Virus record (IMG/VR): IMGVR_UViG_3300042308_001371 | Coordinates: 17,766-81,765 of that record | DNA: 64,000 nt | Direction: 5' to 3' (one strand) | From: a virus | In this document: positions 1-64,000 of the stretch, in pieces | Layout of the letters: every line of letters begins with the position of its first letter | Numbering within the stretch: position 1 is the stretch's first letter | Program-made: the position numbers and the translations under genes | The notes under the pieces: model-generated | Seen by the model: only the letters and a program-made list of their open reading frames with translations | What the model was told of the DNA's origin: nothing | Databases searched by the model: none

Positions 1-1
1 A

Positions 2-106
2 TCTTATAGAGCATACTTAAGATTTCTGCCGAGATTACACGACGATAGTACTATATTTCATGCAGAAGTTTATAATTTTGAAGATTGGAAAAAAGGAAAA
101 AGATAA
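2..106 (+). CDS. 3' end of a gene truncated by the window edge (...HAEVYNFEDWKKGKR*)
   Basis: Open frame from position 2 to TAA at 104-106, abutting the GTG of the next gene. Confidence 0.5.
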   Translation, partial: SYRAYLRFLPRLHDDSTIFHAEVYNFEDWKKGKR

Positions 107-379
107 GTGAAGCGTCTAAAAGATCCTAAGTCACAGTTTACTGAATGGTGTACTAAAAAAGGTATACCAGTCCCGGTATTACGAGATGCGTTATCTCAAA
201 AACCCTCCGCATCTTTTACGCTTTTGGTAATATCTTCTGGATTAGTTATATTTGGTCTTTTAAATAAAATAGCAAAGTTAGTCGATGGAGTAGATATAGA
301 TAATGCATTACAATTTTTTTATGCATGTGCTGGATTATATTTTGGAAGAAAATTAACTTCTAAAAAAAAAGAGGGATAA
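107..379 (+). CDS. Small two-TM membrane protein, holin-like
   Basis: 90 aa; two hydrophobic segments (SFTLLVISSGLVIFGLL; ALQFFYACAGLYFGR) and a basic C-terminus. Confidence 0.5.
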   Translation: MKRLKDPKSQFTEWCTKKGIPVPVLRDALSQKPSASFTLLVISSGLVIFGLLNKIAKLVDGVDIDNALQFFYACAGLYFGRKLTSKKKEG

Positions 380-736
380 ATGGGTTGTATATTAGATAGT
401 ATAAGACTTAAAGAAATATTAGAAGGTTCACAAACTGTAAATGTTGATTGGACTTCTCCATCTTTTTCTTTAGATGATAGAGAATCTGAATTTTCAATAA
501 TGGTTACTTATGAAAATGGAGTTTCTCCAAATATGAGGCTGATTCTTCAATTTTCCTCTGATAATGTTAATTTTTCAGATTTAGCAGAGTCCTATCAACG
601 AATTACAGATTCATCTGGAAGTCATATATGGGATATAAATGGAGCTGGTTCCTTATATGTACGTGTAAAAGTACTTGTAACATCGGGTTCTATAGATATC
701 TCTAGAATATTTTACGCTGGAAAACAAAGGCATTAA
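380..736 (+). CDS. Putative virion beta-sandwich protein
   Basis: 118 aa, beta-rich (LQFSSDNVNF, LYVRVKV); coupled to the fibre gene. Confidence 0.5.
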   Translation: MGCILDSIRLKEILEGSQTVNVDWTSPSFSLDDRESEFSIMVTYENGVSPNMRLILQFSSDNVNFSDLAESYQRITDSSGSHIWDINGAGSLYVRVKVLVTSGSIDISRIFYAGKQRH

Positions 737-738
737 TT

Positions 739-3700
739 ATGGCAAATACATTACTAAGAATAGGCTATATATCTGGTTCTGGTGGAGGAGGGGGAATCTC
801 TCAATACCCAGATCTTGCTAGTTTTCCTCCGACTGGATCTGTTAACGTCTTATATTTTGCTATTGATACTGCAAAGTTATATGCTTGGGATGGAGCTACT
901 TATGTAGAAGCATCTCCTTCTTTAGTAACTTCTGTAAATACTCAAGTTGGAGACGTAGTCTTAGATAAGAGCGATGTAGGTTTAGGAAATGTTGATAATA
1001 CAAGCGATGCCGACAAACCTATAAGTGATGATACTCAGGCAGCATTAGACGCTTTAGACGACAGAATTATTCCTATTGAAGATCGCGCCGAAGTTTTAAC
1101 AGTTTACGCTTACGAAAATAATACACAAGTTTATGCAGACGGACAACCGGGTATAAAAGACCCTTCTGCGTTAATTAGAGATGGTTGGTATTTTAAAAAT
1201 TCAATAGCTGGACAAAAGATAAACTGGTATTATTTTGATGGTACAAGCCAAGGTAGTATAACTTTAGGCGATTTTAAATCAGCCTATGCTGTAATGACTT
1301 TTGATGCAGTGTCTGGAGCAGCGTCTCCAATTATTGCAATTTATACATTTCCTACTGGAGCTGGGGACGTAATCCCCGGCTTTGCTCATTCAAGAATTGT
1401 TTACGACGGACCAATGACTCCGACTCCAGTGGTTGGAAAACAATATTTAGTATATGTCGGAGAAAACCCCTCTGTTAATCCAGAGCTTCCCAGAATTAAT
1501 CTATCTTTAATTCCCGGCTTATCAATTGGAGACAAACTTCCAACTGAACAAATCTTAACTATTTCATTTGGTTCTTCTTCAGGAGTCGCGGTAAATCAAA
1601 TTCAATACATGGTTGAAACTTTGGGATTATTCTCAGATCCCGTTAAGCATGAAATGGATTTAAGAATTAGGGTTGCTTCTGAGGATGCATTAGATCTTAA
1701 AGTTGCTAAAGCTGGCGACACGATGTCCGGACTTTTAGATATCACGGTTACAGGGGCTGCTGCTCTTGAAGCTAATGATATTGTTATTGGTAACCCATGG
1801 GGCGCAGGGTACTCTGTAATCACAGGAAAAGATGGTTCGACTGATGCTCTGTATATACAGTCGGCAGATCAATTAGGTACATTTGCTGGAAATTCTTCTA
1901 AACCAGTAACCGTTGGTTCAGGTTATACGCAAGGTGCAAATTCTGGAGCTGTTGAGGTTCTTTCAGCTCCGGCAGCAGTAAGCGGGGCTTCTGGTTCTGT
2001 TTATATTCATTCGGGAGATACCGTCGGTGCTACTGGGTTTACAACTGTAAAATCTGGTAATTCATCGTCAAGTAGTACAGGTACTGCTGTTTTAAGATCA
2101 GGTGATGCTGCGGTAAGCTCAGGTAACACACAAGTTAGATCTGGAAATTCTGTTGCAAATTCAGGTGTAACATCTCTTCTCTCTGGTCAATCTTCTGGTG
2201 GGAGTTCTGGTCAAGTTCAAGTTCAGTCGGGCGCTGCTGCAGTAGCTTCTGGAAATATCTTAATTTCTTCTGGTTCTGCAGCTACGCGAGGATTGGTTCA
2301 AATTGATGGTTCTAAGCTAAATATGCTTACTTCTATTGATATGAACTCTAGTAAGATTACTGAATTACTTGATCCTACTGATAATCAAGATGCTGCAACA
2401 AAAAAATATGTTGACGACAAAGATGCATTAAAACAATCTTTAATAGATAAAAATCAGGCGAATGGATATGTTGGATTGAATGGTTCAACAAAAATCGATT
2501 CAATATATTTACCTAGTTATGTTGATGATGTATTAGAATTTGCAAGTCTTTCAGTTTTTCCTTTGGTTGGAGAAACTGGGATTATTTATTTGGCATTAGA
2601 TACAAATCTTTGTTATAGATGGGCTGGTTCTGTATATGTAGAAATTTCTGCTGCTCCTGTTATTTCAGTAAATACTAAAGTTGGTGCAGTTGTATTAGAT
2701 AAAACCGACATTGGCTTGGATCAAGTTGATAATACTTCAGATGCTGATAAACAAATATCAGATGCAACTCAGTTGGCTTTGGATGATAAAGTAAGTAAAA
2801 CTGGCGATACGATGACTGGCCAGCTTACGATGCAAGATGATTCAATTCTAATAGATGCTTCTATTTCAGAAGGAATGCCAAATACTCTATTACTTGAATC
2901 AGGAACAATCCAGTCAACTGTTATAAATGGAGATATAACTTCAACATCTATTTTGTATCCTTATCAACACTCAATACAAACTACTGACAGTGTATCCACT
3001 TCAAATACATCGTTAACTATTAGTGCAGAACATAATGCTCCTATCCTTGAGGTTTCAATTGTAAATGCTGAAACTGAAATGGATTCTACGGTTAATATAC
3101 TTAATTCTGGATTATATGTTACTAACATAGATTATACTAATAATAATGAACTTTTAGGTAATTTTATTGCTGGATCTTTCATCATTGAAACCATTCTAGC
3201 TGATTCAAGTAACAGTACTATTGTTGGTGATCCAACTGGTATAACTCTTTCTAGCTTTGATGGAGATGTCACAACCGAACCGTTAATGCCTGCGACTGAT
3301 TTTCATGTAACAGTTAAAAAGTACGTAGATGATGCTGACGATTTAAAAGAAAATTTAGCCAATAAATCAATCGACGGAACATTAGCTTCTAATTCAGACA
3401 CGTTATACCCTTCTCAAAAAGCAGTTAAAACTTACGTAGACTCTGTAAGTGGTGGAGGCACTGCGAATTTTGAAGCCTCTACATATTACCACGAATTACA
3501 TGTTAATTACGATTTCACTGGAGCTACCTCAGATGGCTCTCCATATAGACCATTTAAAACCACTCAAGCAGCAGTAAACGCTGCTCAATTACAAAATATT
3601 GGTGGTAATACTGCCATTTTAATTCATTTAAAAAATGATATTAATATTGTGGAAAATATTGCAATAACTAATGCCGTATCTAACTTATACATTATGCCAG

Positions 3701-6246
3701 CAGTTAGAAACAATACTTCCTCTGCTCCTCTTAAAATTATAGGTAGTCTAACAATTAGCGGATCTCAGACAAATAGAGTTCGTGTTCAGGATATTGAGTT
3801 TACCCCAACTTCTGGTTATGCTTTAGTTATTAACGATACTCAAGGAAGACATTTATTTCAGAATTGTGGTTTTGTAAATGGATCAGTCGCTGGTCAAGCT
3901 GGAACAGGAGTAAATTTAACTAGTACTTATAGAAATTTTCTTGAATTTGTAGATTGTACAATTGAAGGTACTTTAAACATCGCAGGAACTCCCGTAGCTG
4001 GTACGACTGTTTTAATGTATCGTTGTAAGCTCGGTTATGCGAATGTTATTGTAAATAGTGCAAATATTGCCGTTGGAATATATGATACCTATGGTATCTA
4101 TGGACTTACTCATACCGCTGGTGCTTTGGCAATTACTGGGTTGTGGGGAATTGCTCAGACTGGATTTTTTAATTCAACTGCAACTTTAACTGCCACTAAC
4201 GTATTAAGTCTTTCAAACGTCTCACTACAAAAACCTGATTTAAGTTTTGTTGCTTTAAATAAAACAGGAACATGTTTTTATCAATTGATGAATGTACATC
4301 GTGGGGAAACTGCTGATGTTTTAAATGGCACGAGAGTTGTATATGGTCCAACTGCTACCGATGCCGGGTATAAAATGGGTACATCAGGAAACTGGCCCGC
4401 TGCAGTATCTAACGTGGCTGGGGCTTTAGATAGCTTAGCTGCTAATAAAATTGCTATAACCCAAAAAGCTGCAATAAATGGAGTAGCTTCTCTTGATGGA
4501 ACTGGTAAAGTTCCTCTTTCTCAGCTTCCTGCATCTACATTTGCAGCTGATGTATTAGAGTTTGCTAATTTAGCAGCATTTCCTATACCCGGAGCAGCGG
4601 GAATTGTATATGTAGCGTTAGATACTAATAAAATATATAGATGGAATACAACAGTTTATACTGAGTTATCTACAGCTCCAGTTACTTCTGTTAATGGAAA
4701 AACTAACGTAGTTACTCTAAATGCAATAGATGTGCCATTTTCTCCTACAGCAACTATTTTATCAACCGATGTACAGTCGGCTATTGTTGAAATTCAAGCT
4801 GCATCCACATCAACGGCTATTTATCAAGATACAAAAGAACCTACTGGATTTTTAAATAGAACAGATTCGGCTATTTCTTTTGTCGATGGTACTAGAATTT
4901 TTACAATTGCACCAGTTACAACTTCATTTGATTTTTATATTAAAGGTACTAAGTTTACAAAAAGTACTGCACAGAATTTAACTATTCCTAATTTATCAGG
5001 AAATCATTATATTTACTTTAATACTTCTGGAGTTTTAGAATCTACCCAAATATTTAGTAGTGATATTATTGAGCAGAATGCTTTTGTTTCAGTTATTTAT
5101 TGGAACACAGATTTAAATACCCATACGTATTTTGCAGAAGAGAGACATGGTATAACGATGGATGGGGCAACTCACATATACCTACATACTACTTTTGGAG
5201 CAAGGTACTTATCAGGATTAGCCTTACAAGGTTTTACGCCTGATGGTAATGGTAGTCTTGATGCACATGCTCAGTTTACCGCTGATGAAGGCTCTATTAG
5301 AGATGAAGATATACTTTTATCAAGTGCAGCTCAGGCTCAGATTCCTATTCTTTTCAGACAAGGCCAGTTATGGAGAAAAAAGGCAGCGGATGCATTTCCT
5401 TTAATCTATAGCGGTACAGCTGGATATACAGGAGCCAATGGAAGAATTCCATATAATCAATTCGTTGCGGGATCTTGGCAGTTAACACAAGTAACTAGCG
5501 GGGATTATGTATTAGTACATTTTTTTGCAACAAACGATAAAGAGAATCCTATTGTAGGTATTCAAGGTATTGCTCAATATAATAATGCTCCACAAGCAAA
5601 AGCTGCGGCAAGTACTGAAATTACTAGTCTATCTGGACTTCCTTTTGCAGAATTTGTAGCAATTGGTACAGTTTTGTTCCAAACTAATACTTATGCTAAT
5701 ACTCCAGATGCTAGGGTTGTGAGTGTAAATGGAGCTACTTACATTGATTTTAGAGGAACTCAGCTTTATACTCCAGCTGGAGAAGCGACTACTCATAGTC
5801 TTTTGTCAGGATTAAGTAACGATGATCATATCCAATACCATACTGATGCTAGAGGAGATATCAGATACTATACAAAAGCTCAGGTAGATACCCTAATAAC
5901 TGGAATAACATCTACGGGAGACATTGATGAGAAGTTGTTTAGCATTTCAAATTCACAGGCACTTCCAGACAATGTCCATAATTTTGTATTTTCAAATTCA
6001 ATTGTAAGAGCATTTGAAGCACTTGTATCTATTGAAATAGAGGCGACCGCTTCATTGTATGAGACTGTTAAGATTTCAGGAATTCAGAAAGGATCTGACT
6101 GGGATATCACCCTTATTTCTAGTGGGGATATTAGTGGTGTGGCCTTTAGTATTACTACTTCTGGTCAAATTCAGTATACGTCGGATAACGTGGCTGGTTT
6201 TGTTTCTGGAATCCTTAAATTTAGGGCAATTACAACCTCAGTATAA
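739..6246 (+). CDS. Long tail fibre / receptor-binding protein (1835 aa)
   Basis: Three copies of an (E/Q)(F/Y)xxLxxFP..G....Y.A.DT...Y.W....Y.E module; DVGLGNVDNTSDADK and DPTDNQDAATKKYVD fibre motifs; a Gly/Ser-rich stretch and a beta-helix-like region. Confidence 0.75.
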   Translation: MANTLLRIGYISGSGGGGGISQYPDLASFPPTGSVNVLYFAIDTAKLYAWDGATYVEASPSLVTSVNTQVGDVVLDKSDVGLGNVDNTSDADKPISDDTQAALDALDDRIIPIEDRAEVLTVYAYENNTQVYADGQPGIKDPSALIRDGWYFKNSIAGQKINWYYFDGTSQGSITLGDFKSAYAVMTFDAVSGAASPIIAIYTFPTGAGDVIPGFAHSRIVYDGPMTPTPVVGKQYLVYVGENPSVNPELPRINLSLIPGLSIGDKLPTEQILTISFGSSSGVAVNQIQYMVETLGLFSDPVKHEMDLRIRVASEDALDLKVAKAGDTMSGLLDITVTGAAALEANDIVIGNPWGAGYSVITGKDGSTDALYIQSADQLGTFAGNSSKPVTVGSGYTQGANSGAVEVLSAPAAVSGASGSVYIHSGDTVGATGFTTVKSGNSSSSSTGTAVLRSGDAAVSSGNTQVRSGNSVANSGVTSLLSGQSSGGSSGQVQVQSGAAAVASGNILISSGSAATRGLVQIDGSKLNMLTSIDMNSSKITELLDPTDNQDAATKKYVDDKDALKQSLIDKNQANGYVGLNGSTKIDSIYLPSYVDDVLEFASLSVFPLVGETGIIYLALDTNLCYRWAGSVYVEISAAPVISVNTKVGAVVLDKTDIGLDQVDNTSDADKQISDATQLALDDKVSKTGDTMTGQLTMQDDSILIDASISEGMPNTLLLESGTIQSTVINGDITSTSILYPYQHSIQTTDSVSTSNTSLTISAEHNAPILEVSIVNAETEMDSTVNILNSGLYVTNIDYTNNNELLGNFIAGSFIIETILADSSNSTIVGDPTGITLSSFDGDVTTEPLMPATDFHVTVKKYVDDADDLKENLANKSIDGTLASNSDTLYPSQKAVKTYVDSVSGGGTANFEASTYYHELHVNYDFTGATSDGSPYRPFKTTQAAVNAAQLQNIGGNTAILIHLKNDINIVENIAITNAVSNLYIMPAVRNNTSSAPLKIIGSLTISGSQTNRVRVQDIEFTPTSGYALVINDTQGRHLFQNCGFVNGSVAGQAGTGVNLTSTYRNFLEFVDCTIEGTLNIAGTPVAGTTVLMYRCKLGYANVIVNSANIAVGIYDTYGIYGLTHTAGALAITGLWGIAQTGFFNSTATLTATNVLSLSNVSLQKPDLSFVALNKTGTCFYQLMNVHRGETADVLNGTRVVYGPTATDAGYKMGTSGNWPAAVSNVAGALDSLAANKIAITQKAAINGVASLDGTGKVPLSQLPASTFAADVLEFANLAAFPIPGAAGIVYVALDTNKIYRWNTTVYTELSTAPVTSVNGKTNVVTLNAIDVPFSPTATILSTDVQSAIVEIQAASTSTAIYQDTKEPTGFLNRTDSAISFVDGTRIFTIAPVTTSFDFYIKGTKFTKSTAQNLTIPNLSGNHYIYFNTSGVLESTQIFSSDIIEQNAFVSVIYWNTDLNTHTYFAEERHGITMDGATHIYLHTTFGARYLSGLALQGFTPDGNGSLDAHAQFTADEGSIRDEDILLSSAAQAQIPILFRQGQLWRKKAADAFPLIYSGTAGYTGANGRIPYNQFVAGSWQLTQVTSGDYVLVHFFATNDKENPIVGIQGIAQYNNAPQAKAAASTEITSLSGLPFAEFVAIGTVLFQTNTYANTPDARVVSVNGATYIDFRGTQLYTPAGEATTHSLLSGLSNDDHIQYHTDARGDIRYYTKAQVDTLITGITSTGDIDEKLFSISNSQALPDNVHNFVFSNSIVRAFEALVSIEIEATASLYETVKISGIQKGSDWDITLISSGDISGVAFSITTSGQIQYTSDNVAGFVSGILKFRAITTSV

Positions 6247-6279
6247 TGTAATTTCGGCTATTTAAATACGGCATAGAAA

Positions 6280-6292
6280 GCACCCTTATAAT
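6280..6292 (+). promoter_or_regulatory. Candidate late promoter motif GCACCCTTATAAT
   Basis: Same motif at 12033 and 19346, each upstream of a virion gene block. Confidence 0.55.
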
Positions 6293-6303
6293 ACAGAGGT
6301 AAC

Positions 6304-7149
6304 ATGGCACAGGTAAAGCCTAATCCAAATTCATTCTATGATCCGGGCTTAATTGTCAAGGAAATCCATGACTTACATGCTAAGTCTATTAGGGTATCCG
6401 ATACTAGATCCGTAGTAGATAAGTTTTATACTCACTTTAGGGTTTTATACACTGAGCTAAATTTACCATCAGAAGTTTCTTATTTTAGAGGAACAAGATC
6501 TCATACAACTATAATAGGTTGTGTTGATGATGTTGAAGCCTCCCTCCAAAATTCATATATTAAAATATACTCCTGTCCAGATAATACTCCATTCCATATT
6601 TGGTTTAATGTAGATAATCTAGGAGTTCCCCCAACAATTCCCGGATCTACTGCAATTGAGATTCCTATAAATAAAAATGAAGGATCTTCTGTTATATCTA
6701 TGGCTGTGGGTTTAATTATAAACTCTTTGTTTAAATCTGATTTTTCAGTATCTAGATCTAATTCGGTTGTTGAAATTACAGCGGTTGGAATGGGTGAGAT
6801 ACTCGATTCATCAGACGAAGGAACTGGGTTTGCGTTAGTAAACTCTAGAGGAGAGCAGGAATTAGCTAATTATATTCAAATAGGATATCAGGATCTGCAT
6901 CCTGTATATAAAGGACAAGTTTTAAAAAATTACATCTTTAATGTATTTTCTGGACAATTTGAAATTAAAGAAGAGCTTCCAACAACTATTCAAGAAGTGG
7001 TCTGGGATGAAATTGTAACAACATTTCCACTTGAAAATCAAGAGCTGTATTCTTATAAATATAACTCTAATTTAGTTCAAGAAATGCTAGTAACTTATAT
7101 TGATGCTACAAAAAAAGCAATAGTATCTATTCAAAAGACAAGGTATTAA
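6304..7149 (+). CDS. Putative virion protein
   Basis: 281 aa; GAGG RBS; its FHIWFNV segment resembles FAVWFNI in 13692..18560. Confidence 0.55.
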   Translation: MAQVKPNPNSFYDPGLIVKEIHDLHAKSIRVSDTRSVVDKFYTHFRVLYTELNLPSEVSYFRGTRSHTTIIGCVDDVEASLQNSYIKIYSCPDNTPFHIWFNVDNLGVPPTIPGSTAIEIPINKNEGSSVISMAVGLIINSLFKSDFSVSRSNSVVEITAVGMGEILDSSDEGTGFALVNSRGEQELANYIQIGYQDLHPVYKGQVLKNYIFNVFSGQFEIKEELPTTIQEVVWDEIVTTFPLENQELYSYKYNSNLVQEMLVTYIDATKKAIVSIQKTRY

Positions 7150-7335
7150 ATGTCTTGGAAATTTGATCCATTTATTATGAGTCTAATCTGGGTAGCTCCA
7201 ATCTCTATTGTAGATAATGTAGGGGATATCGACATGGGTACAGTAGATAGCGATATTATAATTGACATGGGTTCTAGAGAGGATAGTCCTTCTGGCATTG
7301 ATCAGGGATTAAGAGTATACGATGGCGATTTTTAA
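7150..7335 (+). CDS. Small acidic hypothetical virion protein
   Basis: 61 aa; abuts the previous gene and overlaps the next; IDMG repeats. Confidence 0.5.
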   Translation: MSWKFDPFIMSLIWVAPISIVDNVGDIDMGTVDSDIIIDMGSREDSPSGIDQGLRVYDGDF

Positions 7336-7699
7336 AGCTCCCAAATTAACTAGTGCTCAAAGAAACAACCTCGTTCTAGAGGTTAGTGAACTTGTATATG
7401 ATTTAGATCAAAAAGCATTCTACGGTGGAGACGGCTCTGTATCTGGTGGCTTTTTAGTTGGTGCTACCTCCGGCTTTATTGTTGAAACAATTGAATTAAC
7501 GCAACAAAATATAAATGATAAGTTTGTGACGCTTGCGCAAACACCCTTAATTCCTAGTGCTGTAATTGTTACTCCAGAGGGTGGAATATCTCAAGTTAAT
7601 GGAGTTGATTATAGTATTATCGGTAGTAAATTATCATGGGAAAATTTAGGATTAGATGATTTTTTAGATAGTACAGATGTACTGATAATTCAGTACTGA
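7322..7699 (+). CDS. Fibre-associated protein
   Basis: N-terminal GELVYD..K.FY.GDG-like fibre motif; C-terminal Q.NGVDYSI...L.W domain similar to the C-terminus of 7730..10234. Confidence 0.55.
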   Translation: MAIFKAPKLTSAQRNNLVLEVSELVYDLDQKAFYGGDGSVSGGFLVGATSGFIVETIELTQQNINDKFVTLAQTPLIPSAVIVTPEGGISQVNGVDYSIIGSKLSWENLGLDDFLDSTDVLIIQY

Positions 7700-7729
7700 C
7701 CCCCGCCATAACAAAAACAAGGAGAAATC

Positions 7730-10234
7730 ATGGCCCAGCAAATTAAAAAGAAGTTTATCCAAAACGACGCAGTCGATGGACAAAAACTCAAACTTCAAAA
7801 AGACCAATCAATTCGTGGTCAGAAACAGGACGGATCAGAAGTCGAATTACTAAAAATGGATGGTAGCGATAAGCTAGTATCTGGTGGACAAGAGCTTGCT
7901 TTTAAAGAAGTTGTAGACGCTCAAGTTTCAGATCTTCAAGATAAACTTGATTCTGAAGAAGCTTCTCGTATTTCTGGAGATGAAACGCTTCAGTCAAATT
8001 TGAATGTTGAACAGTCTGCTAGAGAACAAGCTGATCAAGGTCTTCAATCTTCAATTAGTTCTGAAGAGGCTCGTGCTGAAAGTGAAGAATCTCGTATTGA
8101 ATCTAAATTAGATAGCATGATTGTTTCTGAAGAGTCTGCTCGTGAAAGTGCGGATCAAGGCTTGCAGTCTCAAATTAACACAGAAAAAGGTCGCGTTGAC
8201 GCTATCCTTTTAGCTTCTGATGCTGATAAAGATTCATTTGCTGAAATCGTTCAATTGATTAACTCTGTTGATACTGAGAATGATTCTGCTTTTGGTTCTT
8301 ACGTTCTTTCAAATAATGCAGCTTTAGCTTCTGAAGTTTCTTCTCGTGAGCAAGGTGATCAAGATCTTCAGTCTAACATTGATGCCGAAGAGTCTCGTGC
8401 TAGTGACGAAGAATCTCGTATTGAGTCTAAGTTTGACGGTATGCTCGCTTCTGAAGAAGCTGCTCGTATTGCTGGTGACTCTGCTGAGCAAACTCGGGCT
8501 ATGGGTATTGAATCTAGCTTACAATCTCAGATTACTCAAGAAGTTTCTGATAGACAATCTGCTATTTCTAGCGAAGAATCTGCTCGTCAGTCTGCAGACT
8601 CTAGCTTACAGTCTAGCTTAAATTCTGAAATTTCTGATCGCCAAGCTGCGGTTTCTGCTGAAGCTTCTGCTCGTCAAGCTGCAGATTCAGATCTTCAATC
8701 TCAACATGATGATCTCGATGGTTATGCTCAAGATGTTCGCTCTGACTTGGATGATCTAGATGGTTATGCTCAAGACATTCGTTCTGATTTAGATCAGGAA
8801 ATTGTTGATAGAGCTGCGGCGGTCTCTGCTGAAGCTTCTGCTAGACAATCTGCTGATTCTAGCTTACAATCTAGTCTGAGTTCAGAAGTTAGTCGTGCTC
8901 AATCTGCTGAGTCTACTGAGCAAGCTGCTCGTATTGCAGGAGATGCTTCTTTACAAAGCTCTTTAGATTCTGAAATTTCTTCTAGACAATCAGCTGATTC
9001 TCAACTTCAGTCTAATATTGATTCAGAACAAGCTGCTCGTATTGCTGGGGATTCTTCTACTTTACAATCTTCTAAAGATTATACAGATGGAAAAATCTCT
9101 CTTGTAATGAGTAATTTGGATACGGAAGCTCTAGATTCATTAGTTGAAATTGTTACAGCTTTCCAAAATGCCGACGGTGATTTGAACGATACAATTTCTA
9201 GTTTATCTTCTGCTGCTTCTTCTGCACTTGCTGCTGAGCAAGCTGCTAGAATTTCTGGAGATGAGTCACTTCAATCAAATCTTGATGCTGAATCTGATCG
9301 TGCTATGTCTAAAGAATCTGAATTAGAAGATTCTATTGATTCTGAACAGTCTAGAGCTATGGACGCTGAGAGTTTGATTCAATCGAATCTCGATGCTTAT
9401 TCTCTTCAGAATGACATTAATCTCAATTCTATCCATGAGCAAATGCAAATCAATGATGAGCGTGCTGGTGCAGCAGAAGAAGGTCTCCGAACCGAACTTG
9501 AAGCTGAAATTGAGCGCGCAATGGCTGCTGAGCAAGGTCTTGAAGACAACAAAATGAATCGCGGCGGTGATTCAGTAGAAGGTGAATACTTCTTTGATGA
9601 TGGTGAGGGTGTTGTCTCTTCTATTTTGGGAACTGGATTTAAGGTTGAACAAGATCTTGGATATAAAGTTCTTAAAACTGAAATTAAGTCAGATAGAATT
9701 AACTTTAGCTCTCAGAATGGTAGCTTAGTTGTTTCTGGTGATCAGATTGCTCTTTCTCACATTGTTCCAGAAGCATCAGGACTTCCTGAAGCTGGCTTTG
9801 ATGTATTTGTTGGTACTGACAACAATACTATGCGTATGGGACAATTTTATAACTATGAAGGCGTAACACAGCCTTATCTTCCTGTTGAAGGACATGAGTT
9901 TACTGTTAAAGCTTATGTTGATCAGCAAGATTCAGCATTGTCTGACAGAATTACAGCTCTTGAAGTTCAAACTGATGGTCCTTACTTTCAAAAACAAAAG
10001 TTTGTTATTGACGAAACTTCTGAGTTAAGTTCTATTGAGCTTTCTCATGAGTGTATGGAAAATTCACTTACTGTTTGTGTTGGTCGTTTGATGGTTCACA
10101 AAGACGAAGATTACTCTGTTTCAGTTGTAGACGGTAAATCCGTTCTGACATGGATGGGTGATTTTGCTCAAGGTGAATCTGAAGGTATCGAAGAAGGCGA
10201 TGTAATTTTTGTTACATTCGCTAGAGAAGTTTAA
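7730..10234 (+). CDS. Coiled-coil fibre-like virion protein (834 aa)
   Basis: Many SEExAR..ADxxLQSxL repeats; ALDSLVEIVTAF motif typical of phage fibres; AGGAG RBS. Confidence 0.7.
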   Translation: MAQQIKKKFIQNDAVDGQKLKLQKDQSIRGQKQDGSEVELLKMDGSDKLVSGGQELAFKEVVDAQVSDLQDKLDSEEASRISGDETLQSNLNVEQSAREQADQGLQSSISSEEARAESEESRIESKLDSMIVSEESARESADQGLQSQINTEKGRVDAILLASDADKDSFAEIVQLINSVDTENDSAFGSYVLSNNAALASEVSSREQGDQDLQSNIDAEESRASDEESRIESKFDGMLASEEAARIAGDSAEQTRAMGIESSLQSQITQEVSDRQSAISSEESARQSADSSLQSSLNSEISDRQAAVSAEASARQAADSDLQSQHDDLDGYAQDVRSDLDDLDGYAQDIRSDLDQEIVDRAAAVSAEASARQSADSSLQSSLSSEVSRAQSAESTEQAARIAGDASLQSSLDSEISSRQSADSQLQSNIDSEQAARIAGDSSTLQSSKDYTDGKISLVMSNLDTEALDSLVEIVTAFQNADGDLNDTISSLSSAASSALAAEQAARISGDESLQSNLDAESDRAMSKESELEDSIDSEQSRAMDAESLIQSNLDAYSLQNDINLNSIHEQMQINDERAGAAEEGLRTELEAEIERAMAAEQGLEDNKMNRGGDSVEGEYFFDDGEGVVSSILGTGFKVEQDLGYKVLKTEIKSDRINFSSQNGSLVVSGDQIALSHIVPEASGLPEAGFDVFVGTDNNTMRMGQFYNYEGVTQPYLPVEGHEFTVKAYVDQQDSALSDRITALEVQTDGPYFQKQKFVIDETSELSSIELSHECMENSLTVCVGRLMVHKDEDYSVSVVDGKSVLTWMGDFAQGESEGIEEGDVIFVTFAREV
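8708..8791 (+). repeat. 42-bp imperfect in-frame tandem repeat (DDLDGYAQD[VI]RSDL x2)
   Basis: gatgatctcgatggttatgctcaagatgttcgctctgacttg followed by gatgatctagatggttatgctcaagacattcgttctgattta. Confidence 0.85.
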
Positions 10235-10246
10235 TATATTTTAATG

Positions 10247-10269
10247 GAGGGGAGAAATCCCCTCTTTTT
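10247..10269 (+). terminator. Rho-independent terminator
   Basis: GAGGGGA-GAAA-TCCCCTC then TTTTT. Confidence 0.85.
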
Positions 10270-10288
10270 ACTTTTTTAAGGAGACTAT

Positions 10289-11890
10289 ATGTCTACATTT
10301 TATGTGCGGAAAAACGGGTCAGGTACGCACACTGACATTCAAAGTGCTTTTGTTCAAGCAGTATCTGGTGACACAATTGATATCGAATCTGGAGTTTTTG
10401 AGGAGAATGTCGATTTTTATAAATCAGGAATTACTCTAAAAGGTGCTGGAAAAAATCTAACGGAAATTAAAGGCATACAAGAGGCAACCGTAACTAAAAC
10501 TACCTCATGGTTGCTTGGTGCAACATCTTTATCGTTTCCCGGTGGTACTTCTGGTTTTATTGTTGGAAGATTCCTATCAGGCGTTGGCTTGGCGACAAAC
10601 ACTAGAATTACGTCAGTTTCTCCTACGTCTATTACGCTTTCAGCAGCAGCTACTGTTGCTAAAACAAACCAAACTGTTTCTATGCCTTTGGTTCCTTCAA
10701 CTATCGTTGTTCGTGGTGCAAACCATGTAATTCAGGATTTAAAGATCACTGCCCCTCAAGCACTAGAATCAAGATGTCTTGCAGATAACGCGGCTATCTT
10801 TTTTAGAACCGCTGGTAACGGGGAAGCCCCTGCTACTGGGTATATTCTCCAAGATTGTATTATTGAAGCAAGAGGTGAATCAGCTATCGTGACCGATTAT
10901 AGTTCTTTCGTAGGAAGTGGGATTATTCGCAGAAACACAGTCCAAGGTCAAACCTTTGTTGGCGCATCTGCTGCTCAGGTTCCTTCTTTTGGAACAATGT
11001 CGAAGTCTGGTACAGTTTTATCAGCTAGAACTATTCGCTTTAGTGAAATGAGTGGTATTACTGCCCCTCATGCTGGTAACTCGCAAGGTAGTGAGATTAC
11101 CCCGGGTCTTCGTGTAGTTTCTATTAGCGGAGATGTGGTAACTGTTTCTGCTAACATTCCTGATGCGGTCAATACTGTAAGAGCTTTCTCTTTTGGTAAC
11201 GTACAGTTCAACTTTCCAAACGTAGCTAGACAATTAGTAGTTATCCAAAGTGTTAACATGGCTACTCAGTTTTTGAGCAATACTGTAAAGGGAGCGACCG
11301 GAAGCGGATTCTCTTACAATACGGCAGCAACTATTGATACAGCCAATGCAACTATCACGAGCAATACTTTCAATGGTAGCTTTAAGTATGGTTATGCTCT
11401 TAGAGCCAGAGGAGCAGGGTCAAGCGTTAATAATAACGTAAACTACTCCTTGACTAGTAATCCTAACGCAGGGTATCTTATTGGTCCTACAGGAGCGCAA
11501 ACTTCTGGCATGACTATTGGAACAAATAGCTCAATTACTAAAGGTATTGTTGCTAGTACTCAAGCGTCGTCTGGAGAAAAAATCGTATCTGAAATGAGTA
11601 AGGAATTGGTATCTGCCCTTTCTAGCGTTTCCTCAGATGCCGATTTTTCAAGCATCTCTAGTTGGTCAATGGTAAGTTATGTTTTTAAACATAGCGAATC
11701 AAGCAAGAGACTTGTTTCTTCATTTAAATCTTTTGATGGGTTTAAATCAACGGCACTCAAATCGGGTATGGCTTCTGGTCAAAAATTTGAACTACACAAG
11801 ATCATTGTGAAAAATGCTTCAGGTGCTCTTAAGGTTGTGAAAAGATCGGACATTCCAGATGCTTCTAGTTTTGATATTACTTTAAAGTAA
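10289..11890 (+). CDS. Pectin-lyase-like beta-helix protein (tailspike/depolymerase-like)
   Basis: N-terminal DIQSA....SGDTI.I.SGVF.E...K..ITLKGAG pattern typical of parallel beta-helix proteins. Confidence 0.6.
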   Translation: MSTFYVRKNGSGTHTDIQSAFVQAVSGDTIDIESGVFEENVDFYKSGITLKGAGKNLTEIKGIQEATVTKTTSWLLGATSLSFPGGTSGFIVGRFLSGVGLATNTRITSVSPTSITLSAAATVAKTNQTVSMPLVPSTIVVRGANHVIQDLKITAPQALESRCLADNAAIFFRTAGNGEAPATGYILQDCIIEARGESAIVTDYSSFVGSGIIRRNTVQGQTFVGASAAQVPSFGTMSKSGTVLSARTIRFSEMSGITAPHAGNSQGSEITPGLRVVSISGDVVTVSANIPDAVNTVRAFSFGNVQFNFPNVARQLVVIQSVNMATQFLSNTVKGATGSGFSYNTAATIDTANATITSNTFNGSFKYGYALRARGAGSSVNNNVNYSLTSNPNAGYLIGPTGAQTSGMTIGTNSSITKGIVASTQASSGEKIVSEMSKELVSALSSVSSDADFSSISSWSMVSYVFKHSESSKRLVSSFKSFDGFKSTALKSGMASGQKFELHKIIVKNASGALKVVKRSDIPDASSFDITLK

Positions 11891-11951
11891 TCAAGGCAAG
11901 ATATTGAGCTAAGAATATGGAATCCTAATTTTAGTATCTTACCTAATGAAG

Positions 11952-11974
11952 GGGGTGGTTTATCCACCCCTTTT
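11952..11974 (+). terminator. Rho-independent terminator
   Basis: GGGGTGG-TTTAT-CCACCCC then TTTT. Confidence 0.8.
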
Positions 11975-12032
11975 ATATTCTATAACTCCTTAATTTTATT
12001 GTGTTAAAGTCTAAATTACATTCTTTGGTTAT

Positions 12033-12046
12033 AACACCCTTATAAT
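12033..12046 (+). promoter_or_regulatory. Candidate late promoter motif AACACCCTTATAAT
   Basis: Repeated motif; lies after the terminator and before the AAGGAG RBS of 12072. Confidence 0.55.
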
Positions 12047-12071
12047 ATGTAGCAATAAGGAGCTGTAAACT

Positions 12072-12470
12072 ATGGAAAAGAAAGCAAAAGCTAAGTCTGC
12101 AATGCTAAAAGAACTTTCAAAGGAGATGTCTGACGATATGTACTCTCCAATGAAGGATATGATTGGCAAAAAAGGTCTTAAGAAAGTATCCGTTATGTCT
12201 GATTCTCCTGAAGGTCTTAAAAAAGGTTTATCAATGGCTGAAAAGCTTATGAAACTTAAAAAAGATCAATCTCCTTCAGAAGATGAAGAAACAGAATCCG
12301 AAGAACAATCTTGCTCCAGTTGTAAAGGAGAGGGTTGTGACATGTGTGAAGAGAAAGAAGAAAGCCCTTCAGACGAATCTGAGGAAAGTGCTTCTCCCGA
12401 ACTTCCAGAAATGTCTCCTTCAGAAATGGAAGCTGTCTACGAGATGCTTAAGAAAAAACTCGGAAAATAA
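12072..12470 (+). CDS. Hypothetical charged protein with acidic tract and CxxCxxxxCxxC
   Basis: 132 aa; strong RBS. Confidence 0.6.
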   Translation: MEKKAKAKSAMLKELSKEMSDDMYSPMKDMIGKKGLKKVSVMSDSPEGLKKGLSMAEKLMKLKKDQSPSEDEETESEEQSCSSCKGEGCDMCEEKEESPSDESEESASPELPEMSPSEMEAVYEMLKKKLGK

Positions 12471-12482
12471 TTAAGGTTTAAA

Positions 12483-13688
12483 ATGAGTAGTATTTTAAAG
12501 ACTGCAGATTTGATACGAAGTATCAAGCGTAGAGCTATGATACCTACAAGTCAAGAAACATTTACAGACACTGACTTATTAGAAATGGCTACAGAAGAGA
12601 TTAATCTAGGTCTAGTTCCTTTAATTCAAAGAATGCATGAAGAACATTTAGTGTATTATATCGATATTAAACTTGAAATAGGTAAAAAAAGATATCCCAT
12701 TCCCTCTAGAGCACATGGTAATAAATTAAGAGATGTTGCTTTAATTGATGAAAACGAAAATGTTTTTGAAATGCACAGGTATTCATTAAATGAATTATCT
12801 GATTTTTCCAATACTACGGCATATATTAATGCTCGTGGTTTCTACTTAGAAAATAATGATGTTATTCTAACAAATTTTCAAACAAATATAGGTCAGAATT
12901 TACGTATGTATTTTTACATGCGTCCAAATTGTTTAATATTAGAATCTAATGGTGCAGTAATTGAAACTATAACCGATCTGGTAGAAGTAGATAAAATTAC
13001 CCCTGTAACTAAAAGTATAACTTCTCTTACTCCAAGTGGATCTAAAGCTATTATCACATGTCCAGATCATGGAATAAGTAATGGAAAAAAAGTATCCTTG
13101 TCTGGAATTACTCTATCCGACCTAAGTATTTTTAGTGGTATTTATGAAATTTATGTTATTAATTCAAATAGTTTTAGTATTACATCTTCTATTTCTTTAT
13201 CTGGAACTGGCGGTAGTGCTTCATTGATGCTTGATGTAAAAAGTATTAAATTTAAAATATTACCAAGTCATATGGTAGCAGATGACTTATTTGATTTTGT
13301 TCAACATGTATCTCCAAATAAAATTCTATATTATGATATTATAAAAAATGATGTAAGTCCATCGCTAAATACTATGAGTTTTCCTGCTTCTAGTGTTCCA
13401 GATATTCAAATAGGCGATTATACTACTGCTGCGGAAGAGACTATTGTACCCAATATCCCATCAGAATTACATCCAATATTAGCGCAGAGGGTTGCTATTG
13501 CTTGCTTAGAAGCCATGGGTGATGAAAATAACAAGCAATCAGCCGAAAGAAAACTAGCGTCTATGGAAAAAGATGCAGGAACTTTCTTAGATAATAGGGT
13601 TGAAGGTGCGCAGATAAAAATTAAATCAAGACACTCTCCTTTAGTAAATACATTAAATACGCTAGGAAGACGAAATAGAAGGTGGTAA
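12483..13688 (+). CDS. Head-tail adaptor (tail tubular A-like) with an inserted beta domain
   Basis: Position before the nozzle-like gene; N-terminal DLIRSIKRRA..P and C-terminal IP.ELHP.L helical pattern of podoviral adaptors. Confidence 0.55.
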   Translation: MSSILKTADLIRSIKRRAMIPTSQETFTDTDLLEMATEEINLGLVPLIQRMHEEHLVYYIDIKLEIGKKRYPIPSRAHGNKLRDVALIDENENVFEMHRYSLNELSDFSNTTAYINARGFYLENNDVILTNFQTNIGQNLRMYFYMRPNCLILESNGAVIETITDLVEVDKITPVTKSITSLTPSGSKAIITCPDHGISNGKKVSLSGITLSDLSIFSGIYEIYVINSNSFSITSSISLSGTGGSASLMLDVKSIKFKILPSHMVADDLFDFVQHVSPNKILYYDIIKNDVSPSLNTMSFPASSVPDIQIGDYTTAAEETIVPNIPSELHPILAQRVAIACLEAMGDENNKQSAERKLASMEKDAGTFLDNRVEGAQIKIKSRHSPLVNTLNTLGRRNRRW

Positions 13689-13691
13689 TCA

Positions 13692-16600
13692 GTGCCTATA
13701 TTAACTATAAACCGCGGGCTAGTAACCTCTCCAAATGAGTTGGCAAGGCCTGATGGTGCCGCTGATGTATTGGATAATTGTGTAATCGATTCCGACAATG
13801 TTGTAGAACCTAGAAGAGGCTTTGCGGAGTTTGGAAATGTTACAGATGATGACTCTGTTGTTAAACAATTATTAACATATAAAGGCAGAGTATTACGACA
13901 TTTTGCAAATAAATTAAGTTTTGACTCAACTGGTAATGGATCTTTTTTAAATTTCTCTGGAACTTATAACGAACTGGTATCTAGGCTTAGAATTAGATAT
14001 TTTGAACTTAATTCAAATTTATACTTTACTACTAGTGAAGGGATCAAGAAGATTTCTGCAAAATCTGCAGATGATTTTTCTAATTCTGCGGAATATATAA
14101 CAAAGGCTGGTGGAGTTAAAGCCACTGGTTTAGAGTTAAACTTAGTACCATCCGCTTCAGGATTTCTTCCTGCACAATCTAAGGTAGCTTATAAAGTACT
14201 ATGGGCTAGAAAAGATGTAAACGGTAACATTATACGCGGAGTTCCTAGCTCACGACATGTGATAACAAATACGTCTCAAGATCTAAATGTAGGTGAGAGT
14301 TTTACAGCTACTATATTAGATGCTGGAGCTGGGATACATAAATCCTTCGATGCAACCTCTAGTATTTCTGATGGACCTCAAATTACTTTTTTAGCTGCAG
14401 CAGTAAATATTACAGATAATACAATAGCATTGACCGCGGGTGCAACAGATCATAATTACCAAACAAATGATTTAATAAAATTATTACAAAATGGAGTTAA
14501 CCCATTACCTGTAGGTCTTGCGGTAGGTAACTATTATGTGATTAGAGTAGACACTAATAAAATTAAACTAAAAACAACTACAACTGGATCTGAAGTAGAT
14601 ATAACAAGTGTAGCAGCTGCAGGAACTAGTGGCATTGTAGAAAATACAACTACTGGTAAAACTATAACTATAGCATCGCATGGCTATACTGATGGTACTA
14701 AAGTTAGATTATTTGGTATTTTAGCTAATGAATTAGATAAAACACAAACTTACTATATTAGAAATAAAACTACTAATACTTTTCAATTATCATTAGAACC
14801 TGCTAGTGTTATTATTACCCTAACTAAAAAAGTTGGAACTTCTGAGATTTACAGTGGGATATCTAATAATGATTTTTTCTTATTTGATAGCTTAACTAAT
14901 AAGTTTGCAGTGTGGTTTAATATTTCTGGAACTGATCCATCTCCTACTAGTAGTTTATTACTAGGAAGACAATTAATAGAAATCCCTATATATAATATAA
15001 CACTAAAAAATAAAATAAATTATGCATCAAAAATAGCTGAGATATTATTCTCTATATCGGATGTAGAAATAGAAGTGGCTTCTGAAGTAGTAACAATTAC
15101 CAACAGGGATGGTGGGGATGTATTGGATGCTAGTCAGGGCAGTTTAGATATTACTTATGGTACAATATCTACTGTATATGACGGTCAAACATCTATTGGA
15201 ATTCCTTCTAATACTCAAGTCATTACTACCGTACCAAGTGGGATAAATAGTAAAGACTTCTTTTATGAGGTTTATAGAACTGCGATAACAACTGTTCCTA
15301 CTGGGCTGACTCTTAATGATATAGATCCGGGAGAAGAATTTCAAAAAATATATGAATCTCCTGTAAGTTTAACAGATGTTATTCCATCAGAAGTTACTTT
15401 TGATGATTATATTCCTGAAACTTTTAGAGAAGGTGGATTATATCTATATGTAAATCCTGTAACAGGAGAGAGTGCTCTTCAAGCTAATGAAGCTCCTCCA
15501 ATAGCTCATGATGTTGCTATTTTTAAAGGATCTGCTTTTTATGCTAATACTAAGGAAGTTCATAGACTTCAATTTAGCATGCTTTCAGTATTCCCCTATA
15601 ATTCAGGATCATCTAAGTTGCATGTGGGAAATTCTACAAAAATGAGTACATATACATTTATAGGTCAGAATGAAATAATTCAGTTTACAGCAAAGAAGAA
15701 ATCAGAAACAGTGGGAGGATCTTATTTTGACATATATAATGCCCAAAATAAAATTAAATACAGGACATGGTTTGATAAAGGATCTATAGTTTTTAATTTT
15801 GATCAAACTGCTATAAATAGTACTACTGAGGAAATAACTCTATCTAATCATGGATTTGCTACTAATGATCTTGTGACGATAGATGGAACAACTTTACCGG
15901 GTGGATTATTAAAAAAATCATATTATGCTATAAGAGTAAGCTCTAACACTATTAAATTATCCGATTCTATAAACGGATCTGCAATAAACTTAGATTCATC
16001 TTCTGGTTCTGCATCCATTTCCCACATATCTAAGGCTCCTAGTGTAGACAATTGTCTACTACTAAAAATACCTCTATTACTTCCCATTTATGAAGATACA
16101 GTGGAGGGGTCCGTAGACGCATTTGCTGATGCATTTTTTGACATAAATGATTTTAATATAAACGATAATATCTATCACTTATTTGATTCATTTTATGATA
16201 TTAATGGATCTACTGAAACTATAAACATAAAAAATCATTCATTTTTTAATAATGATCAAGTAACTTTTTCTCAAAATTGTCCTGACGGAATCCTCATAGA
16301 TACTCCCTATTATGTTATAAACAAAACTAATAATAGCTTTGGAATATCGACCTCTATAGGTGGACCTTCAGTAGACATAACCCCCAAGTCTGGAGCAGGA
16401 AAAGTAACCTTTGTAGCACCTAGTTCTATTGTAAAATTAGTTTACACTGATAATGGTGACGTATCTCCAGTAGTTCAATCATCTCCTGTTACAGGATGGT
16501 CAGACCCTCTAGTATTACAACAAGGTGATGGAGAAGATGCTTCTTTAAATCAAGTATTGCTATCTGGGTTATCTTCCCAATCCTTATCTATAGAAGACAC

Positions 16601-18560
16601 TGCCAGATCCTTGGAGAGAGTTATAAATAAAGATCCTAACTCTCCAGTTAATGCGTATTATATTTCTGGTCTTAACGACTTGCAGGGTATTTTACTTTTA
16701 GAATCTAGATCTCTAATAGATGATCCTTTCTATGTTGGATTTAGTGAGCAGTTCTCAGATGGGTTTGGAAATCCAATAGCTGTATTCGAGCCTAATATTC
16801 CGGTAGCAAAAACAATTAAGGATCTTACATCTCCGGGGGTTATAACTACAACTACTTCTCATAGTTTTACACCAAACCAACAAGTATATTGTTTCATAAA
16901 ACAAACTTCTTTACCAGCACTTTTATCTGGATCAAAGATAATAGAAACTACTCCCGGAGTAGATACTCTTACAATTTATGGATTTAGTTTTTCTGGAGCA
17001 CAAATAACTTCTTTCGAATCAGCCGTAGTATTCCCAGCTGATGTAGTTTCTGATAATTCGGTAAATCCGAATAGAGTTTATTTCTCTAAGATATACCAAC
17101 CAGAGGCTGTGCCGCTAGTTAACTACATTGATATTGGACCAAGAGACAAGAAAATACAAAGAATCATTGCATTAAGAGATAGTCTTGCAGTACTCAAAGA
17201 AGAGGGCGTCTACATCATATCAGGACAGTCTGCACCAAACTTTTCTGTGCGTCTTTGTGATTCCTCTGCCTTAACCCTTGCTCCAGATACAGCTGTTAAC
17301 TTAAATAATCTAGTATATGTATTAACAAGTCAAGGAGTAGTTACAGTATCCGAAACTGGCGTTCAAGTAATGTCTAGAAATATTGAAAATAAAATTCAAG
17401 AAGTTACAAATTCTAGGTTTGATTATAAGCTTATGAGTTGGGGAATGTCCTCTGAATCAGATAGATGCTATCTTCTTTGGCTTCCTGAGAAGACTACCGA
17501 TGGATATGCTACGCAAGCTTTTAGATATAATACTTTCACAAGAGCTTGGACTAGGTGGACTAAACCTGCGAACTGCGGTGTAGTCAATCCTCTAGATGAT
17601 AAGATGTATCTAGGAGATTCATCTGGAAGACCATATGTATTGCAAGAAAGAAAAAACTTTGAAAGACAGGATCATTCTGACAGAGAAATAATTAGAAGTA
17701 TTGTAGCAAATTCTGCAAATGGAACTACTTACACACTCTCATCGTCTGTAGAATTAGCAGCTGGAGATGTGCTAACTCAAATACAGTATCTTGATATAAA
17801 TAAGTTTAATAGATTCCTTAAAAAATTAGATAGAGATGGATTCTCTTCTCATACTGAGGAGAAATACGTAACATTAAAAGCATCTGCCGGAGACAGTCTT
17901 GGATCAAAATTACAAGAAGTTGAAGTAAAGTTATTATCTGATGGAATTATAATACCACATAGCTCTGGATCAGATATCGCAATAGATATTGCAACTAACT
18001 TTAACGCAATAGTTGCTATCCTTAACCTATCTACAACTTTAACTAATTTTAAAGACTATAAATCAGTAACAGATCCTTTAACTTATGAAGTACTTATTAC
18101 TGGTGTTAATACCATAATGAATACTATTACAGTGAAGGCAGAGAATAAGTTTATAGTGGGCGATGTTTCTATATTTAAAGGTATCAAGTGTGTTGTTCAA
18201 TATGCCCCACAACACTTCGGAAAACCAGAATCAACTAAGCAAATATCAGAAGGTACTTTTATATTTGATCAGAATAATTTCTGGGGTGGATCTGTTGCCT
18301 ATTCTTCAGATAGATCGTATGACTTTAAGAGTATAGATTTTCAAGGAAGAGGTCCGGGATATTGGGATGGATATAATTGGGCTAATGCTACTTTTGGAGG
18401 AGAGGGCAATGAAGTTCCTTTCAGAACTTTTGTTCCTTCAGACAAGGCTAGATGTAGGTATCTCCATGTTCAGTTTACTCATATTAATGCAAGAGAGCAA
18501 TGGAAACTAATTGGAGTATCTTTAGAACCTAGAGAAGTCTCCACTAGAGGATATAGATAA
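13692..18560 (+). CDS. Tail nozzle / tail tubular B-like protein with inserted repeats (1622 aa)
   Basis: GL.T.PN...P.GA....NC......V.PRRG start; NRVYFSK..QPE and L.VLKEEG.Y beta-propeller-like motifs. Confidence 0.6.
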   Translation: MPILTINRGLVTSPNELARPDGAADVLDNCVIDSDNVVEPRRGFAEFGNVTDDDSVVKQLLTYKGRVLRHFANKLSFDSTGNGSFLNFSGTYNELVSRLRIRYFELNSNLYFTTSEGIKKISAKSADDFSNSAEYITKAGGVKATGLELNLVPSASGFLPAQSKVAYKVLWARKDVNGNIIRGVPSSRHVITNTSQDLNVGESFTATILDAGAGIHKSFDATSSISDGPQITFLAAAVNITDNTIALTAGATDHNYQTNDLIKLLQNGVNPLPVGLAVGNYYVIRVDTNKIKLKTTTTGSEVDITSVAAAGTSGIVENTTTGKTITIASHGYTDGTKVRLFGILANELDKTQTYYIRNKTTNTFQLSLEPASVIITLTKKVGTSEIYSGISNNDFFLFDSLTNKFAVWFNISGTDPSPTSSLLLGRQLIEIPIYNITLKNKINYASKIAEILFSISDVEIEVASEVVTITNRDGGDVLDASQGSLDITYGTISTVYDGQTSIGIPSNTQVITTVPSGINSKDFFYEVYRTAITTVPTGLTLNDIDPGEEFQKIYESPVSLTDVIPSEVTFDDYIPETFREGGLYLYVNPVTGESALQANEAPPIAHDVAIFKGSAFYANTKEVHRLQFSMLSVFPYNSGSSKLHVGNSTKMSTYTFIGQNEIIQFTAKKKSETVGGSYFDIYNAQNKIKYRTWFDKGSIVFNFDQTAINSTTEEITLSNHGFATNDLVTIDGTTLPGGLLKKSYYAIRVSSNTIKLSDSINGSAINLDSSSGSASISHISKAPSVDNCLLLKIPLLLPIYEDTVEGSVDAFADAFFDINDFNINDNIYHLFDSFYDINGSTETINIKNHSFFNNDQVTFSQNCPDGILIDTPYYVINKTNNSFGISTSIGGPSVDITPKSGAGKVTFVAPSSIVKLVYTDNGDVSPVVQSSPVTGWSDPLVLQQGDGEDASLNQVLLSGLSSQSLSIEDTARSLERVINKDPNSPVNAYYISGLNDLQGILLLESRSLIDDPFYVGFSEQFSDGFGNPIAVFEPNIPVAKTIKDLTSPGVITTTTSHSFTPNQQVYCFIKQTSLPALLSGSKIIETTPGVDTLTIYGFSFSGAQITSFESAVVFPADVVSDNSVNPNRVYFSKIYQPEAVPLVNYIDIGPRDKKIQRIIALRDSLAVLKEEGVYIISGQSAPNFSVRLCDSSALTLAPDTAVNLNNLVYVLTSQGVVTVSETGVQVMSRNIENKIQEVTNSRFDYKLMSWGMSSESDRCYLLWLPEKTTDGYATQAFRYNTFTRAWTRWTKPANCGVVNPLDDKMYLGDSSGRPYVLQERKNFERQDHSDREIIRSIVANSANGTTYTLSSSVELAAGDVLTQIQYLDINKFNRFLKKLDRDGFSSHTEEKYVTLKASAGDSLGSKLQEVEVKLLSDGIIIPHSSGSDIAIDIATNFNAIVAILNLSTTLTNFKDYKSVTDPLTYEVLITGVNTIMNTITVKAENKFIVGDVSIFKGIKCVVQYAPQHFGKPESTKQISEGTFIFDQNNFWGGSVAYSSDRSYDFKSIDFQGRGPGYWDGYNWANATFGGEGNEVPFRTFVPSDKARCRYLHVQFTHINAREQWKLIGVSLEPREVSTRGYR

Positions 18561-18970
18561 TGCCTAAATTATCAGACATTAGACGTATTGTTCCAGAAGA
18601 TTATCCTGATGATTTTCAAGAATCAGCTGGCATGATTGCTGGATCTTACAATGAGTTTGCTGATGAAATTTATCAAGTAGTTAATGGTGGATTAGATTTT
18701 GATAATCTGGCTAGGTCATTAGGCACGATAGATGTAGTATTTGATGCATCAGGAAATATAATTGGTAATTCCACTGTCGTTACAAAGCTATCTTATGTAT
18801 CCATGGTTCATTTGGGAAAAGTTCAAAACCTTACCAATGCATCCGCTAAGCTTGCTCAAATTCCTTTTATAGACTGGTCTTACACTGGATCGGGAGCTAT
18901 AAAGATTTTATATGGGATCGGATTTACAGTAGGCGTTAAGTACAGACTTACTTTGGAGATAATCAAATAA
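18560..18970 (+). CDS. Putative small tail protein
   Basis: 136 aa; TAATG overlap with the nozzle gene; NGGLDFDNL motif. Confidence 0.55.
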   Translation: MPKLSDIRRIVPEDYPDDFQESAGMIAGSYNEFADEIYQVVNGGLDFDNLARSLGTIDVVFDASGNIIGNSTVVTKLSYVSMVHLGKVQNLTNASAKLAQIPFIDWSYTGSGAIKILYGIGFTVGVKYRLTLEIIK

Positions 18971-19270
18971 TTCACATAGTTTTACTTATATAGAGCATGA
19001 ATCTCAATTTGGTAAAACCAGATCCTTAATGTGCTTTCAGCTATTTGGGGAAAAGGGGTGGGCTTTTAACCTGAATGTCTCTTTTCTACAAAGTTCCAAA
19101 CTTCCAATAACTTTGCTTAACTCTCTGGCTTTCCGCTAGGTACTTAGTGGTTTTGCGACACCTAGTCGAGTATTTCGTTTCCTACACCGGCTCGTATATC
19201 GGACTCGCTTGTAAGTCCTCTATTTCACGGTCCAAAAGAGCAAAAAGAGAAGAAATTAATCTTCCTTGAT

Positions 19271-19299
19271 AATATAACATAACTTTGCTATATTCACAA
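19271..19299 (-). promoter_or_regulatory. sigma70-like promoter facing antisense into a non-coding region
   Basis: TTGTGA-17 bp-TATATT with TG extension, on the - strand. Confidence 0.45.
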
Positions 19300-19345
19300 C
19301 TAGGTATAAGGTGTTGATTTTTTGTAGGAATGAAAACTACTATTT

Positions 19346-19359
19346 AACACCCTTATATT
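19346..19359 (+). promoter_or_regulatory. Candidate late promoter motif AACACCCTTATATT
   Basis: Third copy of the motif, immediately before the CAGGAG RBS of 19373. Confidence 0.55.
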
Positions 19360-19372
19360 ACAGGAGAACTCT

Positions 19373-22006
19373 ATGGGAATGAGACTTAATCAGGCAGGAA
19401 ATCAAACACCCGGACAAGGGATGAGTACTACTTTATCTGATGAAGAAAAGAAAAGGAAGGAACAAGAGTCTCTAAAACAACCTCAGATTCCTGAATTAAA
19501 ATCCCCATCATCTCAGGCAAATGTAGCACAGGCTGCAGCACCTAAAGCAGCTCCAAAACAACAAGCTGCTGGAACAGGAACATTCTCTAATCTTAAAAGT
19601 TATATACAAGCTGCTCAAGGTGGAGGACAGCAAAAAATTGCACAAGCTGCAACTCAGAAAGTTCAAAACGTAGCGTCTGGTGCTCAAAAAGAAATTTCTC
19701 AATCACAAAAAACTTTTGGAAATCAGCTAGAAGCTGGAAGCTTAGCCAATAGAGGAGCTGCTGGTGGAGATGTTCAAGCTGCAATAGATGCTGCTAGAGG
19801 AACAGTTTACCAAGCTCCAATAGAGCCAGCTCCAGTTGCGCAGCCTACAACCCGTCTCGAAAATGCAGCGAACTCAGTTAGAAATACAGATCAATACTTT
19901 AAAGATTTTCTAGGTGATAAATATACTGCATTTCAAGAAGAACTTAACGCCATTCAGCGCAGAGTACACCCAATGGATTATGGCCCGGGATCTTCTAATG
20001 AAGCATCATTAAAACGTCAAAATGACGATATACAAACTCTATACTCTAAATATGGAGTTGACAAAAATAAAATTTCGCAATATGCTACAGAAAAACCTGC
20101 TGAACCAGCAACTACTGTTGTACCGGCTCCAGTAGAAACTCCCCAATCCGGAGTAACTCCAGAACAAGCACAGAGATTTCAAGAGATCATTAATGCTAGA
20201 TATGCAGGTCCGGGATCTATTCAAGAAGCGGGCTTGTACAATAGAGCCGCAGAAAAAGCAAGAACAGCTCAGGAAGCAGTTAAGCAAACTCAGACAGCAG
20301 CTGGAAGAGAGCAACTTCTTAGAAATATATTTAGCCAAGGTAGAGATTATTCTAGAGGTCAATCTAAACTTGATTCATTACTTTTAAATACCTCTCAACA
20401 AGGCCTTGGACAACTTCAGCAACAAGCGCAGCAAGCGGGAGATTTACAACAAAAACTTCAACAGGCTCAAACAGAATCTGCTAATACAGCAACTGGAAGA
20501 GCTAGTGAAATTTCTAATATTCAGCAACAAGCTAGAAAATCATTTCTAGAAGGAAGAACTGAAGAAGAGACAACAACAGAAAAAGGCATAGATGCTTTAA
20601 TAAAAGATCCTGCTTTAGATGCTTCAGGAAATAAGATTCAAAAACTAGATTCTACCGGAAAACCTATGGTAGATGCAAAGGGTGATCCAGTTTATCAAAC
20701 TAAATGGGACCAACTGCCAGAATATTATAGAGAAGCTATACGCAATAAAGAAGCTACAAATAAAGATATACAAAAAGAAAGGTTGGCTGCTTTAACTGCG
20801 TATGAACCACAAGTGCAACAGCTTACTGAGGCCAATAAGCAAGTGGCAGAAACTGAGGCTGCAATTAGAAGCGCAGAGTATCAAATTAACCAATTAAAGA
20901 GATATGGTAATAAAATTCAAGCAGCTGGGCAAATCCAAGTTCAGCTTGGCAGACTTCAACAATTAAGACAACAATCGAATGCTCAAAAAGCTCAAGCTGC
21001 TGCAATTCAACAGAGTCCAGAATACCAACAGTACACTCAACAGAAGACAGCTGCTGACCAAATGAATATGAATCAATTGAGCTTATCCCCAGAGGAAGCC
21101 GCAGTATTAGGAATCAGTTCTGGAGAAGGCTTATATAATGTAGGTCAAAACTTAATTCAAGATGTTAATGCAGAAAGAGAAAGATTAATAACAAAAGATC
21201 AATTTGCTAGACAACAAGCACTGGCTAGATTAGCAGGACTTGATACTTCAAAAGCTTTACAAAAAGATTTGCAATATACGGATGCTGAAAAAGCAGGAAC
21301 TCAAACATTGAAAAGTTCTTTAAATACTCAAGCTGTAAGAGACATTTTAAACGAAAAACAACAAAAATTTAAAGAAAGTGCAGAAGGTGCTAATTTAGTT
21401 GGAATGGGACAAAAGAAAGTGTCCAGAGGGAATTGGTCAGGAACGAGAACTAAAACATATTACGCAGATCAATCAGGAAATGTAGCAGACATGTTGCGAC
21501 AAGCAGGATATGACGTATCCGCTGAAAATCCAGAGGCTACTAGGACTATACTATCAGATAAAGATGCGTTAGCTAATTACTTAGGAGCTACTGATACTGG
21601 CAGAGATGACTCTGGAAGTATGTATGCAGAAGGAGCAGCTAGAACAGCAACTGGAGCAGCAACTGGAGCAGCTATTGGCGCAGGACTAGGATCTATTGGA
21701 GGGCCTTTAGCAGGTGTAACGGCAGCAGGTGGAGCAATTGTAGGGGGAGTACTAGGGTCAGTCGTTGGTCCAAATTCAAGTTTATCCAATGTTGTCGGAG
21801 ATTTAAGCGGAGGAAGGATGAGTTCTTCCGCTATGGCCAAAGTTGGAATGGGAACTGCAAAAGCTAAAGCTATTGAAGATTTAGAGAGAAAGTATAAAGC
21901 TTATCTTGAAGGTCAAGGATTTGGAAACCGTTCCAATATTGTAGATGCTGGGATTACGTCTACCAGATCTGCAGCTTTGCGAGATTTATTGCGCAGGCAG
22001 GGATAA
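19373..22006 (+). CDS. Internal virion / DNA-ejection protein (877 aa)
   Basis: Q/A-rich helical protein with a C-terminal Gly/Ala hydrophobic hairpin; follows the nozzle genes. Confidence 0.55.
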   Translation: MGMRLNQAGNQTPGQGMSTTLSDEEKKRKEQESLKQPQIPELKSPSSQANVAQAAAPKAAPKQQAAGTGTFSNLKSYIQAAQGGGQQKIAQAATQKVQNVASGAQKEISQSQKTFGNQLEAGSLANRGAAGGDVQAAIDAARGTVYQAPIEPAPVAQPTTRLENAANSVRNTDQYFKDFLGDKYTAFQEELNAIQRRVHPMDYGPGSSNEASLKRQNDDIQTLYSKYGVDKNKISQYATEKPAEPATTVVPAPVETPQSGVTPEQAQRFQEIINARYAGPGSIQEAGLYNRAAEKARTAQEAVKQTQTAAGREQLLRNIFSQGRDYSRGQSKLDSLLLNTSQQGLGQLQQQAQQAGDLQQKLQQAQTESANTATGRASEISNIQQQARKSFLEGRTEEETTTEKGIDALIKDPALDASGNKIQKLDSTGKPMVDAKGDPVYQTKWDQLPEYYREAIRNKEATNKDIQKERLAALTAYEPQVQQLTEANKQVAETEAAIRSAEYQINQLKRYGNKIQAAGQIQVQLGRLQQLRQQSNAQKAQAAAIQQSPEYQQYTQQKTAADQMNMNQLSLSPEEAAVLGISSGEGLYNVGQNLIQDVNAERERLITKDQFARQQALARLAGLDTSKALQKDLQYTDAEKAGTQTLKSSLNTQAVRDILNEKQQKFKESAEGANLVGMGQKKVSRGNWSGTRTKTYYADQSGNVADMLRQAGYDVSAENPEATRTILSDKDALANYLGATDTGRDDSGSMYAEGAARTATGAATGAAIGAGLGSIGGPLAGVTAAGGAIVGGVLGSVVGPNSSLSNVVGDLSGGRMSSSAMAKVGMGTAKAKAIEDLERKYKAYLEGQGFGNRSNIVDAGITSTRSAALRDLLRRQG

Positions 22007-22008
22007 GT

Positions 22009-22356
22009 ATGCCTAGCTTATATGCGCAGTTTGTAGAAGAAATACTAGACCTAAAAACTTTAGAAGATGAAGATAGCTTTGTTACATATGAAATTCAAAA
22101 AGCAGGACACGTAGTATGTTTAAAAGTAGTAAATATGTATATTGATAAAAAGTCTAGAGGAAAAAATAAATCTATAGATTTGCTTGATAAAATGAAAGAT
22201 ATAGCACATAGCAAAAATTGTTCTTGTCTATCTGCTCAGATTAACAAAGCAACTAGTGAGTTTATTCAACAGAGAACTACCCATATATGTAGACTATATG
22301 GGATGAAAAATACGTATGAAGATTCTCAAATTATAATTTTTAGTAGGAGCATATAA
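22009..22356 (+). CDS. GNAT-like protein within the ejection module
   Basis: NMYIDKKSRGKNKS..LL acetyl-CoA-loop-like motif; ..YGMK near the C-terminus. Confidence 0.55.
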   Translation: MPSLYAQFVEEILDLKTLEDEDSFVTYEIQKAGHVVCLKVVNMYIDKKSRGKNKSIDLLDKMKDIAHSKNCSCLSAQINKATSEFIQQRTTHICRLYGMKNTYEDSQIIIFSRSI

Positions 22357-23261
22357 TGGCAGGGATATTTGGCGGTGGAGATGCTGGTAAAAGTGAAATG
22401 GAGAAAGCCAATAAGCTTATGCAAGATAATATTGCACGTTTAGAAGCAATTGGTATTCCATCAATTGAAGCTCAAAGAATTGCTTTACAGACTCCAGAAC
22501 TTGTGGGACAGTTAGAAGCAGAAGTTTTAGGCCCATCTGCTATGGAAGGAGTTCAAGAAGATCCTAGATTAAAAGCTATAAATATGGCAGCTATGCAAGA
22601 TGTTGCAGGAATTGCAGCAGCTGGAGGACTTGATGCTAATGCTAGACTTAATTTAGAGCAAGGACTTGGAAGAGTAGCAGGTTCCGAACAAGCAAGATTA
22701 AGTGCTCTTAGAGAAAATCCAGATATGGGTGCAGGTCAAAAATTATTGTTACAAATGCAAGCTATACAAGGAGCTGGTCAAGCTAAAAACCAAGTAGCTT
22801 TACAGTCTGCAGCGCAATCACAAGACGCTCGTATGGCTGCTTTAAGACTACAGGGTGATATGGCAACTCAAATGTCCCAACAACAATTAGCATTGGCTGG
22901 ACAAAAAGCTTCAGCAGATGATGTAATTAAGCAGTTTAATACACAAGGTAGACAAGGTGTAAATCAATTTAATGCTCAAAATAGAATCGCAACACAAAGA
23001 GGCATAGAAAATACAAGAAATCAAGTAGAGATGTATAATAAGGGACTTTTTCAACAAGACTTCCAGAATAGGATGGCTAAGGCTACTGGAGTTTCTGGTG
23101 CGCAAAATAATTTAGCTAATCAATATACTGCTCAAGGCGGGGCTGCTCAACAAGCCCAACAAGCTCAAACAGGAGCATTGCTCAACCTAGCTGGAACTGT
23201 TGCGGGAGCTGGAATTGGAGCTTATGGAGATGTTCAAGCTGAAAAAGTAAAAAAGGCATAA
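22356..23261 (+). CDS. Internal virion / ejection protein
   Basis: Q/A/G-rich; C-terminal LAGTVAGAGIGAY segment. Confidence 0.55.
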   Translation: MAGIFGGGDAGKSEMEKANKLMQDNIARLEAIGIPSIEAQRIALQTPELVGQLEAEVLGPSAMEGVQEDPRLKAINMAAMQDVAGIAAAGGLDANARLNLEQGLGRVAGSEQARLSALRENPDMGAGQKLLLQMQAIQGAGQAKNQVALQSAAQSQDARMAALRLQGDMATQMSQQQLALAGQKASADDVIKQFNTQGRQGVNQFNAQNRIATQRGIENTRNQVEMYNKGLFQQDFQNRMAKATGVSGAQNNLANQYTAQGGAAQQAQQAQTGALLNLAGTVAGAGIGAYGDVQAEKVKKA

Positions 23262-23272
23262 GGATATAGTAC

Positions 23273-24661
23273 ATGGCAAATAATAATTATCAATCTTTAA
23301 TAGACCTTCTTAATCCAAAAAAAGAAGAACAATTATTTTCTCCAATTAATCCAACTTTGGATCAACTAAGTACGCCAATTAATCCAACTCCTGAGCAATT
23401 AGCTTCTATTGTGGAACAACAGCAAACTCCTGAGCCTGAAATTCAAGCTCCCGTTAGAGCAGTTGCAAAACAAGCTTCTCCAAAAAAAGAAGAAATTTCT
23501 GGCAATCCATTTATGGAAAACGTAAATTTTGATGCAGCTATGGCTAAACTTCCAAAAGAAGATAATGCCGTCTTAGATAAAAATTTACCCCTCTCAGAAC
23601 CTCCAATATCAAAATCAGAGGCTTTAATAGCCGAGTATAATAAACTACTTGGAAAAGGTGAAACAGATCTTGCAGACGCTAGAAAGCGTGATAGAATGTT
23701 AAAAATAGGAGGATCTATTGGAGATGCTCTTGCTACATATTTAAATGCAAGATCTCAAATGAATGTTAAAGCTCCGGGAGTTCAAGTTCAACAAGGTGCT
23801 GGATTAGGTAAGATAGCTGATATGTTTGCTACAGCTCCAGAGATTCAGAGTGACTTAGCTCAAAGAAGAGAATCCATGATGAAGCAATATGCAGAACTAG
23901 CTAAGGGTGAGAGAGCACAAACTAGACTCACTTCCGAAGAATTAAGAGCTAAAGATGCAGATTTGAGAGCTAGAGAATTAGCTAAAATGCAAATTGAAGG
24001 TAATTTAAAAGCGGCTGGAATTAAAGCTGAAGGTAATTTAAAAGCGGCTGGAATTAAAGCCTCTGAAAAAGGAGAGTTCACTCCTTATCAACAATATATG
24101 GTGAACAAGGCTGAGAAAAAAGAGTCAAAACTTTCGGATAAACAAACTACAGAAATTGAAGGTATTAATAACGCACTTAAAGGTTTAGATGAAGTTGAAG
24201 CTGCTAAAACAGGAGTAAACACTGGAAGATACGCATCTATGTATCAATCAGGAATGGATATTTTACCATTTGCAGAATCCGATAAAGATTTTGTTGCGCT
24301 TAAACAACTCTCTGGAACTCAATTATTTGATTATGTAAAAGCTCAATCTGGAGTATCCTATTCTGTAAAAGAATTAGATCAATTAAAAAGTAATATGCCT
24401 AATGTAGATGACGATGATAATACTTTTATGACTAAATTAAAAACAGTTAGAGGTATTATCGAAAGAAAACAAAAAGAAAAGTTATCAGCATTTGAAAAAC
24501 AAGGAAAAAATGTTGGAGCATTCAAAGAAGAATCAGAAAAAACACAAGAACAGCCAAGTAATTTAGTGAGAATAAAAGGTCCAAGCGGACAAGAAGTTAA
24601 TATGACAGAAGAAAAAGCTCAAAAATACTTAAGTAAGCCGGGTTATACAAGGATAAAATAA
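23273..24661 (+). CDS. Internal virion / ejection protein
   Basis: Helical 462 aa; QSG..YS..EL..L...MP...D motif seen in podoviral ejection proteins. Confidence 0.5.
   Translation: MANNNYQSLIDLLNPKKEEQLFSPINPTLDQLSTPINPTPEQLASIVEQQQTPEPEIQAPVRAVAKQASPKKEEISGNPFMENVNFDAAMAKLPKEDNAVLDKNLPLSEPPISKSEALIAEYNKLLGKGETDLADARKRDRMLKIGGSIGDALATYLNARSQMNVKAPGVQVQQGAGLGKIADMFATAPEIQSDLAQRRESMMKQYAELAKGERAQTRLTSEELRAKDADLRARELAKMQIEGNLKAAGIKAEGNLKAAGIKASEKGEFTPYQQYMVNKAEKKESKLSDKQTTEIEGINNALKGLDEVEAAKTGVNTGRYASMYQSGMDILPFAESDKDFVALKQLSGTQLFDYVKAQSGVSYSVKELDQLKSNMPNVDDDDNTFMTKLKTVRGIIERKQKEKLSAFEKQGKNVGAFKEESEKTQEQPSNLVRIKGPSGQEVNMTEEKAQKYLSKPGYTRIK
23995..24060 (+). repeat. Perfect 33-bp tandem duplication (EGNLKAAGIKA x2)
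   Basis: tgaaggtaatttaaaagcggctggaattaaagc occurs twice, identical. Confidence 0.95.
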
Positions 24662-24662
24662 T

Positions 24663-26861
24663 ATGTCAGATTTTGATCCAGAGGATATTATTAATGAGCC
24701 ACCCCTTATATCGGATTTTGATCCAGAAGATATTGCAAATGAACCTGCAATTCAAATGGATCAGCAAGAAGAGATCCCTTTAACTCCAATTACAGAACAA
24801 ATAACAACCCCAATGGTAGGATATGGAATAGGAAAAGCAGCTCAAACTGGAATTGAAAAAACAGGCAAAGCAATATTAGAAGCTCCTGAAAAAATAGCTA
24901 TGAAAATTGGAGGACTTACTCCAGAGCAAGTAGATTATTATAAACAAAATTATATAGATATAGAAGCTAATAAAGGTATTTCTCAAGAAGCTATTGACGA
25001 AGCATATTCTAAATTAGAAAGTAAGTTTAAACTAAAAAATATAGAGGCTAATAGGGCAAGGAAAGCTGCAGAATCCGCACTAGATGTTCCAGTTACTCAA
25101 AAATTATCTAAGCAAGCTATGGAAGCTGCGTTACCTAAAGTTTTAAATAAAGTACCCACTGAAAGTGAAGCATTTAAAGGAAAACTACAAGAGAACATAA
25201 CCTCTAAAGTAGACGCTGATTTAAATAGACTTACTAATCTATTAGAACAAAAAAAACAAATGTTAATATCGTCAAGTGATATAGCACAAACCAAAGCAGA
25301 AGAAGCTGCAAAAAATGCTGTAGAAAAGGCTATTCCAAAAAAATCTGTTGGACTTGTAAAAGAAGCAGCTCCAGATTTAAAAGCAATATACAATGAAGCT
25401 TTCGATAAAACAATAGAACAGTATTCTCCAGAAGAGAATAAAGCCAAGGCATCTATTAGTAAAGATATCATTAATATACAAAATGAAATGCAAGATTTAA
25501 AAAATGAAAATTATATCCAATCTAATGTAGAACCTTCTGTAAGAGAAGATCTTATAAAATCAAAAACTACTAAATTAGCAAAAGACTACCCATCCTTATA
25601 TGGATATGAAGATCCTTCTGAAGAATTTATGCCTCAAGTTAGAAAAATAGAAGGAAAATTATCAGATGTTTCTAGTCTTGAAAAAAAAGATGCAGCAGAC
25701 TACCTAAGAGCTTCTAAAGAATTAGGTTGGACGAAGGGAGCTGGTGGCGTTCCTGAAGTATCTAGCGAATTAAGTAAAGAGTATGCAGGTGAGCTTAGAT
25801 CTTTAATGGCTCCAAGTGGGAGCAAATCTGATATTGAATATAAAAGAGTTAGTTCATTACTAAATCAATTAGAAGAAGCAAAGCAAAATAAATTCATAAC
25901 AAGAAATATGGGTGAGGTAGTTGATGATGAAATTATAGGTAAATTTGATCCAGAGTCAGTTAGTATAGATTTAAATAATAGAAAAACAATAAATAAAGTT
26001 TTAAATCCTAGTCAGGCAGATTTAAAAGATCCTGCTATAAAAGAAGCAAAAATAGCATTAGATAGACTTGTTGAAAATCCTGATTTAGTAGATGAGATAA
26101 AACAAGCTGCAATTAAAGCAAATTTACTAGATGAAAAAAAGGCATTTAAATTCGGACCATTTGATGCATTAAGATTAAGCTTTGCTACAGGGGCATCATC
26201 ATTTCTTCCAGTTGGTGTGTACGAGGGAATGAAGTATACTAAAACTCCTGAAGGGGCATATAAATTAGCAACATTAGTTCCTAGATTAGGAGACATTGCA
26301 GCTAATTACCCTACTACTAGTAAGATAATTAGTAAGGTTACTAAAGGGGCACTTAAAGCACTTCCTTTTGGAGGAGCTGCAGTAGGAGCAGTAGCTGCTC
26401 AAGCCGCAGAAGAAGCATTTAGTCCAGAACCTTCAGGAGCAAATCCAGAAATGCCAGAATACTGGCTAGAAAAAGGTGTTCGTAATCCCGAAGAGCAGGT
26501 GCAAAGAGCTAGATTGGCTAGTTTTAAACAAGGTCTTCCTAATCAAGGGGCTTATGACAAAATGCCATCTGCTTATGAAAAACCAGAAATCAAAGCTTAC
26601 AAAGAAAGAGTTTTGGAAGCTGAGAAGGCAAAAAAACTTAAACCAAACTACGTAGAGAAGCTGGACACTACAGATTCTAATGAATTACAGAACATTTTAA
26701 ATACCTTACAATCTGGTCAAGATAAAGTTTCTCAAGAATATGGCAATGTTTTATCTAAGATAATAGATGCTCCAGAATCACAAAAGCAAGCTACGCTATT
26801 TGGGTTAAATCAACAACCAGCTTTTAGAGAACTTATTAGGAATATTAAAAATAAAGGATAG
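24663..26861 (+). CDS. Large internal virion / ejection protein
   Basis: 732 aa, helical; N-terminal SDFDPEDI x2; last large gene of the late arm. Confidence 0.5.
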   Translation: MSDFDPEDIINEPPLISDFDPEDIANEPAIQMDQQEEIPLTPITEQITTPMVGYGIGKAAQTGIEKTGKAILEAPEKIAMKIGGLTPEQVDYYKQNYIDIEANKGISQEAIDEAYSKLESKFKLKNIEANRARKAAESALDVPVTQKLSKQAMEAALPKVLNKVPTESEAFKGKLQENITSKVDADLNRLTNLLEQKKQMLISSSDIAQTKAEEAAKNAVEKAIPKKSVGLVKEAAPDLKAIYNEAFDKTIEQYSPEENKAKASISKDIINIQNEMQDLKNENYIQSNVEPSVREDLIKSKTTKLAKDYPSLYGYEDPSEEFMPQVRKIEGKLSDVSSLEKKDAADYLRASKELGWTKGAGGVPEVSSELSKEYAGELRSLMAPSGSKSDIEYKRVSSLLNQLEEAKQNKFITRNMGEVVDDEIIGKFDPESVSIDLNNRKTINKVLNPSQADLKDPAIKEAKIALDRLVENPDLVDEIKQAAIKANLLDEKKAFKFGPFDALRLSFATGASSFLPVGVYEGMKYTKTPEGAYKLATLVPRLGDIAANYPTTSKIISKVTKGALKALPFGGAAVGAVAAQAAEEAFSPEPSGANPEMPEYWLEKGVRNPEEQVQRARLASFKQGLPNQGAYDKMPSAYEKPEIKAYKERVLEAEKAKKLKPNYVEKLDTTDSNELQNILNTLQSGQDKVSQEYGNVLSKIIDAPESQKQATLFGLNQQPAFRELIRNIKNKG

Positions 26862-26864
26862 TTT

Positions 26865-27134
26865 ATGCAAGATCACTTAGATAAAATGGACGAAAAGCTA
26901 GATCGCATTGAAGATAAAATATCTAATATTGATGTAACTCTTGCTAAACAAGCTAAAGATCTGGAACATCATATCTATCGCACAGATCTTGCAGAAGAAC
27001 AGATAAAATTAGTTAAAGAAGAGATTCTTCCAATTAAAAAGCATGTGGCATTAGTGGATGCTTCGCTTAGAATAATGGGAGCTATAGCGTCTGTAGTGAC
27101 TTTTATTGCCGCAATTTATAAACTATTGCTCTAA
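26865..27134 (+). CDS. Coiled-coil plus C-terminal TM protein (XhlA/holin-like)
   Basis: LDKMDEKLDRIEDKI coiled coil followed by IMGAIASVVTFIAAIY. Confidence 0.55.
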   Translation: MQDHLDKMDEKLDRIEDKISNIDVTLAKQAKDLEHHIYRTDLAEEQIKLVKEEILPIKKHVALVDASLRIMGAIASVVTFIAAIYKLLL

Positions 27135-27258
27135 GATATACAACAAATATTGGCATCAGTAGAAGACCTATAGATGACTCTACAGGATCATTACTTAAAA
27201 ATAGCTTGAAAGAATTTACAAGTATTACTACAATTGAAATTAATCTAACATAATCCAT
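27103..27258 (-). CDS. Small 2-TM protein (51 aa, not in the ORF track)
   Basis: MDYVRLISIVVILVNSF...LLLMPIFVVYLRAIVYKLRQ; overlaps the end of the convergent + gene. Confidence 0.4.
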   Translation of the reverse strand: MDYVRLISIVVILVNSFKLFLSNDPVESSIGLLLMPIFVVYLRAIVYKLRQ

Positions 27259-27260
27259 AA

Positions 27261-27665
27261 TTAAAACTCCAAACTCAAAGCATGAGTTATTATTCCAAAA
27301 GACACTAAATTATTAATTTTAATAGTATCTGTAATGGGTATCTTAAAGTTTAATCCGATAACTGGGGTAAATCCGAAAATTGAGGGAGGTATAATTCCAC
27401 GCTTTTGAAAGGTATCAAAATTGGTATTATATCCACCTAGCATAAAATCTGTATACTCTGATAGCTTGAAGCTAGATATTGGTCCAACAACATTTCCACA
27501 GGCTGAATCTTTACCCTTAAGAATACCCACCTTAGCCTTATCACTTCCAGCCATAGCTATAATATATTCATTATGGATCGTTCCAACATTATTTATTGTA
27601 TTACAGTAGTTTAATTTAGGGGCCATGTAGTGATGTGTTATTCCCCCGTAGATCAATGATATCAC
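27261..27665 (-). CDS. Hypothetical beta-strand-rich protein ending in a beta-signal-like ALSLEF
   Basis: Alternating hydrophobic strands; terminal Phe; no obvious signal peptide. Confidence 0.5.
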   Translation of the reverse strand: MISLIYGGITHHYMAPKLNYCNTINNVGTIHNEYIIAMAGSDKAKVGILKGKDSACGNVVGPISSFKLSEYTDFMLGGYNTNFDTFQKRGIIPPSIFGFTPVIGLNFKIPITDTIKINNLVSFGIITHALSLEF

Positions 27666-27767
27666 GCCTCTCCTCCATTCCAGTATAAAGCTTATGACAC
27701 GCTAAGAATCCTATCATAAATGATAAGAACATAGAAGTTATAAATGTCCCCCAGTTCATATCCTTCA

Positions 27768-28694
27768 TTAGTATACCCACTTAGGCTTACCACTCAGCAC
27801 TACCATGGAGTCTAGCGTGAATTTCTTTGGTTTAATTGCTAAACTAGGAGCTTCAAACTGAGCGTTTAGCAACGCTTCATCTAATACGCTATGCAAGCCT
27901 CTAGCTCCTAATCCCTTCTCAATAGCCTTCTGAGCTATGATATTAATAGCACTATCCTGTACTACAAGCTCAATACCTTCGCTCAAAAACCACTCTTTAA
28001 ATGAGTTTAAGATAGATCCCTTGGAGTCACGTAGGATCTTCCTGTAATCATCAAATTTAAGCTCCTGAAGCTGCGTGATAACTGGGAATCTTCCCAAGAA
28101 TTCTGGGATCATTCCAAAATCCATAAGAGTAGGAACTGAAGCAGACTCTAGACCCACAAAAGCTCCAGAGCATATAAACATAATATCTTTAGTATTCATT
28201 TTTTTATCGTACTCCCCATTCTGAGAATATCTAGAAATATATGGAACATCGCTACCTTCTAGTAGTTTTAAAAGAGATTGCTGTACGCCAAGTCCGTTAA
28301 CATCAGCTCCTCCGTCTTGACTAGTCTTCTTCTTAATTTTATCTATTTCATCAATGTAGATAATTGATTTAGAAGCTTTCTTTTCATCTCCCTCACAAAT
28401 ACCTAGCAGATCGGTAATAAGTTCTTCAACACTCCTACCCTGATATCCAGAAGAAGTAAACTGAGTTGCATCGCTTGTCAAGAAACTTACTCCAAGAATT
28501 CTAGATAAGATAGAAACTAGGTAAGTCTTACCACATCCAGTAGGTCCAATTAGAAGCACGTTAGATTTTTTTATTGTACTACCATTCATTCTTTTAAAAT
28601 GATTATATGCAGCAACTGATAAAGATCTTTTAGTCTTTTCATGACCAATCACGTACTCATCTAATTCTTTTTTAATTTGCTCTGGGGTTTTCAT
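27768..28694 (-). CDS. clpX: ClpX-like AAA+ unfoldase (no ZBD, no IGF loop)
   Basis: LDEYVIG, KSNVLLIGPTGCGKT, IYIDEIDKI, GVQQSLLKLLEG, IPEFLGRFP, GARGL. Confidence 0.9.
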   Translation of the reverse strand: MKTPEQIKKELDEYVIGHEKTKRSLSVAAYNHFKRMNGSTIKKSNVLLIGPTGCGKTYLVSILSRILGVSFLTSDATQFTSSGYQGRSVEELITDLLGICEGDEKKASKSIIYIDEIDKIKKKTSQDGGADVNGLGVQQSLLKLLEGSDVPYISRYSQNGEYDKKMNTKDIMFICSGAFVGLESASVPTLMDFGMIPEFLGRFPVITQLQELKFDDYRKILRDSKGSILNSFKEWFLSEGIELVVQDSAINIIAQKAIEKGLGARGLHSVLDEALLNAQFEAPSLAIKPKKFTLDSMVVLSGKPKWVY

Positions 28695-28885
28695 TATGCT
28701 TTCTTTGGAAATACTCTGTTTTCATCTTTATCAAAAAATTCCATTGAAAAAGAGCCATCATCTTTCCATTCAAGCGTATAAGATTCAACTAAGTCTACAT
28801 CTTCAAACAAGTCAGCTAAATCATAAACGTCAATATAATGCTCTCCAGAATCTTCATCTTTTTTAATCTCAATCCTATTTGTCAT
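28694..28885 (-). CDS. Hypothetical protein
   Basis: 63 aa; translationally coupled on both sides. Confidence 0.6.
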   Translation of the reverse strand: MTNRIEIKKDEDSGEHYIDVYDLADLFEDVDLVESYTLEWKDDGSFSMEFFDKDENRVFPKKA

Positions 28886-29439
28886 TACTTCTCGCTTTCT
28901 GTTATTAAATCTTCAATAGTGGTATTATCTAGTTCTTCTACATTAGCACTATATTGCACATCTTCAAAAGATTCAAGTTGTAATCCTTTAGCAGAATTAT
29001 TTTGAATATCATATCGTCTTTTGTAGTCGTCTGAGTTGATTTCTCTTTGATCCCAAAAATTGTAAGCTAAGTTACCAAGGGATTTACTTTTCTTATTAAA
29101 CTCTTCAACAGCGGCAGTAACTTCAGTTGGGTAAAATCCATTCTGCTCAAAGAACTTAACATGTTCTTTTTTCTTAGATAACTTCTTAGCCTTTTTAAAC
29201 AACCGAGTAGACTCTTGATCAGTATTGAAAGTTCCATGCACGTATTCTTTATAAAAGTTATTTAGCCACTCTTTTTCAGAATCATCTAAAGATCTCATTA
29301 CCTTCTCGCCACTTTCATTTATAATTCCAGAAAGGTACGGAGTTTCAATGAATTCTTGTCTTTGTGCTCTAGCACCCTTTTTATTAAGGTGCTGAAAACT
29401 TTTTTTGTGCTTTTTTGTTTTGCCAGTGTTGTTTATCAT
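28885..29439 (-). CDS. Hypothetical protein
   Basis: 184 aa; EKEWLNNFYKEY segment. Confidence 0.6.
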   Translation of the reverse strand: MINNTGKTKKHKKSFQHLNKKGARAQRQEFIETPYLSGIINESGEKVMRSLDDSEKEWLNNFYKEYVHGTFNTDQESTRLFKKAKKLSKKKEHVKFFEQNGFYPTEVTAAVEEFNKKSKSLGNLAYNFWDQREINSDDYKRRYDIQNNSAKGLQLESFEDVQYSANVEELDNTTIEDLITESEK

Positions 29440-29770
29440 ATTGTTTAGCAGCCTTTAGCATATCCTCATTAACATTAAATATCCCCTCTTTTAACATATA
29501 GTATCGCTGACTATTCTTTCTGTAATCTGGAAAGTGCTTTCCAAAAGTCTGAAAGAAAGTTATTTTCTTAGCTTTCTTTTTAGACTGGTCAGGTTTCCAG
29601 ATAGATCTATAAATAAAGAAAATCAAATAGTTGGGTACAGCTTGAACACCAGATTCAATTCTAAGATCATTAATAAAATCAAGAACATCTCTACTATCTT
29701 GTCTTGGCTTCTTTCCTGACTTAGGCTTTTCTTCTATAAGTTTAAGCAACTCTTCTATTGATTTTCCCAT
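29384..29770 (-). CDS. Hypothetical, possible winged-helix DNA-binding protein
   Basis: 128 aa, basic; IYRSIW...FF..FGK pattern. Confidence 0.5.
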   Translation of the reverse strand: MGKSIEELLKLIEEKPKSGKKPRQDSRDVLDFINDLRIESGVQAVPNYLIFFIYRSIWKPDQSKKKAKKITFFQTFGKHFPDYRKNSQRYYMLKEGIFNVNEDMLKAAKQYDKQHWQNKKAQKKFSAP

Positions 29771-29777
29771 ATAACCC

Positions 29778-30569
29778 TTAAAATGTTAAGTTCATTTTTC
29801 TACTTGTAGATCCCAACTGCTTTTTAATTTTAGACATATTTTCAGGTTTTACATTTCTTTCAAAACGTATACTTAAAGGTGCTGAAATTAAAGGACACTT
29901 AGAATACGTAACAGTAGCATTTCCAAATATACTTGCAATTGATTCAGAATGTGTTTGCTTAAACAACTTCTTACTACATGTAACATTAGCAACCTCATCA
30001 GCATGGCCAGCTTTTACAGCATTATCTCCAAACAACCACAGTTCATTAATGATAGCTGCGTCATAATCAGCTTTAGACATTCCAGACCTCTTCGATGCTG
30101 CATCTGACATTTTAGATAGTAATGCTTGAATATGGGTTAGTCTTGAATTTAACTCTCCGGGAACTTGACCAGAGATACCTGAAACAGATCCTCTGTGACT
30201 CATAAGAGTTCCAGATGGTGTGATATACCTTGCTCCAAGCTCTTGAACAATTTGATATCCCATAGATGCTGCAAAAATAGTAACTGTGTGTATTTTAATA
30301 TTAAGAGCTTTAATAATATCAATAAATTGTAATCCAGCAGTTACAGAACCGCCCGGTGTATCCATAACTAGGTATAGTTCCTTTTCACTAAACGACTTTT
30401 CAATAATTTCTACAGTCTTCTTAGAAACGTACCCATCAGACACCGCCTGATTAAATACTACACAATTCTTTTCATTTAGTTCAATATCTTTAGCATGTAC
30501 CATAGTTGACAATAGGGTTAGACTTAATAAAATTCTAAGCATGAATACTCCATAAAATGAAACAAACAA
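29778..30569 (-). CDS. clpP: ClpP-family (S14) serine peptidase with a putative signal peptide (likely start 30542)
   Basis: DTPGGSV..G, FAASMG (Ser), LMSH (His), WL...A...GHAD; GGAG RBS before MLRILLSLTLLSTMVHA. Confidence 0.8.
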   Translation of the reverse strand: MFVSFYGVFMLRILLSLTLLSTMVHAKDIELNEKNCVVFNQAVSDGYVSKKTVEIIEKSFSEKELYLVMDTPGGSVTAGLQFIDIIKALNIKIHTVTIFAASMGYQIVQELGARYITPSGTLMSHRGSVSGISGQVPGELNSRLTHIQALLSKMSDAASKRSGMSKADYDAAIINELWLFGDNAVKAGHADEVANVTCSKKLFKQTHSESIASIFGNATVTYSKCPLISAPLSIRFERNVKPENMSKIKKQLGSTSRKMNLTF

Positions 30570-30617
30570 AATCGTTTGTAAATAAAATATACTAAATTAG
30601 TAAACAAATAACAAGGA

Positions 30618-30923
30618 TTATTTTATTAAAATAACTCCATTATCAAAACCGCCTCTTTCCAAGCACTTATCTTCTCTTTTTTTAAATACTTCTTCTACAA
30701 TATTTTGCTTAACTACTAAAGCTTTTAAAACTTCTAAAACATCAGCTAACTCTTCTATCAGATTTTCATTACTGGTAGCATTTAATACCTCATTAGCTTC
30801 TTCTACTAATTTATTCTTTAATAATAAAAGCATTTCATCTTCGGAAGCTACTCTAGTAACTAAAGTATCTCCTCTCTCCTTAAATACAAACTCCACAATT
30901 TTATCTCTTACCAACTTTTCCAT
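30618..30923 (-). CDS. MazG-like nucleoside triphosphate pyrophosphohydrolase
   Basis: KLVRDKI, KLVEEA.E, EELAD.LEV, K..ERGGF. Confidence 0.85.
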   Translation of the reverse strand: MEKLVRDKIVEFVFKERGDTLVTRVASEDEMLLLLKNKLVEEANEVLNATSNENLIEELADVLEVLKALVVKQNIVEEVFKKREDKCLERGGFDNGVILIK

Positions 30924-31078
30924 TAAAATAACTCTTTTCCAAGGGATGTTTTTTTTAATTCTATCTCTGCTTCACGAATACTAAGGATCTCTATAGCTTC
31001 TTCTACAGATAAACAATTAGACTCTAGTAAAATCATTAGTATTCGAATATCAGGGATACTAGAAGTAGGAAAGCTCAT
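30923..31078 (-). CDS. Small protein with C-terminal tag TSLGKELF (51 aa, not in the ORF track)
   Basis: MSFPTSSIPDIRILMILLESNCLSVEEAIEILSIREAEIELKKTSLGKELF; start and stop overlap both neighbours. Confidence 0.7.
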   Translation of the reverse strand: MSFPTSSIPDIRILMILLESNCLSVEEAIEILSIREAEIELKKTSLGKELF

Positions 31079-31467
31079 TTCTTATTCTCTCTTCTTGCTA
31101 AAGCCCTATCACCGCTTTCGGATAGACTTTTAGATTTATGACATAGCCAGCATATAGACTGAACATTGTCCTCATCACAGAATAGCCTACTTATGACTTT
31201 ATTCCAATCCTTATCTTTCCCAGAATCCTCTACTGGCACAACTGGATCAATATGGTCAACATCCATTTTACCAGCAATTGCAGAAGGATGCTCAATTTGG
31301 ATATACTCTATAGATCTTTTACCAGTATAGATTATTTGCTCACACAAGGGACACTGGTGTAGCTCTGGACCTATCTTAGTCTTTTTTTTCGCTTTTAATA
31401 TCGGACTCCACTGCTTTGTTAACTTTCTCAACGCTGACATTATTTTTGCTTGGAATCGTTTGTCCAT
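31075..31467 (-). CDS. HNH endonuclease
   Basis: CPLC, DVDHIDPV, NVQSICWLCH. Confidence 0.8.
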   Translation of the reverse strand: MDKRFQAKIMSALRKLTKQWSPILKAKKKTKIGPELHQCPLCEQIIYTGKRSIEYIQIEHPSAIAGKMDVDHIDPVVPVEDSGKDKDWNKVISRLFCDEDNVQSICWLCHKSKSLSESGDRALARRENKK

Positions 31468-31822
31468 CCAGTTTCTCCAGTTTCTTTACTTCAAGTCTTG
31501 GTCTAATTTTTTCTTCGACCTTTAATTCAATCTTCTTCTCACTATGTCTAACAAGTTTATCTTTAATCTCAGTTAGTCCGTAGTCTTGCAGTTGATTGAA
31601 TTGATCAACTTGTGGAAAACTTTTAGAAACGAATGGGCTTCTAAACCAATCACCCACTGTCGCTAAATATAACTGTCCATCATCAGCTTCAATCAATGTA
31701 CCTGAACTATGAGACAGGATAGTTGCTTTCTTAGGAACTACCCAATGCCTAGCTGCAGCATTTAGCGAATCACTATTTACTACTTGATCTAAAGTTACTT
31801 TCATTGTTCTAACTACATTCAT
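31376..31822 (-). CDS. Hypothetical protein
   Basis: 148 aa; GAGG RBS. Confidence 0.55.
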   Translation of the reverse strand: MNVVRTMKVTLDQVVNSDSLNAAARHWVVPKKATILSHSSGTLIEADDGQLYLATVGDWFRSPFVSKSFPQVDQFNQLQDYGLTEIKDKLVRHSEKKIELKVEEKIRPRLEVKKLEKLDGQTIPSKNNVSVEKVNKAVESDIKSEKKD

Positions 31823-31985
31823 CGTTTACCTCTATATAATCTTCGTTATTTGCCAAAATTCTAATATAATGCTCTGTCTCATCAACAGAAAGCTTTCCAC
31901 AACTACAACTTACAAATTGTCCGGGATATGATGAGTAAACTAAATCTGAACATTTTAAACACATGAATTTAGTTTTTTTAAACAT
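31809..31985 (-). CDS. Small zinc-ribbon protein (58 aa, not in the ORF track)
   Basis: MFKKTKFMCLKCSD...FVSCSCGKLSVD. Confidence 0.6.
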   Translation of the reverse strand: MFKKTKFMCLKCSDLVYSSYPGQFVSCSCGKLSVDETEHYIRILANNEDYIEVNDECS

Positions 31986-31987
31986 AT

Positions 31988-32269
31988 CTATCCCTTCTTT
32001 TTAACTGCTCTAAATCCACAAGCAGATTTACATAATTCTAAAAATCCCATGGGTAATTCAGTTATAGAAACTTCGGCTCCACATTTAGGACATTCGTTAC
32101 ACGTATATTTTTTAATCTTTTCAACAGATTTCTCTACTTTAAACACCTTAACATCTTTATTTTTATCTTGCAACAACTTTTTTAGTTTATCTATTTGTTT
32201 TTTTAAATCTTCTATCTCTCTTTCAAGTTCATATTCAATTTCTAAATTAGGCTTTCTTTTTCGTCCCAT
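31988..32269 (-). CDS. Coiled-coil plus zinc-finger hypothetical protein
   Basis: CPKCG...CKSAC; GGAG RBS. Confidence 0.6.
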   Translation of the reverse strand: MGRKRKPNLEIEYELEREIEDLKKQIDKLKKLLQDKNKDVKVFKVEKSVEKIKKYTCNECPKCGAEVSITELPMGFLELCKSACGFRAVKKKG

Positions 32270-32626
32270 ACTACTCTCCTTAGAAAGTAAACTTGATTTA
32301 TTTATACTTCAAATCTGATAGTTCTTTTTCTAAATCTTTTATCCTTTTTTTATATTTAGCTAAAATTCTTTTATTAATAATAGATTGTTTAATAAAAACA
32401 TATGACATAGATATAATAGATAGTACGAGTGAAATTATTAACACTAATCTTCCTTTAATTTCGCTTCTCTTTAACTTCGTACACTACCCCATCAATATAC
32501 ACTATATTTGTTTTAAGGCTAGTTTTAGATACAAATTCCTTAGTTATTACCCATCCGGTAATACCCATCATAATTACAAATGCAAGATACATACCTATCA
32601 GAAAACTATTCGTACATTTAATTAAT

Positions 32627-32887
32627 CTATTCACTAGTTACCTCATCAATAGTTTTTTTCCTAAGTTCATAGTAATCTTGATTAGTTTGCTGCGCAAGCA
32701 TTTTAATAAGATAATTTATAGCTTTTTTTAAATCCTGCTCCCCATTCTTGTGCCTGTATCTAGCAATATACTTAACAACTGCCCCCTGCATATAATCAAA
32801 TCCCATGCCAGTTATAGCATCCCAAACTTCAATAGTTCCATTATTATATCTCGATGGTCTAGCAATTGTTTCTGATTCTTTTGACAT
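32627..32887 (-). CDS. DUF3310-like protein
   Basis: P..Y..G.IE..D.I, G..VKY..R...KNG..DLKKA..Y. Confidence 0.85.
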   Translation of the reverse strand: MSKESETIARPSRYNNGTIEVWDAITGMGFDYMQGAVVKYIARYRHKNGEQDLKKAINYLIKMLAQQTNQDYYELRKKTIDEVTSE

Positions 32888-32898
32888 TAATACACTCC

Positions 32899-33132
32899 CT
32901 ATAAGTTAAGTGTTGAAGCGGATTCATTCAATCTTTGTTTAACCATATCTTCAGATATGTGTAGCAGATCAGCAATGTCTGATACAGATTCCCCACTAAT
33001 ATACAACATGCATACATACCAGTTAGACTCTATAAAATAGTTGGTATCCACTGTTAGTCTAATCTCAGATACGGTGGGATACTTATAAATAATTCTATGA
33101 ATTTTAAATATAATTCTAGCTATTGTTTTCAT
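32899..33132 (-). CDS. sigma70 region-4-like HTH protein
   Basis: YISGESVSDIADLLHISEDMVKQRL. Confidence 0.6.
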   Translation of the reverse strand: MKTIARIIFKIHRIIYKYPTVSEIRLTVDTNYFIESNWYVCMLYISGESVSDIADLLHISEDMVKQRLNESASTLNL

Positions 33133-33461
33133 TATCTTAAAAAGAAATTAAGTATTTGATCTACCATTAAATACATCTCTGCTCCATGTTCTCCGAATAT
33201 TTCAGCACAAACTTCCTCCATTTGATCTGCGGTTAAGCTAGAAGAATTAATACTGCAACACATTACATAAGCATGCATAAGTTCATGTCTAATGTAGTCA
33301 GGAGATAATTCAGATAGCTTAAAGTATATTTCGTGATCTTTGGTATAAGTAATTGCGTGACTATCTGTACCATGCTTCCTATTATAAGTAGAACTAGCCT
33401 GAGCATAGAATTTCCATTCTATACCTTTTATCTTGGCTGTAAAAAATTTAGGCCTATTCAT
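33132..33461 (-). CDS. Zincin-like (HEXXH) protein
   Basis: HELMH plus downstream EE. Confidence 0.65.
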   Translation of the reverse strand: MNRPKFFTAKIKGIEWKFYAQASSTYNRKHGTDSHAITYTKDHEIYFKLSELSPDYIRHELMHAYVMCCSINSSSLTADQMEEVCAEIFGEHGAEMYLMVDQILNFFLR

Positions 33462-33499
33462 TATAGATCTCCACGATCATTTTTAAATTAAAACATATA

Positions 33500-33751
33500 C
33501 TAATATCTATGGTTATGTTTTCTTCTACAGTAAGAAGAGCAGTACATTACAGCATATCCTTTTTTAGTTTCATGTATATAATAATTAGAATTTACATAAT
33601 GAAATACCATAATAGCAGTCTTAGCTGATATAGGCATAACAACTCTAGATGGTGCTTTAATGCTTCTAGAACAGCAGGAGCATAATACCATACCATCTAA
33701 TCTTCTTCTTATCGGCTGATTTACAATCTTTCCATCTATGTTGTAGCTCAC
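33500..33751 (-). CDS. Hypothetical Cys-motif protein
   Basis: CSCC...YCSSYC. Confidence 0.5.
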   Translation of the reverse strand: MSYNIDGKIVNQPIRRRLDGMVLCSCCSRSIKAPSRVVMPISAKTAIMVFHYVNSNYYIHETKKGYAVMYCSSYCRRKHNHRY

Positions 33752-33948
33752 TTTAGCCTTTTAATAAGTTCTTCTGACTCTCCATCTAACTCACCTCTAA
33801 TATACTCCCCAATAACTAATCCGTCAATCCAAAGTATATCCGAGTTTGATTTTACAATTGGAGCTACAAATTCTAAAGCTTTCTTTTTGCTATTAAAAGT
33901 TTTTTGTTTAGGAGTGCAGTCGTCTACGTACAAAACTGTATACTTCAT
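33748..33948 (-). CDS. Hypothetical protein
   Basis: 66 aa; coupled to neighbours. Confidence 0.5.
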   Translation of the reverse strand: MKYTVLYVDDCTPKQKTFNSKKKALEFVAPIVKSNSDILWIDGLVIGEYIRGELDGESEELIKRLK

Positions 33949-33949
33949 T

Positions 33950-34735
33950 TTATTTACTCCTATAAGCTTTTAATGCATCCTGTACAACTTCAGTCTTATC
34001 GAACTCAGATAGAACTATAAATAATTCTTCTGTAGCAAGTACGTCCATTTTGTTGTACAGCTCCATTTCTTTCCATGCAGCAACATTACCTTTACCACAC
34101 TCGTCCCACAGCATGAATCCCGGAAACTTACTATGTGCTAACTTCTTAAGCTTACAGAACTTCTTAGACATCCACTCAAGCTTATTGCTAACAAATTTAA
34201 AATGTTTTTTAGCTAATTTTAAAGTATCTATTTTTTTATAATCACTAGGACTTCCTAGTTTATATTCTAAGAACTTAGCATTGAGCTTTTTAATATCAAA
34301 ACTATCAGAATTTTGACCTATGATGATATCAGCCTCATCCATTAACTTCCAAATAGGCTTTAGTAGTTCCTTTTCTTTTGACTTATTGCCCTTAACATCT
34401 TTATAAAGAACCTCATTAGAATCAATCCACTTAGCACTCCAAGAGAAGATGCCGCCTTCATCTACTATCTGATTAAGGGATATATTTTGATCAAATAACC
34501 CCCAAACCTTAGCAGTCATGGGTTTAGTTTCAATATCTAGAATTAATACTTTTCTAGGTGATTTTTCAATAGAAGAGCCATACACTTCGATGCAATGCTT
34601 TATAGAATCCTGAGTTCTTACATTAGCAGGGTATTTGTCATTAAACTTCCTAGCAATATCTTTTCTAGAAAATCCTCTCCTATGAAGATTTAAAACAAAA
34701 TTAATTTCTTTTGTAAGCCAAGATTTCTTAATCAT
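33950..34735 (-). CDS. DnaQ/RNase H-like 3'-5' exonuclease with an N-terminal HTH
   Basis: LDIET, GQNSDSFD, IDTL, SNKLE, YNKMDV. Confidence 0.85.
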   Translation of the reverse strand: MIKKSWLTKEINFVLNLHRRGFSRKDIARKFNDKYPANVRTQDSIKHCIEVYGSSIEKSPRKVLILDIETKPMTAKVWGLFDQNISLNQIVDEGGIFSWSAKWIDSNEVLYKDVKGNKSKEKELLKPIWKLMDEADIIIGQNSDSFDIKKLNAKFLEYKLGSPSDYKKIDTLKLAKKHFKFVSNKLEWMSKKFCKLKKLAHSKFPGFMLWDECGKGNVAAWKEMELYNKMDVLATEELFIVLSEFDKTEVVQDALKAYRSK

Positions 34736-35031
34736 TCTAGTTCCTTTAATAATCCAGTTTTCTTTTTAATTCTAGACTCGTGGTAATAAGCTTCTATCAT
34801 TCTAACACCAGTTGCCTTAACTGGTAAACAAAAATATGTATAAGGCCTAGCATTACTGGTTATCATAAGAATTTCAAATTCTATATCACTAATCATAACG
34901 TATTCATTTATCTTAAATTTAGGCTTTTTAACCTTCCTATATATCCAATAGTAAAATTGCACGAACTTGTATCCATGCATGAGTATCATATTTAGCGTAA
35001 GTAGTATAGATAGTATAGTAATAGTTACCAT
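34732..35031 (-). CDS. N-terminal TM plus SH3-like domain; C-terminal tag TGLLKELE
   Basis: Hydrophobic N-terminus; PKFKINEYV; tail motif. Confidence 0.65.
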   Translation of the reverse strand: MVTITILSILLTLNMILMHGYKFVQFYYWIYRKVKKPKFKINEYVMISDIEFEILMITSNARPYTYFCLPVKATGVRMIEAYYHESRIKKKTGLLKELE

Positions 35032-35162
35032 TACAACTTACTTCCTAGTAATATTAAAGTCGATATTAAAGTAATTGCTTGAATTAGTATTTGAGCAAGT
35101 TGCAATTTAGATTGTAGTCTTTGAAGTTTAATTCGTTCTTGATGGTAATTATCTTGGTTCAT
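35031..35162 (-). CDS. Small C-terminal-TM protein directly downstream of the endolysin (43 aa, not in the ORF track)
   Basis: MNQDNYHQERIKLQRLQSKLQLAQILIQAITLISTLILLGSKL; ATGA and TAATG overlaps. Confidence 0.55.
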   Translation of the reverse strand: MNQDNYHQERIKLQRLQSKLQLAQILIQAITLISTLILLGSKL

Positions 35163-35581
35163 GGAAGAAATATTCTCTTTTTAGATTTAGGTGGAACAAT
35201 CTGTAAATGTACCCAATTTGTCATCTTTCCAACTGTAGCAGACTTATCTTCCATATACAAGTTATATTTAGCAAGAATTTCAGGAGTTAGCTTATTAGCC
35301 AAAGATTGATTTTTATCATCTAGAATATCAATAGCATTTCCAAGCATATGGTTAGATTTTTTAGCAGCACCCTTAGTAGCAGCATTTACTTCACTTGGAC
35401 GAAACCCAGAAGATACCTTAGCCTTAGATATACCCAATCCACTTAATAGAGCATTTACATGAATTAAAAGAGTTTCCAGATTAGATATTACCTCGGGAGT
35501 GAGTTCTGGATGAACCTCCCTATCTGGGTAAGATCCGGAAGAAGTAACGGCATCCTTTAAATTAATCACTCTATCTCCCAA
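35159..35581 (-). CDS. Peptidase M15 family endolysin
   Basis: SSGFR...N...GA.KS.H..G.A.D and WVH zinc motifs. Confidence 0.85.
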   Translation of the reverse strand: MGDRVINLKDAVTSSGSYPDREVHPELTPEVISNLETLLIHVNALLSGLGISKAKVSSGFRPSEVNAATKGAAKKSNHMLGNAIDILDDKNQSLANKLTPEILAKYNLYMEDKSATVGKMTNWVHLQIVPPKSKKRIFLP

Positions 35582-35787
35582 GTATAGTATCTAACATCAT
35601 CTTGATCAGCATGATCTCCGTCCATCATAAAAGACCATTCATTAAATGGAGGAAGTACGCCTAATTCTTCAAGCTTATCTAGTATTCTTTCAGCATCCAT
35701 ACCTTCCTTATCATAGTCCTCTGGATAATGATTTCCAGTAAGTCGTAAGACATTAACTACATGTTCGATGGCTTCACTTCTCTTCAT
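35566..35787 (-). CDS. Hypothetical protein
   Basis: 73 aa; AAGGA RBS. Confidence 0.6.
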   Translation of the reverse strand: MKRSEAIEHVVNVLRLTGNHYPEDYDKEGMDAERILDKLEELGVLPPFNEWSFMMDGDHADQDDVRYYTWEIE

Positions 35788-35955
35788 TTTATTCCTTCTA
35801 ATAAAGCCGTTGGTGTTTTCAGCACCTATCGGGACGGAAGCTCCGACATGCTTTTGGACGGCATGCTGACCGCTAGGATTTAAGGTTATTCGCTACGGTT
35901 ACAAACTAACAAACTCCCGCCCCGCTAGAAGGTTCCCAAGAACCTACAACAAATA

Positions 35956-36399
35956 CTATAATCTACCTATCTCAGTATACCCCTTACGACTACTAAACTT
36001 ATTAAGATAAGTCTTGTCATCAGAGTTCTCTATCAAGTGTATCTTGCCTGTTCTTTGATTCATGTATATAGGTTGATACTCTTCTTTAGTTCTTACAAGA
36101 GACCTATTACCAGAGTATTCAATACTTAAACCTTGATTCATAAAGGCTTGAATAATCTCATCCTCGATACAAAATCCAAATATATCTCGCAAGATCTCTG
36201 ATTGGAGAAAGTCCTTATCCAGCTTCCAACCTCCAACTTCACCATTAAAATGTTCCATGGCATTCTCAACTGCCCTACTAATAGCTTCTAGGATTTGTTT
36301 TTTTGTTTTAGATACACTTTCAACCTGTAAGTCTCGTTTAACTGTTGCTGACAATACTAGTTTTGTTTGTTTCATTTCATCTCTCCACAATGAGGACAT
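35956..36399 (-). CDS. Hypothetical protein (likely start 36375)
   Basis: GGAG RBS before MKQTKL. Confidence 0.55.
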   Translation of the reverse strand: MSSLWRDEMKQTKLVLSATVKRDLQVESVSKTKKQILEAISRAVENAMEHFNGEVGGWKLDKDFLQSEILRDIFGFCIEDEIIQAFMNQGLSIEYSGNRSLVRTKEEYQPIYMNQRTGKIHLIENSDDKTYLNKFSSRKGYTEIGRL

Positions 36400-36857
36400 T
36401 TGTAATTATCTACTGTAGACATTTTTCCGCAATGGTCACAGCTATTGCTCCACATTTTAGCACAGGCTATAGCAAGTTCGCAAGGGAGTAATTCTTTTGG
36501 AGCATCGTTAATAATTTCGTCACGTATATGCGGATACTTAGCACATACTATAGTGAAGGCATATTGTATGACTAGCTTCTGCCAGAATCTAATTATAGGA
36601 GCAATGTGCTTAAGTGGTTCATTCATTACGTCGAATGACCAAAGCCATTTAGGATATCGACTATACATGTATCCGGGATGTGTGAGTGAGTGTAGAGTTC
36701 CACTACATAAATATAGATTCCATCTAGCCGTACCAAACTTTTCTTTACTATGGACACCAATACGTCCATACTTTCTCATTATAGTATGAGCTTCGTTTAT
36801 AGCTTTATGTAGCGAATCCCAATCAAAGTCTTTATCTCCCCAATAGTGACATGGCAT
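36372..36857 (-). CDS. Hypothetical protein with a C-terminal zinc ribbon
   Basis: KEKFG..R motif; CDHC...CPHC. Confidence 0.6.
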   Translation of the reverse strand: MPCHYWGDKDFDWDSLHKAINEAHTIMRKYGRIGVHSKEKFGTARWNLYLCSGTLHSLTHPGYMYSRYPKWLWSFDVMNEPLKHIAPIIRFWQKLVIQYAFTIVCAKYPHIRDEIINDAPKELLPCELAIACAKMWSNSCDHCGKMSTVDNYKCPHCGEMK

Positions 36858-36876
36858 AATATTCCTTTTGAGTCAA

Positions 36877-37110
36877 TTATAAAAGCTCTTTTTCTAAACT
36901 TGATATTTTTCTTATAAATTCATCCTCATAGCAATAGCACTCATTCACTGGCATCTCGTTAGCTTCCAGATCCAACCATTTAATACTAATAATGCCATCC
37001 CTATAGTCTAATATTAAATAATGCGCATCAGCACTATCGTCAAACCATATATCCCCAACTTCAAAATTCTTCTTTTCCCCATTTTTCATAAATTTCTTTT
37101 TTAACTCCAC
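36877..37110 (-). CDS. Small SH3-like protein; C-terminal tag SSLEKELL
   Basis: FEVGDIW start motif; tail motif. Confidence 0.7.
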   Translation of the reverse strand: MELKKKFMKNGEKKNFEVGDIWFDDSADAHYLILDYRDGIISIKWLDLEANEMPVNECYCYEDEFIRKISSLEKELL

Positions 37111-37255
37111 ACTTAGTACAATCTTCTACAGTAGATATTATAAGTACTGTTTTTTTCCAATTATGGCTACAATACTTCTGCGACCAGTCTGAGTGTTTTT
37201 CTGGAACAGGAGGAGGAGGTGGGTAGTCATCGTCATCATTATCCATGTACCACAT
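37061..37255 (-). CDS. Small zinc-binding hypothetical protein
   Basis: C.H.W...C.KCG; poly-Pro. Confidence 0.55.
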   Translation of the reverse strand: MWYMDNDDDDYPPPPPVPEKHSDWSQKYCSHNWKKTVLIISTVEDCTKCGVKKEIYEKWGKEEF

Positions 37256-37704
37256 TAAAACTCCAGTGCTATACCTAAACCGATTCTTTTAGTAGTGTCC
37301 AATGTTCCAACAATGGATAAATTACCAAGCAGAGGAGATACTGCTACTACTCCAAAATTAGTCTTTTCTGAAAATTTGCCAAGATCTTTTAATGCTAATA
37401 CTCCAATTGTAATATTAGATTTTTTAAATTTAGTCTCCTCTGAATAAGATACACTTGATTGTGAATCAGAAGAACTGTCTTCTTCTATTGTAGTATCTAC
37501 AGTTGAGCTTCCATCAGCATTCGTAGTTTCCTTAGTAGTAGTTACTTTTTTCTTTTTTTCTTTCTTAACTTCAACTTGTACATATTTAATAACTTCTTTA
37601 ACTTCTTGTTTTGGCTGTATCACAAATCTACCAACTAAAAGTGAAATTAGTCCCACTATAAGTAAATTTTTATACTGACTAATATTTTTCATTAAAAATC
37701 CCAA
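37255..37704 (-). CDS. N-terminal TM, charged linker and C-terminal beta-strands ending GLGIALEF (spanin candidate)
   Basis: Hydrophobic LLIVGLISLLVG; K/T/S-rich linker; terminal aromatic beta-signal-like strand. Confidence 0.55.
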   Translation of the reverse strand: MGFLMKNISQYKNLLIVGLISLLVGRFVIQPKQEVKEVIKYVQVEVKKEKKKKVTTTKETTNADGSSTVDTTIEEDSSSDSQSSVSYSEETKFKKSNITIGVLALKDLGKFSEKTNFGVVAVSPLLGNLSIVGTLDTTKRIGLGIALEF

Positions 37705-37719
37705 TAATTTAAATAATCG

Positions 37720-37914
37720 TTATTCGAGTTCTTTTCCTAGAGAGGTTCTTCGCAGTAACTCCTGACCTAATTCTTCATCCGTAAATTCGCTTAATATAGA
37801 GTAGTCTTTTAGATAACCCCAGTACCCATCTATCCCTACTTTATACGTAGTTAGCTTAGGGTACAATTCCTCTAATTCTATCTTAGTCTTTTTTGTTGTC
37901 ATCTTTGTTACCAT
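37720..37914 (-). CDS. Small protein; C-terminal tag TSLGKELE
   Basis: 64 aa; tail motif. Confidence 0.6.
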   Translation of the reverse strand: MVTKMTTKKTKIELEELYPKLTTYKVGIDGYWGYLKDYSILSEFTDEELGQELLRRTSLGKELE

Positions 37915-38182
37915 TTGAAAAAGTTAAGTCTAGCAGCATACATAAAATGACGGTTAATCCCATGGCTGTTAGTAAACTTGCGCCAATTCCCAAATGACCA
38001 GCTTTATACACTGCACCCATAGTTTGACCTACAATAAATCCTAATCCAAGTTTAAAAAAATAAATCATATATCTCCTTATAATAATCTTAGCATAAGAAT
38101 TCTTTAATACGCTCAAGCAGGGATAGCTTACGTACATCCTCAATACAGTACCACATGGTATAATAGAAATACATGCCAGCAT
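37883..38182 (-). CDS. Small 2-TM membrane protein (likely start 38068)
   Basis: AAGGAG RBS before MIYFFKLG. Confidence 0.5.
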   Translation of the reverse strand: MLACISIIPCGTVLRMYVSYPCLSVLKNSYAKIIIRRYMIYFFKLGLGFIVGQTMGAVYKAGHLGIGASLLTAMGLTVILCMLLDLTFSNGNKDDNKKD

Positions 38183-38390
38183 TATTGAATTTCCAACACA
38201 CTTTTACCTGATCAGGCTCAACTATAATAACTTTACCAGTTCCAAGTATAGCTAAAGACTCACATAGCATTTGCTCAAAAGAAGAAGCATTCACTCCTCC
38301 ACGAAGTTGCCAACCATCAAATGCGTCATCAATGTTATGATAAAAATTAAATCCTCTACTAGTCATCTTAACAAGTGCGCCTTTTTTCAT
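38088..38390 (-). CDS. SH3-like hypothetical protein; degenerate tail KLSLLERIKEFLC
   Basis: MKKGALV start. Confidence 0.55.
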   Translation of the reverse strand: MKKGALVKMTSRGFNFYHNIDDAFDGWQLRGGVNASSFEQMLCESLAILGTGKVIIVEPDQVKVCWKFNNAGMYFYYTMWYCIEDVRKLSLLERIKEFLC

Positions 38391-38617
38391 CTTAGCCTAA
38401 CCTCAGTTCCATCAACTTCTATAGTTGGAGTATTTAAGTATTCAATTCCAAGGATTTGCCCATCCTTATCGTAGTCAATATAGTATGCACCAGATTGCAA
38501 TGTTTTGTCAACATGTTCCCCACTCTTTAATTCTCGTAGCGTTACGTAAGTAGCTCCTGCTCTGGAGTCGTAGGTTATTCTCATTTTAAACCTCTCCCAC
38601 TTTCTCACGTGCTTCAT
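38387..38617 (-). CDS. DUF2283-like protein (likely start 38584)
   Basis: MRITYD...A.YV.L ... IDYDKDGQILGIEYLN. Confidence 0.75.
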   Translation of the reverse strand: MKHVRKWERFKMRITYDSRAGATYVTLRELKSGEHVDKTLQSGAYYIDYDKDGQILGIEYLNTPTIEVDGTEVRLR

Positions 38618-38840
38618 GAATAATTACGTGAATGTCACTATTGAAATACTTCATGTCATCATTGGAGCTATCGATCTTAACCAGTGCATCTCGCATAATC
38701 TCATTCTGCGCTTGAAGCTTTTCAACTTCATCCTGCATAAACCCGGCACCTGCGATGAAGCTTTCAATTGCATCTTCCTCAATTAATTCTGGTCTGCGAA
38801 ATGAATATGTTCTCGCCGCATCTTCGATTCTAGTTTTCAT
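38586..38840 (-). CDS. Hypothetical protein
   Basis: FIAGA.F motif common in phage early proteins. Confidence 0.6.
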   Translation of the reverse strand: MKTRIEDAARTYSFRRPELIEEDAIESFIAGAGFMQDEVEKLQAQNEIMRDALVKIDSSNDDMKYFNSDIHVIIHEAREKVGEV

Positions 38841-38957
38841 TTTCTATACCCTATTGGAAATAGCCTGTAATTCCTATCAGTGAAACAGGCAGTTAGCCAT
38901 ACAAAGCCTTTAGGATTGCCATTCACATTATTGATGGAGTAAGTAAAGCAAATGAAC

Positions 38958-39152
38958 TTATTTTTCATCTTCCACCTCTTCTTCTTTTATTATAGTCAAC
39001 TCATCACCAAAGTCAATAGGATAGCCACACGCCATTAGAAAGCACTTGAAGTCTTCCAGAATCTCGGAAGTAGTCAGAGCATGGGATTCAAATGAAATGG
39101 CAGAGGAGTCGAATTGATTGGACTCATCACGAACCTTTTTAAAGACTAACAT
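38958..39152 (-). CDS. Hypothetical protein
   Basis: L..F..FL.ACGY motif. Confidence 0.6.
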   Translation of the reverse strand: MLVFKKVRDESNQFDSSAISFESHALTTSEILEDFKCFLMACGYPIDFGDELTIIKEEEVEDEK

Positions 39153-39581
39153 TAGTGACCTTCCATTTTATGTCTAAGTTTTTATCATACACAAGAACAT
39201 ACCTGTGCTTAACACTCCTACCCCTCCACTCTCCCTCTATTCCTTTAACCTTACCTCTACTATGCTTAATAAATGTTCCATCTGACTGCTTTATGAAGAA
39301 ATCCTTCTTAGCCTCAGTTAGTCCATAGTACTTGAAGTTACAAGCTTTGTAAACAGTGCCAGAGTGGAATGTAGAATCTGCGTATGATAAAATAGCTCTT
39401 ACAGATTTTTCCTTCCTTAAAAGTCTAATAGATCGAGACACAAACCAAGAAGCTAAATTATGTTCTTGTTAAAGCCACTTTTAAATCCCTTAGAGATGTC
39501 TTTTAAATAATGGAACTTTAATAGAATGTCAGCAGCTTGTTGCTTGGATACTAAGCCTAACTTAAAGGATTCCTTACTCAT
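39139..39581 (-). pseudogene. Mom-like DNA-modification GNAT with an internal deletion and frameshift
   Basis: Frame 1 (39453..39581) reads ILLKFHYLKDISKGFKSGFN and then stops. A second frame resumes EHNLASWFVSRSI...ILSYAD..H.GTVYKACNF. The central ELxRL segment expected in this family is absent. Confidence 0.7.
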
Positions 39582-41860
39582 TAATGCCCCTCTCGAAGAT
39601 TATACGCGAATTGTGGAATTGCTACAAGAGGTACTGAAATTTTATTAGTCTGCTCCATACATCTCTGAACAATCTCAGCCACTTCGTCCTTCTGACTTTC
39701 ATTTGCTGATATTATAGCCTGATCATGTACGCTAAGGCTAACCCAAGCATCTAAACCCCTCAGCAAGAATTCTCTACTCATGGCAATACACGCTCGGCTA
39801 ATGATAGAAGTAGCAGCTGCTTGAATTGGAAAGTTCAAAGCATTATTTAGTAAGTTGTTGTACTTACTTCGCATAATCTTAACCTCATCCATTGAAATTC
39901 GCTCTTTATAAGCAATTCTCCCCATTGCCTTGTAGTCTAACAAGCTATCCTTATACTTCTTATACATATCTCTTACTTCTGGCAAGTGTCTAACCCTGCC
40001 ATATTTAGAGGTAACTTTTCCAGTTGTTTTAGCTTCATGCAAATAACCATCCATTGCTTGTTTCAATAGAGGAAATGCTTTAAAATAGTTGTCAATCAAA
40101 TCCTGAGCCTCTTCTTTTGAAATACCTAATAACTGGGAAATCTTTCCAGCCTTTGCACCGTATCTAATTCCTAAAGAATAGCCTTTAGCGTCTTGTCTTA
40201 ATTTTGGATGAGTATTTTTTAAAAAGTTAGGTGCTTTCTTATCAGCAGAAAATCCTTCCAAACCATGTGCCATTATAGCCACCTTAGAGTAGAAGTCTTC
40301 CCCATTAATGAAAATATCCCTAAGGGGCTGATCTCCTGCATCATCAGCAAACACAGATGGTTCCAAACTAGAGTAATCGTCGTCGATAAAAACATAACCA
40401 GACTTTGGAACTATTAACTCTCTTAAAACATTAGTATAATAAATAATCCTTGCATCATCTTCTCCATCTTCTAATGGTCTACTTAATTGCTGCAAATCTC
40501 CACCGTATCTTCCAGAAGTAGTAGCGTGTTGCTTGAAAGTAGGATAGTAAATTCCATCCTCTTGCATTTCCATGAATCTGTCAAAATAGCTGCTTTTGAT
40601 CTTATTCATCTTGTTGAATACTCGCAGCTCTAAAGCCCAAGCAAATCCATAAGTTTCTGCCAAGTGTTCAACGAAGTCTTCATTGAACTGACCCTTCCCA
40701 CCCTTTGTTTTTGATAGCGGAGCAATCCCCATTCTCTCAAACACGATCTTGCCGAGCTGATCTTTTGATGCAAGGTTAATGGGATACTGCTGATCTTGGA
40801 GCAATAGCCCCATCTGCGCACCCCTCCAGTCGAAATTGGGAAGTATAGTTCCATTTGCAAGAAAATCGTAGTGCTCTGGGTGTGTGTCTTTTAAAACCTC
40901 AATGCTCTTTTTTGTAAGTTGGAACTTACCACTTTTTAGTACTGGTAGGAATCTTCCCAAACCACAAAGCTCACAAAAGTATTGCTTCAGCTTGCCACCT
41001 GATAATGGGTATTCTTCGTTCAGCAAATCGTCCACAAACTCTTTTGCCTCAGGAGTCGCCATAATAGCCTCAACTACGGCTTTCTCTGTCCTCGCTAATT
41101 CTAGCTTGATTTCCCCAAGGTACTTCTCAAGCTTCGGCATATCAAGGTAAACTCCGCGGTGCTCCATTTTTATTGTCACTAGCTTATAAAGCGGCATAAC
41201 TTCGTCAACATAGAATAAGTCAGATAAGCCTTGCAATTTCATTTCTGAGTGAAAGTAGTGAAATAGTCGCAAAGTTATGTCAGTGTCAGCAATTGCGTAC
41301 TTAGCCAAGATTGGCAAGTCGCCTTTGAACATTTGCTTATTCTCTCTTGTCCAACTCCCACCATTGGCTTTGACATTAAGCTCAAGCTCAATCTGCTCCT
41401 GATTGGCTGCGTCCTGATTGTCAAGACCTATTTCAGCAGCATAAATGAGCGCATTCTCTTTCAGAGCAAACGGACCCTCCTCCGCTAGTGTGTGCTTCAT
41501 AAGCTGAGTGTCAGCGTAGAGAGCTGAGATTAAATTGACCTTAAAGAAGTTAGCAGTGACTCGCACATCAAAACTGGCATTGTGCATAATCAGACGTTTT
41601 TGCGACAGCAATTCTAAGAATTTAGTAGCAACAGACATTGCCCACTTCTGTTCATCAAGTTGCTGAGTTACTTTGTTCCAAACGAATGTGGGCAAGTACC
41701 AACCAGTACCCACAATGCACGAGAATGAGAATCCTATGATTTTTACCTTGCGAACATTCAATCCAGTGGTTTCAGTGTCATAAGCCACTACGTCAGCATT
41801 TTCTAGCTCACTCAACGCAGTCTGAGAATTCATGAGATTTATAATTTGGTAGGATTTCAT
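39581..41860 (-). CDS. polA: Family A DNA polymerase with 3'-5' exonuclease
   Basis: DTETTG, HNASFD, SGRY, DYSSLE, RQDAKGYSLGIRYG, NFPIQ, VHDQ. Confidence 0.92.
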   Translation of the reverse strand: MKSYQIINLMNSQTALSELENADVVAYDTETTGLNVRKVKIIGFSFSCIVGTGWYLPTFVWNKVTQQLDEQKWAMSVATKFLELLSQKRLIMHNASFDVRVTANFFKVNLISALYADTQLMKHTLAEEGPFALKENALIYAAEIGLDNQDAANQEQIELELNVKANGGSWTRENKQMFKGDLPILAKYAIADTDITLRLFHYFHSEMKLQGLSDLFYVDEVMPLYKLVTIKMEHRGVYLDMPKLEKYLGEIKLELARTEKAVVEAIMATPEAKEFVDDLLNEEYPLSGGKLKQYFCELCGLGRFLPVLKSGKFQLTKKSIEVLKDTHPEHYDFLANGTILPNFDWRGAQMGLLLQDQQYPINLASKDQLGKIVFERMGIAPLSKTKGGKGQFNEDFVEHLAETYGFAWALELRVFNKMNKIKSSYFDRFMEMQEDGIYYPTFKQHATTSGRYGGDLQQLSRPLEDGEDDARIIYYTNVLRELIVPKSGYVFIDDDYSSLEPSVFADDAGDQPLRDIFINGEDFYSKVAIMAHGLEGFSADKKAPNFLKNTHPKLRQDAKGYSLGIRYGAKAGKISQLLGISKEEAQDLIDNYFKAFPLLKQAMDGYLHEAKTTGKVTSKYGRVRHLPEVRDMYKKYKDSLLDYKAMGRIAYKERISMDEVKIMRSKYNNLLNNALNFPIQAAATSIISRACIAMSREFLLRGLDAWVSLSVHDQAIISANESQKDEVAEIVQRCMEQTNKISVPLVAIPQFAYNLREGH

Positions 41861-41868
41861 AGATTCCT

Positions 41869-42066
41869 TTAGAGTAGTTCTTTTAATAAATTAGAGGCAG
41901 GGGAATACTTCTTCTTAAACTGAGCAGAGTTTACAGTCCACATGCCCTTAGATCCATCCTTTATATTACAAAACTCATAGGTAACATCGTCGTAGATTAT
42001 AATGAGTATTATAGCAGAATACGTGAAGTCCTTACGGATGTAACACTTTCCCTCTTCTAATTTCAT
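41869..42066 (-). CDS. Small SH3-like protein; tag SNLLKELL
   Basis: LEEGKCY start motif; tail motif. Confidence 0.7.
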   Translation of the reverse strand: MKLEEGKCYIRKDFTYSAIILIIIYDDVTYEFCNIKDGSKGMWTVNSAQFKKKYSPASNLLKELL

Positions 42067-42281
42067 AATAACTCCATCATTAGCGAGCTATGGTATTTCC
42101 CGTCTACCCAATATTTTATACCATCTATGTTTATTAAGTATACAAAACGTAATCCAAACGGATCTATTGCTTCAATTGGGTGAATCGTTCCGATTATATT
42201 AGCAGCTTTAGTTGGGCATAGGGTTAGTATGTTAGTAACTACTATTATATCATTTATATTTAAATTCTTTATACTTCCCAT
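42063..42281 (-). CDS. Small SH3-like protein; tag SSLMMELL
   Basis: LNINDIIV; tail motif. Confidence 0.65.
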   Translation of the reverse strand: MGSIKNLNINDIIVVTNILTLCPTKAANIIGTIHPIEAIDPFGLRFVYLINIDGIKYWVDGKYHSSLMMELL

Positions 42282-42520
42282 CCAAAATCCCCATAAGCTA
42301 ATAAATAAATGGATTCGGCTTTAAGTCTTTCAAGTTTGCTTATTTTACCAGTTTTAAAATAATTAACTATTATATCCTCTATGTCATCCATATTATGAAA
42401 TCCTGCTAGAATATTATTACACTCATCTAGCAAAGCGTCATCACTTAAGCTATCTAATTCCATATAAAGAGTATCACTCTCAAAACATATATCATTATAG
42501 TCTACTAGAGTTTGTTTCAT
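42269..42520 (-). CDS. Hypothetical acidic protein
   Basis: 83 aa; coupled to neighbours. Confidence 0.6.
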   Translation of the reverse strand: MKQTLVDYNDICFESDTLYMELDSLSDDALLDECNNILAGFHNMDDIEDIIVNYFKTGKISKLERLKAESIYLLAYGDFGWEV

Positions 42521-42744
42521 AATAATTGTCTCTCCAATGATGAAAGTGGAAGAATAAACACATCATCTGTAAAATGTGTATATAAAATTCCCATTACGTT
42601 ATCATAGTATCGTATTCTTACTTTAAAGTCATCTACTTCTTCTAATACAATAAACCAAAATGTGCTATCACTAGTATCTTCATTTAAAGAATACCGTTCA
42701 TTAATTATCAAATTATTTGTTTTTGTCTTTTGCAATAGTACCAT
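42517..42744 (-). CDS. Small SH3-like protein; tag SSLERQLL
   Basis: Tail motif; beta-rich. Confidence 0.65.
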   Translation of the reverse strand: MVLLQKTKTNNLIINERYSLNEDTSDSTFWFIVLEEVDDFKVRIRYYDNVMGILYTHFTDDVFILPLSSLERQLL

Positions 42745-43567
42745 CTTTTATAGATCTTTTAATTTGATACATATCTTTTTTATCTAAATCTTGAGGAGAA
42801 ATTTTAGACATAACCTCCTCTATTATTGTAGCATCAACACCAGAAAGGGCAAGTGAAAAGACGCATGCATTTAATGAATTAATCCACAATCCCGATAATC
42901 CAGTATGTGCATTGGTCAAGAAGAATTCAACCGCTTCAGGTATAGTATCCCTTTCCTTGCCATATAATAATTTAACTATTTCGGAAAGCTCCTCGGGTAC
43001 AATGACTTGTGCTTCATTTAAATTGTACTTAGCTTCTATAACCTCTTTAGCTTTTTTAGGAATTAGAAACTCACCATCCTGCCAAAATCCATCATCTATC
43101 TTAGAAGGGCAGTAGTACCTAGCAGTATCGGAACACTGCCTGTCAAGTTCTGGGAATTTTTCAGATAGCCAGTTCCAAGTCTCATCAAAATCCTTTGAAT
43201 TTAAAATAGTCTTAGCTAATGGAAATACTAGCCTAAACTTATGTAACTCATTAGTATGACTAGGACTTGGCAGACATAGGCAGGATAATCCAATTTGCTG
43301 TATTCTATGCTCAGCTTGTGGAATAGTTAAACCACTGTCTACATCTAAAGTCATAAAATCAGTAGATATAAAATGCTCATCAAGCCTAGTTCCAGAAAAT
43401 ATACTGGGACTCCAAGCATAGGATGATATATAAGATATTAGATCTTCTTCATTTATAATATCAACTACTTTAGGCAAATTAGGAGTAGAGGCAAGGAATG
43501 CTTGCTGTATTTTATCTTGTTTATTCTTAGGTAAGAAATTAGCTAAGGGATATATTGATAGTCTCAT
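42713..43567 (-). CDS. AEP-type primase (primase-polymerase) with helical C-terminal domain
   Basis: WSP..F, LDVD, SPSH...KFRLVFPL, D.QC.D.AR.Y; adjacent to the helicase. Confidence 0.7.
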   Translation of the reverse strand: MRLSIYPLANFLPKNKQDKIQQAFLASTPNLPKVVDIINEEDLISYISSYAWSPSIFSGTRLDEHFISTDFMTLDVDSGLTIPQAEHRIQQIGLSCLCLPSPSHTNELHKFRLVFPLAKTILNSKDFDETWNWLSEKFPELDRQCSDTARYYCPSKIDDGFWQDGEFLIPKKAKEVIEAKYNLNEAQVIVPEELSEIVKLLYGKERDTIPEAVEFFLTNAHTGLSGLWINSLNACVFSLALSGVDATIIEEVMSKISPQDLDKKDMYQIKRSIKDGTIAKDKNK

Positions 43568-43752
43568 AATAATTGTATTTCCAATGATGATAGTTTTACT
43601 AATCCCATTTCAAAATTAGACTTATAATACCACGAAGTTTCTCTAAAGATAGATGAATTATATTTTATTACAACAAAAACTAATTGATCAGTAACTTCAG
43701 TTATTTCAAATATAGCCCAATAATCATTTCTGTATATATCCCCTTTTTTCAC
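43564..43752 (-). CDS. Small SH3-like protein; tag SSLEIQLL
   Basis: MKKGDIY; tail motif. Confidence 0.7.
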   Translation of the reverse strand: MKKGDIYRNDYWAIFEITEVTDQLVFVVIKYNSSIFRETSWYYKSNFEMGLVKLSSLEIQLL

Positions 43753-44756
43753 AGATCTCCGCTATCTCCGCTAAACTTCTCTACAATAGTAACTACTTTA
43801 CCACTAGGACTTACTACTTCTTTAATTAAGTCATAAGTGAAACTCTTATGCTTCTCTTCTGCAGACTTCATTGCTAGAAGTTCATTATAGTATAACTTAA
43901 AGGTAGAGTACTCATTAATAGACATTTTCTTAAACCCTCTAGTCTCCACATCATAAGCCAGTAGCTTATTTTGACCACGCTTAATCTTATCCTCTTTGTG
44001 AGCTTCTCTAATCTTGCAATACCCCCATCCCATTACGCTTATCTTAGCCTCTTCTTCAAGTCTTAAAACTGGGCGATGAATCTGCATAATATCAGAGCAA
44101 ATGTACTTAAACTGACTACAGCCCAATACTGCATCTGCATCAAGAGGAACCTCTCCCTTCTGACCAGCACCTTTATTTACTTGAGCCATAGGGACTCCAA
44201 AAGCATTTAATTCTACAGCCATTTCTTTTAATGTAATCATAATAGAATTAAGAGTAGACGGATCGTTCTCGCCTAGACAATGAATATGGTCAATTGCAAA
44301 AGCTGCAACATCTCCAATGACTTCACGATACTTAACAAGTTCTTTCTTAATCCATCCCATGCTAACCTCACGAGATTTTCCAGTCTCATCATATCTGGAG
44401 ATTACGTATAATCTTTCAGATACCTCTGGACAATCCTCAGTAAGCTTAAACCATCGTTGAGAGATCTTTTCGTCGGTCATTTCAAGTGAAACGTATACGG
44501 CACAAGAATTTGGATTGTTCTTCAGAATCTCTTTAAAAAAATATAATACTACCTCAGACTTACCTACTCCAGAATCTCCAATTACTCCAAGTAACTCTTG
44601 TCTACTCCATTGATTTATCAAGCAATCAAATTCTTTAGGTCCGTTAATAAAAAGCTTTGTATTTAATCCACCGGAAACCTTACCAGATCTTTTTAGATCT
44701 GCTAAACTCCTTACTCCCATTTGTTGCTTTCTTTTATCATTAAAACTAGTCATCAT
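43749..44756 (-). CDS. DnaB-like (SF4) replicative helicase
   Basis: GDSGVGKS, SLEM, IDHI, AQVN. Confidence 0.85.
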   Translation of the reverse strand: MMTSFNDKRKQQMGVRSLADLKRSGKVSGGLNTKLFINGPKEFDCLINQWSRQELLGVIGDSGVGKSEVVLYFFKEILKNNPNSCAVYVSLEMTDEKISQRWFKLTEDCPEVSERLYVISRYDETGKSREVSMGWIKKELVKYREVIGDVAAFAIDHIHCLGENDPSTLNSIMITLKEMAVELNAFGVPMAQVNKGAGQKGEVPLDADAVLGCSQFKYICSDIMQIHRPVLRLEEEAKISVMGWGYCKIREAHKEDKIKRGQNKLLAYDVETRGFKKMSINEYSTFKLYYNELLAMKSAEEKHKSFTYDLIKEVVSPSGKVVTIVEKFSGDSGDL

Positions 44757-44775
44757 GTAATCTCCTTATTTTTCA

Positions 44776-45000
44776 CTACTCTATAATATCAACTATTCCA
44801 TAAAATACCTTAACACTCTCAATTCTCCTTGTCAATTCCGTATTAGAAGGATCTTTCTCTCTACAAAACCAATAAGCAGCTACAACAGGGCATAAGTTAC
44901 ATGCACAATATAAAGATATAGAATCAATACCTTTCTCTTCATACGTATCATGTACTAGTTTTTCATGTGCGTTTCTAAATTCACCAATTTTAAATATCAT
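44776..45000 (-). CDS. Hypothetical protein
   Basis: 74 aa; AGGA RBS. Confidence 0.55.
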   Translation of the reverse strand: MIFKIGEFRNAHEKLVHDTYEEKGIDSISLYCACNLCPVVAAYWFCREKDPSNTELTRRIESVKVFYGIVDIIE

Positions 45001-45008
45001 TTATTCCT

Positions 45009-45034
45009 AAAAAAAGGAGCCTTTCGGCTCCTTT
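45009..45034 (-). terminator. Rho-independent terminator
   Basis: On -: AAAGGAGCC-GAAA-GGCTCCTTTTTTT. Confidence 0.85.
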
Positions 45035-45035
45035 A

Positions 45036-45374
45036 TTATTTCTCTAAATCAGCTACAATTTCCATTTGCACAAATTCCAACCTACCACCTGATCCATAAT
45101 CTGCTACCTTTTTTTCAAATTCTTTTTTATCAATAACACCTTTATCAAGAAGTCTTGCAAATTTAGTATCAGGACGAGATACGTATAGTGTTTTACCACT
45201 CATATTAACCCCATTGATAACAACTTCTGTATTCTTATCTAGCTTAAGAGCGTATAGTTTACGACCCTTATCATCAGTCTTATATTCGCCTTCTAGTCGA
45301 TTGCCTTCATCATCAAACTGAGATTGGAAGATCAAACTTCCTACTGTAGCGTACTTACCCTTCTGTTTCGACAT
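45036..45374 (-). CDS. Hypothetical protein, possibly ssDNA-binding
   Basis: Lies in the ERF/helicase block and is followed by a terminator; function is only a positional guess. Confidence 0.5.
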   Translation of the reverse strand: MSKQKGKYATVGSLIFQSQFDDEGNRLEGEYKTDDKGRKLYALKLDKNTEVVINGVNMSGKTLYVSRPDTKFARLLDKGVIDKKEFEKKVADYGSGGRLEFVQMEIVADLEK

Positions 45375-45717
45375 TTTGCACTCCTTGTGTTAAGCCCTCG
45401 GCTTCATTAGTCTTTTGATTTTGAGCAAATCCATTTAAAATACCTTCAATAGCTGCTTCTGTACCCAACGCTACTAAGCTATCACAAATTCTCTTCCAAG
45501 TCGATAGAGCAATTCTAAGTTCAGGTTCTGACTCCTCAAATTGAGAATCAATTAGGGGATATGTAGCCATAGCTTCCATAAGCCTATCTTTTTGACCATG
45601 TTTTAGAATTGATCTAGCATTTTTAAATTCTTCTTGATCTCCAAGAAGACCTCTAACTAAAGTTTCAGTTACCTCTGTTTTAGAAATAACTCTTGGCGTG
45701 TTCGGTGAATTTTCCAC
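45355..45717 (-). CDS. Hypothetical protein
   Basis: 120 aa; coupled to ERF. Confidence 0.55.
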   Translation of the reverse strand: MENSPNTPRVISKTEVTETLVRGLLGDQEEFKNARSILKHGQKDRLMEAMATYPLIDSQFEESEPELRIALSTWKRICDSLVALGTEAAIEGILNGFAQNQKTNEAEGLTQGVQNVETEG

Positions 45718-46268
45718 TATAGATCTCCTGATGGGATTGATGAAGTAGTTGCTTTAGTAGCATTCTTTCTAAAAGAACCCCGACTAGCAGCAGGAGTAGA
45801 GTCTACTACTACTTCCTCTAATTTGTCAAAATTTGTAGTTTGTAAAGTTGCTACTACTTGTGTTTTAGAATTTCCACGACCAACGGCTTGCTCCCCATCG
45901 TCATCATCGGCACCAATATTAGCTAGAGATTGTAAGCCATAACGACGAGCATAGGAAATTCCCGATCCTTGTTGTTGGGCATCATTCAATTTATTTACAA
46001 TAATCTCTGTGAGACTTGAAATAAACTCACCAGATTCATGCAGAAGAATAGTTTCTACAAACGACTTTCCATCAATATGAACAGTTGGCTGTAGAACAGA
46101 GATACCATTGGCATTCATAACAGGAAGCACCGCTTCACGTACAGCATTAAGATCTGCGTAACGACTTTTAAAGAATGGATTTTTAGCATCTTTAATAGCA
46201 TTTCCCATAGTAGATTGAGCCTTAACTAGAGCAGATGCAATTTTAACAATTGACTCTGAACGATTCAT
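45717..46268 (-). CDS. erf: ERF-family ssDNA annealing protein
   Basis: KDAKNPFFKSRYADL, T.L.HESGE, GS.ISYARRY.L, DDDG. Confidence 0.9.
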   Translation of the reverse strand: MNRSESIVKIASALVKAQSTMGNAIKDAKNPFFKSRYADLNAVREAVLPVMNANGISVLQPTVHIDGKSFVETILLHESGEFISSLTEIIVNKLNDAQQQGSGISYARRYGLQSLANIGADDDDGEQAVGRGNSKTQVVATLQTTNFDKLEEVVVDSTPAASRGSFRKNATKATTSSIPSGDL

Positions 46269-46523
46269 TTATACCCCCAAAAGTGTAAGAGTACTTTCTA
46301 GTGCTGAACGATTAGCTTCTTCAACAGTTGCTTCAATCGCAGGGATGGATACCTTCTTAGTAATAATCGGACTCTTACCCTCTTTTCCAGCAGAGTAAAT
46401 GGTCAAATTTAGAGTCGAAGCTACTTTTCCAGCTTGACCAGAATTAGATAGGTTAAAACTCAAATCAAATCCTCCATCTTCTGGAACTAACTTTTTTAAT
46501 CGTTTTGAAAATTCTTTATCCAT
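46269..46523 (-). CDS. Hypothetical protein
   Basis: 84 aa; AGGAG RBS. Confidence 0.6.
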   Translation of the reverse strand: MDKEFSKRLKKLVPEDGGFDLSFNLSNSGQAGKVASTLNLTIYSAGKEGKSPIITKKVSIPAIEATVEEANRSALESTLTLLGV

Positions 46524-46899
46524 TTTTTTTCTCCTTTAAATGGTTTAAGTTCTCTTTTGTCATTACAGCGTCTATAAGATATTTTTTAGCTTGAAACATA
46601 GCAAATTCATAATTACTTGGATAAATCTCCTCAAGCTTCTCTATTCTACCAGCTTTTGTAGCTGTGTCAAATGATAAATGTACTAGTTGAAACTTATCAT
46701 TCTCGTCTTGGATAATAGAGAATCCTTTACCATCCAAACTAGTTTCCAAAGCTTCATGCTTTGCTTCAACTCCTTGCATTTCTGAAAGTTTTGATCTTAA
46801 TTGATCAATGATATCTAAAAGTTCTTTTTTAGATTTTTTTTCTAAATCTGTCACGTTAATTCCTTTATAAGAGATGAGTATAACATCACTGCTGCACAA
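46516..46899 (-). CDS. Hypothetical coiled-coil protein (likely GTG start near 46854)
   Basis: AAAGGA RBS before the GTG of VTDLEKK. Confidence 0.55.
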   Translation of the reverse strand: MCSSDVILISYKGINVTDLEKKSKKELLDIIDQLRSKLSEMQGVEAKHEALETSLDGKGFSIIQDENDKFQLVHLSFDTATKAGRIEKLEEIYPSNYEFAMFQAKKYLIDAVMTKENLNHLKEKKNG

Positions 46900-46961
46900 T
46901 CTATGGGAAAATCATATGTACCTGAGTTTACAACTACACAAAATCCCAACATATATTTTAC

Positions 46962-46990
46962 AGTATAAACCTTACTAGTATATTTGTCAA
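46962..46990 (-). promoter_or_regulatory. sigma70 promoter
   Basis: TTGACA-17-TATACT. Confidence 0.8.
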
Positions 46991-47014
46991 TAATTAGATC
47001 ACCTTTACTATATC

Positions 47015-47302
47015 TCACATTAACTCCTTTATAAGAGAAGATTCTGGGACAATCTCATCTAAAAAAAATGGGAATATATTTAATGCATTATACTTATCCC
47101 CATACCTATCATCCTGATTAACAAATACATTAATTAATCTAACGTGATTATTATGACCGTATACAATTTCTGCTACTACATATATTTTACCTATAAAAGC
47201 AGGAATATCACTTTCTTTTATACAGAGAACTCTATCACCAACTTTATAGTTCATATTAGCTCCAACAATAATGCAGGTGCTCTCTCTATGGTTTCTAGCC
47301 AA
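47015..47302 (-). CDS. Small SH3-like protein; tag SSLIKELM (likely start 47254)
   Basis: MNYKVGDRV; tail motif. Confidence 0.7.
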   Translation of the reverse strand: MARNHRESTCIIVGANMNYKVGDRVLCIKESDIPAFIGKIYVVAEIVYGHNNHVRLINVFVNQDDRYGDKYNALNIFPFFLDEIVPESSLIKELM

Positions 47303-47550
47303 TCAAACTCACCATTATCATATGTCACAGCTGGAATATATGCGCTTAAATTAATTGTAGCTACTCTTAGTGGATTTCCATTTTCTCCAGTTACAATAGA
47401 TCCCCCTTCCTTATACATTACATAATCTCCAACCCTAACTTCGTTTTTTGAGTCCATCCATTCTCCCATGCCAACATAAGTTAAAGAACTCGCAAGGCTT
47501 TCCATAAAAATGACACTCTTTAGGCGAATTCTTTTTTGAAAAACTAGCAC
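47251..47550 (-). CDS. Small SH3-like protein; tag PALLLELI (likely start 47457)
   Basis: VRVGDYV; tail motif. Confidence 0.65.
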   Translation of the reverse strand: MLVFQKRIRLKSVIFMESLASSLTYVGMGEWMDSKNEVRVGDYVMYKEGGSIVTGENGNPLRVATINLSAYIPAVTYDNGEFDWLETIERAPALLLELI

Positions 47551-48427
47551 AAGCTATATTATTAAGTTTCTGCTCTACAATGTCAAATGTTTTTTGCTTA
47601 TGCTCATCAGAAATTGTATCCCTTATTATTTGAGTTCTTACCTTTGGATCTTTAACCCTAATCTTTTTTTGTAATACAACGTAAGAAGCTTCGGCACAAT
47701 TTTCAGCCTCGCAGTAAATAGCAAGTTGTACACTATTTGCTACAGAATCCTCTTTATAAGGCTCTGAGGATGTTTTATTATCGCAGATATGTCTTACAGT
47801 AGGATCATCTTTAAAACTTGCAATAAAGTCAATCTTGCCTCTAAGCTTATCTCCGGATTCATTTTCAAGGGATATTTCCTTTTGAATTTCAAATACTTCT
47901 TCTATATGAGGCAGTACATCTTTCTCATATGCTTCTATTAATAGTCTACCTTTACGATATAAACTAATCCAACAAAGATTATTTAACGCTATCTTAGATC
48001 CCTTTGGCAATTCCCCATCTGATTTTATTTTTTTCTTGCAGTAGACTATAAACTCTTCAAAGTCCACTATAGATGGATATCTAGTGTTGAGCATGACAAT
48101 ATCTTGAGCTTGTAGTATATTCAAATCACAATCAGAAAAAAAATACTCACATAGAGGATTCCTTTCCAGTAATTGACCATTTTGCTCTATCATCCACTTA
48201 TCGAATACAGAGTAAGCATTTTCATTTAAAAGTAAATCTAATTCTACATCAGTTAGATATTGCTTTTTCTTTAAAAGAAGTAACTCCATAGCAGCATCAA
48301 TAGCTGAACCAAAAAATAAAGGACTGGGTATTTTTTCAGAGGCTAACTTTTCTCTATACCTAAGTCTATACTTTTCAGAGCATTGCTCAAAACAGTCTAA
48401 AGCAGAAAATGAAACATTAATACTCAA
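47435..48427 (-). CDS. PD-(D/E)XK (RecB/Cas4-like) exonuclease
   Basis: SFSAL..F..C...Y, GKIDF, DNKT, QL..Y, terminal Cys cluster. Confidence 0.85.
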   Translation of the reverse strand: MSINVSFSALDCFEQCSEKYRLRYREKLASEKIPSPLFFGSAIDAAMELLLLKKKQYLTDVELDLLLNENAYSVFDKWMIEQNGQLLERNPLCEYFFSDCDLNILQAQDIVMLNTRYPSIVDFEEFIVYCKKKIKSDGELPKGSKIALNNLCWISLYRKGRLLIEAYEKDVLPHIEEVFEIQKEISLENESGDKLRGKIDFIASFKDDPTVRHICDNKTSSEPYKEDSVANSVQLAIYCEAENCAEASYVVLQKKIRVKDPKVRTQIIRDTISDEHKQKTFDIVEQKLNNIACASFSKKNSPKECHFYGKPCEFFNLCWHGRMDGLKKRS

Positions 48428-48597
48428 AGTAACTCCAATAGTAGACTAGAAGGCTTTACAAATCTACTGGCATGATGATGGAAGAATCTTCCGTCTATGT
48501 AAATACTAAAGCCCTCTTGGTCAATAATTACTTGATATATGCCAATTGGACATCTGTCTAAGTATGGATCTATGAGTAGCATTGAAATTAAGTTCAT
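48424..48597 (-). CDS. Small protein; tag SSLLLELL (57 aa, not in the ORF track)
   Basis: MNLISMLLIDPYLDRCPIGIYQVIIDQEGFSIYIDGRFFHHHASRFVKPSSLLLELL; overlaps both neighbours by 4 nt. Confidence 0.7.
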   Translation of the reverse strand: MNLISMLLIDPYLDRCPIGIYQVIIDQEGFSIYIDGRFFHHHASRFVKPSSLLLELL

Positions 48598-48716
48598 CTA
48601 AGTCTACCAGATTGATCTGGGTTAACTGTAGATTCTTTAGGATCTACTACCATACCTTGGTTAGAGGCACAAGAAATAAAAAATCCAAGCAAAAATAGCA
48701 ATATAAAAGTTCTCAT
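48594..48716 (-). CDS. Small lipoprotein (40 aa, not in the ORF track)
   Basis: MRTFILLFLLGFFIS-C lipobox-like signal; GAGGG RBS. Confidence 0.6.
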   Translation of the reverse strand: MRTFILLFLLGFFISCASNQGMVVDPKESTVNPDQSGRLR

Positions 48717-48730
48717 TTACCCTCTACTGA

Positions 48731-50587
48731 TTAAAAATTTACTTCACAAGCCCCACCTGCACAAGCAGCTTCAGAACTTAGATCTGTATTATCTTCTTGT
48801 TCGATTACTTTTGTCAAATCAATATTCTTTAATGTAGCGTACAAGCTATCAAACTTTTCTTTAGAGCACTCCTCAAAAGGAGCTTGAATATATGAATGAT
48901 CATTTCTAGGAAGCACAGAAAGTCCATTATAACAATCCCTATTGTCCCACATCCACTCTGCAACATTATCCCATTCAGTATCACCTACAGATATAGTAGC
49001 CGAAACATTATGAGTATTATCACCCTTTCTATGCCCAACTTTAACCCACTCTGACGAGAACTTCTTAATTCGCTCTAATAGTTGAATTGCACTCTCAGTT
49101 CTAAAAATAGCAGTTTCAGGAGCTTTAACAGGAATTCCTACAACAGCTTGTTCCGTAGGTTTGAAGAATTCATCTTGAACAATTTCAGGATGATTTTTAG
49201 CTAGAAATTTGTAGATTGTTTCGTTTTTACCAAATCGTATATTACGAATATAATACTCACTATGCCAAGCATGAATACCAGAACTAGACCCAACAACCAA
49301 GGAAGTGGTCCCTGATGGTTTAATACAAGTTGTCCTAGCAGCCACGTTAATCCCAATAATGGTAGCAACACGTTCATTCTCCTGTTTTACAATACTGGAA
49401 GCAGATTCTAAATTAAAATTAAGAATATTACCTGAAGCAATTCCTGTAATTCCAACTCCTATTAATGAGTCTTTTTCTGTTGTCTTTTTCCAAATATCTC
49501 TAAGATAGTGGAAATCTGTATATCCGGCTTGGAGAGTGCCGAGAAATGCTGCGGCTCTAGATCTATCTTCTAAATCCCCTTGACTCACTATATCACTTCC
49601 ATTAATTTCCGTCAAGTTACAAAATTGGAATGGTCTTAATGCAATTTCACAGCATGGATTAGTTCCCCAATCTGCATTATTGCTAAAGTATAATCCCGGC
49701 TCACCAGATCCAGAGGCTTTAATTTTAGACCATAATTCCATAAATTTATCTTTAGTAACCTTATGTCTAATTACTACAGCCGAGTTATTTGCTCGTCCTC
49801 TCTGAGGATTTAATTCCCACCAGTTACCAAATTTACATGTTAGCATTTCATTGTCATCGATATCAAATAGGCATATCAAAGCGGCTCGTCTAATTCCACC
49901 AGAAAGTACCGCATCTGCAATGAAGCATAACATATCATGTACTTCTAAGGTAGATAGCTTATCCCCAATGCTTTTTCTGTCCAATATTCTTTGGAGATTA
50001 AATAGGCAAGTCTTTAATGGTTCAGCTCCGGGGGCTTTACCTCCACTAGTTACGAGTTCCTCTCCTTTTGCACGAATATCAGAAAAATCAAATAGGGGAA
50101 ATGACTTTCCATGAAAGTAAGCTTCCATGAGTTTTTTAATTGCATTAGCCCATCCTTGAATGGAATCTTCAATTAAAAATCTTCTTGCTCTTCCCGGCTT
50201 TACTACCTCACCTATATGCTCTACATGATGCTTTTGAACAGAATAACCTAAGCCAGTACCTCCCAATAAAAGAAACATGGCTTCAGAAAAGATCTTATAG
50301 TTATCCGCAGGAGCATAAGCACAGTTAAATATTCTATTAGGACTAACTTCAATAGGTTTTCCTGCAAACTGCATAGAGCGCATAGACGGTAGGATCTTTT
50401 TAGGAATTACAAAATTGTTATATAAACTAATAATTTCAAAATCTAATTGAGGATATTTTTTTAAATGCATGTCTCTATTTCTTAGACAAATTTCTTCCCA
50501 AGTCTCTCTTCTATTTTTGCTTTTATCAAATTTAGCATACTTAGAAAATACTGTAATATCTGACATAATCTTAACACTTTTGTCCAT
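48731..50587 (-). CDS. nrdJ: Class II (B12-dependent) ribonucleotide reductase
   Basis: RRETWEE, FNC, TNPCCEI, TCIKPSGTTS, C-terminal CAGGAC; no small-subunit gene nearby. Confidence 0.9.
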   Translation of the reverse strand: MDKSVKIMSDITVFSKYAKFDKSKNRRETWEEICLRNRDMHLKKYPQLDFEIISLYNNFVIPKKILPSMRSMQFAGKPIEVSPNRIFNCAYAPADNYKIFSEAMFLLLGGTGLGYSVQKHHVEHIGEVVKPGRARRFLIEDSIQGWANAIKKLMEAYFHGKSFPLFDFSDIRAKGEELVTSGGKAPGAEPLKTCLFNLQRILDRKSIGDKLSTLEVHDMLCFIADAVLSGGIRRAALICLFDIDDNEMLTCKFGNWWELNPQRGRANNSAVVIRHKVTKDKFMELWSKIKASGSGEPGLYFSNNADWGTNPCCEIALRPFQFCNLTEINGSDIVSQGDLEDRSRAAAFLGTLQAGYTDFHYLRDIWKKTTEKDSLIGVGITGIASGNILNFNLESASSIVKQENERVATIIGINVAARTTCIKPSGTTSLVVGSSSGIHAWHSEYYIRNIRFGKNETIYKFLAKNHPEIVQDEFFKPTEQAVVGIPVKAPETAIFRTESAIQLLERIKKFSSEWVKVGHRKGDNTHNVSATISVGDTEWDNVAEWMWDNRDCYNGLSVLPRNDHSYIQAPFEECSKEKFDSLYATLKNIDLTKVIEQEDNTDLSSEAACAGGACEVNF

Positions 50588-50648
50588 TATTTCTCCTATC
50601 TGTTGTTTTCGACAAAACCATTATAGCACTTTCTTTTAAATTTTTAAA

Positions 50649-51047
50649 TCATTTTCTCATGGCATTCATCACTTTTTTATAGTAAATAAAACTACTTGGA
50701 TGTTTAATTTTCCTAGCACCTTTAATTCCAAGATTGTAACATATAACCCAAGTGTTGTTAGCCTTATGAATACAATCCTGCTTAGCTTTTTTTAATAACT
50801 GAACCCCTCTTTCTATATTGGTACAGCTATTTAATAATTGTAGTTGACTCTCTGGAACAAATTGGTGCCTAATTTGCATCAATCCAGAATCTCCATTGCT
50901 ACCTATAGAAAATGGATTCTCCTTGCTCTCAACTTGTATGATTGCATTTGTTAGAGTAGGATTTAATCCAGACATGAGAGAATAGAATAGCACACATGAA
51001 TACATACTCATAGCAACTCCGATTCTAATCCTGACAATATTCTCCAT
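50649..51047 (-). CDS. SLT-family lytic transglycosylase (likely start 51011)
   Basis: AII.VES, GLMQI, YN.G. Confidence 0.85.
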   Translation of the reverse strand: MENIVRIRIGVAMSMYSCVLFYSLMSGLNPTLTNAIIQVESKENPFSIGSNGDSGLMQIRHQFVPESQLQLLNSCTNIERGVQLLKKAKQDCIHKANNTWVICYNLGIKGARKIKHPSSFIYYKKVMNAMRK

Positions 51048-51250
51048 CCATAAAGATTAAAGCATTCTAACGCTGTTTTAACTTTAATTATATGATGAAA
51101 CTCATTAGTAACTGCATCTTCTGAGGAATCTATCCAGATAAAAGTAAATTCATCTTTTGTAAGCTCACTACATAAGCCGTATACGTTAGGATCTTCCCTA
51201 GTGGGTTTAAATTTCATACCTATAAAGAGATTATCCATATTTATATTCAT
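51008..51250 (-). CDS. Small SH3-like protein; tag SGLESELL
   Basis: LFIGMKF; tail motif. Confidence 0.7.
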   Translation of the reverse strand: MNINMDNLFIGMKFKPTREDPNVYGLCSELTKDEFTFIWIDSSEDAVTNEFHHIIKVKTALECFNLYGWRILSGLESELL

Positions 51251-51449
51251 TTAGTTTATCCAATAAAATATTTAATAGAACTATTATAAATCCCTTTGCT
51301 ATAAAAAATAATACTACTTTTATAAGAATTAGTATAAACAATAGTCTAAAAATAGTATCTTGTATATTTTCTAGCTTCATTATTCTTTTTCCAGATAGAT
51401 TACCTTTCCAAATTCTGCAGGGGCTGGAGATTTTCTTACTCCTACCCAT
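51231..51449 (-). CDS. Small membrane protein (likely start 51380)
   Basis: Long hydrophobic segment. Confidence 0.45.
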   Translation of the reverse strand: MGRSKKISSPCRIWKGNLSGKRIMKLENIQDTIFRLLFILILIKVVLFFIAKGFIIVLLNILLDKLNEYKYG

Positions 51450-52573
51450 AGAAAAGGCTTATTAGGATTTTCTGGAGTATCTGCAGTGTCAAAATCACCA
51501 CAGTATAAAATGCCGTCAACCTTTAATTCTACAGCTTTTTTAATAGCCGGATTGTATGCGGTCCCGCCCCTACCTTTAAAATTGGGAGTCTTACCTGCTT
51601 CAAATTCATATACATTTTGTACAATACAATCTGCTTCGATAACTGTAATTTTAACTCCACATGCTCCAATAGATTGCATTTCTGCCCAAAACATTGACAA
51701 TTCCTCATCGCTTACCGATCCAGAAGTATCTACACATAGACCCAAATGAAGTTCTGGCTTCTTTTTACTCCCCGGCTGCAAAATTCCATATCTTCTATTT
51801 CTTTTTTTTCTAGTTGGAATTCTACTACTCTTTAAAGTATTAACATAAAATTGTCTTAATTGCTGTTTCCAATTAACTTGACTCTTGTTCATATCACTTA
51901 CTAAGCCAACTAAATCACTAGGCAGATTACCAATGCCTCCAATTGATTTAACTGAATCGTTAACCGCTTGCTTGGCTACTTCCTTCTGCATCTCTGCATT
52001 TCCTTCAGACTTATCCCAAACAGAATGGTCATCGATAGTATCCCCCAAGCCGTCACCCTCTGGTAGTATATCCGAGTTTTCTTCTGCAAATTGATTTATT
52101 CTATTGTAATAATACTCAGCCATTTGACCTTCAATCATGGGAGTAAAAGCCCTTTTTGCATTGTCTTTGGCATTAGCCTTCTCTATCATTGCCTTCATCA
52201 TTTCATTAATGGACTTAATAGTAACTCCACCTATTTTTTCAACTGTAGCAACTAAATCATGTGTATTAATAGTTGCATCTGTTGCAATATTAAATCTTTT
52301 ATGTAGTTCTGCATTAACTACTCCAATCTGTTTTGCGCGAATAATATGCTCTTGTAGAATGTGAGCGCACTCATGTTTTAATACCTTAACAACATCGATT
52401 AGATCTAAACTTTCAATCCAATCCTCGTTATAAATTAGATTTATTTTATCTGTAATAAAAACTCCGGCAGTAGGAATCTTATCAGTCTTATTAATTTTCA
52501 TCTTAGAGATCAAATGCCCATAAAATGGTTCAGAAAAAATGAGAGCTGTTATTGCTTGTTGGAACTTATTCAT
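51380..52573 (-). CDS. Metallopeptidase-vWA protein (DUF2201-like)
   Basis: HECAH, N.A.D..IN, VDTSGSV, GRGGT. Confidence 0.85.
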   Translation of the reverse strand: MNKFQQAITALIFSEPFYGHLISKMKINKTDKIPTAGVFITDKINLIYNEDWIESLDLIDVVKVLKHECAHILQEHIIRAKQIGVVNAELHKRFNIATDATINTHDLVATVEKIGGVTIKSINEMMKAMIEKANAKDNAKRAFTPMIEGQMAEYYYNRINQFAEENSDILPEGDGLGDTIDDHSVWDKSEGNAEMQKEVAKQAVNDSVKSIGGIGNLPSDLVGLVSDMNKSQVNWKQQLRQFYVNTLKSSRIPTRKKRNRRYGILQPGSKKKPELHLGLCVDTSGSVSDEELSMFWAEMQSIGACGVKITVIEADCIVQNVYEFEAGKTPNFKGRGGTAYNPAIKKAVELKVDGILYCGDFDTADTPENPNKPFLWVGVRKSPAPAEFGKVIYLEKE

Positions 52574-52585
52574 ATATCTCCTAGT

Positions 52586-52618
52586 AAAAAAATGGGCAAG
52601 GTATTTATAGCCTTGCCC
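52586..52618 (-). terminator. Terminator-like hairpin
   Basis: GGGCAAGG/CCTTGCCC stem followed on - by ATTTTTTT. Confidence 0.6.
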
Positions 52619-52636
52619 TTAGCTTAGTCTTATACA

Positions 52637-52665
52637 ATAATACAGGAGTTAAATTATTGCGTCAA
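52637..52665 (-). promoter_or_regulatory. sigma70 promoter
   Basis: TTGACG-17-TATTAT. Confidence 0.6.
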
Positions 52666-52666
52666 G

Positions 52667-53854
52667 TTAAAAAGGTATATCAGAGTTTTCAAATGCTTTA
52701 GCTTTAGCTTTAGCTTCCCTCTCTTCTTTAGCCGTTTTATATGCATCTTTTGCAAGCCTAGCTTCTCTTGTCTTTTCTACTAATTGTTTATTCTCTAGTA
52801 CATAAGCCTTCATGTTAACATCTGTCGAAAATTGAGCAACCTCTCTTAAGGGCAGCAAAAAAGCATACAAATTTTCTACAGGGCAGTCTAAAAGAAATGC
52901 CACTAGATTTTTAGCATTATTGTCAGTTAGTGTAGTTGCTTTAAGTCTAATTACTAGCTCCTCAGAAACATTAGAGCAAACTGTAGCGATGATATCGGCT
53001 CTAGGTGCTTCAATATCTTCTAGAGTAACTGGGTTTTTAAAATTCTTAATAAAACTAGTTCTACTCTTTTCATAATTATCTAGAATATCTTTTGCATCAA
53101 CAATTTTTACTTGGTTTTCCTTCCACGAACTATAGGCAATCATACTAGTAGTTCCTACAATGCCCATACCTGCTTCTCTAAAAAGATTCTCTGGCATACT
53201 GGTTAGTTCCAATTTTTGAAGTCTATCCCATGATCTTCGTGAAGGTTTAACAAAATCTAAGGTAACAGCTTTAAGATCAGTTTCTTCTAGAAGTTTTGTC
53301 TGTTGACGTAAGAAATCACTTACTGGACTATTAGTATATCGACCAGTCATATATTCATGAAATTCTTCATGAGTAGGATCTAGATTAATATGAACAAAAC
53401 GATCTGCAAAAGCCTTATCTGCAAAGTCAAGAACAGAATAGTCATCGGTGGCCGGATTCATTGCCATGATAATGGCAGAATCTTTCGGTAACGTATAATC
53501 ATGTAAGGTTCCTTCTAGAGCCAATTGAAAGATAGCTTGGAGTAGTTCTTTTGATGCTCTGTTAAGCTCATCAAAGAAAAGAATTGACTTAGGATTTTTA
53601 GGTAACTTTTCAGGATGGACAAAGCTAACTGATAAAGCTTTACCAGAACTATCCCTATTAAATTCTGGAAGACCTAGCAAGTCTCCATTGTCGGACATTT
53701 GACCAAGAAAGAATGGGTGAAATGTATAACCATTTTCCTTAGCGTACTGAGCTACTACTGAAGACTTCCCAATCCCATGCTTTCCGATAATATTAGGCAC
53801 AAGCCCAGACTCAATAATGAATGGAAGTGATTGTTTAAGTTGTGTGATATTCAT
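52667..53854 (-). CDS. MoxR-like AAA+ ATPase
   Basis: GKHGIGKS, GDLLGLP, FFDELNRA, AMNP, D.AF.DRF, PS.RSW; adjacent to the vWA gene. Confidence 0.85.
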   Translation of the reverse strand: MNITQLKQSLPFIIESGLVPNIIGKHGIGKSSVVAQYAKENGYTFHPFFLGQMSDNGDLLGLPEFNRDSSGKALSVSFVHPEKLPKNPKSILFFDELNRASKELLQAIFQLALEGTLHDYTLPKDSAIIMAMNPATDDYSVLDFADKAFADRFVHINLDPTHEEFHEYMTGRYTNSPVSDFLRQQTKLLEETDLKAVTLDFVKPSRRSWDRLQKLELTSMPENLFREAGMGIVGTTSMIAYSSWKENQVKIVDAKDILDNYEKSRTSFIKNFKNPVTLEDIEAPRADIIATVCSNVSEELVIRLKATTLTDNNAKNLVAFLLDCPVENLYAFLLPLREVAQFSTDVNMKAYVLENKQLVEKTREARLAKDAYKTAKEEREAKAKAKAFENSDIPF

Positions 53855-53897
53855 AATTTCTCCTGTTATCAGTTAAGTAGCCTTTAATTATTATAAT

Positions 53898-54290
53898 TTA
53901 TTTTACATTTTGTGTCAATTTATTTTTATTCTTACTTCTAATTACTTCACCAATACAGCATTCTTTACATGCCGCCCTCACCCCTCCCTTTGATGTTTTA
54001 TGGGGTGAAAAGGAAATAAACGGTTTATTTTTACGACATTTAGTACATACCTTTTCTCTAAAATTTACTATTTTATAATCTTTAACTATGCGCCTAGTAT
54101 CTTTTTTTTGCTTTAAACACAATCTAATAAATTCATCCCCCACCTTTATCCTTCTTTCATCTGCACTTACTAAATCTAATATCTGCACTTCTAGATTATT
54201 CTTATCTTCAATCGGAGTAGACTTAAAAACTTTATTAAAAGTTTTAACATCTTGTTTAGGCATATTCTCAAAAATATCTATAATACTCAT
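53898..54290 (-). CDS. Hypothetical protein with a CxxC..CxxC zinc finger
   Basis: CTKCRK.K....F......G....CKEC. Confidence 0.55.
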   Translation of the reverse strand: MSIIDIFENMPKQDVKTFNKVFKSTPIEDKNNLEVQILDLVSADERRIKVGDEFIRLCLKQKKDTRRIVKDYKIVNFREKVCTKCRKNKPFISFSPHKTSKGGVRAACKECCIGEVIRSKNKNKLTQNVK

Positions 54291-54607
54291 TGTAACTCCT
54301 TCAAGGTTAGTATTTTATTCTTACCATATTTTCTCTGAGTGATATACCCTAATTTTTCCAAATTGTTGGCACCGCTTCTGATAGTTCTAAATGATAAGCA
54401 AGTGTTATTTAACAAAGTAGTGAGCGAATGAATTTGTTTAGTATCCCTGACCGCTATAAAGATCATAAATTCAGATAAGGTAAGTTTTTTATAATAATCT
54501 GGAAAACTTAAATTAGTCTCACTTCCAGAAATATCTTTTAATTCTCTTTTCTTTTTTAAGTAATATCTTTTATTTCTTCTCTGCTTGCCTGTTTGTTTTG
54601 TTGTCAT
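54287..54607 (-). CDS. Winged-helix DNA-binding protein
   Basis: LS..TI......LE.LGYI. Confidence 0.6.
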   Translation of the reverse strand: MTTKQTGKQRRNKRYYLKKKRELKDISGSETNLSFPDYYKKLTLSEFMIFIAVRDTKQIHSLTTLLNNTCLSFRTIRSGANNLEKLGYITQRKYGKNKILTLKELQ

Positions 54608-54625
54608 TGCTTCCCCCTTACACTT

Positions 54626-54654
54626 ATTATATAGACATTTAATGCAAGTGTCAA
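54626..54654 (-). promoter_or_regulatory. Consensus sigma70 promoter
   Basis: TTGACA-17-TATAAT. Confidence 0.9.
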
Positions 54655-54799
54655 TTTTTTAATTCGGAGCATTTATATGTAGAATATTTAATAGTATTGC
54701 TATAATACTTTCCAATCTTTTCACAATTAGATTTATTTATAAATTTATATCCGTACTTGACCTCACCATGAATCATAGTTATGGTCAAAATCCAAAATA

Positions 54800-55036
54800 T
54801 CACATAAGCTCCATTTCTAAAGAAGTAAGTTTTTGATCTAAAATCTCGGGAAATTTCATAAAATCCCACCTCTGTTCATAAGGTGGTTCATTTAATAGTG
54901 TATATAAAGCGATATTATAACCAACATAGTGGATTTTCATCACATTACTCGGATTTAATCCATCATGCTCCCAAATTTTATAAAATTCCCCTATCTTTGG
55001 TTTTTGAGTATCCGCTTTTTTTAAATTCCTTTTCAA
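54800..55036 (-). CDS. Small SH3-like protein; tag TSLEMELM
   Basis: PKIGEFY; tail motif; AGGAG RBS. Confidence 0.7.
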   Translation of the reverse strand: MKRNLKKADTQKPKIGEFYKIWEHDGLNPSNVMKIHYVGYNIALYTLLNEPPYEQRWDFMKFPEILDQKLTSLEMELM

Positions 55037-55262
55037 ATTTAACTCCTAGCTTTTGAAGTTCTCGTCTTATCATTCGTCTTAGTACGTTTCTATTAGTGCT
55101 AAAATACTCTTTAATGATATTTCTACGTTTAAAGTTTAATATTTTACCATATCCATTTATAAAGTTAATTTTAGCATAATAAGAAACCCCAGAAGATGAT
55201 ATAATTTCATCGCTCTGGAGTTCGCCTGTTTTTAGTTTAGTGTATTTAATGCGATAAGTCAA
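54978..55262 (-). CDS. Basic hypothetical protein
   Basis: 94 aa; AGGAG RBS. Confidence 0.55.
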   Translation of the reverse strand: MTYRIKYTKLKTGELQSDEIISSSGVSYYAKINFINGYGKILNFKRRNIIKEYFSTNRNVLRRMIRRELQKLGVKFEKEFKKSGYSKTKDRGIL

Positions 55263-55265
55263 ATA

Positions 55266-55514
55266 CTATTCTCCTAAAATTATTCTTTTAACAACGTCAT
55301 CTGTTAAGTCTACAGTAATTAAAGCCTGTTTAAGAGTTTTACTTGTAATGTCTAAATTGGTGCCATGTTCTACAACTTGGAATGATTCTTTATTCCTAAG
55401 CTTACTAACTAAATAGTTTAGCGTTACATAACTCTTTGTTGTTTTACTGTAAAGCTTACGGTTTTTAAATTTCTTAATTGTTTCCATTGTTTTCTCCTTT
55501 GTATTTTTCAACAT
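55266..55514 (-). CDS. PhaR-type (PHB accumulation regulator N-terminal) DNA-binding domain protein (likely start 55487)
   Basis: IKKFKNRKLY......YVTL......  F.V....T..DIT..TL.Q. Confidence 0.75.
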   Translation of the reverse strand: MLKNTKEKTMETIKKFKNRKLYSKTTKSYVTLNYLVSKLRNKESFQVVEHGTNLDITSKTLKQALITVDLTDDVVKRIILGE

Positions 55515-56031
55515 AATCTACCACTAGTTTTATTTGTTCCAACGTAGCATTATTTTTTATTCTATTAGCTAAATGAGATACTATTTGAACATTACCTTTA
55601 ACATAACCTAGAGAAGGTATAATTCTATCTAAGGATGGAGAATTATCTAGGTTTTCTCCTCCAGCTTTTAAATCTGTTCCAAAAACTACGCACTTTCCTG
55701 TATAAACTAAATCCTCCTCTTTTAAATTAAAAGGAATGTTGTATTTTTTTGATTTTTGTTTAGCCCATCTCAATAGCATTTTTAATGGATTATTTTTACT
55801 AAACTCTCGTTTTTTTACATTTATTTTATCTTTAAATTCCCTTGTTTTTCTTGTAGCTCTTTGTTTTTTTAACAATTGTTTTCTATTTTTATCATAATAC
55901 TCTTTTCTTTTTATTTTTACACAATCTATACAAAAAGAATACATGTTAGCTTTATTTCTTTTATGTTTAAAAAAATTAATTTTTGCTTTAAACATCTTAC
56001 AATGATTACAAATTCTCCCTTCTAACTCCAT
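55474..56031 (-). CDS. HNH homing-type endonuclease with an N-terminal zinc finger
   Basis: CNHC..CIDC; PSLDRI.P..GY.KGNV.I.S..AN..K. Confidence 0.8.
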   Translation of the reverse strand: MELEGRICNHCKMFKAKINFFKHKRNKANMYSFCIDCVKIKRKEYYDKNRKQLLKKQRATRKTREFKDKINVKKREFSKNNPLKMLLRWAKQKSKKYNIPFNLKEEDLVYTGKCVVFGTDLKAGGENLDNSPSLDRIIPSLGYVKGNVQIVSHLANRIKNNATLEQIKLVVDYVEKYKGENNGNN

Positions 56032-56489
56032 TTAGGTTCCCTTACATCTGTTAACCATCTACTTTTCAAGTAGAGTCTATAAGCCAATGTTACATCATTT
56101 TCATGCGTGAAGTCAACGCCTTTCGTCAAGTTTCTTGCATTGTTTGAAAAAGGCATTTGCTCCCCTACTGGAATAAGTCCAATATTAACTTCAAAAATAG
56201 GAAAAAGTTTATAGCTTGCATGAACCTTTCCACCTCGTCTAGTATATTCATCACATAACGCTCTAAAATGCTCTAGAAGCCATTTATAATTGCCCCTAGT
56301 AGTCCTACACCAAACATTAGAAGGATGGTTTTTATGAGTGATTTTATAAACATCCTCACCAGTATAACCGCATAGGCGCAAAGCACTTGATAGTAATTGA
56401 GCAGTCTCTAGACACATTTTATTTACTCGCTTATCATCTAAAAAATTTGCCGATTCAATAGGACAATTTGAAGTTATAAAAATATTCAT
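56022..56489 (-). CDS. Pyrimidine-dimer DNA glycosylase (DenV-like)
   Basis: MNIF, D.RV.KM.LE.AQLLS, Y..TH.NHP...W, EY..R.GK.H. Confidence 0.8.
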   Translation of the reverse strand: MNIFITSNCPIESANFLDDKRVNKMCLETAQLLSSALRLCGYTGEDVYKITHKNHPSNVWCRTTRGNYKWLLEHFRALCDEYTRRGGKVHASYKLFPIFEVNIGLIPVGEQMPFSNNARNLTKGVDFTHENDVTLAYRLYLKSRWLTDVREPKWS

Positions 56490-56683
56490 ATTAGTTCTTT
56501 TTCTAAAGTAGAAAGTTTTTGCATTTTAAGCAACGTATTTTTATGTTCAATACAAGTATTTAAATCCCTACCATTTTCTGCCAATAAAGCCCGACATTTA
56601 ATATAACATGTATCTAATGGAATTGAAATAATTTTATACAAAATCATACCATGCTTAAAAATATCTCCCTTTTGAATCTCCAT
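56486..56683 (-). CDS. Small SH3-like protein; tag STLEKELI
   Basis: IQKGDIF; tail motif. Confidence 0.7.
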   Translation of the reverse strand: MEIQKGDIFKHGMILYKIISIPLDTCYIKCRALLAENGRDLNTCIEHKNTLLKMQKLSTLEKELI

Positions 56684-57016
56684 TATTGTACTGTCAAATA
56701 AATAGTATTTCCATTTAATTGTTCCACAAGTTCAAAAAGCTTAGCTTCAAGAATTTTTCTTTCAACTTCATCAATAGTAACATCTAAAATATCACAAGTA
56801 TTATCAATTTGAATTTCAAGTTTAGTCATCATTAAGCTCCCCCATAAATAAGTTATAAATAAGACCACCTGCGACAATTATAAGCCCAAAAACTCCGATA
56901 AGCAATAAAAAAGATTCTAATTTTGACATTATAACCTCACTAAATAATTAGTTAAGTATGAAAAAAATAATCCAGTCATTAGATAACTTAAAAATTCTAG
57001 TTTTGTCATAAAGCCC

Positions 57017-57355
57017 CTATTTTACTATTGTAAACTTTTTACCAGTAGACTTATCACTATAAAACTCGGATAGTCCGTCAACAGACTTTACTTGAGTAAA
57101 TACACCGGCTCTTTTTCCATCCACAATTACCCTATTTTCATTTCCAATAGTGACCTTTTGCCTAATATTGTTATCAGCTAAAAACTGTTTTAAAGCGTTT
57201 TCTTCCACCTTAGAAGATAGTTCTATGATTAATACCCTACCAGATAACGAGTTATCTATTTTTCTAAAGTTTAAGCCAATGGTCAGCACAAAGCCCATTA
57301 AATCCTTGCTTAAATTATTGGATAGTCCATCGATGTCAATAATAAATGTTTTCAT
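57017..57355 (-). CDS. Hypothetical protein
   Basis: 112 aa ORF in an early operon. Confidence 0.55.
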   Translation of the reverse strand: MKTFIIDIDGLSNNLSKDLMGFVLTIGLNFRKIDNSLSGRVLIIELSSKVEENALKQFLADNNIRQKVTIGNENRVIVDGKRAGVFTQVKSVDGLSEFYSDKSTGKKFTIVK

Positions 57356-57537
57356 TCACTAGCCTTTTTTTCAATGCTTTCTATATTATATAACTCATTT
57401 ATAGCCATCTCTATGCGTTTTATATTATCACTCTTTACTCTTACTTGCACTGAAAATTTATAATTATCTAAAGCCCTTTCCAAAACTTCAAGCTCTTTTT
57501 TGTTTAATTTTATTACTTTTTCCATTTTACTTTCCTA

Positions 57538-57855
57538 TTAGTTTAATGCATTTTCCAAGCTAGACTGAACTAGTAGCGTTTTATTTAAATCACTATAGGG
57601 AGTCCATTTTTCACTTCTAAAGCCATCCTCTAAAGCCACCTCAACAAAGTCTAGCCTTACTTTTGCCGGTGTATTATAAACCGTTTTCATATTAGTTTCA
57701 ATCATTCCCCGAGCAAGCTCTAAAATCTCATCCTCATTAAATTTTCCGTCATTGTAAGGGATATATCCCGCACTTAGGGTATGATACTCAACTTTTCTGC
57801 ATCTTTTTTTAATACCAGCTACTACAATTGAAATTTTAAAAAGCTTACCTTGCAT
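57538..57855 (-). CDS. Hypothetical protein with a near-tag end, SSLENALN
   Basis: AAGGGG RBS; upstream promoter TTGCAA-17-TATAAT near 57887-57915. Confidence 0.6.
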   Translation of the reverse strand: MQGKLFKISIVVAGIKKRCRKVEYHTLSAGYIPYNDGKFNEDEILELARGMIETNMKTVYNTPAKVRLDFVEVALEDGFRSEKWTPYSDLNKTLLVQSSLENALN

Positions 57856-58052
57856 AAATTCCCCTTTAGTTTTTCTTCCCTACTCAATTATAATACATGC
57901 ATCAATTTGTTGCAAGCGTTATTTGCAGATATCTTTGCAATAGATACTTACACCTTTAGTTAATTCACCAACGCTAGGCATAGGCTTTAGAGATGAAATA
58001 AAAGTAATGAACGCAATTAAAACAATAATATTCTTAAGCATATAACTCCCTC

Positions 58053-58334
58053 TTATGATAAGTAATGAAGCAAGGCTTTACTGCCTAAAACCTCTTTGTT
58101 ATTATATCTAAGGAAAATAAGAGTATTCATGTTAATGGTTCTATAAGCCCCCTTCTCAACGTCAAAAACCACAATATAGTTATATGACTCGGGGGAATAT
58201 TTCAATTCTCCACCTTTCAAATGCTTTTTAACTCCAAAACGCGCAGTCATTTCTCTAGTGGTCCCATCCTTTTTTAGGAAGCATGCTCTAAAAAAATTAC
58301 CTTTCACTTCATTTCTAAATTCTTGGATATCCAT
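58053..58334 (-). CDS. WYL-like/SH3 beta-barrel phage protein
   Basis: F.KKDGT.REM.A..GV, V.D..K..YR.IN. Confidence 0.7.
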   Translation of the reverse strand: MDIQEFRNEVKGNFFRACFLKKDGTTREMTARFGVKKHLKGGELKYSPESYNYIVVFDVEKGAYRTINMNTLIFLRYNNKEVLGSKALLHYLS

Positions 58335-58335
58335 T

Positions 58336-58578
58336 TTAAAACCCCATTTTTTGAGTTAGTTTTTGCGCTTTAATTTGTTCCGGAGTTAGTTCGATATTAA
58401 TAGAACAATTTTCTCCAACGAGACTAACAATGTCCCAAGCGTATACGCTTCCAATTTCAGTATAATCGCCAAAAACTTTTGCAAGTCTAATATTTCCTTT
58501 TTTATTATCCTCAATTATAGCATTCCATCCACTTCTAAGCTTAACTTTATCATTCTTTTTTAAATCATTAGTTTTCAT
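58336..58578 (-). CDS. Hypothetical protein
   Basis: DNKKGNIR.A.V.G..TE.GSVYA.DI. Confidence 0.65.
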   Translation of the reverse strand: MKTNDLKKNDKVKLRSGWNAIIEDNKKGNIRLAKVFGDYTEIGSVYAWDIVSLVGENCSINIELTPEQIKAQKLTQKMGF

Positions 58579-58748
58579 TTTGTCCCCCTTTTGCGTTATT
58601 TAATAAATCTTTTTTATAGTTGATATAATCGTCAATTGGCCAACAATGATCTGGATAGTCCCAAATTTGAGTTTCTCCATTTTGTTTTAATTCTTGCGCT
58701 TCTAGTATATCGTTTTCCGTTTTTTTAAACCAAAAATCAATATTCATT

Positions 58749-58961
58749 TTAAACCTCGCCTATTTTTTCTAAATAATCTAAATGAGTTTTAGGCTTATTT
58801 TCTTCTTCTTCTTCCCTCTCTAAGCATTCCCCACAAACATAATCGCCCATTGCTCCACAATAAAAAACATTGTAAGATGAACCGCATGAATCACATAAGC
58901 ATTTATGTAAATCTCTTTTTGTCATTTGCTCCCCCTTCGTTATATCACAATGATGATTCAA
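58749..58961 (-). CDS. Small zinc-finger protein (likely start 58925)
   Basis: CDSCG...CGEC; AAGGGGG RBS. Confidence 0.55.
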   Translation of the reverse strand: MNHHCDITKGEQMTKRDLHKCLCDSCGSSYNVFYCGAMGDYVCGECLEREEEEENKPKTHLDYLEKIGEV

Positions 58962-59138
58962 TTGATTCGATTTTTTCTTTTTGTTCTTGGAGAAAATCTT
59001 CTAAAGTATCAAATTCTTGAAAACCTTCTATTTTAACATGTTTAAAATCATTTTGTTCTAGAATATCTATTAAATCAAATAGAATTTCTTGAACTTTTGT
59101 TTTCATCATGCAGTCCCCTTTGTTGCTTTCCTTTAATC

Positions 59139-59167
59139 ATTTTATATCATGTTGCGTCATTAGTCAA
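59139..59167 (-). promoter_or_regulatory. sigma70 promoter with an internal TGACGCA
   Basis: TTGACT-17-TAAAAT. Confidence 0.65.
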
Positions 59168-59234
59168 TTAGTTTCATCAAAAGATAGAAAATAAATGTTT
59201 TTAAAACTAAACTTAATAAAATCATTAGTCCCCT

Positions 59235-59942
59235 TTAGTTATGAATAACAAAGCCTGTTTTATCTTTTTTTGCCTCGCCCTTTGCCTTTAGTGCTACAAT
59301 TTTTCCCTTAATATCCAAAAATCTTAGGTCATGTAAATCGCCGTCAATTGCGCCAAGCTCATCAACTACCCTGCTTACATTAGAATAAACCGCTGCTACA
59401 TTAACGCCTAGTCTCAACATTTTCTCGCATTCAATATGATTCGCCCTTGACTCTTTACGGCTGAAAGTAAGGTGGTAATTGTTCCATTTTCCTGTTAATG
59501 CATCCATTCTAGTATGATTCGGAGTGTAGTCGTAAAACTGGACATCCGAAAAGACTTCAAAGATATTTTTACCATCCTTAACCATAATTTCTTCCCATGA
59601 AATATCACTCGTTCCATTCAATCGAATCGCTGGAATAAGATTTTTTCTTTTTGCTTCCCTTAATACGCCCTCAATTGACCAAACAAGGGAAGTGATAAAC
59701 GCCTCTTTGTTATCTCTAAAAAATTCAGTTTTTGCAATACGCGCTTTTTTAACGCTGTTAAATTTTCCCCTACCTGCACTATAAAGGCAAGCTTCCTTAC
59801 ATCCTTTAGAGGCAAATTTGCAAACATTTATACCCTCGACAAGATTAGCCGGTGCCATGTAAAGAATTCCAGTGAGATATCCTAAATCCTCGCCCTTAGA
59901 AGTTTTTGCGTTTGCAGTAGTCAATAATTTTTTATGTTTCAT
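59235..59942 (-). CDS. GP88-like protein (radical-SAM-like Cys motif)
   Basis: C..AS.GC...CL...GRG, IRLNGTSDI.W, QFYDYT, YHLTFS, DGD..DLRF.D, LKAKG.A. Confidence 0.8.
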   Translation of the reverse strand: MKHKKLLTTANAKTSKGEDLGYLTGILYMAPANLVEGINVCKFASKGCKEACLYSAGRGKFNSVKKARIAKTEFFRDNKEAFITSLVWSIEGVLREAKRKNLIPAIRLNGTSDISWEEIMVKDGKNIFEVFSDVQFYDYTPNHTRMDALTGKWNNYHLTFSRKESRANHIECEKMLRLGVNVAAVYSNVSRVVDELGAIDGDLHDLRFLDIKGKIVALKAKGEAKKDKTGFVIHN

Positions 59943-59972
59943 TGTATCCCCTTTGGTTGAAAAGCTTGATTC

Positions 59973-60001
59973 ATCTTATCAAAAAAGAAATAATGCGTCA
60001 A
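59973..60001 (-). promoter_or_regulatory. sigma70 promoter
   Basis: TTGACG-17-TAAGAT; shares 22 bp with the promoter at 61668-61696. Confidence 0.7.
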
Positions 60002-60021
60002 TAAAAAAATGCCGATTATTT

Positions 60022-60056
60022 AAAAAACTAAGCGGGCATAAAGCCCGCCCTTTTTT
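60022..60056. terminator. Hairpin terminator, possibly bidirectional
   Basis: GCGGGC-ATAAA-GCCCGC flanked by A and T runs. Confidence 0.6.
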
Positions 60057-60786
60057 ATGCGATAAGCTTCAAAGCTTCGTTATAGATACTAGTATTTAAA
60101 AGGATATTAGCGTCAACGCCTTTTATCGCTCTTACTTTACTAGTCTTATTCTTATCCTCATCCTGTACATAAAAGCCCGTTCTCATCAAATTTTCTTGAA
60201 TGATATTAAATTGGCTAAATAAATCTTCTCTTTTATCTTCCCACCGCTTCGCTTCAAAAAGGGGGATAAGTTTATCAGAATATTTATCCCCCATTCTCAA
60301 TTTTAGGCATGAATCTTGCAAGGCTTTAATTTCGTCACTAGTCAAAATTTTATTGCTCATTGCATTAATTCCATCGATTGCCACAGTCCTATAATCCATC
60401 ATCTCCTCAATTGAATCGTCAAGCTTCAAAAGCCCGTTTTGGGTATGCCGTACTTTAATTTTAGGGATTAGATCACTCCCCACTATCAAACCATTGGAAC
60501 AAACCATTCGAAAAAAGCCTAGTCGGAAAGTCAACGCGCTTGATCCTTCGTGAGAATTAATAGCCAATAGTTGAAGTTTTCCTTGACTATTTGAATAGCC
60601 AACATCAAAGCGCAAAACATGTTTTTGGAAGCCTAGGCGTTTTTCCTTATCCTTTCTAATTTTAGACTCCACAACATCGGACAATTTAAATCCCTTATTT
60701 TCAAGATTTTTCACTAGACTTTCACTTGAGATAAACCCGAATTTATTAGAGCCAATGTGAGACGTTTGAGTTAAGCAAATTGACAT
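60055..60786 (-). CDS. DUF932-family protein
   Basis: GFQKH..RF, NSHEGSS......G.FR.VCSNGL, FN.IQEN. Confidence 0.85.
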   Translation of the reverse strand: MSICLTQTSHIGSNKFGFISSESLVKNLENKGFKLSDVVESKIRKDKEKRLGFQKHVLRFDVGYSNSQGKLQLLAINSHEGSSALTFRLGFFRMVCSNGLIVGSDLIPKIKVRHTQNGLLKLDDSIEEMMDYRTVAIDGINAMSNKILTSDEIKALQDSCLKLRMGDKYSDKLIPLFEAKRWEDKREDLFSQFNIIQENLMRTGFYVQDEDKNKTSKVRAIKGVDANILLNTSIYNEALKLIA

Positions 60787-60818
60787 ATTATTTCCTTTTT
60801 GTTAAATTCCCTAAGATT

Positions 60819-60847
60819 ATTATATTCCATGCGTCAAATTAAGTCAA
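60819..60847 (-). promoter_or_regulatory. sigma70 promoter with an internal TTGACGCA
   Basis: TTGACT-17-TATAAT. Confidence 0.8.
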
Positions 60848-60851
60848 GTTT

Positions 60852-61283
60852 TTAAGTTAATTCTATCTCAAGTGAAGTCACGCCCTCGGCTTTTTGACCA
60901 CAAAAATCTTTTAAACGCCCATTATAAAGCACTTTTTTAGTGTAACTATCAATGACTTTTAACTTTACAGAATTCACATCTTGACTTAAAATATAAGTAA
61001 AATCTTCCCCACTGCCCTCTGTATTAGGTGCCATAATATAAACATTTCCTATTTTCTTTTGCTTTAACTCCCCTATTAAATAAGCAGCCAAACATCCCAT
61101 GCCGTTAAATTTTGAAGGCGTAGCGCATGAATCATTATAACCATTCAAAATAATAACATTTCCATTGTTTAAAATTTTCTTAACATCCTCGCCTAGTCCA
61201 GTAGGATATCCGTCATACTGCCTATAAATTGTGGCAATTGTCTTTCTTCCATCCTTAACGTGAATTAATGCCCTAGTCCCCAT
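60852..61283 (-). CDS. Conserved phage protein (MGTR...YRQYDGYP family) carrying tag TSLEIELT
   Basis: MGTRA, IYRQYDGYP.G.G, NGMGCLAA.LI. Confidence 0.75.
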   Translation of the reverse strand: MGTRALIHVKDGRKTIATIYRQYDGYPTGLGEDVKKILNNGNVIILNGYNDSCATPSKFNGMGCLAAYLIGELKQKKIGNVYIMAPNTEGSGEDFTYILSQDVNSVKLKVIDSYTKKVLYNGRLKDFCGQKAEGVTSLEIELT

Positions 61284-61445
61284 TTTATGCCCCTTTTATT
61301 AAAATTAAAACTCTAGTATTAAAGCCCCAGTGATATTTATCATGAAATAACTTAATACTTCTTTTACTAAATGATCTTTCATAAATTGCCGTTTTTCCAT
61401 CTTGAACCATACCGATTTTAAATTTTACGCTCATTTTGTCCCCTT

Positions 61446-61631
61446 TTATGCTACAAATGATTTAATTCTAGTTATTTCTTGATCTAATAACATTAACTCA
61501 ATAATAGCCGAATTAAGTTGATCTAATTGATCTTTTAAGGCTTTAGTCTCATCACTTGACCAACCATAAAATTCAACGTAAACATCCATTTTCTTTTCAA
61601 TCATTTCTACCTTATTTAATAAATCTTTCAT
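61446..61631 (-). CDS. Small helical early protein
   Basis: 61 aa; GAGGGG RBS; own promoter. Confidence 0.6.
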   Translation of the reverse strand: MKDLLNKVEMIEKKMDVYVEFYGWSSDETKALKDQLDQLNSAIIELMLLDQEITRIKSFVA

Positions 61632-61667
61632 ATGTTGCCCCTCTTTGTTGTTTGTTTCCTTAATGAG

Positions 61668-61696
61668 ATGGTACAGGAAAAGAAATAATGCGTCAA
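61668..61696 (-). promoter_or_regulatory. sigma70 promoter
   Basis: TTGACG-17-TACCAT. Confidence 0.65.
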
Positions 61697-61932
61697 TAAT
61701 AAAGTGACATCTCTTAACTTTTATATAAACCCCCTTACATTATGAGGATAAGCCCTCGCACTGGCATTGAATCGGACCGTGAAAAAAAGCATGCCTTGGA
61801 CGTTTTAAAGCGTTTAAGCCATGTCAGCGCATGCCCCTGAAATAGCATGACTTGAAAACGTGGGATTATGTTTCAAGCGAAACGCCGACAAAACAGTGAC
61901 AATTTAGCCATGGTTGATGATACGAGACTATA

Positions 61933-62649
61933 TGGCACAGACTTTGCAGGGAATGAATTGAGTACCTGTAAAGGCATAAAATAAGGTGTCACATAAAGGC
62001 AGCTTAGTTTTCTTGCGCCCGCATATTAATTCCCTGTAAGTATCTGAAAATTGGAAAGGGGACCAAGCTCAAGCCTAGTCCCCTCGGGTGATATGTATAA
62101 GCTCGCCACGGGCATTTTGAAGACTAGACAAAGTCGCCCATAGCTCACTCGATAAGGTGTATTAAATCACTGCTCAAAGGCTTTTAAAACAGTCTCAGAA
62201 CGTGATAATAAGTTTACTAAGGTTAATGTAATCACTAGCATAATATAAGTTTTCATCTAATCCCCTCTTAAAACAATATTCTCACACTATGCATCATAAT
62301 GCAATAGCCAAACGAAATAAATATTTGTCAAGCGGTTACTCATAAATTCGTAACTGGTAAGGCCTCAGTATTGCACTAGCAAAGCATGTGCCAATTGGAA
62401 GATCCCCCTAAAGAAACATGGCATGAGTTTTGCTTATGCAAAGCCAACATCCAGCGTATATTCCAGCAAAAGAAAATGTTTTGGCATGATCTTTGCGTTA
62501 TATACAGCTTAGTTCTTTTTTGCTACAATGAGGGTAAGACAAGCGCAACAGGGCGAGCTTGGAAAATAAGCCCAACAGTAAACAAGTTTAGGGAAGGAGC
62601 GAGCTTAAAAAAATAGGCACAGCTCTTGCATCTGCAAGCCCCATGCCAA
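61933..62649. promoter_or_regulatory. Cluster 1 of sigma54-type -24/-12 sites
   Basis: TGGCACAGACTTTGCA 61933+, AGGCCTCAGTATTGCA 62360+, TTGGCACATGCTTTGCT 62378-62394-, TGGCATGAGTTTTGCT 62419+, TTGGCATGATCTTTGCG 62481+, TAGGCACAGCTCTTGCA 62614+, TTGGCATGGGGCTTGCA 62633-62649-. Confidence 0.75.
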
Positions 62650-62652
62650 GCC

Positions 62653-62673
62653 AAAAAAACTCCCCGAAGGGAG
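62653..62673 (-). terminator. Rho-independent terminator
   Basis: On -: CTCCC-TTCG-GGGAG-TTTTTTT. Confidence 0.8.
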
Positions 62674-62690
62674 CTTAGCGATTTGGAGAG

Positions 62691-62993
62691 TTATAAGATG
62701 TTGACTGTGGTGGCTGCTGCTTTAAGCATGTTGGGCTTTAGAATGCAATCTGTTAACATTTGAAGTTGACCATTATCCTCAACGCTTAGACCGAAGTGGT
62801 TGAAAAGCATGTCATTGATTAGATCAGTCTCATTGCCTCTGTATCCAAGCTCGTCAAGCTCATAGTCAAGGTCAGAGAACAATGCCACGAATTCTTTTTG
62901 TTGTTTCTTGTTAAGCATTCTAAGTATCTGTAATAAGTAAATCATATAGCTCCCTTTGTTGTGTTGTCGTGATTCATTATAGCAGAATGACAA
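62691..62993 (-). CDS. Early hypothetical protein (likely start 62945)
   Basis: AAGGGAG RBS before MIYLL; promoter TTGACA-16-TATAAT at 62976-63003. Confidence 0.6.
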   Translation of the reverse strand: MSFCYNESRQHNKGSYMIYLLQILRMLNKKQQKEFVALFSDLDYELDELGYRGNETDLINDMLFNHFGLSVEDNGQLQMLTDCILKPNMLKAAATTVNIL

Positions 62994-63005
62994 TCGGTGT
63001 CAACT

Positions 63006-63254
63006 TTATTCCTCCCACAACGCTCCGATATCGTCCGAGAATATACCTTGCTGCACTTCTACCCATCGCACATTGGTCACGTTATTCGCCCCAAAATGAT
63101 ACCTTAAAAGAGCCGTAGCGAATTGTTCAAGCATTTCAGGGGATAAGGCTTTTACAGTTGCATCAACGTCAAAAGATCGTCTCATTGATTTAAAAGTCCT
63201 TTTTCCTTTGAGCTTGATACTAGCATGTGCAGATATTCTAAAAATTGGTTTCAT
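63006..63254 (-). CDS. Early hypothetical protein
   Basis: AAGGGAG RBS; promoter TTGACG-16-TACAAT at 63285-63312. Confidence 0.6.
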   Translation of the reverse strand: MKPIFRISAHASIKLKGKRTFKSMRRSFDVDATVKALSPEMLEQFATALLRYHFGANNVTNVRWVEVQQGIFSDDIGALWEE

Positions 63255-63308
63255 TGTTTGCTCCCTTGTTGTTTGTCATGCTTCATTGTAGCACATTGAC
63301 GATTAGCG

Positions 63309-63683
63309 TCAAGCCCTTTCGTTAACTATCTCCTCGAATCTTTTCCAAGCATTGTCTGCAAGTTCCGTGCCATCATAGAGTGCCTTCATTAATTGGCAAT
63401 TGTCATCATGCCCAAGCCTGAACCAAGTATGGCATAGTTCATGCAGGACAACATGTGTCAGTGCTTCGCTTGCAACATCCTCGCCAATTGCTATGATGTT
63501 TTTCCCAAGCCAAGCCAAGCCCCCTTCACTTGTTATTATCTTGACTTCTACCCTAGGCGCATTTATGTAGATCCTACGGGCTTTATAAATGATATCCATT
63601 ACTTGTCTACGCTTGTCAAAGTACCCTTCTGATTTTACTCGCCAGTCCTGATGAACCACTTCGTTTTTTCTAAGCTTATTCAT
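63309..63683 (-). CDS. Zincin-like metallopeptidase (HELCH...H...C.LM)
   Basis: HEXXHxxxxxH plus a Met-turn-like LM; promoter TTGACA-17-TAAGAT at 63705-63733. Confidence 0.7.
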   Translation of the reverse strand: MNKLRKNEVVHQDWRVKSEGYFDKRRQVMDIIYKARRIYINAPRVEVKIITSEGGLAWLGKNIIAIGEDVASEALTHVVLHELCHTWFRLGHDDNCQLMKALYDGTELADNAWKRFEEIVNERA

Positions 63684-63837
63684 TTGATGCCCCTTGATAT
63701 CCTCATCTTAGCATTTTTGATTCAAAGTGTCAAATTATGCTGCAAGTCCCTGTCATCATTGACTTTGCTGCGAATCGTTACACCTATGGTATGATGAGGG
63801 TAAGAAACAAACAAGGGGAAAACAATGGGAATATAAT

Positions 63838-63945
63838 AGCAATAATCATGCCAAGGACTAGGCATGTCTCTTGCATCTGCAAGGCCTGTGCCAAGCCAGT
63901 GCATGCAAGGCCGGTGCCAAGTGGCCCATGCAAGAACGATGCCAA
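63838..63945. promoter_or_regulatory. Cluster 2: five packed sigma54-type sites
   Basis: On -: TTGGCATGATTATTGCT 63838-54, TTGGCACAGGCCTTGCA 63878-94, TTGGCACCGGCCTTGCA 63904-20, TTGGCATCGTTCTTGCA 63929-45. On +: TAGGCATGTCTCTTGCA 63859-75. Confidence 0.8.
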
Positions 63946-63972
63946 GCCACGGACGGCTGAGCTGTGCGGCTA

Positions 63973-63999
63973 GGGGGGGGGGGGGGGGGGTGTGGGGGG
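63973..63999 (+). repeat. G18 homopolymer plus G6
   Basis: Directly visible at the window end. Confidence 0.8.
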
Positions 64000-64000
64000 T

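Follow-up and report, generated by a model that had tools for sequence, protein, structure and literature searches.

What might cause so many early proteins of one phage, dissimilar in their bodies, to end in the same eight residues? In the window (the whole 64-kb stretch of DNA that was analysed), 15 such C-terminal tails and one near miss had been predicted by inspection, and all were found on the minus strand at the positions proposed; a further carrier, at 46851-47018 (-) with the tail SSLIKELT, brings the number in the window to 16 (Table 1). Eight others lie outside it, at the left end of the 81,765-bp virus record, giving a genome total of 24 carriers among approximately 100 minus-strand genes and none among the 42 plus-strand genes. 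The tail is therefore confined to the early arm, as originally proposed, with all 24 carriers on the early strand. In this uncultured lake phage and in its relatives there are 24-30 carriers per genome, and roughly one early protein in four has the tail.

Table 1. Tail carriers, the near miss and candidate hub proteins (positions in the window)
Coordinates	Strand	Feature	Size	Tail	Remarks
30923..31078	-	carrier	51 aa	TSLGKELF	helical-looking body
34732..35031	-	carrier	99 aa	TGLLKELE	hydrophobic N-terminus
36877..37110	-	carrier	70 aa from likely start at 37089	SSLEKELL	SH3-like barrel; no overlapping downstream start
37720..37914	-	carrier	64 aa	TSLGKELE	no overlapping downstream start
41869..42066	-	carrier	65 aa	SNLLKELL	SH3-like start (MKLEEGKCY); no overlapping downstream start
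42063..42281	-	carrier	72 aa	SSLMMELL	
42517..42744	-	carrier	75 aa	SSLERQLL	
43564..43752	-	carrier	62 aa	SSLEIQLL	SH3-like start
46851..47018	-	carrier	55 aa	SSLIKELT	absent from the original prediction
47015..47254	-	carrier	79 aa from ATG at 47254	SSLIKELM	SH3-like (MNYKVGDRV)
47251..47457	-	carrier	~68 aa	PALLLELI	SH3-like (VRVGDYV)
48424..48597	-	carrier	57 aa	SSLLLELL	
51008..51250	-	carrier	80 aa	SGLESELL	directly downstream of vWA-peptidase gene
54800..55036	-	carrier	78 aa	TSLEMELM	
56486..56683	-	carrier	65 aa	STLEKELI	SH3-like start
60852..61283	-	carrier	143 aa	TSLEIELT	alpha/beta fold, no PDB match
57538..57855	-	near miss	105 aa	SSLENALN	position 6 is A and position 8 is N
51380..52573	-	DUF2201 protein (vWA-peptidase)			invariant HExxH and MIDAS DxSxS motifs; candidate hub, not supported
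52667..53854	-	MoxR-type AAA+ (AAA_5)			C-terminus DIPF; candidate hub, not supported
27768..28694	-	ClpX-like AAA+ (AAA_2 and ClpB_D2-small, no Zn-finger domain)			candidate hub, rejected

The predicted enrichment of the motif at C-termini is borne out by 22 strict [ST]xLxx[EQ]Lx termini against 0.011 expected from composition, while internally the strict motif occurs in 2 of 24,886 windows. A looser pattern, [STP]xLxxxLx followed by a stop, was matched once among approximately 2,800 genes from 78 unrelated phage loci and once among 1,375 genes from 77 metagenome loci. The register to the C-terminus is strict: across nine tail-bearing phages the seven-residue core occurs 109 times, exactly one residue following it in 95 cases, and the 12 internal occurrences are approximately the level expected by chance; within the last 20 residues of a protein it occurs 97 times, in 95 of which it stands exactly one residue before the stop. 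This would be compatible with recognition of a free C-terminus. The tail, with consensus [ST]-x-L-x-x-[EA]-L-[LFIM], is a short amphipathic helix that is N-capped by serine or threonine and has invariant leucines at positions 3 and 7 (72 of 72 tails); its last residue is mostly non-polar (L, F, I or M), with several carriers ending in E, G or K. Serine codons of the tail include both TCN and AGY, and leucine is encoded by five different codons. This free variation indicates that selection acts on the protein, in agreement with the original prediction. No description of such a tail was found in the literature and, to our knowledge, shared C-terminal docking tails in phages are known only for a few replication and transcription proteins.

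Carrier bodies are often not detectable by BLAST between relatives in which the tail is constant. Pfam and PHROGs gave nothing significant for the carriers, the ESM Atlas returned only unnamed viral clusters (all <0.9), and a nucleotide search of the phage collection found no match. Most carriers, which probably bind different targets, are hypervariable SH3-like mini-barrels: a KxGDxY-type SH3 start is common to most of them, the residues just before the tail in the SH3-type carriers are hydrophobic and strand-like, and the AlphaFold2 model of the 36877 carrier (pLDDT 85) is an SH3-like barrel in which five strands (14-17, 22-30, 33-39, 50-54 and 60-61) are followed by a helix at 64-69 (pLDDT ~89 in the last block), and in the PDB Foldseek gave this model only weak, generic small-barrel matches, to chains of KOW, SH3 and Tudor-like type (E ~0.1). 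Other bodies are a membrane-anchored 99-aa protein and helical-looking mini-proteins; the 60852 carrier is modelled with pLDDT 94 as an alpha/beta protein for which Foldseek found no counterpart in the PDB, and in the relative L209 the tail is found on a nucleotidyltransferase. Hence the tail is portable, as had been suggested, being present on unrelated folds. The 60852 family is large, and 38 of the 120 homologs listed have the tail, nearly all of them among the closest; those listed without it are mostly more distant and have other endings, many of them ...VEGLDKEDAS, and one tail-less ortholog comes from a phage locus without any tails. In this family the tail is an add-on, gained by a single subclade.

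The tails also vary between genomes in a concerted manner. Position 6 is E in 21 and Q in 2 of 23 tails in genome G000, A in all 20 tails of G001 and A in 27 of 29 in G005; it is mainly E in L196, L198, L199 and L114, and A in L197 and L209. In four orthologous carrier families this residue follows the type of the genome. Orthologs of the 34732 carrier in A-type phages end in SALTKALF and SDLLKSLL, the ortholog of the 54800 carrier in A-type L197 has SSLEKAL and then four extra residues, and the near-miss tail at 57538, which is also found in L114, corresponds to SSLEKALM in L197. As synonymous sites within the tail are scrambled, gene conversion is not the cause of this uniformity. A residue that is nearly uniform within each genome, while differing between genomes, points to a shared reader of these tails. 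As few as one or two historical switches may underlie the E/A split, however, which would weigh against such a reader; most genes of G001 and G005 are close, and since the MoxR and vWA trees do not resolve and gene-by-gene identities are mosaic, at least one switch is all that is claimed. A search for residues that divide by tail type gave weak leads in a WYL_2 protein (58053-58334) and a PhaR-like protein (55266-55514), the signal being noisy with few A-type genomes.

The explanation that we tentatively prefer is that the tail is a portable handle common to all carriers and read by one shared, putative binding site. Such a site, on a host or phage protein, would recognise the helix together with the free C-terminus, and a large set of rapidly evolving early proteins would thereby be gathered at one place. 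The constant tail on fast-changing bodies supports this reading, from which we infer both the existence of a single reader and an outcome of docking in the form of recruitment, inhibition or turnover. A link to the phage's own AAA+ machines, originally put forward as candidate hubs, is not supported by their distribution. The ClpX-like AAA+ protein, in which Pfam recognises only AAA_2 and ClpB_D2-small and no Zn-finger N-domain, was rejected, as no homolog is present in G005, a 100% complete genome with 29 carriers. The MoxR-vWA pair is found in all eight tail-bearing phages in which that region is known, but 36 further phage loci that have no tail possess it as well, so the proposed link is not supported. 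A complex prediction for the vWA-peptidase (56-row alignment) and the 36877 carrier (36-row alignment) scored 0.00, which counts neither way.

It is possible, if somewhat doubtful, that the tail instead serves structure or self-association, as the capping helix of an SH3-like family of small proteins that has expanded, without a separate reader, and either packs on its own barrel or allows carriers to pair with each other. In the SH3-type carriers there is almost no linker between the last strand and the helix, whose placement by AlphaFold2 is of high confidence, and the tail may therefore pack on its own barrel, which would argue against a handle. The strand-like residues before the tail and the widespread SH3 start agree with this. 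Furthermore, the sister lineage L208, one of the 36 tail-less MoxR-vWA loci, has the same kind of SH3-like proteins, but their related helix, KLWxLDKLFEN.., does not form the very C-terminus; thus the C-terminal helix may be an old structural feature of the SH3-like family. Pairing between tails would also account for the joint change of position 6 on all carriers. Against a structural role, however, the same tail is found on unrelated folds, where it follows polar or basic residues (KKT, RRT, EGVT), and within the 60852 family one subclade has acquired it. A role confined to the carrier's own molecule would leave unexplained the strict terminal register, the invariant leucine where isoleucine, valine or methionine would serve, and the uniformity of position 6 throughout a genome.

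Clearance of early proteins on schedule by a host AAA+ protease (ClpXP, ClpAP, Lon or FtsH), with the tail serving as a degron, is improbable. Bacterial proteases do recognise non-polar C-termini and ssrA-like tails as signals, and the strict register to a free C-terminus, the mostly non-polar last residues and the confinement of carriers to the early arm would all be expected of such a signal. However, the tail is unlike LAA-type tags, the 60852 family retains it even though the last residue there is polar (S, T, N or D), the carriers that end in E, G or K do not fit, and the system can do without the phage's own ClpX-like gene. A still more speculative proposal, to which we give little credence, is that the carriers form a phage adaptor library, in which each hypervariable SH3-like binder would seize its own host target, for instance a protein of host defence, and the constant helix would hand this target over to a single machine that remodels or destroys it. 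The conserved pair of MoxR and HExxH-peptidase/vWA proteins, or a host protease, would be candidates for this machine, and the arrangement, if real, would be the equivalent, in a virus of bacteria, of targeting by F-box proteins or PROTAC-like molecules.

Translational coupling as the origin of the tail, with its codons kept as the Shine-Dalgarno sequence of an overlapping next gene, is very improbable: 15 of the 23 carriers in G000 do overlap the next start (ATGA, GTGA or TAATG), codons 5-6 of overlapping carriers read GGAG-like or AAGG-like, and the phage does use such sites (approximately 70% of genes against a background of 13%), but the 8 carriers of G000 and 6 of G001 that lack an overlap retain the full motif, including the genome-specific position 6, while the 20 genes in G000 and 16 in G001 that overlap without being carriers have unrelated C-termini (tail with overlap, 15 in G000 and 14 in G001). 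This tally refutes coupling as the sole cause. Positions 1, 3, 7 and 8 lie outside the Shine-Dalgarno sequence and their codons vary, such that the S/T-x-L part is beyond its reach, as had been argued. The non-overlapping carriers comprise 36877, 37720, 41869 and 60852, all as originally named, plus four at the left end of the genome; 47015, which had been counted with them, does not belong there because the 46851 carrier begins with a GTG that overlaps the stop of 47015 (GTGA).

Relatives of this phage recur in lake-water metagenomes, many on contigs of 80-86 kb, and the sequencing runs listed as holding the phage are all lake-water metagenome DNA, with no RNA among them. One 10.7-kb contig was binned into a 'Candidatus Melainabacteria' MAG, which is an unreliable hint of the host. 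A single tail marks a quarter of the early proteome in an abundant clade of lake phages; it persists while the bodies evolve beyond recognition, and its changes are coordinated among the carrier genes. Should there be one reader, its discovery would place dozens of 'hypothetical' early proteins in a common pathway at once, and a simple, transferable handle of eight residues would be available with which to study or redirect phage early proteins. If its role is structural instead, the tail defines a new and large family of small phage beta-barrel proteins.

In the ssrA tag and the ClpX-binding tail of SspB, on which the original proposal was modelled, a C-terminal peptide directs a protein to an AAA+ machine. 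The present tail has no sequence likeness to them; moreover, SspB-type tails bind the Zn-finger N-domain, which is missing from the phage ClpX-like protein, and that protein is itself absent from G005. The tip of SSB (DDDIPF) and, in T7, the acidic tails of gp2.5 and gp4 that end in F are free C-terminal peptides read by partner pockets, either of several partners or of one polymerase, and their register to the carboxylate matters. Those systems have one or two tail proteins and many readers, whereas here there are many carriers, and their tail is an acidic run ending in phenylalanine rather than a leucine-based helix. The poxvirus ankyrin/PRANC (F-box-like) proteins are a numerous group of fast-evolving paralogs whose variable binding bodies are joined to a constant C-terminal element that docks on a host hub; this likeness is an analogy of design only, as they belong to eukaryotic viruses and use a folded domain of ~30-40 residues instead of an eight-residue helix.

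A precedent for a shared handle is provided by T4, in which gp43, gp33 and gp55 bind one clamp through interchangeable hydrophobic-acidic C-termini (PMC2988020). As with these clients of the gp45 clamp, a short motif here occupies the extreme C-terminus of unrelated phage proteins, but T4 has three clients as opposed to 24-30 per genome, around a quarter of early genes, and gp55 has a long flexible linker where the present carriers have almost none. Neither the tails of T4 and RB69 nor the bacterial QL[SD]LF match the present motif; it does not fit QLxLF or QLxLxL, with Q at position 6 in only 2 of the 23 tails in G000, and no member of the sliding-clamp family was found by Pfam or PHROGs among the early phage proteins searched. 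Finally, most carrier bodies resemble the small SH3, KOW, Tudor and chromo-like barrels in modelling as five strands with a short helix. Unlike known small barrels, they belong to no Pfam or PHROG family, and their helix, which is also present on other folds, shows much stronger conservation than the barrel.

The 81,765-bp IMG/VR record is rated 97% complete; the plus strand carries its late genes and the minus strand about 100 early ones. All fifteen tails of the original prediction, together with its near miss, were recovered where they had been placed; one further carrier, as proteins ending in the tail are termed, lies in the window (bases 17766-81765), and eight more lie beyond it, at the genome's left end. 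The reported lack of the tail in late proteins holds genome-wide, as all 24 carriers are early and none is late. The proposed C-terminal enrichment is likewise borne out: [ST]xLxx[EQ]Lx is present at 22 termini, against 0.011 expected from composition, and 2 of 24,886 internal windows fit it. The looser pattern [STP]xLxxxLx-stop matched once in about 2,800 genes from 78 unrelated phage loci and once in 77 metagenome loci (1,375 genes). In Flavobacterium phage immuto, the nearest cultured phage by polymerase, it ended no ORF among the 90 called in the first 50 kb.

The register of the tail is strict. The 7-residue core of the tail occurs 109 times across nine tail-bearing phages: exactly one residue follows it in 95 cases, four residues in one and eleven in another, and the other 12 occurrences are internal, at approximately the chance rate. 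Of the tails found, only that on the ortholog of carrier 54800 in the relative L197 has lost its terminal position, and two window proteins have tail-like endings out of register. The residue pattern implies that the tail is a predicted two-turn amphipathic helix: S/T at position 1 would form the N-cap, the residues at position 2 (S, P, E or D) are all typical of a first turn, leucine is invariant at positions 3 and 7 (72 of 72 tails, three genomes), position 6 is E or A depending on the genome, and position 8 is mostly L, F, I or M.

Features of the window and of related phage loci
Coordinates	Strand	Feature	C-terminus
46851-47018		Additional carrier	SSLIKELT
54287-54607	-	Out-of-register ending	...ILTLKELQ
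38088-38390	-	Out-of-register ending	...LSLLERIKEFLC
27768-28694	-	ClpX-like protein	
51380-52573	-	DUF2201 (vWA) protein	
52667-53854	-	MoxR-type AAA+ protein	DIPF
43749-44756	-	DnaB-like helicase	FSGDSGDL
45717-46268	-	Erf-like annealing protein	IPSGDL
27261-27665	-	Outer-membrane-like ending	...GLxLEF or ...MNLTF
29778-30569	-	Outer-membrane-like ending; N-terminal signal or anchor	...GLxLEF or ...MNLTF
37255-37704	-	Outer-membrane-like ending; N-terminal signal or anchor	...GLxLEF or ...MNLTF
55266-55514	-	PhaR-like DNA-binding protein	
58053-58334	-	WYL_2 (Sm-like SH3) protein	
39581-41860		Family A DNA polymerase	
L197 9087-9332		Ortholog of carrier 54800	...SSLEKAL, then CIGY
L208 2674-2910		SH3-like small protein	
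L208 4109-4363		SH3-like small protein	
L208 5616-5855		SH3-like small protein	
G005 (L025 3238-5757)		839-aa protein at the polymerase position	

The gene bodies are dissimilar, as had been claimed, in that all-against-all BLAST of the carriers finds almost no similarity outside the tail, and Pfam and PHROG searches returned no fitting family. Most carriers nevertheless open with a KxGDxY-type strand. Carrier 36877, modelled from an alignment of 36 paralogs (pLDDT 85), is predicted to be a five-stranded small barrel with a helix at residues 64-69, the barrel weakly matching KOW, SH3 and Tudor-like chains. When a profile was searched against 1.8 billion representatives, just 31 proteins matched, among them several long multi-repeat proteins that align with its N-terminal half only; every short full-length match that was read is an unnamed metagenomic protein, the tails including SSLMEELV, TPLEMELL and SSLHKALL. 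The tail could be a structural or self-pairing helix of this SH3-like family, as there is almost no linker before it and the helix is confidently modelled; this is considered somewhat less likely than recognition in trans. In L208 (IMGVR_UViG_3300026473_000477), a tail-less locus of a sister phage lineage, SH3-like small proteins end in KLW[QR]LDKL[FL]EN..; this helix is related to the tail but has 2-4 variable residues after it. A C-terminal helix in the barrel family may accordingly predate the exact tag.

The suggestion that the tail is portable is upheld by its presence on unrelated bodies. Carrier 60852 (143 aa) is modelled as an alpha/beta protein (pLDDT 94) with no match in the PDB, and a nucleotidyltransferase of the relative L209 ends SPLCKALL; in such non-SH3 bodies, polar or basic residues precede the tail. 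The 60852 family has >400 members; among the best 120 homologs, 38 end [TS]xLExEL[STND], almost all of them among the closest, and the remainder, mostly more distant, all have other endings, many of them ...VEGLDKEDAS. The ortholog L036 lacks the tail, as do all other proteins of its phage locus.

Relatives with the tail were found using PolA, MoxR, vWA and carrier queries, and metagenomes contain many relatives of 80-86 kb. Carriers account for 20 of 52 early genes in G001 ([TS][PD]LxxAL[LF..]) and 29 of 105 in the complete genome G005 ([ST][EPD]LxxALL); several each were found in L196, L198, L199, L114 and G006, which are E-type at position 6, and in L197 and L209, which are A-type. Within any one genome position 6 is nearly uniform, and in four families of orthologous carriers the residue accords with the type of the genome. 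Gene conversion was ruled out as the source because synonymous sites in the tails are scrambled; the uniformity is an apparent shared constraint. The WYL_2 and PhaR-like proteins are unusually divergent in A-type L197 compared with E-type phages, which six neighbouring orthogroups are not, making them candidates that may track tail type, as a weak lead. Gene-by-gene identities are mosaic among the relatives. No homolog of the window polymerase or RNR was detectable in G005, where a BLAST-unrelated protein occupies the polymerase position.

No support emerged for the originally proposed link between the tail and the phage's AAA+ machines. The ClpX-like protein, in which no Zn-finger domain was found, has no gene in tail-rich G005. 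The MoxR and DUF2201 genes are present in every tail phage with that region known, and 36 further phage loci have the pair and no tail. That the tail is a degron is judged improbable. The DUF2201 protein, with HExxH (H67, E68, H71) and MIDAS DxSxS (D282, S284, S286) motifs invariant across 56 homologs, is probably a fusion of an active metallopeptidase with a vWA domain and adjoins MoxR.

Other C-terminal tips were observed. That of MoxR resembles the bacterial SSB tip and is DIPF or EIPF in relatives and DTTF in L198, with no such tip in G005. SGDL, common to the helicase and Erf-like protein and kept at the helicase tip in relatives, may be a second shared tip. Three proteins, and their orthologs in relatives, have endings resembling the C-terminal signal found on outer-membrane beta-barrels; among the three is a ClpP-family protease that has a signal peptide. 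These endings and signal sequences suggest a Gram-negative host. Although the nearest cultured polymerase is that of a Flavobacterium phage, Shine-Dalgarno (SD)-like sites upstream of ~70% of genes in the whole genome argue against a Bacteroidota host. A related 10.7-kb contig (L245) was binned in a 'Candidatus Melainabacteria' MAG.

SD sites are used by the phage and are often embedded in tail codons 5-6, and 15 carriers in this genome overlap the next start, among them 47015, wrongly thought to lack an overlap (it meets a GTG start). Ribosome-binding site overlap as the sole cause of the tail is nonetheless effectively excluded, since eight carriers here and six in G001 (against 14 with overlap) keep the motif without one, 20 non-carriers here and 16 in G001 have an overlap yet unrelated C-termini, and, as anticipated for S/T-x-L, the SD leaves positions 1, 3, 7 and 8 unaccounted for. 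Tail serines use both TCN and AGY codons and leucines five codons; selection acts at the protein level.

The strict terminal register, invariant leucines, unrelated folds and uniform position 6 together point to recognition in trans, tentatively the best explanation of the tail, in which one shared putative site would recognise all carriers. The closest precedent is in T4, where gp43, gp33 and gp55 bind the gp45 clamp through interchangeable hydrophobic-acidic C-termini (PMC2988020).

Follow-up and report, generated by a model that had tools for sequence, protein, structure and literature searches.

A dense cluster of sigma-54-type sites in an uncultured lake phage, with head-to-head pairs that recur in unrelated phages

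The window analysed here is a 64,000-nt stretch (positions 17,766 to 81,765) of IMG/VR record IMGVR_UViG_3300042308_001371, the 81.6-kb genome of an uncultured tailed phage from lake water. Its nearest large terminase subunit is that of a Silvanigrella phage (29%) and its nearest DNA polymerase that of a Flavobacterium phage (43%); megablast of the phage collection found no close relatives of the last 6 kb. Comparisons were made with a 95% relative (L004) and with one at 71% identity (L038). The end of the window holds a mostly gene-free, conserved region at the head of a leftward block of small early-type genes, in which a tRNA scan found nothing and an Rfam scan only one sub-threshold sRNA match. 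An overlap of at least 100 nt joins the two ends of the record at a poly-G tract, which is kept with 16 G in L004 and with 13 G in L038 and has a conserved block of ~70 nt on its 3' side (genome positions 127–200). The assembly closes on itself, and contigs of two relatives traverse the junction uninterrupted, so that the initial annotation's placement of this region at the early end of the genome is not borne out.

Within 2.0 kb (window positions 61933–63945) there are some 15 sigma-54-type sites, about 12 strong and three weak (Table 1); all 15 listed in the initial annotation are present, within 1 base of where it had put them. Exact matches to TGGCA-N6-TTGC are at 61933, 62419, and 62482 on the plus strand and at 62379, 62634, 63358, 63839, 63879, 63905, and 63930 on the minus strand. 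Four sites have a single mismatch: 62615+ and 63860+ (both AGGCA), 63430+ (ATGC), and 63472- (TGGCG). One, 62360+, has two.

Table 1. Features in and around the site array, by window position. PWM, weight matrix trained on sites of other phages.
Feature	Position	Strand	Description
Sigma-54-type site TGGCACAGACTTTGCA	61933..61948	+	Exact match; single, rightward, opposing local gene direction
29-aa hydrophobic ORF	62167..62256	-	Strong ribosome-binding site, read from sequence
Head-to-head pair	62360..62393		Weak plus half AGGCC..TTGCA (62360+), strong minus half 62378-62393
Sigma-54-type site TGGCATGAGTTTTGCT	62419..62434	+	Exact match
Sigma-54-type site TGGCATGATCTTTGCG	62482..62497	+	Exact TGGCA-N6-TTGC
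Head-to-head pair	62615..62648		62615+ AGGCA half, minus half 62633-62648; centre TTGCA-TC-TGCAA
Terminator-like hairpin and T-run	62657..62676	-	Ends 84-aa gene 62691-62945; conserved in L038
124-aa gene	63309..63683	-	HExxH motif; weak, sub-threshold SprT-like match
Sigma-54-type site TGGCACGGAACTTGCA	63357..63372	-	Exact; PWM 23.2 bits; inside 3' end of 124-aa gene
Two weak one-mismatch sites	63430..63487		63430+ ATGC, 63472- TGGCG; within 124-aa gene; PWM 15.4 and 14.5 bits
Sigma-70-type promoter of 124-aa gene	63705..63733	-	TTGACA-17-TAAGAT, TG-extended
Sigma-54-type site TGGCATGATTATTGCT	63838..63853	-	Exact match
Head-to-head pair	63860..63893		63860+ AGGCA half, minus half 63878-63893; centre TTGCA-TC-TGCAA
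Two minus-strand sites	63904..63944	-	63904-63919, 63929-63944; PWM 24.1 and 23.7 bits
Poly-G tract	63973..63990	+	13-18 G by copy or relative; assembly break point

Three head-to-head pairs with a 2-bp gap account for six of the sites, and a tandem run comprises three (63878–63893, 63904–63919, and 63929–63944) at steps of 26 and 25 bp, the spacing originally reported for them. Within a pair, the partner site spans positions -11 to +8 of each site; within the tandem run, the next site spans about 0 to +15. The only site of the terminal cluster with free downstream DNA is 63839-, which faces the sigma-70 promoter at 63733 and gene 63683–63309. Site spacing shows no significant helical phasing at 10.4–10.5 bp (p about 0.2). 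A 13-bp spacing signal (p 0.002) arose only after several periods had been tried, and is not claimed.

Conservation varies from site to site. Site 61933+ is identical in L038, spacer included, and lies within a conserved non-coding block. Site 62419+ is retained there and differs solely at -21, in the spacer, and at -11, all of them degenerate positions; 62482+ has its boxes kept and its spacer altered. The pair at 62360–62393, with -12 boxes 2 bp apart, is found in the 95% relative and is missing from L038 through a 47-nt indel. The pair at 62615–62648, which begins 8 bp beyond the terminator hairpin of the neighbouring gene on the right, has conserved boxes and altered spacers in both relatives; the one at 63860–63893 is conserved in L004 with spacer changes, and L038 has two such pairs at that place. 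Site 63358-, which has the next sigma-70 -35 box ~46 bp downstream of it, is gone from 95% relatives along with the 124-aa gene, which is swapped there for other DNA. The two weak sites within that gene could be chance matches.

Every nearby gene has its own strong sigma-70 promoter, as had been noted from the start. The accompanying remark that most sites do not precede a gene applies to the plus-strand sites, all seven of which point away from any gene; it fails for the minus-strand sites, all eight of which lie upstream of minus-strand genes. The predicted start of 62379- has the 29-aa ORF 111 nt downstream of it; this ORF is poorly conserved in L038. The initial annotation saw no GAFTGA activator in the window, and a search of the whole genome likewise found neither the GAFTGA motif nor a sigma-54 activator domain (PF00158). 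PF00158 was also not found in 50 other array-bearing records, nor was a sigma-54 DNA-binding domain in the 27 records checked. The 124-aa product matches the SprT-like family (PF10263) with an E-value of 0.0017 and 18.6 bits, where the cut-off is 25.6. A link between SprT-like proteins and the arrays was considered and dropped: the protein has no pairwise similarity to Pakpunavirus ORF143, and only two of 138 ORFs neighbouring arrays are SprT-like.

The sites are strongly concentrated, with no comparable cluster elsewhere in the window, and scans of the kind the initial annotation had proposed peak at the array. The 81.6-kb genome has 11 exact TGGCA-N6-TTGC matches, and ten of them fall in these 2.0 kb, the sole exception being 4722-. 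For TGGCA-N6-TTGCW, the window has 10 occurrences, against a mean of 0.35 and a maximum of two in dinucleotide shuffles. The weight matrix gives 16 hits at 15 bits or more, 13 of them inside the 2.05-kb cluster; first-order Markov genomes give ~3 hits at 12 bits or more.

Their resemblance to sigma-54 elements extends beyond the search pattern. Within TGGCA-N6-TTGC the GG and GC doublets are exactly 10 nt apart (11 exact and four near matches), and the lake-phage sites read TGGCA-Y-R ... Y-TTGC-W, which fits the consensus at every informative position. The extended consensus given by Barrios and colleagues in 1999 reportedly has T at -26, Y at -27 and -21, R at -20 and -19, and W at -11. The positions left free in our searches (-27, -26, -21, -20, -19, and -11) agree with the sigma-54 consensus: among 152 further sites taken from other phages, T occurs at -26 in 90% and at -27 in 62%, C or T at -21 in 90%, G or A at -20 in 86%, and A or T at -11 in 91%. 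Conserved flanks around a freely varying middle had been described at the outset, along with a proposal to look for the cluster in related phages. The sites do recur in L004 and L038 with their boxes conserved, and spacers differ freely between copies within the lake-phage genome. In L038, 45 of 45 box bases are identical and only 19 of 30 spacer bases (Fisher 1e-5), so that purifying selection acts on the two boxes only; for the 95% relative the figures are 45 of 45 and 28 of 30, a difference that is not significant. That these are sigma-54 elements is well supported by sequence. This part of the initial sigma-54 interpretation stands; a first-entering physical end is not established.

The head-to-head pair is found in at least 60 IMG/VR contigs ranging from 33 to 60% GC, 48 of which meet a stricter pair pattern, and many of which carry whole arrays; cultured Pseudomonas Pakpunaviruses are among them. 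In 596 Gb of cellular genomes there are two matches, and one of these is the 7,682-nt contig of a viral hit (L021). The IMG/VR count may be a lower bound and is not scaled to the size of that collection, making any fold-enrichment over cellular genomes approximate. Neither a back-to-back version nor a scrambled palindrome, used as control patterns, gave any hits. The gap is 2 nt in 60 of the 68 distinct pairs among the matches listed. The pair is thus a phage-specific unit, common to unrelated phages and nearly absent from cells. Unpaired sites do not as a rule face the pair (34 towards, 31 away), and the 138 ORFs adjacent to arrays share no Pfam family. A distant blastn of one array-bearing contig (L018) and a megablast of L016 gave no matches.

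Recurrence in many unrelated phages and near absence from bacteria suggest that phages use host sigma-54 RNA polymerase in a way that has not been described. Among bacterial sigma factors, sigma-54 alone is known to hold RNA polymerase silent on DNA. We tentatively propose, with slightly less than even confidence, that the sites are docking sites for this enzyme and act by occupancy rather than as ordinary promoters. Host sigma-54 RNA polymerase would bind the array as stable, silent closed complexes. Because neighbouring sites overlap, most copies could not be used simultaneously and loading of downstream DNA would be hindered for most of them; for the same reason, the array would act by being occupied and not by starting neighbouring genes. 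It might then serve as a sink, retaining sigma-54 on phage DNA either alone or with core enzyme, or as a protein barrier or landmark in terminal or control DNA of the phage. The sites are not needed as promoters, since nearby genes have sigma-70 promoters and seven of the 15 sites face no gene. Binding rather than promoter action also appears to be favoured by the overlap, the use of both orientations, the lack of an activator in the searches, and the near absence of the pair from cells. Sigma-54 binding at the array, the silence of the complexes, and what the phage would gain are our inference.

The sites may instead function as sigma-54 promoters that depend on an activator, with host enhancer-binding proteins firing them from solution or from unrecognised enhancers, which we regard as a serious but unlikely explanation. 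Each pair would then be a compact two-way promoter, with starts ~19 bp apart and diverging transcripts; 63839–63944 would hold four tandem leftward early promoters that head the early block; and the rightward sites would yield antisense or non-coding RNAs. The close consensus match agrees with this, and the placement of all minus-strand sites upstream of minus-strand genes, as for real promoters, counts against docking. Simple arithmetic from site geometry indicates no overlap between the two starts within a pair, and in several small phages an array lies 300–400 nt upstream of an operon with the large terminase gene. Phage YuA, whose annotated -24/-12 promoters are highly active in a promoter trap, is reported to depend on host sigma-54 (PMC10914365; PMC5053324). 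The promoters were active there with host factors only (PMC10914365), which means that a phage site does not need an activator from the phage in order to fire; this too counts against docking. Promoter function, however, must contend with the missing activator gene and GAFTGA motif in the lake phage (and PF00158 in the 50 other records), with seven plus-strand sites that have no gene ahead, with genes already under strong sigma-70 promoters, and with neighbouring sites that mask one another's start regions. Although cells have many divergent operons, their genomes almost never contain the pair, and 112 unpaired sites in other phages show no preferred orientation to ORF starts (48 vs. 39, on crude ORF calls).

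Some other protein, of phage or host, might bind the motif, which would then belong to origin iterons, packaging or terminus-recognition sites, or a partition-like element and resemble sigma-54 sites by coincidence. This seems rather improbable, but several locations are suggestive: arrays are 1–6 kb upstream of the large terminase gene in the lake phage and at 16 other loci, ~19 of 55 are no more than 1.5 kb from the end of their contig, and mapped Pakpunavirus terminal repeats hold sites. L018 has further repeat families beside its sites, L044 has an exact 26-bp tandem repeat at a contig end, and the boxes T-G/T-GCA themselves form a direct repeat with an 11-bp period, like the sites of tandem-binding regulators. 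Terminase and initiator sites are normally lineage-specific, though, whereas the motif here is common to unrelated phages of 33–60% GC, with the motif, polarity, and degenerate positions of the sigma-54 consensus. The boxes always keep their order, genes beside arrays have no protein family in common, spacers vary within one genome, unlike those of near-identical lineage-specific repeats, and neither the terminal repeat of T5 nor its injection-stop region contains such a site. That the cluster arises by chance or composition in a GC-richer stretch, or is a functionless simple repeat family, is hardly credible: the last 2 kb are indeed 42.5% GC, against 28–40% in other 2-kb bins of the window, but the shuffle and Markov controls give far fewer matches, spacers differ, and boxes are conserved in the 71% relative while spacers are not.

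Docking of host sigma-54 RNA polymerase can be taken a step further, although the extension is doubtful. Pairs and 26-bp tandems could conceivably be activation-resistant traps, in which many unrelated virulent phages have converged on host sigma-54 RNA polymerase as a DNA-bound protein rather than a transcribing enzyme, each bound sigma-54 blocking its neighbour's loading region so that complexes persist on terminal or control DNA despite active host activators. Such traps could deplete host regulons of sigma-54, or could label or protect a genome end during entry, replication, or packaging. Two points count against docking: the strict 2-bp gap suggests a defined complex, and a pure decoy would be better served by well-separated than by overlapping sites.

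To our knowledge, little has so far tied sigma-54 to phages beyond the YuA late promoters and inhibitor P7 of phage Xp10. Literature searches found no paper describing such a sigma-54 site array in phages, in agreement with the initial annotation. The sharing of a dense, phage-specific layout, maintained by selection, among unrelated virulent phages (therapeutic Pakpunaviruses included) would indicate a general phage–host interaction that has not been described. It could also bear, as a lead only, on the resistance of P. aeruginosa rpoN mutants to phages that use different receptors (PMC6188897). The head-to-head pair may in addition be a sequence marker by which phage DNA that is not integrated can be recognised in metagenomes.

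Among known systems, bacterial sigma-54 promoters (glnAp2, nifH, pspA) have the same bipartite TGGCAYR-N4-TTGCW element with GG and GC 10 nt apart, on which the holoenzyme forms closed complexes dependent on an AAA+ activator (PMC3844500; PMC5053324). In the lake phage, by contrast, there are some 15 sites in 2 kb, overlapping, in both orientations, and beside strong sigma-70 promoters, with no enhancer or activator found. Silent or intragenic sigma-54 binding sites are known from ChIP in E. coli and Salmonella. These are scattered singles in host genes, without dense arrays or head-to-head pairs; that the holoenzyme can occupy DNA without transcribing is described in PMC3844500.

Repeat- or promoter-rich non-coding DNA is found at the first-entering end of other phages with terminal repeats, as in the T5 injection-stop region and the T7 early promoters A1–A3. 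The T7 promoters are of sigma-70 type, in the same direction, and well spaced, unlike the lake-phage array. The T5 analogy was rejected: there is no sigma-54-like site in T5 positions 1–14000 (terminal repeat included). The lake-phage large terminase subunit is only 24% identical to T5-like ones.

Phage YuA is similar in being virulent and in having no RNA polymerase of its own, and it uses host sigma-54, as proposed for the lake phage; its sigma-54-type late promoters (Ceyssens et al., 2008) are reported to depend on that factor (PMC5053324; PMC10914365). In the annotation of NC_010116 these are three single sites, co-oriented with and fronting structural genes, none of which matches the strict consensus; YuA has no pairs, arrays, or sites in non-coding terminal DNA. 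The lake-phage sites, clustered in both orientations in a block of small early-type genes, are not of this type.

The closest parallel is in the Pakpunaviruses (K8, Adele, C2-10_Ab02), cultured phages of Pseudomonas whose sites were noticed in the present analysis; none of the Pakpunavirus papers listed in a search has the term sigma54. They differ from the lake phage in being myoviruses, in having a 67%-GC host, in having no gene content in common with it, and in having fewer sites (3 per repeat, plus 3). A point of similarity is a SprT-like gene just downstream of one of their clusters. The terminus of PAK_P5 (Nankokuvirus), also considered, has no cluster, and that phage has only two sites, in one intergenic region. 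P. aeruginosa, host of the site-bearing Pakpunaviruses, has RpoN (PMC6188897). All TGGCA-N6-TTGC[AT] sites of Adele are in its 1165-bp terminal repeat or one intergenic region, and K8 has five in its mapped 1188-bp repeat (repeat mapping: PMC4773840; PMC12846349). Motif and head-to-head pair are the same as in the lake phage, and the confinement of the sites to terminal repeats and an intergenic region near 81 kb matches the non-coding location of the lake-phage array.

All 15 sites of the sigma-54 (-24/-12) type that the initial annotation listed between 61933 and 63945 are present as given. Within the window, TGGCA-N6-TTGCW is matched 10 times where 0.35 matches are expected, and 10 of the 11 matches to TGGCA-N6-TTGC in the whole genome fall within 2.0 kb. 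The genome-wide weight-matrix scan proposed as a check, with a matrix trained solely on sites from other phages, was positive: 13 of its 16 matches at ≥15 bits are in the array region, while first-order Markov control genomes yield about three matches each at ≥12 bits. Two isolated good sites lie inside genes (see table).

Outside the bases used for searching, the array sites read TGGCA-Y-R ... Y-TTGC-W. Positions not fixed by the pattern were read at a further 152 sites in other phages and agree with the sigma-54 consensus, with T at -26 (90%) and -27 (62%), C/T at -21, G/A at -20, purine at -19 and A/T at -11. The order of the two boxes is constant, and the swap was never seen. A search for the array in related phages, also suggested earlier, found five sites retained in L038, a relative with 71% identity over the region. 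Box bases are identical at 45 of 45 positions and spacer bases at 19 of 30 (Fisher 1e-5). Selection is thus confined to the -24 and -12 boxes; judged by sequence, this is what would be predicted for a protein-binding site of sigma-54 type. In a 95% relative, within-site changes are confined to spacers, but there are just two and the contrast is not significant.

Six of the sites form three head-to-head pairs, each a plus and a minus site with -12 boxes facing across 2 bp, and three minus-strand sites stand in a row at steps of 26 and 25 bp, the spacing first described. As a 32-nt pattern, the pair is found in at least 60 IMG/VR contigs (GC 33–60%), many with whole arrays; 48 of them (43 distinct sequences) pass a stricter 34-nt pattern, for which 596 Gb of bacterial and archaeal genome sequence contains just two matches, one of them agreeing with a viral match (L021) in both length and match position. 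Sixty of 68 distinct pairs share the 2-nt gap. Neither the back-to-back arrangement of the same half-sites nor a scrambled palindrome of equal composition has a match in IMG/VR. For roughly 19 of 55 arrays, a contig end is no more than 1.5 kb away, which could reflect true termini or assembly breaks at repeats. Contig L044 has six exact 26-bp tandem repeats with one sigma-54-like site each; they reach the very end of this 57-kb contig, classed in IMG/VR as having direct terminal repeats. L018, from a 59%-GC phage, has four head-to-head pairs, and beside them two further repeat families, one with three copies of a ~20-nt unit starting GTTGGTTAAAGC and the other with four of the palindrome CCACAAGCCGTTGTGG. 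This stretch looks like a control hub serving several proteins.

Several of the IMG/VR pair matches are Pseudomonas Pakpunaviruses. In Adele (PV469300, 93.2 kb), TGGCA-N6-TTGC[AT] sites are confined to two places: the 1165-bp direct terminal repeat (PMC12846349), with three consensus sites, and a single ~600-bp intergenic region, which has a head-to-head pair and one unpaired site and directly precedes a SprT-like gene. K8 (KT736033) has five consensus sites in its 1188-bp terminal repeat, mapped by experiment (PMC4773840), and PAK_P5 has two in one intergenic region. The first gene downstream of a site cluster, here and in Pakpunaviruses, encodes a small SprT-like HExxH protein. The match to SprT is weak for the window gene and clear in the Pakpunavirus, no pairwise similarity was found between the two proteins, and the 95% relatives are without the gene.

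Coordinates of features in the window and in compared phages
Feature	Sequence	Position	Strand	Remark
Head-to-head pair	window	62360/62379		
Head-to-head pair	window	62615/62634		spans 62615-62648
Head-to-head pair	window	63860/63879		
Isolated site	window	60304-60319	+	antisense in DUF932 gene; 19.6 bits
Isolated site	window	4722-4737	-	1835-aa tail-protein gene; 18.5 bits
SprT-like gene	window	63309-63683	-	
SprT-like gene	L067	5190-5669		
SprT-like gene	PV469300	81333-81806		
Terminator hairpin	window	62676-62657		stops 8 bp short of pair 62615-62648
29-aa ORF	window	62167-62256	-	
Hairpin	window	62060-62095		downstream of 29-aa ORF
Conserved non-coding block	window	61640-62040		~400 nt; includes single site 61933+
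Sigma-70 promoter	window	61696-61668		within conserved block
ClpX-like AAA+ ATPase	window	27768-28694		
MoxR-like AAA_5 ATPase	window	52667-53854		beside VWA/DUF2201 protein
Poly-G tract (13-18 G), then ~70-nt block	window	63973-63990		genome positions 113-200, L002
Tandem repeats	L044	12128-12273		
Two repeat families	L018	620-900		
Terminal repeat	PV469300	1-1165, 92038-93202		
Terminal repeat	KT736033	1-1188		

The array had been placed at the end of the genome, which is not borne out. The first 100 nt of the 81,765-nt IMG/VR record (the window being bases 17766-81765) recur near its other end, the repeat stopping 40 nt short of the last base beside a poly-G tract, and two 95% relatives from different samples (L004, L005) read across the junction; the assembly thus closes on itself, and no physical end is established there. 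The assembly break coincides with the poly-G tract, which, with its ~70-nt block, is kept in the 95% and 71% relatives more strongly than adjacent coding DNA; it may mark a terminus or a packaging signal, or be an element prone to G-quadruplex formation. GC content is 42.5% in the last 2 kb of the window vs 28–40% along it.

This phage DNA comes from lake-water metagenomes, and its closest cultured relatives are distant (DNA polymerase 43% identical to a Flavobacterium phage; large terminase subunit 29% to a Silvanigrella phage and 24% to T5-like phages). It encodes the large terminase subunit, portal, head, internal-virion and tail-fibre proteins, a family A DNA polymerase, a DnaB-like helicase and ribonucleotide reductase; no RNA polymerase gene was detected in the genome. 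Genes run rightward from ~2.9 kb to 44.6 kb (genome positions) and leftward in the remainder. Both AAA+ ATPases are without the GAFTGA loop, and the ClpX-like gene matches PF00158, the AAA+ sigma-54 activator family, at Walker-A level only (E 0.011).

Here and in 16 other loci, the large terminase gene is found 1–6 kb downstream of the array. Left of the array are small minus-strand ORFans, several of which (starts 63683, 63254, 62945, 61631) have a strong sigma-70-type promoter and ribosome-binding site of their own, in keeping with the original description of nearby promoters. The accompanying claim that most sites precede no gene stands for the seven plus-strand sites and fails for all eight minus-strand ones, which are upstream of minus-strand genes. 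Conservation of the non-coding block with L038 is well above the 71% average, and no Rfam family matches it. The stem of the hairpin at 62060-62095 is preserved in L038 by compensatory changes (GGGGAC/GTCCCC vs AACAGC/GCTGTT), and it is probably a minus-strand terminator.

What might bind these sites? No PF00158 activator was found in this genome or in 50 other array-bearing records, and the GAFTGA motif, reported missing at the outset, is absent from every reading frame. No sigma-54 DNA-binding domain is encoded among 27 records, nor is any Pfam family common to 138 array-flanking ORFs (crude ORF calls in the other loci). Thus no phage-encoded binder is visible across all these phages, which favors a universal host factor. 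Binding by some other protein, of the kind that acts at origins or in packaging, seems improbable, and this reading would have to account for the exact sigma-54 consensus common to unrelated phages.

In the pair, -11 to +8 of each site would be covered by the partner site, and in the 26-bp tandem arrangement the next site would span ~0 to +15. Holoenzyme could therefore not occupy all sites at once, and a bound neighbor would obstruct DNA loading; going by this geometry, neighboring sites may block one another. Because of this overlap, the genes' own sigma-70 promoters, the half of the sites that face no gene, the absent activator, the near absence of the pair from cells, and the unpaired sites, for which no orientation preference was found (crude ORF calls in other loci), we tentatively favor, at somewhat below even chances, an array acting via occupancy, either as a sigma-54 sink or by setting up a protein barrier or landmark in terminal or control DNA. 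The same observations count against the main rival, that these are true promoters fired by host activators, with the pair a compact two-way promoter whose starts are ~19 bp apart. This is rather unlikely but has a precedent in YuA, the one phage reported to depend on host sigma-54 (PMC5053324): its promoters are able to fire with host factors alone.

In the literature searched, phage use of sigma-54 was found for YuA only, plus a sigma-54-like protein (Pectobacterium phage Q19) and the inhibitor P7 (Xp10); the term sigma54 is absent from the Pakpunavirus literature searched. In P. aeruginosa, rpoN mutations give generalist phage resistance by an unexplained route (PMC6188897), and in Salmonella an rpoN effect on phage resistance is attributed to metabolism; both are leads only. 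Compared with known systems, the arrays described here differ from the T5 terminal repeat, which has no sigma-54-like site, and from YuA, where none of the three promoters fits the strict consensus and all are single, in the same orientation as the genes, and ahead of late genes.
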